Virus record (IMG/VR): IMGVR_UViG_3300011815_000001
DNA: 37,643 nucleotides
DNA from: an uncultured virus (IMG/VR IMGVR_UViG_3300011815_000001)
Taxonomy: Duplodnaviria > Heunggongvirae > Uroviricota > Caudoviricetes
Direction: 5' to 3' (one strand)
Shown: positions 1 through 37,643 of the stretch, one piece after another
How the letters are laid out: each line of letters begins with the position of its first letter
Numbering within the stretch: position 1 is the first letter of the stretch
Translations under genes and position numbers: made by a program
The notes under the pieces: generated by a model
The model's input: the letters and a program-made list of their open reading frames with translations, nothing else
Databases searched by the model: none
What the model was told of the DNA's origin: nothing

Positions 1-280
1 GTGTCAAGTATTCATTTAAAGTAGGATGCCACTCAGATGCTAGGACAGGATTAATAGAAGCTAATGAATTTATATGATTAACTTTCTGTCCTGCACAATA
101 TGGACAGTTAGTTCCATTCACTCTGGAGTAAATCCTTGAGTCAAATCCACTGTTGCATCTTCCACATCTCCACCTTGCATCTCTATCCATACCTTTAGTC
201 ATTTTCCATATATCAAAACCTAGGTCATCGTTCTTTTGAAAATCCCATTCAATCCACAGCTCAGGTCTCACCTTTAACAT
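1..280 (-). CDS. Zinc-ribbon repeat protein (DUF4379-like, often the N-terminus of a freestanding endonuclease), runs off the left edge
   Basis: Hand translation from ATG 280: MLKVRPELWIEWDFQKN...WRCGRC...CPYCAGQKVNHINSLASINPVLASEWHPTLN. This fits the P-L-xEW...WxC..C...CPYC repeat unit. The ORF track omits it. Confidence 0.7.
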   Translation of the reverse strand, partial: MLKVRPELWIEWDFQKNDDLGFDIWKMTKGMDRDARWRCGRCNSGFDSRIYSRVNGTNCPYCAGQKVNHINSLASINPVLASEWHPTLNEYLT

Positions 281-387
281 TGAGTTATCCTTAAGTTGTG
301 ATAATTTTCTAAATCTAACGTTTCTCCTGTTTGAATATTGATGAACTCTTTACACATGATGATTCCTCCATTTAGTTGATTGTTTTT

Positions 388-573
388 TTATTTCTTCATA
401 TATAACTCTTTATATATAACTATTGATGAATGTAGCTGTTCTGTATCATTAAAAATAAATACATTTCGTTTTGTTTCTTTCTTATTAGATGGCTTTAACT
501 TCTTTAGTACATAGCCTTCCATCATTAGCCATCCAGCTAGATGCTGATTAAAAATGATGAAGTCTTTCTCCAT
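388..573 (-). CDS. Small phage protein (DUF5659-like)
   Basis: GGAGG precedes MEKDF. The pattern IIFNQHLAGWLMMEGY...KRNVFIF is typical of this small Firmicute phage family. Confidence 0.55.
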   Translation of the reverse strand: MEKDFIIFNQHLAGWLMMEGYVLKKLKPSNKKETKRNVFIFNDTEQLHSSIVIYKELYMKK

Positions 574-593
574 TTTGATGACCTCCATTTATA

Positions 594-1151
594 TTACTTA
601 TAATATTTTTTCTCAATATCTCCCATAGTACCCATATGAATTCGCAAATTGTCAAAGTGATCTTGGTGTAAACTATAATAAACGTTTTCTTTTTTATAAA
701 TATATTGTAAAGCGTATTCAGCCATTTTTTCTGCATCATATTTCATATCAATAAAGTTTTCATGCATAATTTTATCTCTTTCTGTAATAGGTGTTATATC
801 AAAAGATTGTGAATATGTTAGAAAACTAATAGTTTTAGAAATCAAATCTTCTTTATTACTTTCAGTGACGTTTTTATCATGAATGGTTTTATAAGTTGAC
901 CTATTAAATTCCATCATCTTTTCAATATAACTTTTTAATAAGATGAAATATGCGTCTTCAAATTTAATATCACTTTCTACTGAACCATCCTTGCTTTTAA
1001 GAACAGCTTCACTTAGCACAGTATTATCACTATTTGCAATTGCGTAATCATTATAAACAATCACACCAATTCCCAAGCAAGCAACACTCACGAGACTTAT
1101 CAGAACAATTATCAATTTATTCTTTTTCTTCTTTACATTTCCACTTTCCAT
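594..1151 (-). CDS. Single-pass membrane-anchored protein (moron-like)
   Basis: Lysine-rich N-terminus followed by the hydrophobic helix LIIVLISLVSVACLGIGVIVY. AGGAG SD. AT-rich spacer upstream. Confidence 0.65.
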   Translation of the reverse strand: MESGNVKKKKNKLIIVLISLVSVACLGIGVIVYNDYAIANSDNTVLSEAVLKSKDGSVESDIKFEDAYFILLKSYIEKMMEFNRSTYKTIHDKNVTESNKEDLISKTISFLTYSQSFDITPITERDKIMHENFIDMKYDAEKMAEYALQYIYKKENVYYSLHQDHFDNLRIHMGTMGDIEKKYYK

Positions 1152-1311
1152 AATATCGACTCCTTGTTAATATCTGTATTTAAATTAATTCTATCTTATA
1201 CAGTATATTACCACAAGTTGCAATATTATTCACAATAATTTGAATTATTTAATATTAATTTATAAAATACTCAATGTTCCGTCCAAATAATCAGACGGAG
1301 TTATCAGTATT

Positions 1312-1818
1312 TTATTTAGTTTTAACATCAAATCCAAGCTCTTTCAAGTCTTTTCTTAAAGCCTCTACTAGCTCACCCTTATTTTGATTCATATCCGAAA
1401 TTGTATCACTTATGAATTCACGTTTATCCGACACGATTCTCCCATAAGCATCCATTGCATCAGGGTTATCCCAATTATCTCTAACACCATTTTCAAACAT
1501 ATCAGTAAGTGTTTTACCAGCCATGCTATCATTACCTGTATTCATATTCTCAAGTTTAATCAATAAGCCATTACCCGTATCATTTATATCAGTAAATTGG
1601 ATTCCAGTTGGATCAGAGAATCCACCAGCATCTCCTCGACGATTATATTCACTAGGAGTAAATCCTCCATATACATTTTCCTTGATACGTTCACTCATCA
1701 TTTCAGCAGATTTATCTTGTAGATGAGACGTGAAAAATTTATTGTCATTAAACTGAGCTTTTAATACATTTTCTAATTCCTTAAGATTCTTAACTTGAAT
1801 TTTAGCCACTAGTAACAC
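1312..1818 (-). CDS. Hypothetical virion or tail-associated protein
   Basis: 168-aa ORF in the structural gene run, 3 nt after the stop of the upstream gene. Confidence 0.55.
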   Translation of the reverse strand: MLLVAKIQVKNLKELENVLKAQFNDNKFFTSHLQDKSAEMMSERIKENVYGGFTPSEYNRRGDAGGFSDPTGIQFTDINDTGNGLLIKLENMNTGNDSMAGKTLTDMFENGVRDNWDNPDAMDAYGRIVSDKREFISDTISDMNQNKGELVEALRKDLKELGFDVKTK

Positions 1819-1821
1819 GTC

Positions 1822-2439
1822 CTAGTTAATGTTGTTATTCTTGAATTCCTTCAATTGTTCTTCTACACGATTTTTAAGTAGGGGAGTCTGCAATACTTCA
1901 GATAATTCCTCTAGTTGTTTTTCCTTTAGACTACTTAAACGGATAGCACCTTCTAAAGCTTTATCGACTGCTTGATGCACACGAATGACCTCTTCATTAT
2001 CAAAAACCTCTTCAAATAACATTTTAAAATAATTTAATTTACGTAATTGTTCAATTGTAACGATGTTTTCTTCAAGGGAATCGGATAGGATAGTATTTAA
2101 ATTTGTGAAATATTTAATAATGAGGAAGTTGATATATGTAACCATCATTTGATAGTTGGTAAAGAAACCTAATGATTTTTCAGCATCATATTGAATGTGC
2201 GTACCTAATTCTTGAATGAGCAGTTCAATTTTAGTTTCGCTGAACACTTCATTATATTTAATCACTTCATTAGTTTCTTTGTTAACAACGTGGACTGAGT
2301 AGTCATCAATTTTAGAGGCTTGCTTAAGTAGGGAGTCAACTGTGACTACTTTTTGACGTGGTTTTTTAGGTGAAGATTTAGCAGTTTTTGTAGTCTTATT
2401 ATTTTTTTCTGTCATATGTAACATTCTCCTTTTATTCAT
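1822..2439 (-). CDS. Hypothetical protein, possibly a tail assembly chaperone
   Basis: 205-aa helical ORF in the tail region. The AGGAG SD favours the internal MTEKNN start. Confidence 0.55.
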   Translation of the reverse strand: MNKRRMLHMTEKNNKTTKTAKSSPKKPRQKVVTVDSLLKQASKIDDYSVHVVNKETNEVIKYNEVFSETKIELLIQELGTHIQYDAEKSLGFFTNYQMMVTYINFLIIKYFTNLNTILSDSLEENIVTIEQLRKLNYFKMLFEEVFDNEEVIRVHQAVDKALEGAIRLSSLKEKQLEELSEVLQTPLLKNRVEEQLKEFKNNNIN

Positions 2440-2522
2440 TTTGGTGATTTGGTGAGGTAGGGAAGGGTGAAACTTATGTAATATTGATTAAAATTTCCAA
2501 ATAAAATTGTAGATTTATTGGG

Positions 2523-3563
2523 TTAGAAAAGTCCATCTAAATCATCATCATCTTCACGTAAATCATAGAAATTCTGGGTCGTGCTAATATCCGCATGACC
2601 TAACAATTTACTCACTGATTTAATGTCAGCGCCCTCAGATAAAGCGATTGTGGCTCTACTACCGCGGAGGAGGTGAACATTAACTCTACGATTTGCGATG
2701 TCGCTGATTATGTCTGTGAACCAATAGTTTAGTGCAGAGACATCAACTTGTCTGACTTCACCTCTATATCTGGATACGAAAATATAAGGATTATCATCTT
2801 CGCCACGAACCTCTAACCATTTTTTAATTGCAACAATGGATTCTTCGTCAATAATAATAGGTCGTATATTGCCTTGCTCACCTTTACCTTTTGTTCGGAT
2901 AGGGGCTGTTTTGTACATTTTAGTTGGATTACCGTCTTTATCTAATATAGGCTCAGAATGAATTACGTCTTTCTTTAGCTGAATTAGCTCAGAGCGACGA
3001 CAAGCTGATGCATATAAAATCTTAATAGCGGCTAAAATTTGTAATTGACCATCTTCTTCTAATGTTTCACAGATTAGTTGATACTCATCTTTACTGAGTG
3101 CTACTTTATTGTAAACTTTATTAGGGGATGGATTTTGCACCCCTTCTACAAAGTTTCTGAAAGTCTTGAAATCATCCTCATCTTCATAAAAATTAATCAG
3201 ATACTTGTTTAAAGATGAAATAGAGCTTCGCTTCATTTTAATACCATTAGAAGAAACGCCTCGTCTTACCAAACTATTTTGGAATCGCATAAAGTCTTTC
3301 TTTTTAATTTCAAAAACCTTTTTGTTATTAAGTGTTTCGTATACCCAATAATAAAATTCTCGCAATGCTGATTTATATTGGATTGCTGAACGAGGGGAGA
3401 GGTGAGTAGATTCTTCTAGAAATTCATTTACTAGGTTTCGGTTAAACGGATTTACTTTATCCCACATTTCCTCAGTTACTGGTTTATTCTTGGTAGCTCG
3501 ATCACGTAGTTGATTAGTTTCGAATTCTTTGCTGTTTAGTTCTTCTGTCATTATGTATATCAT
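2523..3563 (-). CDS. Tyrosine recombinase/integrase (SPbeta YomM-like position in the tail cluster)
   Basis: Catalytic set R (CRRSE), K (RTKGKG), HxxR (HLLR), H (LLGH), Y (QNFY), plus an N-terminal SAM-like domain. Confidence 0.9.
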   Translation of the reverse strand: MIYIMTEELNSKEFETNQLRDRATKNKPVTEEMWDKVNPFNRNLVNEFLEESTHLSPRSAIQYKSALREFYYWVYETLNNKKVFEIKKKDFMRFQNSLVRRGVSSNGIKMKRSSISSLNKYLINFYEDEDDFKTFRNFVEGVQNPSPNKVYNKVALSKDEYQLICETLEEDGQLQILAAIKILYASACRRSELIQLKKDVIHSEPILDKDGNPTKMYKTAPIRTKGKGEQGNIRPIIIDEESIVAIKKWLEVRGEDDNPYIFVSRYRGEVRQVDVSALNYWFTDIISDIANRRVNVHLLRGSRATIALSEGADIKSVSKLLGHADISTTQNFYDLREDDDDLDGLF

Positions 3564-3580
3564 CCTTTCTTACAATATAT

Positions 3581-3609
3581 AAAAAAGAGATGACTAAATC
3601 TGTCATCTC
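3581..3609 (-). terminator. Intrinsic terminator after the GIY-YIG gene
   Basis: Minus strand reads GAGATGAC-agattta-GTCATCTC-TTTTTT. Confidence 0.75.
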
Positions 3610-3613
3610 AGTG

Positions 3614-4678
3614 CTATACAGCTTTAAATGTATTATTATTAATTACGTTTTCCTCTATAGGGATTCCCGCTAAAATATAAGCATTTATTAAATTACCGAA
3701 ACGATTAGTATAAAAACTCGTTGAACGAGTAATATCGCTTTTATCAATTGTTCTAGATGTAATGTAACCATCAATGTTATATAGCTCTTTTAGTTTAAGT
3801 AACGAATCTGCATTCTCTTTTTGTTTAAGTGACTCTTTGTCAAAATTGAATTCACACTTTAAATTCTCCATAGACTTGTAATGCCTCATTACAACAGAAA
3901 CTGATGGGAGGTTGTTATTTTTAGTATCTTTTAATTCGATGTGATTTGGGAATCTTCCATGCGTTTTAATAAAATCTTTAAATTTTAAATACACATCCTG
4001 TTTACTATATTCTTTTCTCTCATACAACTTCTTATTTCCAACAAAATCAAATAAATCGGATTCAATTAATGCATTTTTAAAACTGCCAAATTGGTCAATG
4101 TAAACATTATATGATGGATATTGGATATTATTTGCAAAGTCTCTTTGTGATGGAGTTCTGCCTTCTGTATAATAAAACTCTTGCATAAATGATACTAGTT
4201 CGTCTTTGACATACTTTCTATTTGCATTACCGATTTTACTTTTAGTTTCCTCATTAAAAATAAAGCGTTCAACACTTGTGTCTGGCATATTCTTATTGTA
4301 TCCGAATTCTTTTTTATGAGAGCCATAAAAATTAATCCAGTACAACTCTCTACTAGTTAGTGCTTCGACTTCACATTCTTCAATAATAGAAAAACCGAAA
4401 TGATGTAGTCCATGTAAATTGTATGCGCTCTGAAGATGTTCGTTTCCGTGTTCATTTTTTAATAAAAGTCTTTTATGCTCAGATAGACGTTTCTTTAAAT
4501 CGACGCTTTGACCAATATATACTTTATTGTTAATTAAATTAGTTATTTTATAAATACCTGATACTCTTTTTGGTGAATAGTCCTGTTTGCAAATATCGCA
4601 ATACTTTCTATTGTGAGTAGTTTTATTAAACGAATTTATTCCACATTTTTCACACATTTTCTTTTCCATATGTATCAT
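3614..4678 (-). CDS. Freestanding GIY-YIG homing endonuclease with an N-terminal Zn finger and about three C-terminal homing-endonuclease-associated repeats
   Basis: SGIYKITNLINNKVYIGQS, R (KKRL), E (SRELYWI) and GYN motifs. CxxC...CxxC at the N-terminus. Repeated GRTP/GRFP...PS...FG units. The start may be 4669. Confidence 0.88.
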   Translation of the reverse strand: MIHMEKKMCEKCGINSFNKTTHNRKYCDICKQDYSPKRVSGIYKITNLINNKVYIGQSVDLKKRLSEHKRLLLKNEHGNEHLQSAYNLHGLHHFGFSIIEECEVEALTSRELYWINFYGSHKKEFGYNKNMPDTSVERFIFNEETKSKIGNANRKYVKDELVSFMQEFYYTEGRTPSQRDFANNIQYPSYNVYIDQFGSFKNALIESDLFDFVGNKKLYERKEYSKQDVYLKFKDFIKTHGRFPNHIELKDTKNNNLPSVSVVMRHYKSMENLKCEFNFDKESLKQKENADSLLKLKELYNIDGYITSRTIDKSDITRSTSFYTNRFGNLINAYILAGIPIEENVINNNTFKAV

Positions 4679-4871
4679 ATCCCTTGTAGATTATTTTCCC
4701 CATTTTATATACAAAGAAAGGATAGCTAGGGAATTGCTATCCTTATCGATTGAGTTAATTAGGCTCAATCTATTCTCAGTGAATAGTTTTTTCTATTCTT
4801 TAAATCTACCTATACGAAATGCGAATAAACTTAAAGAATAGAAAAAATCAATTAATGATTCTTCTATTCCA

Positions 4872-4900
4872 AATATACAGTTAAATTAAGTAATTGTCAA
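4872..4900 (-). promoter_or_regulatory. sigmaA-type promoter for the endonuclease
   Basis: TTGACA (4900-4895), 17 bp, TATATT (4877-4872). Confidence 0.7.
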
Positions 4901-4954
4901 TGGTTTATTTAATATTAATTATTAAACTCAATATATAACCCCAATGATGTTGAA

Positions 4955-5692
4955 TTATGTACGAGGTACAAACATAATTTTACCGATTTCATCTTCTCCA
5001 AGTGGGTTAAGAGCTGAGAAGTTGATTTCAGGAGTGTAAACTGAACCATTTTCTAATGAAATATCGAACTCACCAGAAGGTAGTGTCTCAGGGAAAATGA
5101 AATACACATCTGCAACAACTTTAGCGGTTTCAACGTCATATGCGATAGTTTTATAAGTCACTGCATATTTAGTCGAGAACTTAGTTGCATCAATAGATAC
5201 TGACTGCCCTGTAACTTCCTCTTTCCAGAATACGAAAGTAGTGTCGCCTTCAGCTAAATCAGAGCCTACTGGAACAGTAATTACGTTAGTAGTAACTGCA
5301 ACTACCTCTTGTGAGCCATCCTTGTCATTTAGACGAGCTGTTGTTAATCCTGCTTTTGCCGTCTTAAGAGTGATTTCTAAAGTTCCTCCATTATCCACTA
5401 CAGTTACTTTTTCTGATTTTGTTACAGTTGCAGTTCCTGCTTGATCTACCTCTACACCTTGAGTCATTGCCCAATACTCTAAATCTGCCACCGCCGACCT
5501 CATAGACAGGTCGATGCTCTTGTCACTACGGATTTTAAAAAGCTTTTTGTTCCCAATGCCTCCCCGTAAGTCTTCTTCACTGATAGAACCTGCTACTCCA
5601 GCTAATTGCGCTTCAGCGTTTAATACAATTTTACCACTAACTAACGACTCGATTGTAACATCTGCCGTATCTTGAATTACTACTTTACCCAT
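4955..5692 (-). CDS. Major tail tube protein (YomU-like)
   Basis: 245 aa, beta-rich and acidic, with codon usage typical of high expression, GGAGG SD, and a position after the head-completion genes. Confidence 0.65.
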   Translation of the reverse strand: MGKVVIQDTADVTIESLVSGKIVLNAEAQLAGVAGSISEEDLRGGIGNKKLFKIRSDKSIDLSMRSAVADLEYWAMTQGVEVDQAGTATVTKSEKVTVVDNGGTLEITLKTAKAGLTTARLNDKDGSQEVVAVTTNVITVPVGSDLAEGDTTFVFWKEEVTGQSVSIDATKFSTKYAVTYKTIAYDVETAKVVADVYFIFPETLPSGEFDISLENGSVYTPEINFSALNPLGEDEIGKIMFVPRT

Positions 5693-5723
5693 TTTTAAAT
5701 TCCTCCGTTATGTAATATTTATT

Positions 5724-6455
5724 TTATATGTCAAATAAACCACCGAATTGAGATTTAAACTCATTTTCGGATAGAGTATCTGATTTCTGTTCGAATAAGT
5801 CTATGTGCTTATTCCATAGCTCTATATTTACTTTTTCAGCTACTGTTGAGAACAATGTAGAAGTTTGGTAGTTGAAGATTGCTCCTATTCGAGCATAAAT
5901 TGCATACACCTGCATTACATTCATGTTACAAACATCTTCAAAACTATTACTTGTTGAAGCTATAATAGATGTAACAATATCTACAAATGATTGTTTCTCT
6001 GATTCAGTCTGCTTAACTCGCCTGCTACGTTCAATTGCTTTTTGAATTTCTTCATTTGGGGACACCTCAGACTCTATTGTGACATTCATATCCAGTATCA
6101 ATTTTCTCATTTGCATAAAAACATCATTATCTGCAAATATTTCATTTACACTAGTATTTTCTTTGAAGTCAATTAAAGTCTTAAATATATCCTCATATGT
6201 ACTCTTAAATTGAGAGATGTCCATTACAATCTGTAGCAGAGGAATTTCTTTTAATTTTTGTAACTCTTCTAATTCATCTTTAGTGATATTTTTATCTGCG
6301 TCTCTAAAGTAATAGTAAATATGTAAAGAGTTCATAGACATGAGACTTAGCTGAGATTGTCTAGTTAGATATTCACGATAAGTTAAGAACCTAGTCTTGC
6401 CAAAAATAGTTTCAATAGGTTCACCAAATATAAAAAAGTCTCTGTTGTATTCCAT
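5724..6455 (-). CDS. SPbeta YomV-like protein
   Basis: 243-aa ORF starting FFIFGEPI, directly upstream of the tail tube gene. Confidence 0.55.
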   Translation of the reverse strand: MEYNRDFFIFGEPIETIFGKTRFLTYREYLTRQSQLSLMSMNSLHIYYYFRDADKNITKDELEELQKLKEIPLLQIVMDISQFKSTYEDIFKTLIDFKENTSVNEIFADNDVFMQMRKLILDMNVTIESEVSPNEEIQKAIERSRRVKQTESEKQSFVDIVTSIIASTSNSFEDVCNMNVMQVYAIYARIGAIFNYQTSTLFSTVAEKVNIELWNKHIDLFEQKSDTLSENEFKSQFGGLFDI

Positions 6456-6456
6456 T

Positions 6457-6993
6457 TTATATCACACCTTTTGTATTTATTAGCAACGACAATACAAGTT
6501 CAGATGTACGATAGCCGAGAGGGGCTTCATACTCATTTACACCAACTAATTCAATCGTTCCAAGTCCTGCAATTTCTGACTCTCTTATTAATGCTTTTTT
6601 GATTGCACTAATTATTCGTTCGATACGAGAGTCTTTTTCAAACACCTCATGAGCAAAAACTCTAAATTTAACCTCTTGTTTGGAAAAGAAATGATTCCTA
6701 AACAAAGGGCGTTCTCTACCTGCATACATGTAAACTAAAACAATAGCGTCATTCTCAATATCAGTTCTTTTGATTCCTCTACGAAATCTTTCCTCTACCA
6801 ATTTCCAATATTCTTCACTGTCTTCATCTACTACATTTGCAAGCGCATCATAATCCAATGGATCAGGATGAATTGTATTAGTTCCTGCATCTCGACCTTT
6901 AGGTTTGTATTTTAAAAGCCTCATGAAATCTTCATCATTAATTAAAACAATTTCAATGTTATCTAGGAATTCTTTAATTGTGGGATTAGACAT
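6457..6993 (-). CDS. Tail terminator/completion protein (YomW-like)
   Basis: 178-aa ORF overlapping the upstream gene. Assigned by synteny. Confidence 0.5.
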   Translation of the reverse strand: MSNPTIKEFLDNIEIVLINDEDFMRLLKYKPKGRDAGTNTIHPDPLDYDALANVVDEDSEEYWKLVEERFRRGIKRTDIENDAIVLVYMYAGRERPLFRNHFFSKQEVKFRVFAHEVFEKDSRIERIISAIKKALIRESEIAGLGTIELVGVNEYEAPLGYRTSELVLSLLINTKGVI

Positions 6994-7669
6994 TTGTATT
7001 TGCCTCCCTTTGTAGACGAATTTCTACATAGCCTTTTTTAACATCACCAAAATAAACAACATTTTGATAGATTAAGTCTGTGACTTTATATTGAGACTGT
7101 TCATACGTGATCTTTTGATTTAATTCGGGTAGTGGGTCGTTAATTACATATGGTAATAATACGGACATTGATCCATCGGGAAGGGGGACTGAAGAGTTAT
7201 CTGCTGTGGAATAAATTTTAGCTGTCATGACACAGGGTTTTGTAATCGTTACTGTTTCAGATTTATAAATAGGTCTACCATTAGACTCTTTGCCAATTAC
7301 TTGAGTTTTATCGTAAATAGTTTCAGTTTTAACAGGGATACTAAAATTACATAGTTGAGCAGTTGCTAATGGGTGAGTATCACTTGTGTTAGCGCCAATG
7401 ACCAAATAAGTGAATCCATCAAATCCAATGTAATCGCCTTTATAAATTTTAGTGTCAGGAGTAAATAAGAATTTGCGGATTTCGTATGTGTTAATATCAC
7501 GAGGAATACACATATACCGATTAGTCTCATCTAAATTCAAATAAACATCAGCACGTAGGGGAGAGGTTGTAATTTCTTTCAGTTGAGAACGTTTAGTAGT
7601 TAATTTAGTTGAATCTACAATATTTCCACCATTAGCTCTCATTCGTTCTCTATATGATTCATAAGACAA
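6986..7669 (-). CDS. Head closure/completion protein (YomX-like)
   Basis: 227-aa beta-rich ORF. Assigned by synteny. Confidence 0.5.
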   Translation of the reverse strand: MSYESYRERMRANGGNIVDSTKLTTKRSQLKEITTSPLRADVYLNLDETNRYMCIPRDINTYEIRKFLFTPDTKIYKGDYIGFDGFTYLVIGANTSDTHPLATAQLCNFSIPVKTETIYDKTQVIGKESNGRPIYKSETVTITKPCVMTAKIYSTADNSSVPLPDGSMSVLLPYVINDPLPELNQKITYEQSQYKVTDLIYQNVVYFGDVKKGYVEIRLQREANTNV

Positions 7670-7673
7670 TTCC

Positions 7674-8000
7674 TCACATCCTTTTGTTGATATTATTAAT
7701 TTGATTCTGAATTAATCCTGTACTCTCAAACATTAATTTCTTTATTTTCTTGTGGCTATTGTTTAGCTTAGATAATGATTCTAATTGTTTTAAATTACCC
7801 AATACATCAACGTACCAGTCTCCATGTGGAAGAGGTTCAATGATTTCTTTTACGAATATTAACTTGTCAATTGTACTGTCAATGTAATCACATAAATACG
7901 CATTTTCTTCTTCATATAGTGGGAGTATTTTAAAAATAGACTTTTGTAAAGTTTTTAAGTAGCTCATGTAATCAGCTAGTGAAACATTGTAATCTCTCAT
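7674..8000 (-). CDS. Hypothetical protein (YomY-like)
   Basis: 108-aa ORF with an ATGA overlap to the upstream gene. Confidence 0.5.
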   Translation of the reverse strand: MRDYNVSLADYMSYLKTLQKSIFKILPLYEEENAYLCDYIDSTIDKLIFVKEIIEPLPHGDWYVDVLGNLKQLESLSKLNNSHKKIKKLMFESTGLIQNQINNINKRM

Positions 8001-8434
8001 TTGCTTTTACCAAACCATTCTTTAAAATTCTTTACGCTATATGATTGAAGAGTAATGATGCGAGAAACTTCTAAACTAAGACTTTCTTTCAATTGCCTTA
8101 ATTCTTTTAGATGATTGGCAGGGGAGTAAACACTATAGTCTTTTAAACTAAGTTTTTGCTTAAGTAAAGTTTCGTCTAGTAAGTAAGGGTTAATATATTC
8201 AATAGTCATTAATTTGGATAAGATAACTTTTTCAGTTGAATCTAAATCAGATACAAATACACCACTCTCTAAATCAAACGTTAAGTCTGACTTAGGATTT
8301 GGATATCCAGCAAGTCCATTGATAAGCCACTTTTTCATATTGTCATCTAATGTAATATCATCTAATTCAGCTAAACTATAGTCTGTGATGTTTGAAAGGA
8401 ATAATCCGAAAATATCTGAAAAGGGTGTTGCCAT
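7997..8434 (-). CDS. Head-tail adaptor (YomZ-like)
   Basis: MATPFSDIF start and a C-terminal KDY..YSPANHL motif, two genes after the capsid. Confidence 0.6.
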   Translation of the reverse strand: MATPFSDIFGLFLSNITDYSLAELDDITLDDNMKKWLINGLAGYPNPKSDLTFDLESGVFVSDLDSTEKVILSKLMTIEYINPYLLDETLLKQKLSLKDYSVYSPANHLKELRQLKESLSLEVSRIITLQSYSVKNFKEWFGKSK

Positions 8435-8454
8435 AAATAATCAACCCTTTCTAG

Positions 8455-9057
8455 TTATTTAATCAGGATTGATAAGTCAACATTTAAAAGAGTTTCAATT
8501 GTTTTAATTTTACGGAAGTCAACTAGTGTCTCATTCTCAATTAACTCTTTAGCTCGACTAATCACTGATTTCTTAACTCCATTTGGTAATTTAGGCAGTA
8601 ACTCTTGTAGCTCAAAATTAGACTTATCAAATAAATTATCTAATTCATCAACTGTGTATAAATTTTCATATAGTTTGCCAAGGTTTAAAATATCAATAAC
8701 TTCATCATCTTCAATAGCAATTAAGCAATCTTGAATAAATCGAGGGTATTGAGCTTTCATTGTGTTAATTTCACCATATGTAAGATACTCAATATCTCCG
8801 TAAGCACCCCATACATATTTTGAGTTTGTAGCCTTTGATACGTATACAAGTTTATGATTAGTTAATGATCGAACAGGGATTAACTCGTTTAATTCAATTT
8901 GATTAACCTTTTTACGAATAGATTTAGCCTCAGGCTTTACTTCTTCAACTACTTTAGTTTCTACCACTTCTGCTACTACGTCTTCTTTAATTGCTTCGGG
9001 CTTCGCAACAGTTTTACGTGTACGTGGAGCACGAGTTGTTTTTGCTTTTTCTGTCAT
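8455..9057 (-). CDS. YonA-like protein
   Basis: 200-aa ORF directly after the capsid gene, with a low-complexity N-terminus and AGGAG SD. Confidence 0.55.
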   Translation of the reverse strand: MTEKAKTTRAPRTRKTVAKPEAIKEDVVAEVVETKVVEEVKPEAKSIRKKVNQIELNELIPVRSLTNHKLVYVSKATNSKYVWGAYGDIEYLTYGEINTMKAQYPRFIQDCLIAIEDDEVIDILNLGKLYENLYTVDELDNLFDKSNFELQELLPKLPNGVKKSVISRAKELIENETLVDFRKIKTIETLLNVDLSILIK

Positions 9058-9096
9058 TATTAAATTCTCCTTTTATCAATTTATTATGTAATATTA

Positions 9097-9123
9097 AAAG
9101 AAGAGAGGGGATTAACCCTCTCT
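9097..9123 (-). terminator. Intrinsic terminator after the major capsid gene
   Basis: AGAGAGGG/CCCTCTCT stem followed by TCTTTT on the minus strand. Confidence 0.65.
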
Positions 9124-9130
9124 AAATTTA

Positions 9131-10153
9131 CTATTGTAAGTTGTAGATACCGAATAATGAGCTGAATACTGTGTTTGTACCAAACTTAGTTAGGTATAAG
9201 TATTCGAATGACATGTCATTGTTTTCTTGCTCGTTTTCAGTTTGTTTAACTAGGTCATCACCTTCGTAAACAACTTTGATGAAACGGTCATTGTTAGTAG
9301 GTAATACTAATAATTGCTTGTCATCATATGCGAATTCAAAAGTACCTGCTTTGTGAGCAACTGGTAATTCAACAAGTGTCATACCCAAGTAAGTACCAAC
9401 ACGTCCAGTTTGGTTTAATTCGTTTTTCATTGAATCTGAGAACCATTGTACGTTTGTACCGTTAGTGATTTTGCTTAAGCCAGTTTTAGTACCTACAACT
9501 ACTGGAGCTGATCCAGAAGCCGCTAATACATGGTTGTAAAGTTCGATTAACTCTTCTTCTGCATATACACCTGAAGTTTGGAATTCAGAAGGTAATTGAG
9601 CCGCAGATGCAACGAAAGTAGCTGAAACTTCTTCATAAATTTTAAGGCGTAAAGCTTTAGCAATTTTGTTAACTAAACGCTCAAATGATACACGACCAGA
9701 AAGGAAAGCGAAGAAATCAGCATATACACCGATAGAGTAAGCTTTAGTATCAACTTTGAAAGTTGTACCGCCTTCTGCTTTTTGACGACGAATGTTCCAG
9801 TGGTTGCCTGAGTGTTGAGAAACTGTTAATACAGCATCATCTTCAAGGTAGAATTCGTTAGTGTCACCTAATGCGATGTTACGAACATCAGCGAATTGCA
9901 TGAAGAACTCATCTTCTTCAACTGATTTTAAGAATGATTCAGTAATAACTTCTGTTAATACTTCGAATACTAATTCACGATTTTGAGTGTTACGCATATG
10001 CTTTTTAGTTGGTTTGTCTGTACCTAAGATTTCAAAGAAAGCTTCACGAATACGTGTGTCAATATCTTTGCCTTCCGAAAAGTTTTGTACTACTTGAGGG
10101 TTGCGAACGTAGTCCACACACACTAATTTTAATGCTTCTAATTTGTTTGTCAT
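9131..10153 (-). CDS. Major capsid protein (YonB-like)
   Basis: 340 aa with strongly biased codon usage and GGAGG SD. Order is portal, protease, decoration, capsid. Confidence 0.8.
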   Translation of the reverse strand: MTNKLEALKLVCVDYVRNPQVVQNFSEGKDIDTRIREAFFEILGTDKPTKKHMRNTQNRELVFEVLTEVITESFLKSVEEDEFFMQFADVRNIALGDTNEFYLEDDAVLTVSQHSGNHWNIRRQKAEGGTTFKVDTKAYSIGVYADFFAFLSGRVSFERLVNKIAKALRLKIYEEVSATFVASAAQLPSEFQTSGVYAEEELIELYNHVLAASGSAPVVVGTKTGLSKITNGTNVQWFSDSMKNELNQTGRVGTYLGMTLVELPVAHKAGTFEFAYDDKQLLVLPTNNDRFIKVVYEGDDLVKQTENEQENNDMSFEYLYLTKFGTNTVFSSLFGIYNLQ

Positions 10154-10202
10154 TATGTAATTCCTCCACTTGATATGTTATATTGTTTTTATGTAATATT
10201 AA

Positions 10203-10706
10203 TTAAACGCCTTTTGTTTCTAATACTGCGTAGATAGTACCTGTGTGAGTAACGTTTACTGCTAAAGCTCCGCCAACTTTTTCGATTGCTACAACTTCAA
10301 AGTAAGTACCAGTTGCAGGAGCGTCAGCTACCACATCAAGTTTATAACCGTTAGGAACAATGATATTTCCTTTTGCTGGTTCATTAATGAATCCTTCTAA
10401 TGAAATTGAAACTAATTTGTTTAATTCTGGACGGTAAGCGCGAACTACTTCGCCAGCTTCCATACGGTATTCAGACTCCATACCAGTGCCAATTTTGTTG
10501 TTGTCTTTTACGATTGCAGGGTTACCGATAATTACTACTGAGTCACCTGAAGTTGCAGTTAAAGCTCCACGAACATCTAAGTTAGCAGGTTCTACTGCAC
10601 CTAATTTTGCTACAAAGCCGTTTTCGAAGTGTTGACCTGCTGGTACACGCACTGAAAAAGTTTCTTTTAATTTGTCGTCTAAACGTAATACTGAATGTTT
10701 TGCCAT
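10203..10706 (-). CDS. Capsid decoration/cement protein (YonC-like)
   Basis: 167-aa beta-rich ORF between the scaffold and capsid genes, GGAGG SD. Confidence 0.6.
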   Translation of the reverse strand: MAKHSVLRLDDKLKETFSVRVPAGQHFENGFVAKLGAVEPANLDVRGALTATSGDSVVIIGNPAIVKDNNKIGTGMESEYRMEAGEVVRAYRPELNKLVSISLEGFINEPAKGNIIVPNGYKLDVVADAPATGTYFEVVAIEKVGGALAVNVTHTGTIYAVLETKGV

Positions 10707-10753
10707 TATTGAATTCCTCCGTTAATTATGTAATATTATTTGTGAAGCTTATA

Positions 10754-12010
10754 TTATTTAAAAAAGTCACCATACGGACTGTCTGGTTTTACCTCTTTAT
10801 TAATATTGAATGCAATTGCATTTTTTTCTTTCTTCTCAGCTTTATTAAGTGAGAAGTTTTTCTTGCCTACTAGTGCAAATAATTCTTTTTCAATATCCTC
10901 AATAGTAGAAGTTTTTGATTGCTCAAATACTTGTGTTAATTCTTCAGTAGATAATTGTCCTTCAAACTTAGCAGACAATTCAGCTTCTAAAGTGTTGCGT
11001 TTAAAATCGCGTAGCTCTGCTAATTCAGCTTGAATTGCTTCAAACTCAGTAGATAGATTATTAAATTTAACCTCAAACTCGTTTACTACTTGTTCTTCTT
11101 CTACAACAGTTTCTTCAGTAGCAGTTTCTTGAATTTCTTCAACTACTTCTTCAGTTTCTTCAACAGTTTCAGCTTGAGTCTCTTCTGTGAATTCCTCTGT
11201 TACAATTTCTTGATTTTCATTTGACTCTTCTGTTTCAACTATAACTTCTTCAGTAAATTCCGCTTGCGCTTCTTCCACTTGAGATTCTTTAGTTTCAACA
11301 GTAGTTTCAAATTCTTGTTGATTATTTTCCACTTGATTTGTACCTCCTTTTGAGAATAAGGTGTTAAATTCATTTAACTTATCCTCAATAATTTTTCGCA
11401 TATCATTATTAGATGAGAATTGTAATTCTGCTGTAGAATTTTTCATAGCGGGCATAACCCCAGTTCCTAATAGGCAAGCCCCAAAGAAACTAAATCTATC
11501 GAATACAAAGTAACCATCATCATTCCAATGTCCCGAATAGTCATCAGATAGTTCCATCGATTGAGCTGTAATTCCTTTGCGTTTAATAATGTCAATTGGA
11601 TCATCCCATTTAGTCCATAGCAATCCTTCTACAGTTAAATACTCTAATTCATCACCAGAGTCAGTTATACGTTTTTCCCATTGAGCGTTGTTTGTTTCAG
11701 GAATTAATCCGATAGCTTGACCTAGATATTTGATACCGACATCTCCATCTTCTTTACGATGAAGTACCATACGGTGATCGCTATAATCTAACTCTCCCTC
11801 TGAGTTCTCTTCCAGAAAGGCAAGGATAGGTGTGTTTGATAGGGTAGGTAGTGCTTTTTCTACTGATTCTTTAGTGAAAATAGAACCATTCAAATTCTCA
11901 TTTAAATGTAAAAGCCAAATTTTCACCTTTACAAACCTACTATCGCCTTTTTCGAATTGCTCAATGTTTTGAAAAATAACTGGAATATTTTTGTTTACGA
12001 TCTTTTCCAA
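10754..12010 (-). CDS. Prohead protease/scaffold (YonD-like)
   Basis: N-terminal NLNGS, QSME and ACLLG..V.PAM motifs followed by a very Glu-rich coiled-coil tail. Confidence 0.75.
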   Translation of the reverse strand: MEKIVNKNIPVIFQNIEQFEKGDSRFVKVKIWLLHLNENLNGSIFTKESVEKALPTLSNTPILAFLEENSEGELDYSDHRMVLHRKEDGDVGIKYLGQAIGLIPETNNAQWEKRITDSGDELEYLTVEGLLWTKWDDPIDIIKRKGITAQSMELSDDYSGHWNDDGYFVFDRFSFFGACLLGTGVMPAMKNSTAELQFSSNNDMRKIIEDKLNEFNTLFSKGGTNQVENNQQEFETTVETKESQVEEAQAEFTEEVIVETEESNENQEIVTEEFTEETQAETVEETEEVVEEIQETATEETVVEEEQVVNEFEVKFNNLSTEFEAIQAELAELRDFKRNTLEAELSAKFEGQLSTEELTQVFEQSKTSTIEDIEKELFALVGKKNFSLNKAEKKEKNAIAFNINKEVKPDSPYGDFFK

Positions 12011-12101
12011 TTTATTTTCACCCCCTTTAAGGGCTGGATACCCTTTTGTTTATTTAATATTTATAAACTGCGAATCAGATAAAAGATGGATTTGATTGAT
12101 A

Positions 12102-13619
12102 TTAACCTTCCGTCTTCCGTTCATCCGAATTATTATCTCTCGACACTTGACCGCTATCACTGATTTCACCATCAGATTTAGTTGGACGACCACCTTCATT
12201 ACTGTCAGATGATTGTGTATGTGAATTTGCAAGAGGGATAAATAATTCGTGTAATCCTAAGATGTCATTTTCTAAGTTAGCCTTATTAATTACATCAAGG
12301 GGAGTCATATTATGTACTGCCGCAATTTCTAATTTAACTGGTAGTCCATACTGTGCTTGTTTTAAATACATATCAGCAACTTCAGCTTTATTAAAAATAG
12401 TTACATTCAGAAATGAGAATTTTAATTTAAGTGAAGGGAATTTGTATTTTAGCTTACGGTTTACCCACGTTTCCATTTGACGTAATAAGGCGAAACTTAA
12501 TTCTTCATCTGTATTCACTGATTTACTTAAACCAACTGAAGTGTTTTTATCCGAGTTGAATAAGAACTGACTAATACCACCATCGTTATAAACTTCACGC
12601 ATAGCTTCAGTTACATAGTCGTTGTCATTCTTAGTTTTCTCGGTTTTAACTGCTGTCAATTCCATAGGAGAGGTAACGATTTCAATACCATCAGGGAGAT
12701 TTTCACTTGCTTCTTGGTGGAAATAACTAGCTAATTCTAAGTCAATTAAGAATTTGTTTAAGTCAGGGTTCTTCTCATCCATTGGGATACGCTGATGTAA
12801 AAGTAGATAGTTTTCATTTTTAGTACGATCCTTCTTCATCTTTTTGTATTCTTCTAGTTCATAAAGAGAAGGGAACATACCTGAAAACATTGGGAGAGCG
12901 TATTGAGTGTCAATATTAGTTTTGAAGCAAACTGATTTTCTTGGGTCTAATTCAATCCAAGGATTATCTTTATTTAGCTCATATTGCTGATACTTAATTT
13001 TAAATTCGGCAGGGTATAATTCTAATTCTTCTCGGAAAGTATTAAAATATTGAAAATTGAATGCAAAATTATAGATGCCATCTTCCATAGAAGATACTTT
13101 GCAATATTTATTATCTAATGGCATGATGAAGTATGAGCTGTCTGACTCAATTTCATATCCAAAGAAATAATCGTTTTTATAAGCAGGAATGGAAGCCTTC
13201 ATAAGTTCAAACTTCAAATTTAATTTTTCAATATAATGAAGTGACTTAAGGTAATCCTTTTTAATTTTATCCTTCTTACCGCTTGAAGTATCAATAGATA
13301 GTGACCATGCATAAGCAGGTAACAATGCCATATAGCGAACAATCAATTTATATGTAGGGTGAGTATCGTATAAGTAATTGGATAACTTACGTAACTGATC
13401 TTCATATTGGATTGGACTTTGTAACCAACGATTGATGTCATCAAGGGAATATCTAACTAGAGGAGATTGAATCTTAGTTTTATCTGAAAATTTCTTAGTA
13501 GAAGGGGAATAAGAGAAATTTTTCATTGCATGTTTAATTTTAGATTGAAACTCTTCTGTTTGATTGTAGGGAGTGGTCGGATTAGCTTTGTTTAGATTGT
13601 ACTTTTTTGAGTTTGACAT
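12102..13619 (-). CDS. Portal protein (YonE-like)
   Basis: 505 aa, directly after the terminase, ending in the SHTQS...GGRP tail typical of portals. Confidence 0.8.
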   Translation of the reverse strand: MSNSKKYNLNKANPTTPYNQTEEFQSKIKHAMKNFSYSPSTKKFSDKTKIQSPLVRYSLDDINRWLQSPIQYEDQLRKLSNYLYDTHPTYKLIVRYMALLPAYAWSLSIDTSSGKKDKIKKDYLKSLHYIEKLNLKFELMKASIPAYKNDYFFGYEIESDSSYFIMPLDNKYCKVSSMEDGIYNFAFNFQYFNTFREELELYPAEFKIKYQQYELNKDNPWIELDPRKSVCFKTNIDTQYALPMFSGMFPSLYELEEYKKMKKDRTKNENYLLLHQRIPMDEKNPDLNKFLIDLELASYFHQEASENLPDGIEIVTSPMELTAVKTEKTKNDNDYVTEAMREVYNDGGISQFLFNSDKNTSVGLSKSVNTDEELSFALLRQMETWVNRKLKYKFPSLKLKFSFLNVTIFNKAEVADMYLKQAQYGLPVKLEIAAVHNMTPLDVINKANLENDILGLHELFIPLANSHTQSSDSNEGGRPTKSDGEISDSGQVSRDNNSDERKTEG

Positions 13620-13658
13620 TTTTCATCTCCTTTCTTGAGTGATTGGTAGGGTAGAGAG

Positions 13659-15185
13659 TTAATAGCGTGTGCCTTTTTTGAATAGGAATAGTTGGGAAGG
13701 ATCGAAGTTTTGTTTTTGTTTTCGACGCTTGATTTCTAATTCTTCCACCACGTAGTAACATAAATATGCTAATGACGAGTAGCGGTCTTTTCGAGCATTA
13801 AAGTTTTCTTTAAGTTTAATTCTACCAACTTCATTAATTTCAGCCTCTAAGTTTACAATCTCATTTACTAATAATTTGGCATGAACATAAGGCATTTTGA
13901 AACCTTGTCGCAATTCTACTGGTAGTTTTTCATAAGCTTTCTTAGAGTTTAAATATTCATTTCCTTCATCTTCATTCATTGGCAATTTCAATTTACCTTT
14001 ACTCAATACATCTTTAAATTTAAATGCGATATCAGAGTTCATTTCAGCAGTAGCATGAATAGCATAAATAACTTTTTCTGCATTCGGATATTGGCAACGT
14101 TTAGCTAATTCCTCATTATTGAAGCAACTTAAAGGATCATAAACAGTTCCACGTTCTGTGTCAGATGTCTCTTCCATCAAAGCATCAAGCACACCAATAC
14201 CACTTCCTGCACGGTCAAGTACGATTGTATCTATATCCATGTCGTGGTAAAGCTGTTTGATTCTGAGCGCCTGTCTACCAGTGTGCATTCCTTCAATTGT
14301 TTCTAGATACACTACTTCAATCACATAATCACCATTGGTTTTTGGAATTAAGCGAGCAACTGTAATTGCAGTAGCGTCATTTTGACTACCTGCCATTACT
14401 GCAATATCCGCAGATAATACTCGGATTTCACCTTGTTCCTTTTTAGGGATTTCAAATGAATTACCCTTAACTAATGTTGAAACTTCTTGAGGATAGTAAC
14501 ATCTTCCAACTTTACGAGCTTTATGTAAATCCTCAAATTTAAAAATACTTTTTAGTGATTGACCATAGAATAAAGATTCCATCTCAATCATCCAAGTGAT
14601 TTCGTTGAAAGTTGTTTCTTGCATCTCATCTTCTACTTGCTCTCTCATTAATAAGCTTTCTTTGATAGGGAGTTGGTAGGGAAGGGAGCATACGAAGTAG
14701 GATTTGCCGTTAACCATTGAATTCGTGTAAGAGTCAACTCGTGCAAAAGAGTGTTCACTTTTGAATCCTGCTGAAGATAAGTATATTTCTTTGTTTCGTT
14801 CTTGAAGGTGAGAGTATTCTGGTTTACTTAAGAATTTTGGCTGTCGAGGAGCGGTTTGGAACTTACGTAGGACTGTATTGATTACATCAATATCCACAAG
14901 GCGATACTCATCTACGACAAGTACGTTACTTCGGTTTCCTCGTGCCCCGTCGTTTGAAGCGACTGTGCGAATCCAGCTACCATTATGGAAGGTGACTGAA
15001 CTATCGTTTACCGATGTTTTTAGATTTGAAATTTCTCTTTCTAGGTTAGGGGAGTTGGTTCGTAATTCTTCTATTTTTTGTATAATTTCACGAGCCTGAG
15101 ATTTTTGACCTGCGGCGGCGATTATCTTTGATTCAGGATACAATATGGCTCGTGTGACACAAAATATTGCTGTAAGAAAGGTCTT
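13659..15185 (-). CDS. Terminase large subunit, exon 2
   Basis: Begins AAG ACC TTT (KTF, the second half of Walker A). Walker B LVVDE. Nuclease motifs SADIA and KDRYSS. Confidence 0.9.
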   Translation of the reverse strand, partial: KTFLTAIFCVTRAILYPESKIIAAAGQKSQAREIIQKIEELRTNSPNLEREISNLKTSVNDSSVTFHNGSWIRTVASNDGARGNRSNVLVVDEYRLVDIDVINTVLRKFQTAPRQPKFLSKPEYSHLQERNKEIYLSSAGFKSEHSFARVDSYTNSMVNGKSYFVCSLPYQLPIKESLLMREQVEDEMQETTFNEITWMIEMESLFYGQSLKSIFKFEDLHKARKVGRCYYPQEVSTLVKGNSFEIPKKEQGEIRVLSADIAVMAGSQNDATAITVARLIPKTNGDYVIEVVYLETIEGMHTGRQALRIKQLYHDMDIDTIVLDRAGSGIGVLDALMEETSDTERGTVYDPLSCFNNEELAKRCQYPNAEKVIYAIHATAEMNSDIAFKFKDVLSKGKLKLPMNEDEGNEYLNSKKAYEKLPVELRQGFKMPYVHAKLLVNEIVNLEAEINEVGRIKLKENFNARKDRYSSLAYLCYYVVEELEIKRRKQKQNFDPSQLFLFKKGTRY

Positions 15186-15460
15186 CAATTTTGTTATCGT
15201 AGAGGTTTTTTACCCATCTACTTCTTGCACTTCTTATTAATGCAAGTTCAGCATACATGTTCACCGTATCATTAATATGATTTAGGTGTCGGAAACTCGT
15301 GGACGTATTATATTCTATTGGCAAATAGTTTCAACGTCTATGCGTTACGATACCCTAAGACTTTTAAATCTTATGGTTATCTCGGTATTATCATCTCAGA
15401 CCTCTACCGATATTTCCCGATTACAGTTAAAAGGTTTCCCTTAAAACTAGGCTTTTAAAG
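15186..15460 (-). ncRNA. Group I self-splicing intron, 275 nt, no endonuclease ORF
   Basis: The 5' exon ends in U (GGT) and the intron ends in G. Removal restores ASRGQG|KTFLTA in frame. P1 is AGGU/GCCU with the U.G pair at the splice site. P3 is UCGGGAA (15420-15414)/UUUCCGA (15295-15289). P7 is GCAUA (15343-15339)/UAUGC (15255-15251). Confidence 0.9.
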
Positions 15461-15724
15461 ACCTTGACCTCGACTCGCAATATAAGTCATAAAATTAAAG
15501 TGCATCATTGCCCATAGCAATATTTGTTGGAACAATTTTAATTCCACGCCTAAATAATCTCGAACAAACCTGTGCGGATTTGCTCTATAGAAAGAAGTCC
15601 ATTCACCAACACCTTGCATAAGACGTTCTGACTTTGTACCTTCTTTTCTAAATTTGCGAGATCGCTTGAATATATTCGCACTGTTTTTATTCTTTTTTGC
15701 GCTGGATTCAAAAAATCCCATCAA
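15461..15724 (-). CDS. Terminase large subunit, exon 1 (YonF-like)
   Basis: YRANPHRF...LKLFQ Q-motif region ending at ASRGQG. 88 codons, giving a spliced product of about 596 aa. Confidence 0.9.
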
Positions 15725-16599
15725 TCTTCCTCCTTGCTTGGAGGCTTGACTGTATATTCGCCAATTATTTCATTGTATTCTTCTTCATAAGGATTCTCTT
15801 TACCAAACATTCTAGCCATATGCCCTAAGAAGAAGGTACGAACATATCTCCCAATACCATCCACATCTTTCCAAGAATCATGAGGTTCAGGGATAGGGTG
15901 TTCGTTTTCAAACTTTCTAATTAATGTTCCGAAAGTTTCTGCTTCAGCAACTCCAGAAGATGCATTCTCCTGTACAGGCTTTAAGTTTGAAGAACCTAGC
16001 AAATCTTGAAGCGTCTTTTGCTGAGCGTCAACTTTATCTCCTTGAGCACGTTTCTTTCGTATATCTAACTGTGTTAAGCAGATTTCCTTGATTAAGTTTT
16101 CAAGTGTTTTTGAATCCACTTCATAGCGATTCAAGAAGTCCTCATATTCAGATGAAAGATAAATATAATCCTTTTCTTCATATCCTTCTCCAAAGAAATC
16201 AATCAGTTCATTTAATTCTTCTTCTGAAAGTGAACTTGCTTTTATCTTTTTGGTGTTAGAAATTGCTTTCCTTTCATCGAACAAAGTCGTGTCCTCATAT
16301 GAGTTTGAGCGATATTGAGGTAGCGATGCAACTTTCCTGATATAGTCTCCGTGATTCCCATCGAACATGTCACTAAAAATAGGTTTATTAATTAATTTCA
16401 TTAAATTTTGAAATTCTTCAAATCCATGTTCCTCTATATTTTTAAAAACACAATCCTTACAAATTGGAATTTTATTATCCACAAATATATTGCTGTAAGA
16501 CGTGTTGTAAAAATTACTGATTGGTTGTTCTTTTTCACATTTACAGCACGTTTTTCTAGTAGCTTTTTTAGCTGATGCTTTACTAGTCATATTTATCAC
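15721..16599 (-). CDS. YonG-like protein, candidate small terminase
   Basis: 292 aa with Cys pairs (CCKC, CKDC), overlapping the start of the large terminase gene. Confidence 0.55.
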   Translation of the reverse strand: MINMTSKASAKKATRKTCCKCEKEQPISNFYNTSYSNIFVDNKIPICKDCVFKNIEEHGFEEFQNLMKLINKPIFSDMFDGNHGDYIRKVASLPQYRSNSYEDTTLFDERKAISNTKKIKASSLSEEELNELIDFFGEGYEEKDYIYLSSEYEDFLNRYEVDSKTLENLIKEICLTQLDIRKKRAQGDKVDAQQKTLQDLLGSSNLKPVQENASSGVAEAETFGTLIRKFENEHPIPEPHDSWKDVDGIGRYVRTFFLGHMARMFGKENPYEEEYNEIIGEYTVKPPSKEED

Positions 16600-16627
16600 T
16601 TCCTTTTATCCATTGAATTAACTTAAT

Positions 16628-16656
16628 AAAGGACTCCTACCTAAGTAGAAGTCCTC
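16628..16656 (-). terminator. Probable intrinsic terminator after the ClpP-like gene
   Basis: AGGACT..TAC/GTA..AGTCCT hairpin followed by TTATT on the minus strand. Confidence 0.5.
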
Positions 16657-16692
16657 TGTAAATTAATTATTAAGTTTTAATGTTATGTAATA

Positions 16693-17397
16693 TTAATCAA
16701 TTAAGTGGTCATACATTTTATATTTAGTCATTTCATCAAATGTGATATACCAATCCAAATTGCTTTTACGCTTCTTTTTAAGTTTTTTCTTTGGAATTTC
16801 TGTATTTTCTAGAATGAAGTTATCCAATTGTTTTTGCAAATGTTTATAATGCTCAATTTTATTAATCATTTCACCCAATGTTTCAACATCAGCACCAGCT
16901 CTTAAAGAGTGATAAAGAACAGAAGAATATCGTGAAGCATACTTAACATCACAGCTTAACCAAAGCGGAAGACACATGCTCATACAAGTACCCATTAATA
17001 CACCAATCACAGGAGTTTCGGATGAACGAACAGTACTCAGAAGCGAGAATCCGCGATAAATCTCTCCGCCAGCCGAATCAAAATAAATAATAATTGGTTG
17101 CCGATCTGCTACTGCGATATCATAATCATCTCGATTGAACTTGTGAATAAGCATAATAATATGACTAACTGTATCCAAAGTAACTTCTTCACTAAGATAT
17201 AGTGTACGATTTAATACCATCTCAGTTTCAAGTAGTTCGCCAATATTAATAGGGGAGTCGTCTGTTCCTAATAAAGTCTCTAATTGTTCAGCCGTTAACT
17301 CAACAGTTTCAATATCTGAAGTTTCTTCTACCTCTCCCGCATTATTATCAATTTCAGCTTCTACTTCAGCTTGTTGCTCTTCAACTTTTTCACTCAT
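16693..17397 (-). CDS. ClpP-like serine protease
   Basis: PIIIYFDSAGG motif, nucleophile region CMSM, His in VLYHS, and DWY..F.E...Y...D near the C-terminus. Confidence 0.8.
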   Translation of the reverse strand: MSEKVEEQQAEVEAEIDNNAGEVEETSDIETVELTAEQLETLLGTDDSPINIGELLETEMVLNRTLYLSEEVTLDTVSHIIMLIHKFNRDDYDIAVADRQPIIIYFDSAGGEIYRGFSLLSTVRSSETPVIGVLMGTCMSMCLPLWLSCDVKYASRYSSVLYHSLRAGADVETLGEMINKIEHYKHLQKQLDNFILENTEIPKKKLKKKRKSNLDWYITFDEMTKYKMYDHLID

Positions 17398-17424
17398 TCC
17401 AACATCTCCTTTTCTCCATGACCA

Positions 17425-17568
17425 TTAGCGGTCTTTTAATTTGTCATTCATCTTGTATGTCCATGCTTCAGCTTTCTTCCTTAAATCTTCAGTACTCACA
17501 TACCATTTAACCCAAAGCCACAAGCAGAAATGGTCAAACTTAAATACTAAATTTTTAATCCATTTCAT
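17425..17568 (-). CDS. 47-aa Trp-rich small protein (absent from the ORF track)
   Basis: GGAG SD, then MKWIKNLVFKFDHFCLWLWVKWYVSTEDLRKKAEAWTYKMNDKLKDR. It fills the gap between two genes. Confidence 0.6.
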   Translation of the reverse strand: MKWIKNLVFKFDHFCLWLWVKWYVSTEDLRKKAEAWTYKMNDKLKDR

Positions 17569-17600
17569 ATTTTATCTCCGTTCAGTTATGTAATCTGTAA

Positions 17601-18785
17601 TTAAAATTCAATATAAAACGTAGCTTTACGACCCTTTTCAGTAAGCCATAGCAATTTCTGATGTGCTTTACCTGTCAAACGGGCATCTTTAGCATAATCA
17701 TCTACGCCACCAAATGATCCATTTACAATTAAATCAACACCATGAATTTCATTCTCAAAGTTTTTATGAATATGTCCTGCAAATACAGCTTTAGGCTTCT
17801 TAGCAAACATTAAAGTCATATCCTGTACAACTTTGCCAATTCCATCTAAATGTCCATGCACTCCGTAATATGTATTACCAAGGATTTCAGCAACAATAAT
17901 TTCTGAATCTAAGTCATTGTTATGGAATGTAATGTTTTCAAACTTTTCAAGTCGAGCTTGCATATACCAAACAATAAATTCATGGAATGATTCTGTACGA
18001 ACTTCCTCTTCTTTACGAGCAGAGACACGATCATGATTACCTTTAACATTATAATAATGTACATGCTCAAAATTATTAGCTAGTACGGAAAGTAGTTCTG
18101 CTAATGCTTCAGCAACTTTTTGTGTTGATACTACTGCATTCTCAGTTTCAGCAAGTTTAGTTAGACGGTGGATTACGCCACTAATTACATCTCCTAGCTC
18201 AAATACATGAATTTCCTTTGTGTTAGTTAACTTTTGATATTCTAATGTTTCGTGAGTTAATTGATTTAAACGTTGATAAAATACTTCGTCATTGTATGTA
18301 TTCCAATGGTTTTTAGTAACCATTCCCTTGTGTAAATCACTTAGTAGGAGAGTTAGTGCTCCATTTGAGTTAGATGGAAGGGAAGGTTTCATCCATTGCA
18401 AAGGTTTATTCGTATTCATATCATTTTTAATTTCATCTAATAGCTTTTTAAGTAAGTTATCTAATCGAGCTTCATGTGTCATATATTTGCGAACTTCTCT
18501 ACGCTCATCAGAAATCTGAACTTTTAACTTAAATAATTCTTTTTCAAGTTCTTTCATTTCAAGTAATTGCTCGTTATCCAGTCCATTTTTAAACTTGTTC
18601 TCAAAGTATTCCTTCATTTCTAAGAAGAAGAATGAACCTTTACGCAATGTGTCTCTATGTATATTTAGTTTTAGAGCTTCGACGATATCTTGCCAATCAT
18701 CATTGATAACTCCAGTTAGTTTATCTTCAATTAGGCGGTACTTCCATTCCGTAGCACTTTCATGTTGTAGTTTTTCTAAAGTCAT
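17601..18785 (-). CDS. Calcineurin-like metallophosphoesterase (YonJ-like)
   Basis: Motifs LSDLH, LGD, GNHD, HGH and GHIH after an N-terminal coiled coil. Confidence 0.85.
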   Translation of the reverse strand: MTLEKLQHESATEWKYRLIEDKLTGVINDDWQDIVEALKLNIHRDTLRKGSFFFLEMKEYFENKFKNGLDNEQLLEMKELEKELFKLKVQISDERREVRKYMTHEARLDNLLKKLLDEIKNDMNTNKPLQWMKPSLPSNSNGALTLLLSDLHKGMVTKNHWNTYNDEVFYQRLNQLTHETLEYQKLTNTKEIHVFELGDVISGVIHRLTKLAETENAVVSTQKVAEALAELLSVLANNFEHVHYYNVKGNHDRVSARKEEEVRTESFHEFIVWYMQARLEKFENITFHNNDLDSEIIVAEILGNTYYGVHGHLDGIGKVVQDMTLMFAKKPKAVFAGHIHKNFENEIHGVDLIVNGSFGGVDDYAKDARLTGKAHQKLLWLTEKGRKATFYIEF

Positions 18786-18797
18786 TTAATCACCATC

Positions 18798-18995
18798 CTA
18801 TTCTTCAACAGGTGCTAATGTACTAGACGCATTAATAGTAAAATCTAGCCGACCCTTAGTGGATAATTCCTCAAAAATATCGTTGATTGAAAATGTTTCA
18901 ACCGTTTCATCATTTTTCCCGTACTCATGGATTAATCCATTTTCAAAATCAACCTCTGCATTTTTGAATGCGAAATCCTTTTTTAGTTTTGCCAT
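18798..18995 (-). CDS. YonK-like small protein
   Basis: 65-aa MAK...FKNAEVD...IHEY.K pattern directly upstream of the YonJ-like gene, AGGAG SD. Confidence 0.65.
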   Translation of the reverse strand: MAKLKKDFAFKNAEVDFENGLIHEYGKNDETVETFSINDIFEELSTKGRLDFTINASSTLAPVEE

Positions 18996-19019
18996 ATTAA
19001 ATCTTCTCCTTTTCTCAAT

Positions 19020-19035
19020 TGTTCCATGTGGAACA
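19020..19035. promoter_or_regulatory. parS-like palindrome
   Basis: TGTTCCATGTGGAACA against the Spo0J/ParB consensus TGTTNCACGTGAAACA (2 mismatches). Intergenic. Confidence 0.55.
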
Positions 19036-19081
19036 TATATTAATTATGTAATATTCATTTTAAAACAGAGGTAGTATTTAC

Positions 19082-19241
19082 TTCCTCAAAACCAACCTAA
19101 GAGCGATGCTAAGGAGTTCATTATAGAAAGAGGGGGAGGGTAACTATAATGAATTTAATATCTAATCTAAGGGAGGAGAGATTATAACAGAATAGGCTCA
19201 AGGATTATTCTTTTATCATCTCTTAGATTGGTTTTCAGGAA
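19082..19241. ncRNA. Candidate multi-branched structured RNA
   Basis: A 22-bp closing stem (2 mismatches) encloses three hairpins whose loops are GGAGG/GGA on plus and CCUCC/UCC on minus. Confidence 0.5.
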
Positions 19242-19242
19242 A

Positions 19243-19276
19243 TAAAAAGGGCAATAGAAGATACATTTCTACGCCC
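19243..19276 (-). terminator. Probable terminator after PIN-PhoH
   Basis: GGGC-TAGAA...TTCTA-GCCC stem with bulges, then TTTTTATTT on the minus strand. Confidence 0.55.
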
Positions 19277-19301
19277 GCAATTATGTAATATTTAATTTAA
19301 G

Positions 19302-20549
19302 CTACATACTTTCAGCCATATCAGCTAACTTACTACGAAATACGTTTTGAAGCTCCACTTCACCATATAAGTCAGTACCTCTAAATACTTCACTCATACG
19401 CTTCATGCCGTTATCATTTTCATAAGCTATGTCATCGATTTGTAAGTGGAAATCTCCATCAACGATAATTTTGGTATTACTTCCTAACCTCTGAAGTCCT
19501 AATTTAAGTAAATTTCGGCTTAAATTTTGGGATTCGATGCACCAGACTATTACCTTATTGTCTCCAGTATCATAGCCACGAAGGTTAGCAAAAGTCTGTA
19601 ATTCTAGTTTACCTTCATCAATAAACTGTTGAATAACAAACTCATCTCCAAATTTAGGGAGTAATGTTCCGACATTTTGTAGGATTTTCTCTAATTTAGT
19701 TCCTTTATAGAACCCCATTGATGCACTATCCTTAGTTTCTGCTGGATTCACAAAGATAACAAGCTTATATCCTTCACGCTCTACTAGTTGCCAAGCAGTA
19801 TGTAATGCCAAGATTGATTTTCCCGAACCAGCTCTACCTCGAAGGGAGGTTACTTGATTAGATAAAATACTATCTATAGCCATTACTTGGAATTCATCTT
19901 TAGGAGATATGGGCTCAAATTGTCCACTTGTAATAGTTTGACCCAATTTGCCTTTTTCATCTTTAAGTGACACAGTTTTTTCACCTGTCCACTTAACAAT
20001 GTCAAGTAATTCTCCGTCTACTGAATCATTGATTACTGCATATTCATTAATAATTAATCCATAAGAATTCATTTCCTTATTAATTAAGTTTTCAATATGA
20101 GATTCTTCATCAATATCAACAATTTTAAAGCCTTTGTGCTCAATGTAATCATCTTTCTTATTAACATTGACTAGTTCGATGTTGTAAAGTTTAGCCTTGT
20201 CTCTAAGCAACTTGTCATTAGTGATAATTCCGTAGTTATTTTCCACACAGACTTGAATTAAAATATTGTCAACATAGCTCTTATCCCATTCGTCAGAAAG
20301 ATCAAAGCTGTAATCTTTTAAATTTACGTGAATATGTTCATTCTCATCTAATGCAGTTTTAGCTTGGCGAATTTCATATTGTAATTGTCTGTCTGATTTA
20401 CGTGTTAATTCTAAATGTTCAACTTCACGTAAAACATGAGATGAAATTACAACATTGTATTCTTGAAGAACTTGTGGATATCCAATTAAAGTGTTCGTAT
20501 CAACTAAATATAATTTTTCATCATTATTCATGATTAGCCCGACTCCCAT
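19302..20549 (-). CDS. phoH: PIN-domain PhoH-family ATPase (PhoH2-like)
   Basis: PIN residues LVDTN, E, VDN, TND. Walker A GRAGSGKS, LRG, ESQN, GDFHLQID and a terminal RS.LA motif. Confidence 0.88.
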   Translation of the reverse strand: MGVGLIMNNDEKLYLVDTNTLIGYPQVLQEYNVVISSHVLREVEHLELTRKSDRQLQYEIRQAKTALDENEHIHVNLKDYSFDLSDEWDKSYVDNILIQVCVENNYGIITNDKLLRDKAKLYNIELVNVNKKDDYIEHKGFKIVDIDEESHIENLINKEMNSYGLIINEYAVINDSVDGELLDIVKWTGEKTVSLKDEKGKLGQTITSGQFEPISPKDEFQVMAIDSILSNQVTSLRGRAGSGKSILALHTAWQLVEREGYKLVIFVNPAETKDSASMGFYKGTKLEKILQNVGTLLPKFGDEFVIQQFIDEGKLELQTFANLRGYDTGDNKVIVWCIESQNLSRNLLKLGLQRLGSNTKIIVDGDFHLQIDDIAYENDNGMKRMSEVFRGTDLYGEVELQNVFRSKLADMAESM

Positions 20550-20552
20550 TCA

Positions 20553-20584
20553 TAGAGAGGGTAGGGGAGTAATAACCCCTCTCT
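20553..20584 (-). terminator. Hairpin between HU and PhoH, overlapping the PhoH ribosome-binding region
   Basis: AGAGAGGG/CCCTCTCT inverted repeat with a weak U tract. Confidence 0.4.
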
Positions 20585-20639
20585 GTTATTTTATTTTTAT
20601 TTATAATTATGTAATGTTAATTTTGAAAAATATGTATTA

Positions 20640-20996
20640 TTAAGCTTGCTCTTTATAAGCATCCTTCATAGTCTTAGATTGAGTGAATCCTACTGATTTC
20701 GAAGCCGCAATATCAATTTGAGCTTGTGCTTTAGCATCTTCATCAGATACACCTTGAGCTTTTAGCTCTTTTAATTTAGCAGGGTTTAAACCTTTACGAG
20801 CTTTCTTATTTTTAACTTTTAATGTGCCAATATTTCCAAGTGGAACATCGTTACCATTCAGTAGAGCATCTTCAATTGCAAAGAATACATCCTCAATAAA
20901 TGGTTCTAGTTCTTTGTTTGAAATTTTCTCACCAGTGCGTTCCTCGTAGTTTGCTTTTACCAAGTCACGTAATTCTGCTTTTTTTAATTTTGTCAT
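20640..20996 (-). CDS. HU family DNA-binding protein (YonN-like) with an extended arm tip
   Basis: V.L..IGTLKVK.KKARKGLNP...IAASKSVGF..SK.MKDA signature. Confidence 0.9.
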   Translation of the reverse strand: MTKLKKAELRDLVKANYEERTGEKISNKELEPFIEDVFFAIEDALLNGNDVPLGNIGTLKVKNKKARKGLNPAKLKELKAQGVSDEDAKAQAQIDIAASKSVGFTQSKTMKDAYKEQA

Positions 20997-21215
20997 ATTT
21001 ATTTTCTCCTTTTCCTCAGTGTATCATTTAAGATACTTTATGTAATATTTGTTTTTTGGTGGGGAAATTTCAACTTTTCTTGCGTGTACTTTAGTTTTAT
21101 TCCTTTATTGTAAATTCTTCGAAATGTGCTTAAAAGCCTTATATATCAAGGTTTGTGGCACTTTAGAGAAGACCAAATATGACATCGGAGTTGATAAATC
21201 AACGTTTCTAAGGTG

Positions 21216-23855
21216 TTAGAAAGCTAAATTATTTCTCATATACTCACGTTGTCTCTCTAATCGCTTTTCATATGAGCATTTTTCACAGTATTTGATGTTA
21301 CCGTTAGTTACTTTAATTCTAATTCCGCAAGACTCACACTGCTTAGTCCCTTTTAAATTTTCACGTAAATTACTCACCAACTCTTCACCGAAACTGTTCC
21401 AAATAGTATCCTTATTAATTAGCTTAGTATTAATAAAGAACTCTTTCACTAATACATTCGCAACTTTTTGAGAGTCAGGCTCAATTTTTAGTAACTCGTC
21501 TCGCATTAATTTAAAGAAGAATATTCTCCCTTCCTTAGAAGAGGTTATATTATTGTCTCTGAATAGCTTGCGCTTGTTACGTTCAATTTCTTTATATCTA
21601 CTAATAACTTTATGATTCACGTAAGTAATATCACCAACAATCAGCATTTTTGGATCATATTCTCCTGCGATTTCCTCAAATTTAATGTTTTTATTTGGAA
21701 CAATCTTTCTCAGGCGATTTACCGTACTGTTATTAAGTGGCTCAACATTAGTTTTATCTTTCTTCTTTGCCTCTTTAAAGAAATGGGGGACTTTACCTTT
21801 GATAGCTTTTCGAATACGCTCATCCACTTCGGCAGGGCGTTTAGGCATATACAGTGTTTTAGCATAATCAATGATATAGTTGTTTTCTGCTGTAAGCCAT
21901 TTAACCACATCTATGTCGATTTCATTACTCGAATTAAATATTTTAGTAATATTGTTGCTCACTTCGCCAATGTTTGCTTTAAAAGCGGCAATCAATGAGT
22001 CATATATTTTAGTGCTATCGACATGCACTGGTTCAGCAACACCCATTTCATAATAAAGAGGAACGATACCTTTCATATTCCTTTTGGCTACTTCGATAAA
22101 GGTCTCATTCTGTATTGCTAGAATTTTATCACCGTCGTTGTCGAATTGGAGGATGCGTGAAATAGGATCATGAACACTAGAATACATCCCTTGAGTTATA
22201 AACCATTTTTTCAATTCTTCATTTTTAACAATGGTGCGAATTGCATGTTCTTTATACAGGTGAGGGGAACGCAGTATATCTACTTCGCCCTCTTTAAACA
22301 CACTAGTATAAACATCTTTTCCACTTAGAAGTCCTTGTGGGTTTTCAATTCCTAAAAATAGTTTTTCACAGAAAGCGTACAAATCTGGAACAATATAAAG
22401 GTATCTGCCGTTAACACGCAATTTACCAGCTCTTGCGTCATTAACTAAAGACTTTTTCTTATCTTTAATGATTTTTTTAGAATGTTCATCACTCAATAAT
22501 TCAGGATAAATAGATAAGGCTTGCTGATAGTGGTTCATTCTTTTATTTCCTCTATCTACGCCTAAAACACGCAACATCGTTTCCTTGTCGTTTCCGATTT
22601 TCTCAATATCCGCAACTGTATCTTTGGCTATAAATTTTAGCTCTTTGTTGCTGATGTCAGTAAGTGTTTGAAGCATCTGATAATTTAAATTAGCTTCTCC
22701 ACCTAAATCCTCTTCATTCAGTTTGGTAGCCTGGCATTTATGAAGTTTGAACTTTTCCTTATAATCATCCCAATTTTTATAGTATTTCGCCATTTTAAAC
22801 TGACTTTTAGTGAAAATTACCTCTATTTTGTCATCAATTATGTCCCATTCTTTGCCGTAAATATCAGTAATCTTTGTATTCTCATGTTCTATTGCGAACT
22901 TGTCAAAAGCGAAAGGTACTAAGAGTCCCTTAACGAACGGCAGTCGTGTCATGAATGTTTTCTTATACTTTGAAGCTAACACCATTCCACAACCATCTGT
23001 GTGCTCTATGTTCACTGTAAGTTCTTTGCGTGTAATTTCATATGTATCTCTATCAATGTAATCAAATTCCGAAGTAACAGGGGATGATAAATCAGGCACT
23101 ACAATAGCTCTATCAATGTCAAAGTTATTCCATTTAGTACTTGCGGAAGTGATTAAAGCCTTATAAGCTAATAATTTATTAACATTACATCCACCTTTGG
23201 AGTTGATTTCTTCAATTGAAAGTCCACAAGTTAAAGTATTTTCATATTCTAACCATAATGATTCTTTAATGAATACTGTTTTCTTTGTTCTGATTTGTCC
23301 TGCACTTGATGAGAAATAAACATACTTTTCTCCATTATGTATAAATCCATTATTAATAATGTCTTCTAAGATATTGAAGTAAAATGCTCTAACTACAAAT
23401 AAGTTTTCGGATATATCATCTATTTTCATTCCAATAGTGCGAGTTAGAGCTGAATCGAAAATACCGATAATCTTATTAACAGTTAGCGTCTCCTGACGTA
23501 ACTCACGAACCCCGTTAAAATTGCCAAACTGTTCTTTTAGCTTCTCTTTTAATTCTTGAATATTGTCATTGATAAATTTAACTCTTTTGCGATTTTGTTT
23601 TTTCCAGTCAATTAAATATTTTCGATAAATAATTAATTTTTCAAGACGTTCATTATCGCTTTTGTCTTCAATTAACTGTTCAATTTCTTTCTCTATGGAA
23701 TCAAATTTATCCTTAACCCTTGTTGTATTTGCTTTGCTTTTCTTTTTAAGTAAATGACATCTTAATAACTGCTTATGTATCTCGTATTCACAATCGGTAT
23801 AAAAACATTCAGTCCCCAAACTGTAAATGTATACCTGTTTGTCTAATCCTTTCAA
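21216..23855 (-). CDS. yonO: YonO-like single-subunit two-barrel RNA polymerase
   Basis: 879 aa with HTDGCG, RSPHL and catalytic QFDNDGD motifs and a C-terminal CxxC...CxxC. Upstream of HU and the late operon, as in SPbeta. Confidence 0.88.
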   Translation of the reverse strand: MKGLDKQVYIYSLGTECFYTDCEYEIHKQLLRCHLLKKKSKANTTRVKDKFDSIEKEIEQLIEDKSDNERLEKLIIYRKYLIDWKKQNRKRVKFINDNIQELKEKLKEQFGNFNGVRELRQETLTVNKIIGIFDSALTRTIGMKIDDISENLFVVRAFYFNILEDIINNGFIHNGEKYVYFSSSAGQIRTKKTVFIKESLWLEYENTLTCGLSIEEINSKGGCNVNKLLAYKALITSASTKWNNFDIDRAIVVPDLSSPVTSEFDYIDRDTYEITRKELTVNIEHTDGCGMVLASKYKKTFMTRLPFVKGLLVPFAFDKFAIEHENTKITDIYGKEWDIIDDKIEVIFTKSQFKMAKYYKNWDDYKEKFKLHKCQATKLNEEDLGGEANLNYQMLQTLTDISNKELKFIAKDTVADIEKIGNDKETMLRVLGVDRGNKRMNHYQQALSIYPELLSDEHSKKIIKDKKKSLVNDARAGKLRVNGRYLYIVPDLYAFCEKLFLGIENPQGLLSGKDVYTSVFKEGEVDILRSPHLYKEHAIRTIVKNEELKKWFITQGMYSSVHDPISRILQFDNDGDKILAIQNETFIEVAKRNMKGIVPLYYEMGVAEPVHVDSTKIYDSLIAAFKANIGEVSNNITKIFNSSNEIDIDVVKWLTAENNYIIDYAKTLYMPKRPAEVDERIRKAIKGKVPHFFKEAKKKDKTNVEPLNNSTVNRLRKIVPNKNIKFEEIAGEYDPKMLIVGDITYVNHKVISRYKEIERNKRKLFRDNNITSSKEGRIFFFKLMRDELLKIEPDSQKVANVLVKEFFINTKLINKDTIWNSFGEELVSNLRENLKGTKQCESCGIRIKVTNGNIKYCEKCSYEKRLERQREYMRNNLAF

Positions 23856-23917
23856 TTAATATCCTCCCATTATTCAATGTTAATTATTATGTATAAATTA
23901 ATTTCTTACCTTATGTA

Positions 23918-24190
23918 TTAATCCCCATTGACGATACTTAATCGACGATAATACTCACCATCACACCATAACTTCATTGTTTCTTTAACATATTCCAGAT
24001 CATCTTCGTTACAGCTTCCTTTATAAGATAACTCTTCATATGCTCTTAATTCAATCTCATCACAAATTCCTTCTATGTATAGCTCTTCTAAAAATTCTTC
24101 AACTTCCTGATATTCATTTACAACAGCTTCATCAAGCTCTCCAAAATACTGTAATTGCGTTTCCTCTAATAATTGTTTGTTACGTTTCAT
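23918..24190 (-). CDS. Acidic hypothetical protein upstream of yonO
   Basis: 90-aa ORF with AAGGGG SD. Confidence 0.6.
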   Translation of the reverse strand: MKRNKQLLEETQLQYFGELDEAVVNEYQEVEEFLEELYIEGICDEIELRAYEELSYKGSCNEDDLEYVKETMKLWCDGEYYRRLSIVNGD

Positions 24191-24310
24191 TCATTTTCCC
24201 CTTTTCGTTGTGGTTTAGTTTTATTTGTTTTGCCATCAAATTCACCCCTTATAATAGTATTTATGTAGCGAATCAAGTAATTTATATTGCATAAACTTGA
24301 TGACAATATC

Positions 24311-24339
24311 AATATATCATGGACAAATACGACTGTCAA
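24311..24339 (-). promoter_or_regulatory. sigmaA promoter for the yonO operon
   Basis: TTGACA (24339-24334), 17 bp, extended TGa-TATATT (24316-24311). Confidence 0.75.
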
Positions 24340-24369
24340 TAGTTTTAAAAATTAATATTGAATAAATTC

Positions 24370-24398
24370 TTGTTTATTTTAAAAGTGCATGTTATATT
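24370..24398 (+). promoter_or_regulatory. Divergent sigmaA promoter for the helicase
   Basis: TTGTTT, 17 bp, extended TGt-TATATT, with a GAGGAGGAG SD downstream. Confidence 0.55.
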
Positions 24399-24443
24399 AA
24401 GTGTGCAAGACAATTACCATATAAATGAGGAGGAGAACAGTTA

Positions 24444-26744
24444 TTGAAAAAATTAAATGTAAAAATTAAAAAGGTGCTCTACTATAAAAACGGATGGGGA
24501 ATATTCGGGTGTATTCCTATTACTCAGTCTGAAGGAGCTCCTGTAGTGTTAAATGATTTTAAAAACTTCACTATTAAAGGAAACACATTAGAATTATTCG
24601 AGGGGAATACATACGACATTGAAATAGAAGATGAAGCTGAAAAGTCCGACAGAGGAGACAGTTATAATATCATTAAAGTACATGTCCCTAAGATTACAAG
24701 TAGTAAAGCTCAATACGATTTCTTAAAGAATCTAATTGCTACGAGCCACTACAATGCAATAGTAGAAGTTTATCCTCCTAAGAGTGGACTTAAGATTCTG
24801 GATGCTATTAAAGGAAATGAAATTGATCTGACTAAAGCAAAAGGAATACAAACCAAGACTGCTGAGAAAATCAGAGGAATTGTTGTTGAGAAAGAAGAGT
24901 ATATCTACATCTACAATAAACTGATTCCTCTAGGTGTATCTGAAAACATGATTGATGTAATTGTTAATCATTACGATACAATGGAAAGAACCATCTATAA
25001 AATTGATGATTCATTGTATAACCTGTGTGAAGTTAAAGGGCTAGGATTTAAAAAGGTAGATGGGTATGCTTTAGCAGGCGGAGAAGATAAGGAAGGTTTC
25101 AAACGAATGGAAGCTTGCTTGAATTATTTAATCCATGAATATGCTACTGAAGGTCATTCTTGGACATCATACGAGGAAATTAAAGAAAAGGCTGTGGAAC
25201 TACTTGATATTGATGGTTACAACTTAGATGTATATTTATCTTCATTGGATACAGTCGGGTACACAAATCTAATGAATGTACATGATGGACAAATTACAAG
25301 TAAGTATTACTACAGAATTGAAAAGGAATTATATGAAGACTTAAAGCGATTAGATGACACCTATAAAGTTCAAGCTGACAGTAAAATACTTAATGAAGCC
25401 ATCTCAAAAGCCCAAACGGAATTAGGAATTACATATACAGAAGAACAATTAAGTGTCATTAAAGAATCATTTGAACATGGTGTATATATCATAAATGGTA
25501 AAGGCGGAGTTGGTAAGTCGCTCCTAATGAAAGGTGTAACTGAAGCTTGTGATGCCCTAGGATTAGATTATCAAGCGATTGCATTAAGTGGGCGAGCGGC
25601 ACAGTTACTTACCCTTAAAGGAATTAACGCATCAACAATTCATAGACTTTTAGGCTATAGTGGAGGAAGATTTGTACATAATAGCGAATTTAAATTATCA
25701 CAAGATGTAATTATTCTGGAAGAAGCATCAATGGTTAATGCTCAACTGTGGCATTCAATTGTAACTGCAATGAAAGATGGTTCAAAATTAATCATTGTAG
25801 GTGATAGTGGACAGTTAAGTGGGATTGGTAACGGAGACGTATTACGTGATTTACTTGTTAATCCTAAATTCAATGGCAGAGAGTTAATGCAAATACATAG
25901 ACAAGCGCAAGATAGTGGAATTATTGAAGTAGCAGGGAATATCCGTAATGGAGAAAATGTTACGGGTTATAATTGGGAGCTGTCTAATTCATACGGAGTA
26001 AATAGTGATTTATTTATCTTTACATACAACGACAAAAACGATTTATTAAATAATGCAGAAAATATAATTAAGAAACGTATGATGGAACTAGATGAGACTT
26101 CTGTTTTAGATTTTCAAATTATTGTATCAAACAAAGCTAGAGGAGACTTAAGTACAGTATCCATTAATAAATACTGCCAAAGAATCTATAACAATTTAGA
26201 TAAACCTTTTGTGAAGAATCATACACATGAATTCCGTATAGGAGATAAAGTCATTAACAGTGGGAATAAGTACAGTGTACATATGTATCAAAGTGTTATG
26301 CATTATAAAAATGATGAGCCAAATATGATATATGATGCAGAAGAAGGGGATTATGTTCCTGAAAAATATTCATTGTATAATGGTACTATTGGAATTGTAG
26401 TGGATATTAATACGGACAAAGGGAAAGAGTCTGTGCTGGTTAAGTACGAGGGGATGGACGGATACATTAGAATGGGCGCTAAAGAGTTACCTGATTTAGA
26501 TTTAGCGTATGCTTTAACAGTCCATAAATGCCAAGGGATGAGTATTCGTAATGTATTAGTGCTATTGGATTTTGGAGCATTTAAATTATTATCTAAACAG
26601 TTAGTCTATACAGGAATTACACGAGCGTCTGATAAATGTGTATTGCTTGCAGAAAACAATGCATTAATGAAAGCTTGCAATGTCGATAATTCATCTTTAA
26701 GACGTACCTTCGTTGGTCAGTTCATTCAGATGGAAAATAAATAA
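24444..26744 (+). CDS. recD2: RecD2-like SF1B helicase
   Basis: HhH motifs (KGI, KGLGFKKVD), Walker A GKGGVGKS, STIHRLL, LEEASM, VGD..QL, HRQ, YALTVHKCQG and YTGITRA. Confidence 0.92.
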   Translation: MKKLNVKIKKVLYYKNGWGIFGCIPITQSEGAPVVLNDFKNFTIKGNTLELFEGNTYDIEIEDEAEKSDRGDSYNIIKVHVPKITSSKAQYDFLKNLIATSHYNAIVEVYPPKSGLKILDAIKGNEIDLTKAKGIQTKTAEKIRGIVVEKEEYIYIYNKLIPLGVSENMIDVIVNHYDTMERTIYKIDDSLYNLCEVKGLGFKKVDGYALAGGEDKEGFKRMEACLNYLIHEYATEGHSWTSYEEIKEKAVELLDIDGYNLDVYLSSLDTVGYTNLMNVHDGQITSKYYYRIEKELYEDLKRLDDTYKVQADSKILNEAISKAQTELGITYTEEQLSVIKESFEHGVYIINGKGGVGKSLLMKGVTEACDALGLDYQAIALSGRAAQLLTLKGINASTIHRLLGYSGGRFVHNSEFKLSQDVIILEEASMVNAQLWHSIVTAMKDGSKLIIVGDSGQLSGIGNGDVLRDLLVNPKFNGRELMQIHRQAQDSGIIEVAGNIRNGENVTGYNWELSNSYGVNSDLFIFTYNDKNDLLNNAENIIKKRMMELDETSVLDFQIIVSNKARGDLSTVSINKYCQRIYNNLDKPFVKNHTHEFRIGDKVINSGNKYSVHMYQSVMHYKNDEPNMIYDAEEGDYVPEKYSLYNGTIGIVVDINTDKGKESVLVKYEGMDGYIRMGAKELPDLDLAYALTVHKCQGMSIRNVLVLLDFGAFKLLSKQLVYTGITRASDKCVLLAENNALMKACNVDNSSLRRTFVGQFIQMENK

Positions 26745-26761
26745 TACATATTACATAATTA

Positions 26762-26793
26762 TATAGGGTTATTTCAAATGGAGGTAGCCCTAT
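26762..26793 (+). terminator. Hairpin after the helicase
   Basis: TATAGGGTTA...TAGCCCTATA stem with no clear U tract. Confidence 0.4.
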
Positions 26794-26835
26794 ATATCAA
26801 CTAAAATAATTATTGGAAATTGTATCCCCACCCTT

Positions 26836-27822
26836 ATGAAAGGAGAGCTTATGTTTGATAATGAACGATACAATGAAATAGTAAGCCTAATGAAATATAA
26901 AGAAAAACAATCACTCATAGCAATGAGCAATAAATACTTTAAAATATTTGATCGACTAGTAGATGAAAATAAACTTAAAAAAGCGCATGTAGCCTATACA
27001 TTCAGTTATATGTACTTAATGACTTATCTGTTCCGATACACTAAATATGAAGATGTAGCACTAAGTAGTGATGAAATTAAACAACTGTTAATGTATTCAC
27101 CTACAAATAAGACGATTAACTATATCACAAAGAAAGATGGGCTTTTGGATTCTGAAAAAATAACGGCTACATTATTTGATTTTCCAGTAGTCCACACTGT
27201 TACTGAACAAGGAGAGTTAGAATTTACAATGCTGTCCAGTCTAAACAATAACGATAGATATGGAACCAAATGGAGAGAAGTATCTAAAGTAAATTATAAT
27301 CAAAGCTGTAAGTATCCTGTGTTAGCTTTCCATAAGGATATTCCTTTAGAAGATGATTATGTAACGCTGTCTGATTGTGGAGGTACATTTTACAGATCAG
27401 AAAATACAACGATCATTCCATTTGAGGTATTTATGTACTGTATGAGTCATAATGAATTAGGGACTGTAGGATTTTATTTATATTCTTACATTGCATATAG
27501 AGTAGGATTAAAAGGTAACTGTCAGCTTGGAATAGCTCAACTTGCTAATAATTGCAATATGAGTGTACGTGCATGTCAAAAATATTTAAACACTTTGCGA
27601 CAATACAATCTGATTCATACTGTTATGGCTGATAAGTTTATTATTGGAGACAGTGAAAAAGTAAACATAAAGAAGGAATGTAATACCCATTTTCATAATC
27701 AATTTGATGATTTTATAAAAGACGGAAGATTAGTCCAATTAGAGAAGCCTAACTTTGTAAATGTGAAACAATTAGAAAAATACAGCTTAAACGTTGATAC
27801 CATTGACTTCTGGGGAGGTTGA
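26836..27822 (+). CDS. Winged-HTH protein, possible replication initiator
   Basis: C-terminal HTH LGIAQLANNCNMSVRACQKYLNTLRQYNLI preceded by FYLYSYI. A similar unit lies near the N-terminus. Follows the helicase. Confidence 0.55.
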   Translation: MKGELMFDNERYNEIVSLMKYKEKQSLIAMSNKYFKIFDRLVDENKLKKAHVAYTFSYMYLMTYLFRYTKYEDVALSSDEIKQLLMYSPTNKTINYITKKDGLLDSEKITATLFDFPVVHTVTEQGELEFTMLSSLNNNDRYGTKWREVSKVNYNQSCKYPVLAFHKDIPLEDDYVTLSDCGGTFYRSENTTIIPFEVFMYCMSHNELGTVGFYLYSYIAYRVGLKGNCQLGIAQLANNCNMSVRACQKYLNTLRQYNLIHTVMADKFIIGDSEKVNIKKECNTHFHNQFDDFIKDGRLVQLEKPNFVNVKQLEKYSLNVDTIDFWGG

Positions 27823-27839
27823 TGGTATTTCTTTTTCTA

Positions 27840-27990
27840 GGAAGGTACGTTTTTTGCCATACATAAAGATAATCAATAAATAATAAACTACTACTCAAAT
27901 ATTAATCATCTAATCTAATAGTTGAGGATAAGTAGAAGGAGTGTGAGTATATATTGATTTATTAATAGTATGGCAAAAAATTAACCTTCC
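27840..27990. repeat. 23-bp inverted repeat with a ~105-bp spacer
   Basis: GGAAGGTacgTTTTTTGCCATAC (27840-27862) against GTATGGCAAAAAAttaACCTTCC (27968-27990), 3 mismatches. Confidence 0.75.
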
Positions 27991-28102
27991 TGCATGAAGT
28001 GTTGGTATGACTGAATTTGTGAGGGTTTAGGTGGAAGGGAGGTAAGTAGTGTAATCCTGAACAAGTGGGAATAATTGATTTGATGAAAATACGGAATGGG
28101 AT

Positions 28103-28600
28103 ATTTAATTAAAATTTAATTCTGAGAGACGTTTTAATATTGGAATGAAGAATGAATCCACTTTAGGATTAAATCACCTGTACGATTTCTGTGGAATACG
28201 AGAAGAGTATCTAGAGGAACATTTGTATAGTGAGCTGGAAGATGTAGCTATAGGTTGGAATCAGTTAGATGTGATTAGAGCGCGGTAATTCAAATTTAAT
28301 TAATTCCAATTGATTTCAGATGCGTTAGGGTTGAGATGAACAATTAATCCACTTTGAATCTAAAGTGACTGTACGAATATCCTCGAATTAAATAGAGGTA
28401 TATGGAGTGGATAGGTAGGATTGAGGAATAGGGAGATGATTTAGTGTGAGAAATATGAGAGTTGAATCATGCGGAAAAATATAGTGTGGCAAATTTAATT
28501 AAAATCAATTGAAATTAGACACTTTAATGTTAAGAGGATAAATTGGTAGGGTAAGTAGCTAGGACATCTCACAGAATACTACAGTAATTAAATATGGGAT
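28103..28600 (+). repeat. Degenerate tandem repeats with a period of about 191-199 bp
   Basis: ATTTAATTAA at 28103, 28294 and 28493. AATCCACTTT at 28155 and 28346. CTGTACGA at 28178 and 28369. Confidence 0.7.
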
Positions 28601-28677
28601 GTTGAGTGGTAGGTGAGGTTGGAATGTGAGTAGGATGAGCGAAAGGTTGGATATGGATAAATTTATAAATAATTGTG

Positions 28678-28707
28678 TTGACTTATATGTATGCAATAGT
28701 GTATAAT
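28678..28707 (+). promoter_or_regulatory. Orphan sigmaA-like promoter
   Basis: TTGACT, 18 bp, TATAAT. Confidence 0.5.
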
Positions 28708-29173
28708 CCCTAACCTTTGAGTAAAGAGAGAAAATCTTAAGATAAGTGGGAATAGAATGAGCTTAAATACAGTGTTTAATAGGGTTGATTGAGGAATAGA
28801 CTGGATGAGTAGAGTAGAAAGTGGATGACTGTTCGGATTGAAAATGGATACGATAAGATCAAAATTGAGTGTCGAGTAGGAATGGAGTATTGATGAGAAA
28901 TGAGGAGTACAAATCAAGTGAAATGTAGTGAGGAGTAGGGTTCATTAAGGATGGATAGGTAGGATTGGAAAGAGTAGGGGTATATAGGGTGAGAGGAGAG
29001 TTCGGGAAAAGGGTATTAAATAAAGGGATGAATGGGAATATTGGGGAGATAATGAAAGGAGAGGAGTAGGAGGTGAAAAAAGTTGAGGGAGGAAAAGGCA
29101 GTGATTAATAGGGTTGGTTCGGAACGATTCGAGAGGGAATTCGATAGGAAAGGTGAGGATAGGATGAATTATG

Positions 29174-29203
29174 TTGACGTAGAGGTAGGAAGTGTGATAT
29201 AAT
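29174..29203 (+). promoter_or_regulatory. Orphan sigmaA-like promoter with extended -10
   Basis: TTGACG, 18 bp, TGa-TATAAT. Confidence 0.55.
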
Positions 29204-29604
29204 GTTAAATTTTATGTGAAGAGGAAATATGAGGAAAAGTAAGATGAGGGAGAGTGAAAAATAAAACAGGGTGTGTTTGTGTAAGTGGTAGGGGTAGTTT
29301 TCAGGTAAACATGATCTAATTATTGGAAACTATGCCCCCGTTTTAAGCTTATAAAATGCAGTAAATAAGCGGTCTAAACGTAGTTATAATAGTAATTATA
29401 TCTATCCACCTTATAATACTTATAATAAACAGGTAAAACAATCCCATTAAAACGGAAATTTGATTAATACCTAGTAAATCTATAAGGATAATATATAATA
29501 TGGAAAAATCCTATACCCTTTAAGCCTATTAATAGTTATATTTATATACCCTGTGAGGGTATCGTTGTATAACAGTGAGCACAAATTCAATGACTTACTA
29601 AATC

Positions 29605-29719
29605 ATAACTTTTTCTTATTACTATTCCTAATTTCGATAACTTTTCATTATCATTCCTTTTCCATCTTATCTATAACTATTTCTTATCATTATCACGCTA
29701 TATCATAACTTTTAGTTAT
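29605..29719. repeat. Four phased quasi-palindromes ATAACTNTTNNTTAT
   Basis: Copies start at 29605, 29637, 29673 and 29705 (spacing 32, 36, 32). Confidence 0.65.
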
Positions 29720-29823
29720 CATACTTCTCCCAATCCATTCCATCTCACACTTTCAAAATTACTATTCCTAATTATAAAATTACATATTTCAAAATGAAAA
29801 ATCCTAATATCCATCATCAAATA

Positions 29824-29893
29824 AAAATATGAACATAGTTACTCCTTATCTATATAATATATAAAAGATAAGGGGAGGGTATGTTCATATTTT
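29824..29893. repeat. Long hairpin downstream of the 359-aa gene
   Basis: AAAATATGAACATA/TATGTTCATATTTT outer stem with an inner CCTTATC/GATAAGG stem. Confidence 0.7.
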
Positions 29894-29912
29894 ATCATTC
29901 ACTATTTATTTA

Positions 29913-30992
29913 CTATTTCTTATCCTTTTCAGCTATCTTTATCAGCCTTCTAATCAACTTATTAGTATCTGTAATATAACTTTCATCTTTCCTTACTCCA
30001 ATCATCTTACTACTACCTATTCCATTCCTAGCCTTATCATGTCTATCCTTACTATTCTTTGAAATGGTATTACTGATTTGCTCATTTAGCTCTAAGAATA
30101 AACTTATTTCCTCTTTACTTTCTAATATGAATTGATCTACGCTACTATTATACTTTGCTTCTATATGGTCACTATTGAATATCATCTCATATGATTTATA
30201 ATAAGTGATTAAATTATATTCCTTTTGCAGTTGTTCCCTGACTTCATTGTAAAACTTTTCAGCTATTCCTATTTTCATTACTTCCTGTAAAGTATTCAGG
30301 TTATACTTATTTAATAATTCATGCTGTATTCTAAGTATTGCCTTTGTTTCTTCTTCTGTTGCTTCTCTATGCTTCCGCATCAAGTAATGCGACTTATATA
30401 TAGAGTTTTCCTCCATATCCCCATATTCATCTATTACTGTTTCATGTTGCAATAGTATATCTTCGTTTTCTATCTTATCCACTTCTACAACTGTAAAAAC
30501 ATGTTGCCATTGGATAAGCGATTGACTGACTAAACTATTCAATGCTTTTTCTGTATTTCTTTCCAGTAAGTCGTCACTAGTCCTATAAAAGTCTAGTATG
30601 GTTTCTTTAGGTATTCCAGTATTATGAGATAACCTCATTTGTTTATATTTAAACTCACTGTATTGTTTATTAATCATCTTTAATAATTTGAGTAGCTTGC
30701 TTTTAGGTATGTATAATCTTTCTTTTAGATAACCTTCGTTAACGATATGATGCAATATTAATTTTTCGATAATGGGTATGTATTGAGTAATATTATTATT
30801 AGGTGAGAGGGGAACTTTATATATTTCATCTAGTATAAACTTATGTCCTTGTTTATGGTAACTGAAATAGCGCTCAAAATCTTTTAGTTGTGCTTTCCTG
30901 CTGTTTCCCTCTAATATATCCACCTCCAATAAAGCACACAATTCCTTATAATTCTTTACGATCATTCCCACACTTAATTTTTCTACTTTCAA
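29913..30992 (-). CDS. Hypothetical phage protein, possibly DNA-binding
   Basis: 359-aa ORF with GGAGG SD and TTG start. The N-terminal KNYKELC.LL...GNS..AQ motif is familiar from Firmicute phage proteins. Confidence 0.7.
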   Translation of the reverse strand: MKVEKLSVGMIVKNYKELCALLEVDILEGNSRKAQLKDFERYFSYHKQGHKFILDEIYKVPLSPNNNITQYIPIIEKLILHHIVNEGYLKERLYIPKSKLLKLLKMINKQYSEFKYKQMRLSHNTGIPKETILDFYRTSDDLLERNTEKALNSLVSQSLIQWQHVFTVVEVDKIENEDILLQHETVIDEYGDMEENSIYKSHYLMRKHREATEEETKAILRIQHELLNKYNLNTLQEVMKIGIAEKFYNEVREQLQKEYNLITYYKSYEMIFNSDHIEAKYNSSVDQFILESKEEISLFLELNEQISNTISKNSKDRHDKARNGIGSSKMIGVRKDESYITDTNKLIRRLIKIAEKDKK

Positions 30993-31199
30993 CTAATCAA
31001 CCTCCAATGTATTAATTAATATTTATATACAAACTTTTCCTGATACCATCACTATAAGAAAATACATACAGATATAATAAGAGTATCATATCCAGTATAG
31101 CATACAATATTTAACTTGTATACAGTTATTCAATATAAATTTATAAATAATAATTAATTTCAGTCCATACAAAAAAGGAAAGGGGAATTATCCCCAATC

Positions 31200-31403
31200 C
31201 TACATGCTACTATATTTAATCATCAACTTCTTACTGACTAACTCCTCTAAATTTATTAAGCGCTCGTTCTCTATATCCTCAATATGCCTATTTATTTCAT
31301 AATCACAATAGCCCATTTTCTTTAATTGTCGCTTACAGTGTGCAACTAATAACTTTTGTGCATGATCTGATAATTCAGTAACCCAATATTTAATATTCAT
31401 CAT
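31200..31403 (-). CDS. Hypothetical protein
   Basis: 67 aa, TAATG coupling to the upstream gene, AGGAG SD. A GGGA/TCCC hairpin with a U tract follows at ~31171-31195. Confidence 0.6.
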   Translation of the reverse strand: MMNIKYWVTELSDHAQKLLVAHCKRQLKKMGYCDYEINRHIEDIENERLINLEELVSKKLMIKYSSM

Positions 31404-31768
31404 TAAGCAACTCCTTTCATTTTTAAAATGTTTTGCAAGCCGCTATACTTCAAGTTTTGCACCAATAAACATTCCACATTGTTTTTATCGCTATTGATCC
31501 TTATTCTTTCTGGTATTAAGTTTTCAAAACGACCCAGTGCTGTATAATAAGTTTTGCCGCTACATTCTAATTTTTCATTTCCATACATTGATTTCAATTT
31601 ATTATTTATTCCTCCAATGCTTTGTGTGGTCGTGTGTGTGCCGTTATTATGGTCAATGATTAGATATGTAAATTTATTGACCATACTTTTTAAATTAATT
31701 TGCGTATAATCATTTTTATTAATAGTTCCGATAGGGTGGGGAATAAAGTTTTTAATATTGTTTGTCAT
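31403..31768 (-). CDS. Hypothetical protein
   Basis: 121-aa ORF with AAGGA SD. Confidence 0.6.
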   Translation of the reverse strand: MTNNIKNFIPHPIGTINKNDYTQINLKSMVNKFTYLIIDHNNGTHTTTQSIGGINNKLKSMYGNEKLECSGKTYYTALGRFENLIPERIRINSDKNNVECLLVQNLKYSGLQNILKMKGVA

Positions 31769-31796
31769 TTCAATTCCTTCTTTCTTTTATTTTGTA

Positions 31797-31898
31797 TTAT
31801 TTATTATACTTGAATAAGTCTATGCCTTTTGTTAATTTAATACGTGTTGCTGGTTTGTCATACTTGTATAAGTCAATGCCTTTAGTTAGTTTTATCAT
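31797..31898 (-). CDS. 33-aa internally duplicated peptide (absent from the ORF track)
   Basis: AAGGAGGT SD, then MIKLTKGIDLYKYDKPATRIKLTKGIDLFKYNK. Confidence 0.7.
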   Translation of the reverse strand: MIKLTKGIDLYKYDKPATRIKLTKGIDLFKYNK

Positions 31899-31984
31899 GT
31901 GAAAACCTCCTTTATTTCTTAATATAATTATTAATTTATTGGAATTTTTCAATCCCATTCGTAATTATTAGCAAACCCTATAAA

Positions 31985-33190
31985 TTACAGATTTATAATT
32001 ACTGGGTGAAAATCTACACCCTTTATTCCGTCAGCAAATGCGTTTGGAAATACTTTTCTAATAATGTTCGATGCGCCGTTAATATCTGCATTAATAAATA
32101 ATCCGTCTTTTGATTGATATAATCCCCGTTTAACTCTTTTACCACTAAACTTAACACCTTTATACATGTCGTCATTATCAATGAAGCTTGCTTTTGATGT
32201 GTAACTCTCTTCTATTAGAATCATTTTAATACCAATATCTTTAAGTTTATATTGTAATTGAAGAATTACTTTCTCAAATGGTAGTTGTATAAAATTTCTC
32301 TTTCTTTTAGAAGATTGTTTCCATGTCTTATTCTTGCCAATCACCACAACATCCACATTAAATGCCTTACAATAATTAACTAAATACTTTGTAGCTTTAT
32401 GGATATAGTTATCAATTTTATTATCACGCTTTAATGTAAGTTGCGATATTTTATTACTCCAGTTCAAACCATTTACCTTCTTTAATTCAGATTGAATCCT
32501 AGCTTTCCTCATATTGTAATATTGATTCATGCTTTTTAAGGGTTTCCCATTAATAACAAATGGTACTTCTCCGAATGTATTTTGTACCGTCATTAGGTTG
32601 TTTAAACCTAAATCAATGCCTATAATACGACTGCTTACTTCATTAATTTCAGGAACTTCAATTTCATACACGACCTCAATTACATAGTAGCCATTCTTAG
32701 GTATGATTCTAGTTTGTATGTGTTTTCCTTGTATTTTAGTTTTTATCAAGCCATTGTATGGGTGAAAAGGTTTAAAACTAAAATATAAGTTGTTACCTTT
32801 AATTAATGTTTGTGTATTCGTCAGAACACAAATGAATCTTCCTTTGTCTTTATCCAAGTAATTCGGCAAACGTGGTCGCCCTAAGTATTTGCTCGGATTT
32901 TTACTCCAATCTTTAATCGCAACGAAGAAAGATTTCCAATTTCGTTCTAAGATTTTAAGAGTATGTTGACCTGAATTACTCTTGATAGCTTTAAATGATT
33001 CTTCTGTTTTCATTATTTTAGCCATGTGAGAATAGGGTAGAAACTTATTGTTATTTATAAACTCTTGTCTAACAATGTAATTAGCATGATTGTATAAATC
33101 CTTAGACAACTTACAATATTGATTACAAATTGCGAACATTTTATGATTCTTATTTATGATATGGCGTTCAACACGGTTTTCCTTTTTCAA
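31985..33190 (-). CDS. tnpB: TnpB RNA-guided nuclease (IS200/IS605, IS1341-like, no TnpA)
   Basis: LYN.ANY..RQ, GRPRLP.Y, RuvC-I IGIDLG, VVIGKN, EESYTSK and RuvC-III INADING. 401 aa. Confidence 0.92.
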   Translation of the reverse strand: MKKENRVERHIINKNHKMFAICNQYCKLSKDLYNHANYIVRQEFINNNKFLPYSHMAKIMKTEESFKAIKSNSGQHTLKILERNWKSFFVAIKDWSKNPSKYLGRPRLPNYLDKDKGRFICVLTNTQTLIKGNNLYFSFKPFHPYNGLIKTKIQGKHIQTRIIPKNGYYVIEVVYEIEVPEINEVSSRIIGIDLGLNNLMTVQNTFGEVPFVINGKPLKSMNQYYNMRKARIQSELKKVNGLNWSNKISQLTLKRDNKIDNYIHKATKYLVNYCKAFNVDVVVIGKNKTWKQSSKRKRNFIQLPFEKVILQLQYKLKDIGIKMILIEESYTSKASFIDNDDMYKGVKFSGKRVKRGLYQSKDGLFINADINGASNIIRKVFPNAFADGIKGVDFHPVIINL

Positions 33191-33226
33191 TTTTTCACCT
33201 CCCTTCCAGTTATTTAATTTTAATTT

Positions 33227-33505
33227 TTAGAACAAACTTTCACGGATTAGGTTATAAAGATATTTCCGTCTGGTTTTACCCATGCTATACCTGAAAATAT
33301 TTGATAAGTCAGCATCTACAATATAAACATTTTGACCTCTTAAATTTTCTAACGATTCAAGCGAGTAATAGCGGTTTCCATTTTCTATATAATAATACAA
33401 TACAGTTGTTTCCGTTGCTTCATAGCTTTCTAATACTTCAATATCCCATATGACTTGATTCACCAATACATTGTCTTCATTTTCGAATAATGTATAGTAA
33501 TTCAA
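33227..33505 (-). CDS. Hypothetical protein
   Basis: 92 aa, AGGAGG SD, TTG start. Confidence 0.6.
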   Translation of the reverse strand: MNYYTLFENEDNVLVNQVIWDIEVLESYEATETTVLYYYIENGNRYYSLESLENLRGQNVYIVDADLSNIFRYSMGKTRRKYLYNLIRESLF

Positions 33506-33564
33506 TTAAATACCTCCTATTATTTAATTTTAATTTACAATTAGGATATACATATTAGATATTT

Positions 33565-33819
33565 CTATTCAGCAATTACATAATAACTGTGTGTTTGTTC
33601 TCCATCATACCAGACGTTTGAAACATCTAAACTATCCAGAATTTCATCGTATGACATGCCTGTTGTATCAACTCCAATGTATTGTGCAACTTCTTCACTA
33701 TTGTCTGATACAAGTACAGTAGTTTCATTAGAATTAATAGTCCATCCAGTTTCCTTAAAATATTCATTGATTAACTGATATTCCTGTTCGGTTGCTTTTC
33801 TCATTTTTAAAAACTCCAT
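33565..33819 (-). CDS. Acidic hypothetical protein
   Basis: 84-aa ORF. The start is probably 33804, after GGAG. Confidence 0.55.
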   Translation of the reverse strand: MEFLKMRKATEQEYQLINEYFKETGWTINSNETTVLVSDNSEEVAQYIGVDTTGMSYDEILDSLDVSNVWYDGEQTHSYYVIAE

Positions 33820-33861
33820 TCTATTTTATTTTGTTTGCCTATCAAATATAAGTTTTACCTG

Positions 33862-34269
33862 TTACTCGTATTCAACCTCATTTAAGCCGACAAGCTCCCA
33901 TAATTCATCATCTGCAAATACACCAACAAACTTTTTACCATGATGCAATGTATTAGTATCAATTTTTAATTCAGGTAAAATTTTATAGTCATTATGTCCA
34001 ACAAATATTACATTTTCGTATTCAGCTAACGGATCAAGGAAATACATTCCTTCATCATTACTGTACATATAGAATAGGGTAGTTTCATTTGATTCTAAAC
34101 CGTTTGTAAGTGAATTGTTTCCGCAATAGTCTGGATTAGGTCTGTCACATATTTCAGTAGCTATAAATTGTGCTTCATAATCTAAATTATTACTTGTTAT
34201 TGCATGTGCCTGGCTAGCTCCAAAGATAGTTGATACTGACAAAATAGCTGTTAATAATAATTTTTTCAT
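33862..34269 (-). CDS. Secreted protein with a Sec signal peptide
   Basis: MKKLLLTAILSVSTIFGASQAHA with an A-x-A cleavage site, GAGG SD. Confidence 0.7.
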   Translation of the reverse strand: MKKLLLTAILSVSTIFGASQAHAITSNNLDYEAQFIATEICDRPNPDYCGNNSLTNGLESNETTLFYMYSNDEGMYFLDPLAEYENVIFVGHNDYKILPELKIDTNTLHHGKKFVGVFADDELWELVGLNEVEYE

Positions 34270-34316
34270 TTTAATATTCCTCTTTTCGTTTTGTTTAGTT
34301 TATTTAATAATAATTT

Positions 34317-34502
34317 TTAAAACATTTTATATAATTCGTTTAATTCTTGCTCATGTTTTGCAATTTCTAGATGTGTTTTAAAGTTGTTGTTATCTTTCAA
34401 CTCACGTTTTAAAGCACTAATTTTATTTTCAAGGTAGGGTATAGCGTATACTGCAATCTGTCGCTTGGTCATATGATTAAACCTCTTTTCTAATAATGTC
34501 AT
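34317..34502 (-). CDS. Small coiled-coil protein
   Basis: 61 aa, overlapping the end of the upstream gene. The start may be internal (MTKRQ) after GAGG. Confidence 0.5.
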   Translation of the reverse strand: MTLLEKRFNHMTKRQIAVYAIPYLENKISALKRELKDNNNFKTHLEIAKHEQELNELYKMF

Positions 34503-34728
34503 TAAATAAAGCCTGTGACGTTACTTCTTTATATACATTTCCATCGTTATTAAATATAATGAAATACTCATAACCGTAATATGAGCTGTATGTCTTTTGC
34601 ACGTCTATAATTTTAATTTCTGAATTAGGGTATTTTTCTTGTATGAAAGAGTATAAAATATTTCCCAATTCTTCAGGTGTTAAATTTAAGTGTTTAAATT
34701 CAAATAAAACATTTTCAAATTTTTTCAT
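34477..34728 (-). CDS. Hypothetical protein
   Basis: 83 aa, GGAGG SD. Confidence 0.6.
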   Translation of the reverse strand: MKKFENVLFEFKHLNLTPEELGNILYSFIQEKYPNSEIKIIDVQKTYSSYYGYEYFIIFNNDGNVYKEVTSQALFNDIIRKEV

Positions 34729-34790
34729 TTGTAAAGCCTCCAGTTACATTTTATTTTTTGATTGAATTATGAAAGGGGACATTTTACCAA

Positions 34791-35357
34791 TTAAAGATTG
34801 CTTAAAAATTCGCTTATAACGTCTTTTTGCAATTCTTCAAGTTCATTCTTTAAAACCTCTTCAAGATTTCCGTAACCGTTAATTCTTACAATTTCAGTGT
34901 TTCCAGTTATGTTACCCATAAAGAAGTACATTCTTGTTATATCTACTTTGCCATTCTCATTCAATGGATATAATTCAAGTTCTTCAACTTCTTCAAGTGT
35001 AAAATAGTCTTGAGTTATTTCTTCAACTTTAAGCTCACTCGCTAGGTTTTTAATTGTGTAAAGATCGTCTACATAGTTGTATGCATAACCAGAACCAAAA
35101 TCTACAATTTCAAGCTCTGAAAACTTTTCAGCTATTTCATTTATTGTATATACATTTGAATATTCACCAATATTAAATGGTGCTTCATAATCGGCTATCA
35201 TGTATTCTTCATACTCTTCATTTATTCCGATTGCTTCAAAAGTTTCCTGAATTTCTTCATTTGTAGCAGGTAGTGACAACCATTTGAAAACAAGTTCACC
35301 TTCATTGTATTTCCCTAAGTTTTGTAAGCACACGTTGATTTCAATTGTTTTTGTCAT
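34791..35357 (-). CDS. ardA: ArdA antirestriction protein (DNA mimic)
   Basis: NLGKYNEGEL..KWL.LP and EEYMIADYE motifs, highly acidic, AGGAG SD. Confidence 0.85.
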   Translation of the reverse strand: MTKTIEINVCLQNLGKYNEGELVFKWLSLPATNEEIQETFEAIGINEEYEEYMIADYEAPFNIGEYSNVYTINEIAEKFSELEIVDFGSGYAYNYVDDLYTIKNLASELKVEEITQDYFTLEEVEELELYPLNENGKVDITRMYFFMGNITGNTEIVRINGYGNLEEVLKNELEELQKDVISEFLSNL

Positions 35358-35483
35358 TTTAATGATCTCCTTTGAGTGAGTATCTACTCACTGTTTTATT
35401 TGTTATACCTATTATACAATATAAATTTATTGTTGTATAGTCATTTCTTATAATAAATTATAATTATTTTGTATTAATTATTT

Positions 35484-35547
35484 AATGAATTTCTTTAGGC
35501 TTATAAACCTTATTAGATCAACGTTTATAAGCCTAAAGAAATTCATT
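35484..35547. repeat. Perfect 25-bp inverted repeat with a 14-bp spacer
   Basis: AATGAATTTCTTTAGGCTTATAAAC / GTTTATAAGCCTAAAGAAATTCATT. Confidence 0.9.
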
Positions 35548-35581
35548 CAAAGAGTTCTTTTATTTGAAGTGCTATTTCAGG

Positions 35582-35764
35582 TTAAATTGTACTTAATACT
35601 TGTTTAACTTCCATATACTCAATACCATTTAGAATTTCTGTACCATTGCCCCAACCGTCTAATTCATTTTCGATAATGTCTAATATTGTTTCCTTGTCAT
35701 ATTCCTTTAAAGCAACTTTTAGAGCCTTTCTAACATTCATAAAACGTACTAACTTTTGCATCAT
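35582..35764 (-). CDS. Hypothetical protein
   Basis: A GGAGG SD places the start at MMQKL. Confidence 0.6.
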   Translation of the reverse strand: MMQKLVRFMNVRKALKVALKEYDKETILDIIENELDGWGNGTEILNGIEYMEVKQVLSTI

Positions 35765-35855
35765 TTTAATTTCCTCCAATTATTTTATATTTGTTTTTAA
35801 CACCGAATAAAATTCACAATTGATGAGAAGTGAGGAGGTGAATACCTCCCGTTAA

Positions 35856-36368
35856 TCAGTATGATTCAAAAGCTACACCGTTTAAATAAATACTATAATT
35901 AAAATCACTAGCTAAATTTTCTAGTGCTACTTGAACTAATTGATTATTAATATTTAACATATCAAGTAAATCTTTAGGAATTTCAATATCAATACGATAT
36001 GACCATAAATAAACGTCAACTTCATTCAGATTCAACCAGCCTTCATTTATTAAATTATTTTCTGATTCTGTATCAGTTTCATCATAATTCTTTTCAAGAG
36101 ATGTATTAATTTTTATATGCTTGTTTAGTTGATCGTATAAATCCAAACCTGATAAAAACATTAAACCATCAAATAAAGTATAAAAATGTTCAATTCCAAC
36201 AATCTCATTAGTTGTGTAGTCAATAACTAGTGGCTCTAGCTCTTTTAAAAGTAGCTCTAAGTTACTGTTATTTTCCGTTAATTGTACTAAGATTTCATCT
36301 GATAACTGACGTTTAACCGTCCAAACCTTCAATTCCTCAATAGTGTAATTTAAAGTTGTCATTTTCAT
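35856..36368 (-). CDS. Acidic hypothetical protein
   Basis: An AGGAGG SD at 36372-36377 places the start at 36368 (MKMTT), not 36437. Confidence 0.65.
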   Translation of the reverse strand: MKMTTLNYTIEELKVWTVKRQLSDEILVQLTENNSNLELLLKELEPLVIDYTTNEIVGIEHFYTLFDGLMFLSGLDLYDQLNKHIKINTSLEKNYDETDTESENNLINEGWLNLNEVDVYLWSYRIDIEIPKDLLDMLNINNQLVQVALENLASDFNYSIYLNGVAFESY

Positions 36369-36580
36369 TTTCCTCCTATGTGGTAGTATATACCATTTAA
36401 TTATAATTGTTTTGTGCTTCATTGGGTAGCACTGCACCGCATTAACTACTGCTTTTAGGAAGCATAACCTTTAATGTTTAAAATTTAATTGAAGGGAACT
36501 AGTATTTTAATTCCCTTTATAAAATTTTAAATCCTAATCAAGTATGTATTTTAATGAAAGGGAAGGGGAAGCTATTCCCC

Positions 36581-36817
36581 TTAATTATTCGTTTGGTACT
36601 TGTAAAGTGAAACTGATTTAAAATCTTTTGTGCAAGCTACCATATAATACTCACTACCATTTTTGTAATAGTTACGAGTATAGTTATCAACATCAGAAAA
36701 GAAAATCATTTCTGCGTTATTAATGTATTCACTGAATGAGCCGTGTAAAGCATTTCCTTCTACTAAAGTGAATGAACCATTTTTGATTACCTCGTTAATT
36801 TGATCTACTGTATACAT
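36581..36817 (-). CDS. Hypothetical protein
   Basis: A GGAGG SD places the start at MYTVD. A GGGGAA/TTCCCC terminator-like hairpin follows. Confidence 0.6.
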   Translation of the reverse strand: MYTVDQINEVIKNGSFTLVEGNALHGSFSEYINNAEMIFFSDVDNYTRNYYKNGSEYYMVACTKDFKSVSLYKYQTNN

Positions 36818-36839
36818 AATTAATTCCTCCAATTTTTAG

Positions 36840-36950
36840 TTAATCACTGAATGAAAAGCTATATGCTCATATCCTCGCTACTTTGTAACCTTGTACGCTC
36901 GTTCCTGTTAGGGAAGTCTTGGCGACTATAACGCTTCATTCAGTGATTAA
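36840..36950 (-). ncRNA. Candidate structured leader RNA closed by a perfect 16-bp stem
   Basis: TTAATCACTGAATGAA (36840-36855) / TTCATTCAGTGATTAA (36935-36950) enclose 79 nt of GC-richer sequence. Confidence 0.45.
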
Positions 36951-36975
36951 GTTGTTTTGTTTAACTTGTAACTTT

Positions 36976-37004
36976 ATTATACAATATAAATTTTTGCTTT
37001 GCAA
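36976..37004 (-). promoter_or_regulatory. Strong sigmaA promoter (early)
   Basis: TTGCAA, 17 bp, TATAAT. Confidence 0.75.
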
Positions 37005-37201
37005 CAACTTTTTATAATTAATTATAACTTAATTTCTTGATTGTTGTTGCCGTTAACGCTTTACCTATTACTTATTATACGCTCTTTTTCAAATAATGTA
37101 ACTATTATTCAATATTAATTATTTAATTTATGAAAACCGTTGTACATGCGCTTACTGCAACCAATATGACTATTGATAGGAAACCAATTACATGAGATGT
37201 T

Positions 37202-37377
37202 NNNNNNNNNNNNNNNNNNNNNNNNNNNNNNNNNNNNNNNNNNNNNNNNNNNNNNNNNNNNNNNNNNNNNNNNNNNNNNNNNNNNNNNNNNNNNNNNNNN
37301 NNNNNNNNNNNNNNNNNNNNNNNNNNNNNNNNNNNNNNNNNNNNNNNNNNNNNNNNNNNNNNNNNNNNNNNNNNNNN
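37202..37377. other. Assembly gap (N run)
   Basis: 176 consecutive N. Confidence 1.
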
Positions 37378-37471
37378 CTTCTTTTAACTCTTCTGGTACA
37401 ATTTTTACACCGTCTTCATCTTGATCTAATACAAAGAACCAATCAAATAAAGCTGTTGAAAATTTGTTCAT
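37378..37471 (-). CDS. Hypothetical protein, 5' part only (interrupted by the gap)
   Basis: AGGAGG SD, then MNKFSTALFDWFF. Confidence 0.5.
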
Positions 37472-37643
37472 TTTGTTAACCTCCTATTAGTTCGTTTCGT
37501 TATATACATCATATTATAACTATACGTTAATTGCAACTAAATTATGCAATATAAATTAATTAATTTTAGTCTGGTGCATGCAGTTGATCGGATATGGTAT
37601 AGGTAAGGAAAACGCAAAACACTATATAATAGAAGAAACTCAA

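Follow-up and report, generated by a model that had tools for sequence, protein, structure and literature searches.

The class II and III promoters of T7, T3 and SP6, like the late promoters of phiKZ- and AR9-type non-virion polymerases, are short, near-identical words that are repeated, and the T4 late promoter, TATAAATA, is a lone -10-like box that is read by gp55 together with the host core polymerase. Closest to the locus described here are the polymerase YonO and the repressor MrpR of the Bacillus prophage SPbeta. Among known relatives of cellular RNA polymerases, YonO is the simplest. In the part of the 2017 study drawn on here, the SPbeta late genes are transcribed as one long RNA, only one YonO-dependent 5' end has been mapped, to SPbeta position 2225998, and the YonO promoter was still to be determined, with the question of how the enzyme finds promoters left open (Forrest et al. 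2017, PMC5467207). The literature that we searched contained no published YonO promoter. MrpR binds the 15-bp SPBRE word at 10 sites, including the yonP promoter that precedes yonO, and none of the ten peaks named in the sections of the paper used here lies in the SPbeta late operon (Kohm et al. 2023, PMC10516654). The SPBRE letters used below (AATATGTATATAAT) were derived by us from the promoters named in that paper (PMC10516654), the consulted part of its text naming the promoters and not the motif letters.

We analysed a stretch of 37,643 nucleotides from an uncultured virus of the Caudoviricetes (IMG/VR IMGVR_UViG_3300011815_000001; hereafter the window), which represents only part of the phage. 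An initial annotation had named the protein encoded at 21216-23855 as a YonO homologue, and this assignment stands: the protein shares 51.1% identity with SPBc2 yonO across residues 3-861 and keeps the DNDGD metal-binding motif that is invariant in YonO alignments. The surrounding region shows synteny to the late region of SPbeta, with HU/yonN-like, YonK-like and yonJ-like genes, a terminase and a portal. The sigma-A-like promoter ahead of the polymerase gene (Table 1) is the likely entry point of the host polymerase to that gene. No match to sigma-factor families was obtained among the 45 window ORFs scanned, and no sigma factor is annotated in the fetched parts of SPbeta or in the whole of Perkons, a phage with a complete genome and a 51% identical YonO.

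Intergenic DNA of the window is punctuated by a 12-mer that reads AATATTACATAA in gene sense. Its plus-strand form, TTATGTAATATT, has nine exact copies, all on the plus strand and all at the positions that the initial annotation had listed, against 0.06 expected (shuffle mean 0.06, maximum 1; 0 of 100 shuffles reached nine). The 9-mer core TTATGTAAT is present in 14 copies against 1.6 expected, a number again reached by 0 of 100 shuffles; besides the nine exact 12-mers, these comprise plus-strand copies at 10153, 17586 and 20607 and minus-strand copies at 26750 and 33575. The word singled out by the initial annotation is therefore enriched over shuffled background, and the statement that the early region has no intergenic copy also holds, the overlooked 9-mer at 33575-33583 lying within the 3' end of ORF 33565-33819 and antisense to the local genes. 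Intergenic DNA makes up only 16% of the window. Within positions 1-24,300, where genes are on the minus strand, the intergenic TACATA cores number 17 in sense and 1 in antisense orientation, and the strand of the word flips along with the two plus-strand genes. The flip had been reported near 26748; a flipped copy does exist there, but its exact form is CATATTACATAA at 26747-26758, which agrees with the word at 11 of 12 letters. Further, weaker sense cores are found near 20631 (TAATACATA, approximately 13 nt upstream of the 20607 copy), at 23888 and 23912 (ATACATAA) and at 27860 on the plus strand.

Table 1. Features of the YonO-type late region and copies of the repeated word in the window
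Feature	Position	Strand	Setting
YonO-type single-chain RNA polymerase gene, 879 aa	21216..23855	-	homology to SPBc2 yonO
Sigma-A-like promoter TTGACA, 17 nt, TATATT, with TG	24311..24339	-	precedes small ORF and yonO
Two ATACATAA variants	23887..23920 (23888, 23912)	-	33 and 57 nt upstream of yonO start
Exact 12-mer AATATTACATAA	21038..21049	-	167 nt past yonO stop, first copy downstream of yonO; 41 nt before HU/yonN-like start
Variant AACATTACATAA	20607..20618	-	between HU-like stop codon and hairpin 20554-20584
Exact 12-mer	19281..19292	-	9 nt past PIN-PhoH stop codon; hairpin 19249-19276 with U-run begins 4 nt later
Exact 12-mer	19044..19055	-	48 nt ahead of YonK-like start; relative place is head of SPbeta late operon
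Variant CAGATTACATAA	17586..17597	-	6 nt before ribosome-binding site of small ORF after yonJ-like gene
Exact 12-mer	16683..16694	-	overlaps Clp-protease-like stop codon; 13-bp hairpin 16628-16657 next
Exact 12-mer	10726..10737	-	5 nt before ribosome-binding site of gene 10203-10706
Exact 12-mer	10189..10200	-	35 nt ahead of start of capsid-like gene 9131-10153
9-mer core only	10153..10161	-	overlaps ribosome-binding site and start codon of capsid-like gene 9131-10153 (GGAATTACATAATG)
Exact 12-mer	9084..9095	-	directly after terminator-like hairpin and T-run 9102-9123; 12 nt before ribosome-binding site of 8455-9057
Exact 12-mer	5708..5719	-	ends 1 nt before ribosome-binding site of virion protein gene 4955-5692
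Exact 12-mer	2474..2485	-	about 34 nt ahead of start of gene 1822-2439
Flipped copy CATATTACATAA	26747..26758	+	between RecD-like helicase gene and gene 26836-27822, both +
Weak core TACATAA	27860..27866	+	after terminator-like hairpin 27796-27829

The 16683 copy heads the packaging block (15721-16599 through 10754-12010), and those at 20607, 19281 and 19044 fall between the HU-like and YonK-like genes, the position of the late-operon head in SPbeta. The distance from word to ribosome-binding site varies from 1 to 43 nt, and the base after CATAA is variable among the 13 copies (t in 7, c in 3, a in 2, g in 1); by reading of the flanks, a TTTAAT-like box lies 2-4 nt upstream of the word in 6 of 9 copies. 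The succession of stop codon, motif and hairpin that had been noted at 16683, 19281, 20607 and 26747 is real, with folding energies of -19.2 kcal/mol (z -5.6) after 16683, -20.1 kcal/mol (z -5.3) after 26747, -13.6 kcal/mol (z -2.8) after 20607 and -11.6 kcal/mol (z -1.8) after 19281. Among the four, by reading of the sequences, a clear U-run is present only behind the 19281 hairpin, with a weak one behind 16683. The hairpin after 26747 (16 bp, 26760-26796) begins 1 nt past the word, as does a small hairpin past the 21038 copy. The word also directly follows a terminator twice in the window (9102-9123, then 9084-9095; 27796-27829, then 27860), and in three related loci (L083, L084, L085) the copy after yonO likewise follows a C-run and T-run, by reading of the flanks.

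A related oriented element of 22-24 nt, approximately aTTTTAAaT, 4-6 nt, ATAAATACATAA, which ends in ATACATAA, is present in loci whose YonO is 63-64% identical; their 14.1 kb of intergenic DNA contains 55 sense and 6 antisense cores. Binned by YonO identity, the counts are 55 sense and 6 antisense at 60% or more and 7 sense and 8 antisense at 55-60% (5 loci), and enrichment is patchy below. Of 138 loci, 34 have a sense WTACATA in the 120 nt preceding yonO, compared with 2 antisense, and the range of YonO identity extends down to approximately 41%; relatives have the core at the same place ahead of yonO as the 23887-23920 pair of the window. Seven copies in L082, L083 and L084 are situated exactly 7 nt before a -35 box, and another oriented word, in three copies each, is present in two distant loci. 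The intergenic core of Perkons numbers 33 sense and 2 antisense in the early arm and 8 sense and 0 antisense in the late arm, giving about 41 oriented ATACATA copies, most of which have no promoter; of 25 cases, 12 have the core 0-6 nt from a ribosome-binding site, only 2 of 24 scored copies have a good sigma-A promoter upstream, and at both genome ends cores lie upstream of the first sigma-A-like promoter, with no gene further upstream. The idea that the word marks the late region only needs to be qualified in view of Perkons, whose early arm has more cores than its late arm.

The best-supported reading of the word, on the indirect evidence of its placement, its orientation, the room left for a start site, the lack of sigma-A promoters and the relatives, is the promoter element that the initial annotation had offered as one of its two branches. 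We propose, at roughly even chances, that AATATTACATAA serves the YonO-type polymerase of this phage as promoter and start element. The nine exact 12-mers against 0.06, the 17:1 ratio of sense cores and the strand flip with the plus-strand genes favour this reading, as does the result that 0 of 37 window copies of WTACATA have a sigma-A-like promoter (TTGnnn, 16-18 nt, -10 box) behind them, sigma-70-type sites not being enriched (70 found against 88 in shuffles; 98 against 112). The position of the word right after terminators is one at which transcription could restart, and the hairpins 1-4 nt past the 26747, 21038 and 19281 copies are located where 5'-terminal stems would sit. A cognate polymerase gene is present, no sigma factor was found among the 45 window ORFs scanned, and both the oriented element in relatives with 63-64% identical YonO and the core upstream of yonO point in the same direction. 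Given that the Perkons cores precede the first promoters with no gene upstream, the signal is arguably read in DNA. Since the 5708 copy stops 1 nt short of a ribosome-binding site, any start must fall inside the word or at its end, and the copies at 5708, 10726 and 17586, 1 and 5-6 nt before such sites, leave no downstream room for a separate -10 box or an activator-dependent promoter.

Several observations count against the promoter reading. The sole mapped YonO-dependent start of SPbeta, which we placed via G041 at position 30452 of L001, follows ...TTAGTCGGAT, without any WTACATA; the 15-mer spanning it matches nowhere in the window when up to three mismatches are allowed, no repeated word was found in the SPbeta late region, and the start lies within a conserved structured leader. 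The word resembles SPBRE, and the seven copies 7 nt before -35 boxes would fit an operator too. The Perkons core is densest in the early arm and often adjoins ribosome-binding sites, which could reflect a role in translation or on the RNA, and enrichment is not smooth with YonO identity, the 55-60% bin showing none. None of the listed runs that contain this DNA is recorded as RNA.

If the word is a YonO promoter, host sigma-A polymerase would make YonO from the promoter-like site at 24339-24311, and YonO would then start RNA inside each copy or at its 3' end. The products would be short leaders that begin just ahead of a ribosome-binding site, or 5'-terminal stem-loops that stabilize the RNA, and the copies would divide the late region of approximately 21 kb into blocks, with extra copies preceding the scaffold-like and capsid-like genes; the copy at 10153 may be fortuitous. 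YonO, described in the material consulted as lacking the flap domain used in hairpin termination, may pass the hairpins behind four of the copies, where host-polymerase transcripts would stop.

An RNA-level signal is the first alternative to be weighed, and we consider it unlikely. Here the word would act in the long late transcript as the target of a sequence-specific endoribonuclease that cleaves the polycistronic RNA shortly ahead of ribosome-binding sites, or as a leader element that binds protein or enhances translation, in agreement with its constant sense orientation, its position mostly 1-43 nt before a ribosome-binding site and, in Perkons, its frequent closeness to such sites and rarity of good upstream sigma-A promoters. 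The core contains UACAU, which we take to be the cleavage word of Bacillus subtilis MazF/EndoA, and a PemK/MazF gene is annotated in Perkons. A cleavage word should, however, be avoided in sense coding sequence, and there the window is instead enriched both for TACATA (28 against 13.5 expected, sd 3.0) and for TACAT (67 against 49.5, sd 5.8) relative to synonymous shuffles, a poor fit to a cleavage signal that speaks against the MazF/EndoA site. The single long late RNA of SPbeta, as reported in the part of that study drawn on here (PMC5467207), leaves room for processing, but the distance to the ribosome-binding site is not fixed, the word is also placed after terminators, Perkons copies precede the first promoters of both arms, and the seven copies upstream of sigma-A -35 boxes in relatives lie outside the RNA of those promoters. 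The antitermination or processing box, the other branch of the initial annotation, is not supported, in view of the copies behind terminators, those ahead of -35 boxes, the enrichment in coding sequence and the clear U-run at only one of four downstream hairpins.

We think it quite improbable that the word is a compact promoter for host RNA polymerase and an unrecognised phage factor, similar to T4 late promoters, with AATATT or CATAAT as the -10-like part. AATATT fits TATAAT at four of six positions, including A2 and T6, and CATAAT is present in 7 of the 13 copies, but the key -10 T is missing in the remaining 6 and no -35 box is found at 16-18 nt. The Perkons word CATAATTAAG appears to be a variant of TATAATTAAG, which is abundant there, and the closest similar word, SPBRE, belongs to sigma-A promoters; against this, a sigma-like gene was found neither in the scanned ORFs of the window, nor in the Perkons annotation, nor in the fetched SPbeta parts. 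Taking CATAAN for the -10 box would put the start of the 5708 copy within its ribosome-binding site; AATATT would set the start at the end of the word, a permissible position.

Very unlikely, in our estimation, is an operator of a MrpR-like master repressor or other phage DNA-binding regulator, equivalent to SPBRE, that silences the late region in the lysogen or acts as a roadblock. The 12-mer agrees with our self-derived SPBRE at 11 of 12 letters when one gap is allowed, and a Bacillus pumilus-type relative has the similar AATACAAATTACATA inside a sigma-A promoter spacer; searched at up to two mismatches, the SPBRE core matches 0 of the 13 word copies in the window. MrpR has a site at the yonP promoter (PMC10516654, as far as consulted), the core is conserved ahead of yonO among relatives, the 7-nt spacing to -35 boxes is fixed, and a non-palindromic 12-bp site would suit one recombinase-fold monomer. 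Conversely, no window copy adjoins a sigma-A-like promoter, the strong copies are all in the late structural region, where the named SPbeta peaks include none (PMC10516654, same portion), and the Perkons copies are too many and in the wrong places for a master repressor. The core is kept to approximately 41% YonO identity, though repressor-operator pairs usually diverge fast. No MrpR homologue is present in the window, itself part of the phage; the recombinase-like gene of the window is YomM-like (37% identity) and shows no similarity to MrpR (E 0.48). An ordinary sigma-A (sigma-70-type) promoter was rejected, as the word offers no hexamer pair 16-18 nt apart and the base after CATAA varies.

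Should the word work as a YonO promoter, it would provide the first YonO promoter consensus, would show whether the minimal YonO enzyme recognises DNA unaided, and would yield a small orthogonal transcription system for Gram-positive bacteria; nine identical 12-mers in one phage are a ready test case for promoter recognition by YonO. We also entertained a wider proposal, which we regard as unlikely, that the WTACATA element is the ancestral core promoter and initiator of YonO-type single-chain two-barrel polymerases across Bacillota phages, kept before yonO down to approximately 41% identity for positive feedback, with SPBRE as its derivative and the master repressor and phage polymerase competing for one word. 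Lysogeny control would in that case act directly on the promoters of the polymerase.

Compared with known systems, the word is similar to the T4 late promoter in being a single short A/T-rich box that is repeated ahead of late genes and has no -35 element. The T4 promoter differs in requiring a phage sigma-like protein, none of which was found in the window, and in its start 6-7 nt past the box; at some window copies, a start so placed would be within the ribosome-binding site. The promoters of T7, T3, SP6 and phiKZ/AR9 likewise have one orientation, are intergenic, number several per late region and are denser before capsid genes, and the genome also encodes the polymerase, whose gene is transcribed by the host enzyme; the T7-like layout resembles the extra copies before the capsid-region genes of the window. 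The polymerase of the window, however, is of the single-chain two-barrel type and has no relationship to T7 polymerase, and its word, a candidate promoter, has a shorter conserved stretch of 12 nt (22-24 nt in relatives). SPBRE is likewise A/T-rich and oriented, and its letters are similar to those of the word (AATATGTATATAA against AATATTACATAA); each is found immediately ahead of ribosome-binding sites, with one copy ahead of the yonO operon, and, in SPbeta as in relatives, immediately ahead of sigma-A -35 boxes. The difference is that SPBRE lies within or abuts strong sigma-A promoters of early genes, whereas the window copies do so in 0 of 37 cases and stand among late structural genes. 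SPbeta has a single late promoter, P_YonO, with one mapped start approximately 1.3 kb ahead of yonK and before a structured leader, with letters (TTAGTCGGAT) unlike the word, whereas the window has 13 copies across the late region and no long leader. Nevertheless, the two systems share a polymerase family (51% identity) and gene order, the 19044 copy is just ahead of the YonK-like gene, and the SPbeta start, by our own reading, sits at the foot of an RNA helix comparable to the hairpins beside the word.

The intergenic 12-mer, TTATGTAATATT on the plus strand, is a real and strongly non-random feature of the window. Nine exact copies are present, on the plus strand only, against a mean of 0.06 and a maximum of 1 in dinucleotide-preserving shuffles; the 9-mer core is present 14 times where 1.6 would be expected. 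All nine positions given in the initial annotation are exact, as is their strand, and the enrichment over a shuffled background that it proposed as a check is borne out by both counts. Beyond the 12-mers, the 9-mer core lies at 10153, 17586 and 20607 (+) and at 26750 and 33575 (-); the earlier list of 9-mer copies was right in what it named but overlooked that at 33575, which falls within the terminal part of an ORF and is oriented against the surrounding genes. As 1-24,190 is occupied by minus-strand genes, the word reads AATATTACATAA in the sense of transcription. With every TACATA core in 1-24,300 listed, 17 intergenic cores were sense and 1 antisense, with intergenic DNA making up just 16% of the window. 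The orientation flips with transcription, as had been claimed: in the two intergenic stretches behind plus-strand genes (beyond 26744 and beyond 27822) the core is on the plus strand. The early region (29.9-37.6 kb), described as free of intergenic copies, does lack the 12-mer but carries one weak core at 36543.

The window encodes a YonO-type protein of 879 aa that matches PHROG 8308 end to end and is 51.1% identical both to SPBc2 yonO (over residues 3-861) and to the annotated RNA polymerase of Psychrobacillus phage Perkons; among database proteins the nearest relatives reach 71% identity (a sequence from a 2.9-kb contig) and, in Lysinibacillus, 63-65%. Both homologue alignments keep the DNDGD motif without exception, as well as four C-terminal cysteines. 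These cysteines, within residues 840-860, are spaced CxxC, 13 residues, CxxC; every aligned homologue has them (14 of 14 and 19 of 19), and this zinc-ribbon-like C-terminal tail could contact DNA. A good sigma-A-like promoter stands upstream of a small ORF and yonO, and the yonO start itself is preceded, at distances of 33 and 57 nt, by two ATACATAA variants. Gene order around yonO is that of SPbeta, the neighbours including HU/yonN-like, yonJ-like phosphoesterase, Clp-protease-like, terminase, portal, capsid-like and YomM-like recombinase genes and a YonK-like ORF with a weak Pfam match; the opposite end of the window can be recognised as early from its ArdA gene and small ORFs. Between the HU/yonN-like and YonK-like genes, with a copy of the word on either side, is a PIN-PhoH fusion gene, where SPbeta has instead a 1.7-kb non-coding leader.

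No sigma factor or late activator was found among the 45 ORFs scanned in the window. Two candidate factors were rejected: a 328-aa ‘transcriptional regulator' (a PHROG name) has sub-threshold winged-helix matches and no solved-structure match, and the YomM-like recombinase is not a degenerate DNA-binding protein, its catalytic R, HxxR, H and Y aligning with those of XerA. The terminase large subunit is divided into two ORFs that match consecutive parts of PHROG 15503 and are separated by approximately 266 nt in which Rfam found nothing; the gap may be a small intron or the remnant of a mobile element. The late region also holds a homing-endonuclease gene with its own strong sigma-A-like promoter, and the early region an IS605 OrfB/TnpB-like gene.

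Individual copies differ in what follows them. The distance from the word to the ribosome-binding site is 1 nt at 5708, 5-6 nt at 10726 and 17586, 12 nt at 9084, and 20-43 nt at 10189, 21038, 19044 and 2474; given the copy at 5708, any start would have to fall within the word or on its final bases. Four copies (16683, 26747, 20607 and 19281) do have a stop codon on one side and a hairpin on the other, as had been noted, with a clear U-run at the 19281 hairpin only. At 26747, 21038 and 19281 the hairpin begins 1-4 nt past the word. A terminator-like hairpin with a T-run directly precedes the 9084 copy, and a further hairpin precedes a weak copy at 27860. Rfam gave no match at the gathering score in the whole window; relaxing the cutoff to E 1 for 16000-21300 and 15000-15900 brought up no credible match.

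Positions of the features discussed and strand counts of intergenic cores (window coordinates unless a locus is named; L026 and L027, loci around YonO homologues; L001, SPbeta locus)
Feature	Position	Sense	Antisense	Remarks
Exact 12-mer	2474, 5708, 9084, 10189, 10726, 16683, 19044, 19281, 21038 (+)			
YonO-type ORF	21216-23855 (-)			879 aa
Sigma-A-like promoter before yonO	24339-24311 (-)			
PIN-PhoH fusion gene	19302-20549 (-)			
YomM-like tyrosine recombinase	2523-3563 (-)			37% identical to SPbeta YomM
Terminase large subunit	13659-15724 (-)			ORFs 15455-15724 (89 aa) and 13659-15188 (509 aa)
Homing-endonuclease gene	3614-4678 (-)			GIY-YIG and HNH_repeat
Its sigma-A-like promoter	4872-4900			TTGACA, 17 nt, TATATT
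IS605 OrfB/TnpB-like gene	31985-33190 (-)			OrfB_IS605 and Cas12f1-like TNB domain
Hairpin after 16683 copy	16628-16657			strong fold, z -5.6
Hairpin after 26747 copy				strong fold, z -5.3
Hairpin after 20607 copy				weaker fold, z -2.8
Hairpin after 19281 copy	19249-19276			weaker fold, z -1.8
Hairpin and T-run before 9084 copy	9102-9123			
Hairpin before 27860 copy	27796-27829			
GGAATTAG(T/C)TAA	L026 4986, 5830, 15905			
GGAATTAG(T/C)TAA	L027 1376, 3875, 12782			
RNA-family matches, SPbeta leader	L001 29410-29475 and 30720-30829			
ATACATA, Perkons early arm, intergenic		33	2	
ATACATA, Perkons late arm, intergenic		8	0	
YonO identity 60% and over		55	6	4 loci
YonO identity 55-60%		7	8	5 loci
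YonO identity 50-55%		37	22	11 loci
YonO identity 45-50%		95	40	29 loci
YonO identity under 45%		102	76	65 loci

Loci surrounding YonO homologues were retrieved from genomes (80) and metagenomes (80). A protein scan found no close YonO relatives among viral contigs, and a nucleotide search of 19000-24000 against phages returned a 69-nt PhoH stretch as its sole match; a window 14-mer had at least 118 matches in viral contigs, each in a different contig (two loci having two adjacent or overlapping matches), and was uninformative. The four loci with YonO 63-64% identical (L082-L085) bear an oriented word, ATAAATACATAA having seven sense and no antisense copies in L083, within a longer consensus of about aTTTTAAaT, 4-6 nt, ATAAATACATAA. 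The element occurs there in two settings: directly upstream of ribosome-binding sites, and, in seven copies (two in L082, four in L083, one in L084), exactly 7 nt upstream of the TTGnnn -35 box of a sigma-A-like promoter.

Conservation in related phages was counted over 114 loci of at least 8 kb with a long YonO match, shorter loci being dropped. The core is oriented where YonO identity is 60% and over but not at 55-60%, and enrichment is not a smooth function of identity. Among 138 loci with usable, non-duplicate DNA upstream of yonO, 34 have a sense core within 120 nt of its start and 2 an antisense one (sense by identity bin: 8 of 11, 7 of 18, 9 of 57 and 10 of 52), a bias to which an overall preference of the word for the sense strand, apparent inside genes too, may contribute. 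Two loci with YonO at 42-43% identity carry a different oriented word, GGAATTAG(T/C)TAA, three times each, mostly upstream of ribosome-binding sites and once 175 nt past the yonO stop; it is possibly a lineage-specific counterpart.

The genome of Perkons is complete (136.8 kb), and the paper describing it, judged by a term search, contains no promoter or RNA polymerase analysis. The ATACATA counts in both arms indicate that the core is oriented with transcription genome-wide in this phage and is not late-specific. Twelve of 25 copies preceding a ribosome-binding site and start codon lie 0-6 nt from that site, and only 2 of the 24 copies scored had a sigma-A score of 9 of 12. At both ends of the genome, copies stand 4 nt upstream of the first sigma-A-like promoter's -35 box, with no gene upstream. 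Perkons also has TATAATTAAG in 15 sense copies in early-arm intergenic DNA and ATAATTAAGT in 6 copies in the late arm; this second word is at times fused with the core as ATACATAATTAAGT.

The most likely reading, which we put at about even odds, is that the word is a lineage-specific promoter of the phage's own YonO-type polymerase. The two settings would then be tandem promoters, serving genes required at both the early and the late stage, and single ones that serve late genes; such a promoter would also cover the orientation and the extra copies upstream of scaffold-like and capsid-like genes. The copy upstream of yonO would provide feedback, and the hairpins just past the word would be 5'-terminal hairpins.

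The evidence favours recognition of the word in DNA over a signal acting at the RNA level, which we regard as unlikely: copies stand after terminators, certain copies are not within the RNA made from the promoter next to them, others in Perkons are upstream of the first promoters, and the core is enriched, not avoided, in sense coding sequence. In the window, sense coding sequence contains 28 TACATA against 13.5 (s.d. 3.0) in synonymous shuffles and 67 TACAT against 49.5, with complementary words at expectation (16 against 15.3 for the TACATA complement); MazF processing was rejected on these counts.

It is more doubtful still that host polymerase reads the word with an unrecognised factor. 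In 6 of the 13 copies the crucial final T of a -10 box is absent, and no sigma-like factor is apparent in the 45 window ORFs, the Perkons annotation or the SPbeta parts retrieved. None of the 37 WTACATA in the window has TTGnnn, 16-18 nt and a -10 box behind it, and sigma-70-type sites are not enriched in the window.

Least probable of these readings is an operator, kept alive chiefly by likeness to SPBRE, the repeated element bound by the SPbeta master repressor MrpR. Ten MrpR ChAP-seq peaks are reported at promoters with a 15-bp SPBRE, among them the yonP promoter upstream of yonO (PMC10516654). From the promoters named there we derived the letters ...ACAAAnAnAAAWAATATGTATATAAT, in which AATAT(G)TATATAA resembles AATATTACATAA. 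SPBRE likewise has two settings, upstream of the -35 box (aimR, yonX) and abutting the ribosome-binding site (yopM, yopV), and in a Bacillus pumilus-type relative the sigma-A promoter spacer upstream of yonP and yonO contains AATACAAATTACATA, with degenerate copies upstream of yonN and yonK. An operator would account only for the minority of copies that adjoin sigma-A promoters: none of the 37 window copies does so, and in L083 4 of 34 do.

The promoter reading can be set against P_YonO, the single late promoter of SPbeta. Primer-extension primers in supplementary file 1 of PMC5467207 bracket, on our reading, L001 30330-30573. The SPbeta stretch is 100% identical to 2225750-2226250 of a 4.2-Mb single-contig genome (G041), which, assuming the same numbering, places the mapped start (2225998) at L001 30452, an A after ...TTAGTCGGAT, positioned at the base of a conserved helix in a structured leader. 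This sole measured YonO start lends the word no support, since WTACATA is absent from it, the 15-mer around it has no match in the window (so the region was rejected as a model) and no word recurs in the SPbeta late region. The start falls between two RNA-family matches, DUF3800-VIII in the late leader (yonN-yonK gap; 47.5 bits, above the gathering score) and a weak, sub-threshold skipping-rope match just past yonN (29.6 bits). A review restates the single-operon account of SPbeta late transcription, and our literature searches (YonO with promoter, SPbeta RNA polymerase, Bacillus from 2021) found no definition of a YonO promoter. If the promoter reading is true, the word is a new promoter signal for a YonO-type enzyme, and one without resemblance to the start measured in SPbeta.

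Follow-up and report, generated by a model that had tools for sequence, protein, structure and literature searches.

The analysis of the 37,643-nt window (the whole stretch of DNA studied here) points to a folded 160-base element at the head of a phage late-gene block as a new phage RNA or control element. With modest confidence, it is best read as a minus-strand late leader or a processed small RNA of a new family, and we tentatively take it to form the core of a non-coding RNA made from the minus strand where the late block begins. The element has a strong predicted fold, lies between transcription signals that face the same way, and belongs to a 263-nt tile that is nearly invariant among relatives with diverged flanks. 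The coordinates are listed in Table 1.

Table 1. Features of the window at and around the structured element
Feature	Position	Strand	Description
Structured element	19077..19246	-	30-pair closing helix enclosing three hairpins; helix core 19082-19103 / 19220-19241
Hairpin TTCATTATAG/CTATAATGAA	19117-19126 / 19144-19153		loop of 17 nt
Hairpin TAATCT/AGATTA	19163-19168 / 19179-19184		loop AAGGGAGGAG
Hairpin AGAATA/TATTCT	19189-19194 / 19206-19211		
Ultraconserved tile	18986..19248	.	first yonK codons and ribosome site, palindrome, P2, spacer, and whole element to the terminator U-tract
P1, upstream copy of AATATTACATAA	19281..19292	-	9 nt past the PhoH stop codon, 2 nt before the hairpin; also kept in L006
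P2, downstream copy of the promoter-like motif	19044..19055	-	48 nt ahead of the yonK-like start codon; inside the conserved tile
Intrinsic-terminator-like hairpin and U-tract	19237..19278	-	hairpin 19247-19278, then UUUUUAUUU
Palindrome TGTTCCA-TG-TGGAACA	19020..19035	.	6-pair hairpin between P2 and ribosome site; unique in window
Exonuclease or metallophosphatase gene	17601-18785	-	next after the yonK-like ORF
Diverged YonK, 65-aa ORF	18798..18995	-	first gene past the element; 19.1 bits against Pfam YonK (cut-off 25, not reached)
PIN-PhoH (PhoH2-type) gene	19302..20549	-	PF02562 and PF13638; directly upstream of the element; 58% aa identity to Tsamsa-like Bacillus phages
HU gene	20640-20996	-	follows the YonO-like gene, order as SPbeta yonO-yonN
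YonO-like single-chain RNA polymerase gene	21216..23855	-	51% aa identity to SPbeta YonO and to Perkons

Genomic Context and Synteny with SPbeta

As judged from the sequence, the phage carrying the element is Bacillus-type, and the element stands just ahead of its first late gene. The genes flanking the site, from position 2 to 24190, are all on the minus strand and follow the order YonO-like polymerase, HU, (PhoH), element, yonK, and exonuclease. The corresponding order in SPbeta is yonO, yonN, a 1.68-kb non-coding stretch, yonK, and yonJ. The YonK counterpart in the related metagenome contig L006 scored 64.2 bits against Pfam YonK and was 43% identical to SPbeta YonK; the window exonuclease protein was 22-23% identical to the other aligned exonucleases. 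In Kirov and vB_BcoS-136, two Tsamsa-like phages, the place between the PhoH and YonK genes is taken by tRNA arrays and small promoter-driven hairpin transcripts, from which this place can be regarded as a stable-RNA slot.

A YonO start site as well as a non-annotated non-coding RNA upstream of yonK were reported for SPbeta by Forrest et al. (2017, PMC5467207), who gave the YonO promoter as still to be determined. The PYonO primers of their supplementary table were placed by eye in the yonN-yonK spacer. In the parts of the literature available, including a 2021 SPbeta review and a preprint, neither a later determination of the YonO promoter nor, beyond Forrest et al., a description of the non-coding RNA located where the late operon of SPbeta begins was found. 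In the SPbeta spacer itself, Rfam recognised DUF3800-VIII at 47.5 bits, the cut-off being 40.2. The yonN-yonK spacers of SPbeta-like phages were 89-98% identical throughout, with indels, and their comparison was uninformative. A packaging site was rejected as a role for the element, the pac site of SPbeta relatives being located between yonR and yonP (10.1101/2021.11.22.469490), beyond yonO on the opposite side. The TnpB-like element at 31985-33190 was tried as a source of the structured element and rejected, no similarity having been found.

Predicted Fold of the Element

The 22-bp closing stem around three hairpins proposed in the sequence-only reading was reproduced with all its coordinates and pairings. 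Its arms lengthen to 27-nt arms (19077-19103 / 19220-19246) with 89% complementarity, and the modelled closing helix has 30 pairs with one mismatch and one bulge. The folding energy of positions 19082-19241 was -43.9 kcal/mol on each strand, compared with shuffle means of -31.3 kcal/mol (z -4.0) on plus and -24.5 kcal/mol (z -6.1) on minus; none of the 200 shuffles was as stable on either strand. The 22-mer arm matched the window twice at up to three mismatches (the arm and its inverted copy, with none expected), so the element is single-copy in the window. Motif copies bracketing the element had also been described, and they were recovered as a 22-nt direct repeat (19042-19063 / 19279-19300; 91% identical).

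Conservation of the Tile

The tile was 98.9% identical to its counterpart in L006 over 263 nt (two mismatches and one gap), beside L006 flanks with about 54% DNA identity and 28-43% protein identity. The three differences affect the spacer, the length of a C-run in a loop, and a wobble pair, and all are neutral for the minus-strand fold. Part of the stretch was present in 20 sequencing-run entries, none with half of its words, and four runs (X1, X2, X3, and X7) were compared. X1 and X2 each showed 0 substitutions in 208 nt (contig positions 19029-19237), a count restricted to these two runs, the difference tables of X3 and X7 being partial (144 differences unlisted). The flanks beside this segment were approximately 10% diverged, with 27 changes in about 255 nt and 68 in 680 nt (runs X1 and X2). 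The loops and linkers of the element were as invariant as its stems. No covariation was seen because the comparators are nearly identical; the earlier expectation of structural conservation in related phages held to the extent that the sequence is near-invariant in close relatives.

On these data, either extreme constraint acts on the tile, or phages repeatedly exchange it in one piece together with the promoter and ribosome site of yonK. An identity of 99% beside 54% flanks exceeds the usual constraint on an RNA and may reflect recent exchange, which would say little about function. A mosaic or recombination tile with little function of its own is to be considered, and we regard it as unlikely; in this reading, the conserved promoter and terminator motifs would serve as exchange points, and the tile would be a segment shared only recently, or else a selfish MITE-like insert, with genes being swapped on either side. 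It would fit the contrast in identity, the coincidence of the tile boundaries with a gene start and the terminator U-tract, the 27-nt terminal inverted repeats, and the behaviour of the neighbours: the X1 and X3 contigs have loose ends that start at 19245-19249, those of X3 leaving the window at 19245-19248, and in X7, 230 unlike letters stand in place of the yonK gene. However, the window holds one copy, without dispersed copies and without a direct repeat abutting the arms as a target-site duplication, and the exact 24-mer was absent from 185,579 species-representative bacterial and archaeal genomes and from the viral contig collection. Moreover, the tile was constant in five of five comparators in which both neighbours vary, which argues for retention and not chance sharing, and the fold with its strand-biased wobbles would be left unexplained.

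Strand of the Element

Minus is favoured as the transcribed strand, judging from the gene direction, the orientation of 13 of the 14 promoter-like motif copies, the sense of the terminator, the wobble pairs, and the stronger minus-strand z-score (-6.1 against -4.0). The hairpin with its U-run reads as a terminator on the minus strand only. Among the 52 model pairs, 104 of 104 cells were standard on minus (including three fixed U.G) and 97 of 104 in the mirrored plus structure, counts that are biased toward the structure used, it having been derived from the same two sequences. The sole helix substitution in L006 changes C-G to U-G on minus. Read on plus, 3 of the 30 closing-helix pairs are A.C in the window and four in L006. 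The wobble pairs thus lean toward minus, although they had been thought to leave the strand unsettled.

The sequence-only reading had also proposed a ribosome or CsrA sponge transcribed from the plus strand. A plus-strand product, either such a sponge acting through SD-like or GGA loops or a message encoding the 12-codon frame (19148-19186), appears very improbable. On this strand the loops read GGGGGAGGG, GGGAGGAG, and CAAGGAU, giving three GGA loops found on plus only, and GGAGGG stands 8 nt ahead of the ATG of the 12-codon frame; the frame is regarded as trivial, but it does contradict the earlier statement that no ORF follows the loops. A weak sigma-70-like match (9/12) at 19012-19041 could serve as a plus-strand promoter, but such matches are at chance level (5 sites found, 5.2 expected from shuffles). 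Plus lacks a terminator, the neighbouring transcription signals all face the opposite way, the fold is weaker and its closing helix contains the A.C mismatches, and the Rfam search returned no CsrB/Rsm-type match. The sponge is therefore without promoter, terminator, or pairing support, and the many GGA loops expected of a CsrA sponge would lie on the strand that the signals and wobbles disfavour.

Promoter-like Motif, Terminator-like Hairpin, and Palindrome

The 12-nt motif AATATTACATAA occurred 14 times in the window at no more than one mismatch, against 1.69 expected. Thirteen copies stand 15-226 nt ahead of the start of a like-oriented ORF; the fourteenth, P1, precedes the element instead. 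The motif was not enriched in the SPbeta locus (50 against 50.2 expected) or the Perkons locus (89 against 72.3), so its link to YonO rests on analogy, and a promoter consensus common to the window and these two loci was dropped. The terminator-like hairpin had a folding energy of -11.6 kcal/mol (z -3.0). L006 has a hairpin of different sequence in the same position (-18.6 kcal/mol, z -3.0) followed by an identical U-tract. P1 would be unable to express the element if the late polymerase halts at this hairpin, 2 nt downstream. No terminator was found between the element and P2 or yonK. The palindrome could be an operator or the 5' hairpin of the P2 transcript; its 20-mer was also found in two viral contigs without other similarity to the window.

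These features also bear on a role at the DNA level, in which a cruciform or multi-way junction, or CTAAGRG words bound by a regulator, would serve the yonK late promoter as an architectural or activator platform (e.g., with the phage HU) or as a single-strand initiation signal. We consider this distinctly unlikely. The tile does hold P2 and the unique operator-like palindrome, four CTAAGAG-like words occur within the element, and the window phage, SPbeta, and Perkons all have a conserved HU gene immediately upstream. YonO, moreover, is sigma-less, and how it finds promoters is given as undetermined in Forrest et al. (2017, PMC5467207). Nevertheless, a cruciform needs both strands to be paired, which the A.C oppositions on plus do not favour, and in Perkons, where YonO-like, HU, and yonK genes are all present, the spacer has 99 nt and no such element.

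Searches for Relatives

The Rfam search of the whole window gave no match at gathering score, in line with the earlier impression that the element belongs to no recognised family. With E up to 10, region 18900-19400 gave five matches, all to snoRNA, miRNA, or caiA models (14.6-20.5 bits against cut-offs of 50-88.5; the best had 20.5 bits against 51), and RsaE was not among them. Nothing about the cloverleaf-like element is tRNA-like: ARAGORN predicted no tRNA or tmRNA genes in the window. Retron, pRNA, riboswitch, 6S, and Y RNA were rejected on the grounds of no nearby reverse transcriptase, no Rfam match, and a closing helix too long for a switch.

The spacer had no blastn match in 50,697 phage records or 72,556 plasmids, and the exact 22-mer was absent from the viral contig collection. 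Single-query searches with PhoH and the YonO-like protein against viral contigs, and with PhoH against genome contigs, gave no relative. A covariance model (R1) was built from two near-identical sequences and hence has a short reach; in the loci of the SPbeta-like phages, Perkons, Kirov, vB_BcoS-136, and PK-3, its best non-self match had 12.8 bits (E 0.25) and no homologue was found; in L004, L007, L008, and L009, no match reached an E below 1. With respect to the RNA upstream of SPbeta yonK, the element has a matching place among the yonO, HU, yonK, and exonuclease genes, and neither blastn nor the covariance model detected sequence or structure similarity.

C/U-Rich Loops and Possible Mode of Action

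On the minus strand, the loops of the three hairpins are AUCCUUGAGCC, CUCCUCCCUU, and UUACCCUCCCCCUCUUU; they are C/U-rich and not SD-like. C/U-rich 5-mers numbered 11 in the 160-nt element against one for their complements, compared with 189 against 186 in the whole window, the density of which predicts about 0.8. Loops CUCCUCCCUU and UUACCCUCCCCCUCUUU thus provide the unpaired C-rich stretches expected of an anti-SD RNA. No specific target was found among the 41 gene starts of the window: the yonK ribosome site ranked 29th, 11th, 22nd, and 9th for four C/U-rich segments, and the best predicted duplexes (-14 to -17 kcal/mol) were formed with several window gene starts, none of them prominent. 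No complementarity longer than 11 exact bases was detected elsewhere in the window. Of the multivalent minus-strand anti-SD small RNA suggested earlier, the strand is favoured by context and wobbles and its loops are C/U-rich, while no specific target was found in the window.

A minus-strand late leader or processed small RNA could act as follows. The motif AATATTACATAA, to judge from the positions of its copies, would be a phage late promoter, probably read by the YonO-like polymerase. Transcripts started at P1, or reading through from PhoH, would carry the 5' or terminator hairpin and then the element. The closing helix may serve as a stalk for stability or processing, its length being sufficient for a nuclease specific for double strands (e.g., RNase III); RNase III stalks are near-continuous helices of about 20 or more pairs flanking the released RNA, and 30 pairs are found here. 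Cutting would free a stable RNA of approximately 120-170 nt from the polycistronic late transcript. Finally, and this is the weakest step, the C/U-rich loops might bind G-rich partners, either SD-like sequences as in RoxS/RsaE or a protein.

The same helix would suit a purely cis-acting RNA module (an RNase III-type site, stabiliser, or insulator, with loops having no target in trans) that would separate the PhoH mRNA from the yonK late transcript or prevent translation of read-through transcripts. For such a module, which we hold to be rather unlikely, 30 pairs suffice for a double-strand nuclease, and the element lies exactly between the terminator and the next promoter without a terminator of its own. 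In predicted folds of 287 and 324 nt, a CUCU located just 3' of the element is paired with GGAG in the ribosome site of yonK; this CUCU would be missing from any transcript starting at P2, and no specific trans target was found in the window. On the other hand, a processing stalk needs the helix only, yet the loops and linkers are equally invariant; the loops are strongly C/U-enriched; and the helix predicted to mask the SD, with 4 + 4 pairs including two wobbles, is a weak one.

A bolder and improbable version would make the tile a horizontally mobile late-control cassette. In it, folded RNA or extruded DNA might be needed by a sigma-less YonO-type polymerase to begin or sustain late transcription, as a structural promoter-proximal or antitermination element kept letter-perfect or re-acquired with the yonK promoter; alternatively, the RNA might be an excised multivalent anti-SD decoy shutting off competing translation late in infection.

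Comparison with Known Systems

The element shares features with several known systems. Bacterial MITEs (Correia and bcr1-type) are about 150-170 nt long, have long terminal inverted repeats and a strong predicted fold, and occur in intergenic regions near promoters. The element is MITE-like in length, inverted repeats, fold, and intergenic placement, but has one copy in the window and no target duplication. In phages P1/P7 (c4) and P4 (CI), a small structured RNA is cut from the leader of the operon that it controls, and its loops pair with downstream ribosome-site sequences. Unlike in c4 and CI, the complementarity of the element to the downstream yonK ribosome site is not specific (9th-29th of 41).

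PeSL motifs of T4-like phages are described (PMC4122927) as short conserved units of promoter and stem-loop that lie between variable genes and mark exchange points. The motif, hairpin, and tile of the window are similarly placed between genes that differ strongly among relatives. PeSLs are small and repeated, whereas the tile has 263 nt, is single-copy in the window, and includes a 170-nt folded element; in addition, the window order, unlike that of PeSLs, is promoter and then hairpin.

RoxS carries four C-rich segments that pair with G-rich target sequences (PMC5419742). RNAs of the RoxS/RsaE type likewise have several hairpins or linkers whose C-rich stretches can form pairs with SD-like sequences rich in G, and their size is similar to that of the element minus its stalk. 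Unlike them, the element is enclosed in a 30-pair helix, is without its own terminator, and is phage-encoded in an operon leader, with no RsaE match and no target found in the window.

The RNA upstream of SPbeta yonK occupies the same position: yonO and HU precede it, yonK and the exonuclease follow directly, and the late genes begin there. Both spacers are ORF-poor and structured; that of SPbeta is 1.68 kb and that of the window 0.3 kb. SPbeta was reported with one late promoter, whereas the window has 14 copies of a motif that is not enriched in the SPbeta locus. A non-coding tile 99% identical amid neighbours with about 54% DNA identity is unusual for phages and relevant to both phage RNA regulation and mosaicism. 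The window gives two handles on the YonO promoter problem, namely a 12-nt motif in 14 copies that behaves like a compact phage-polymerase promoter and a bounded element. The latter, at 170 nt, sharply bounded and near-invariant, is far easier to dissect than the 1.68-kb spacer of SPbeta.

Gene Setting and Promoter-like Motif

The window is, on sequence comparison, part of a large Bacillus-type phage; of 50,697 phage records, none is closely related to it, the highest DNA identity being ~65%. The coordinates of the features are listed in the table. With the Pfam YonK model, the 65-aa ORF reached 19.1 bits, less than the required 25. L006, a 1,281-nt metagenome contig of a relative, spans the element and a yonK gene, with a PhoH gene end on one side and an exonuclease gene start on the other; the protein in L006 that corresponds to the 65-aa ORF scored 64.2 bits and was 43% identical to SPbeta YonK. 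By similarity, the ORF is a diverged YonK.

Coordinates of the element, its promoter-like motifs, and the neighbouring genes
Feature	Position	Strand	Remarks
YonO-like single-chain RNA polymerase	21216-23855	minus	51% aa identity to SPbeta YonO and Psychrobacillus phage Perkons
HU gene	20640-20996	minus	
PIN-PhoH gene	19302-20549	minus	58% aa identity to Tsamsa-like phages
P1, 14th motif copy	19292-19281	minus	precedes the element, not an ORF
Hairpin after P1	19278-19247	minus	two bases past P1; -11.6 kcal/mol, z -3.0; followed by UUUUUAUUU
Closing arms of the element	19082-19103 / 19220-19241		pair with each other
First inner hairpin	19117-19126/19144-19153		perfect
Second inner hairpin	19163-19168/19179-19184		perfect
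Third inner hairpin	19189-19194/19206-19211		perfect
Hairpin loops of the element		minus	AUCCUUGAGCC, CUCCUCCCUU, UUACCCUCCCCCUCUUU
P2, next motif copy	19055-19044	minus	3' of the element, before yonK
65-aa ORF (YonK-like)	18798-18995	minus	
Metallophosphatase / exonuclease gene	17601-18785	minus	
Protease, terminase, portal, structural genes	further downstream of 17601	minus	
Motif AATATTACATAA, sites 1-7	1245, 2474, 4905, 5708, 9084, 10189, 10726	minus	
Motif AATATTACATAA, sites 8-13	12050, 16683, 19044, 19281, 20607, 21038	minus	
Motif AATATTACATAA, single site	26747	plus	

The gene order in SPbeta is yonO, yonN (HU), a 1.68-kb ORF-free stretch, yonK, and yonJ (exonuclease). According to Forrest et al. 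2017 (PMC5467207), the SPbeta late genes are transcribed by YonO, and the YonO promoter was not determined there. By-eye comparison places the PYonO primers of their supplementary table in the yonN-yonK spacer, ~1.2-1.4 kb before yonK. From the shared gene order and these data, the element therefore occupies the place that the late start site and leader have in SPbeta. Within the SPbeta spacer (L004 3303-4983, minus; 1.68 kb without an annotated gene, both primer sites inside), Rfam DUF3800-VIII is matched at 3559-3624 with 47.5 bits. The PhoH-to-YonK slot of the Tsamsa-like phages Kirov and vB_BcoS-136 contains 5 to 17 annotated tRNA genes in arrays, together with sigma-A-type promoters and small hairpin transcripts, and is thus a stable-RNA slot. 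There, TTGACA...TATAAT-type promoters after PhoH drive the short hairpin transcripts, which precede the tRNA arrays (Kirov L002 4230-4535, vB_BcoS-136 L003 4235-4555), and the hairpin form AGGCAC-(N)ACAGCAATC...GTGCCT is common to both phages. The Perkons HU-yonK interval comprises just 99 nt, with no such element. In the window, the PhoH leader (20550-20606) contains GAGAGGGG...CCCCU.CCCUCUCU directly 5' of the listed ATG, a hairpin that could mask the ribosome site; the true PhoH start may be further downstream, since relatives align only from residue 9-14.

The 12-nt motif AATATTACATAA was found in 14 copies in the window at no more than one mismatch; 1.69 were expected, and no shuffle out of 100 had more than 6. 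Thirteen copies are on the minus strand, and 13 of the 14 lie 15-226 nt ahead of an ORF start of the same orientation. Late and structural genes are among those preceded by the motif. With P1 before it and P2 after it, the element fills a gene's place in this promoter-gene grammar. The ribosome site begins 1-5 nt past the motif in two cases, so transcription would start in the motif or at its end, as in phage single-subunit polymerase promoters. No -35-like partner common to the 14 copies was found, and the SPbeta and Perkons loci showed no motif enrichment. By analogy, the motif may be a compact promoter read by the YonO-like polymerase.

The hairpin between P1 and the element, with its UUUUUAUUU tail, reads as a terminator on the minus strand only. 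Its L006 counterpart has a very different sequence, still folds (-18.6 kcal/mol, z -3.0), and is followed by the same U-tract; thus, the order of promoter, hairpin, U-run, and element is kept, and the hairpin letters are free to vary. Loose contig ends from sequencing runs X1 and X3 diverge from the window at 19245-19249. The late polymerase may read through this hairpin, P1 transcripts may end at it, or it may act as a protective structure at the 5' end. The RNase J1 channel admits only 4-5 single-stranded nucleotides, as stated in PMC5419742, and impediment of this enzyme by a 5'-proximal hairpin would be expected.

Additional Features of the Window

An ORF-poor stretch of ~1.3 kb (27950-29300) is nearly without G on the minus strand, with a GC skew up to +0.88 on plus that reverses sharply beyond it, at 29500-29800. 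C/U-rich 5-mers are denser here than anywhere else in the window (20 per 200 nt); the stretch also has dispersed AT-rich repeats and may represent a long non-coding RNA or an origin. The large terminase (13659-15724) seems split: ORF 15455-15724 matches the start of phrog_15503, ORF 13659-15188 matches its remainder and terminase families, and the ~266-nt gap (15189-15454) may be an intron or other insertion. Among the structural genes are two that resemble an integrase gene (2523-3563) and a GIY-YIG homing-endonuclease gene (3614-4678), and a transposase-like 401-aa ORF (phrog_506) is located at 31985-33190.

Structure and Strand of the Element

The anatomy described in the sequence-only reading, namely closing arms, three hairpins, and bracketing motif copies, was confirmed in the sequence. 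The inverted repeat of the arms reaches 27 nt with 89% complementarity (19077-19103 / 19220-19246), and a 22-nt direct repeat, 91% identical, lies on either side of the element (19042-19063 and 19279-19300). No further copies of the arm 22-mer were detected elsewhere in the window. The 160-mer has a folding energy of -43.9 kcal/mol on both strands, whereas the shuffle mean is -31.3 for the plus strand (z -4.0) and -24.5 for the minus strand (z -6.1); none of 200 shuffles reached the real energy on either strand. The folded structure, as modelled, is real, and chance is excluded. A role of the element as a platform at the DNA level is a live alternative to an RNA function.

On the minus strand, each of the 52 consensus-structure pairs is a standard pair in the window and in L006 alike (104/104 cells), among them three U.G pairs and, in L006, a change from C-G to U-G. 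The mirrored plus-strand structure pairs in 97/104 cells, with A.C at those four wobble places; this count is biased to minus because the structure was taken from the minus strand of the same two sequences, and only four positions discriminate. The element has 11 C/U-rich 5-mers and 1 of their complements, compared with 189 and 186 in the whole window. The sequence-only reading, which proposed a plus-strand sponge for CsrA or ribosomes as one option, had stated that no ORF follows the SD-like loops, which proved incorrect: a plus-strand 12-codon frame (19148-19186) follows GGAGGG at good spacing. Besides this frame, no support for plus-strand expression was found, and the sponge is unlikely given that the genes and signals around the element all face minus.

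Class Assignment and Possible Targets

Rfam gave no matches at the gathering score over the whole window, and five, all chance-level, in 18900-19400 at E up to 10. ARAGORN predicted no tRNA or tmRNA, and no ORF of at least 30 aa was present on the gene strand in 18996-19301. The covariance model R1, built from the window element and L006, scored 230 and 225 bits on its own source sequences. Elsewhere in the window, no hit had an E value under 0.25; in the loci of PK-3, Kirov, vB_BcoS-136, SPbeta, Perkons, SPbetaL2, SPbetaL8, and phi3T, none had one under 1. The reach of R1 is short because the effective sequence number is only 0.85.

For the proposed minus-strand anti-SD sRNA, no specific target emerged within the window. 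Among 41 gene starts, the duplex energies of the yonK site ranked 29, 11, 22, and 9 for the four C/U-rich segments, the best energies (-14 to -17 kcal/mol) were scattered among unrelated genes, and BLAST within the window detected no complementarity to the element over 11 exact bases. In longer-leader folds, the GGAG of the yonK site weakly pairs with CUCU just 3' of the element, a partner that would be missing from P2-initiated transcripts; this predicted pairing is at most a hint of cis control. That the element is a stalk acting only in cis is a live explanation.

Conservation of the Tile

The element is a genuine, unclassified feature, and its conservation is unusual. The tile (18986-19248) is 98.9% identical to L006 over 263 nt, with 2 mismatches and 1 gap: one spacer base at 19075, a loop C-run one C shorter in L006 (the same state in 4/4 runs compared), and a wobble change at 19238. 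The adjacent proteins share 39/94 aa (PhoH end), 15/54 aa (YonK), and 32/74 aa (exonuclease start), and the flanking coding DNA 111/205 and 176/327 columns (~54%). We know of no functional RNA that is 99% identical beside orthologous proteins at 28-43%.

Logan contigs from four runs (X1, X2, X3, and X7) were compared with the window. A 208-nt contig in both X1 and X2 corresponds to 19029-19237 with 0 substitutions and the single-base gap in the loop C-run, and their adjoining contigs differ at 27/~255 and 68/680 positions. By simple arithmetic, the probability of 0 changes over 208 nt at 10% divergence is ~3e-10. X3 and X7 span the tile, with just part of their differences placed: X7 has 230 unlike letters instead of yonK between conserved sides, and in X3 the tile and PhoH-end contigs separate at 19245-19248. 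The tile begins at the terminator U-tract and ends near the fourth yonK codon, constant between two variable neighbours.

The palindrome ATGTTCCATGTGGAACATAT (19017-19040) also occurs in two otherwise unrelated viral contigs (L010 2998-3021 and L011 3001-3021), in L011 directly before an ORF resembling a helix-turn-helix regulator, and may be a shared operator.

The element probably has a function within a late-control cassette that lies where yonK starts. The favoured reading, held tentatively, is a new RNA family on the minus strand, as a late leader or a processed small RNA, whose C/U-rich loops would bind G-rich partners. The tile identity reflects either recent repeated exchange among otherwise diverged phages or constraint on nearly every base, for example by RNA, promoter, operator, and ribosome-site functions that overlap. 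A recombination tile is a live rival explanation. As to mosaicism, the nearest precedent described is the PeSLs of T4-like phages, presented in PMC4122927 as conserved promoter/terminator composites serving as exchange points; PeSLs are short repeated units, whereas a 170-nt folded element in single copy is found here.
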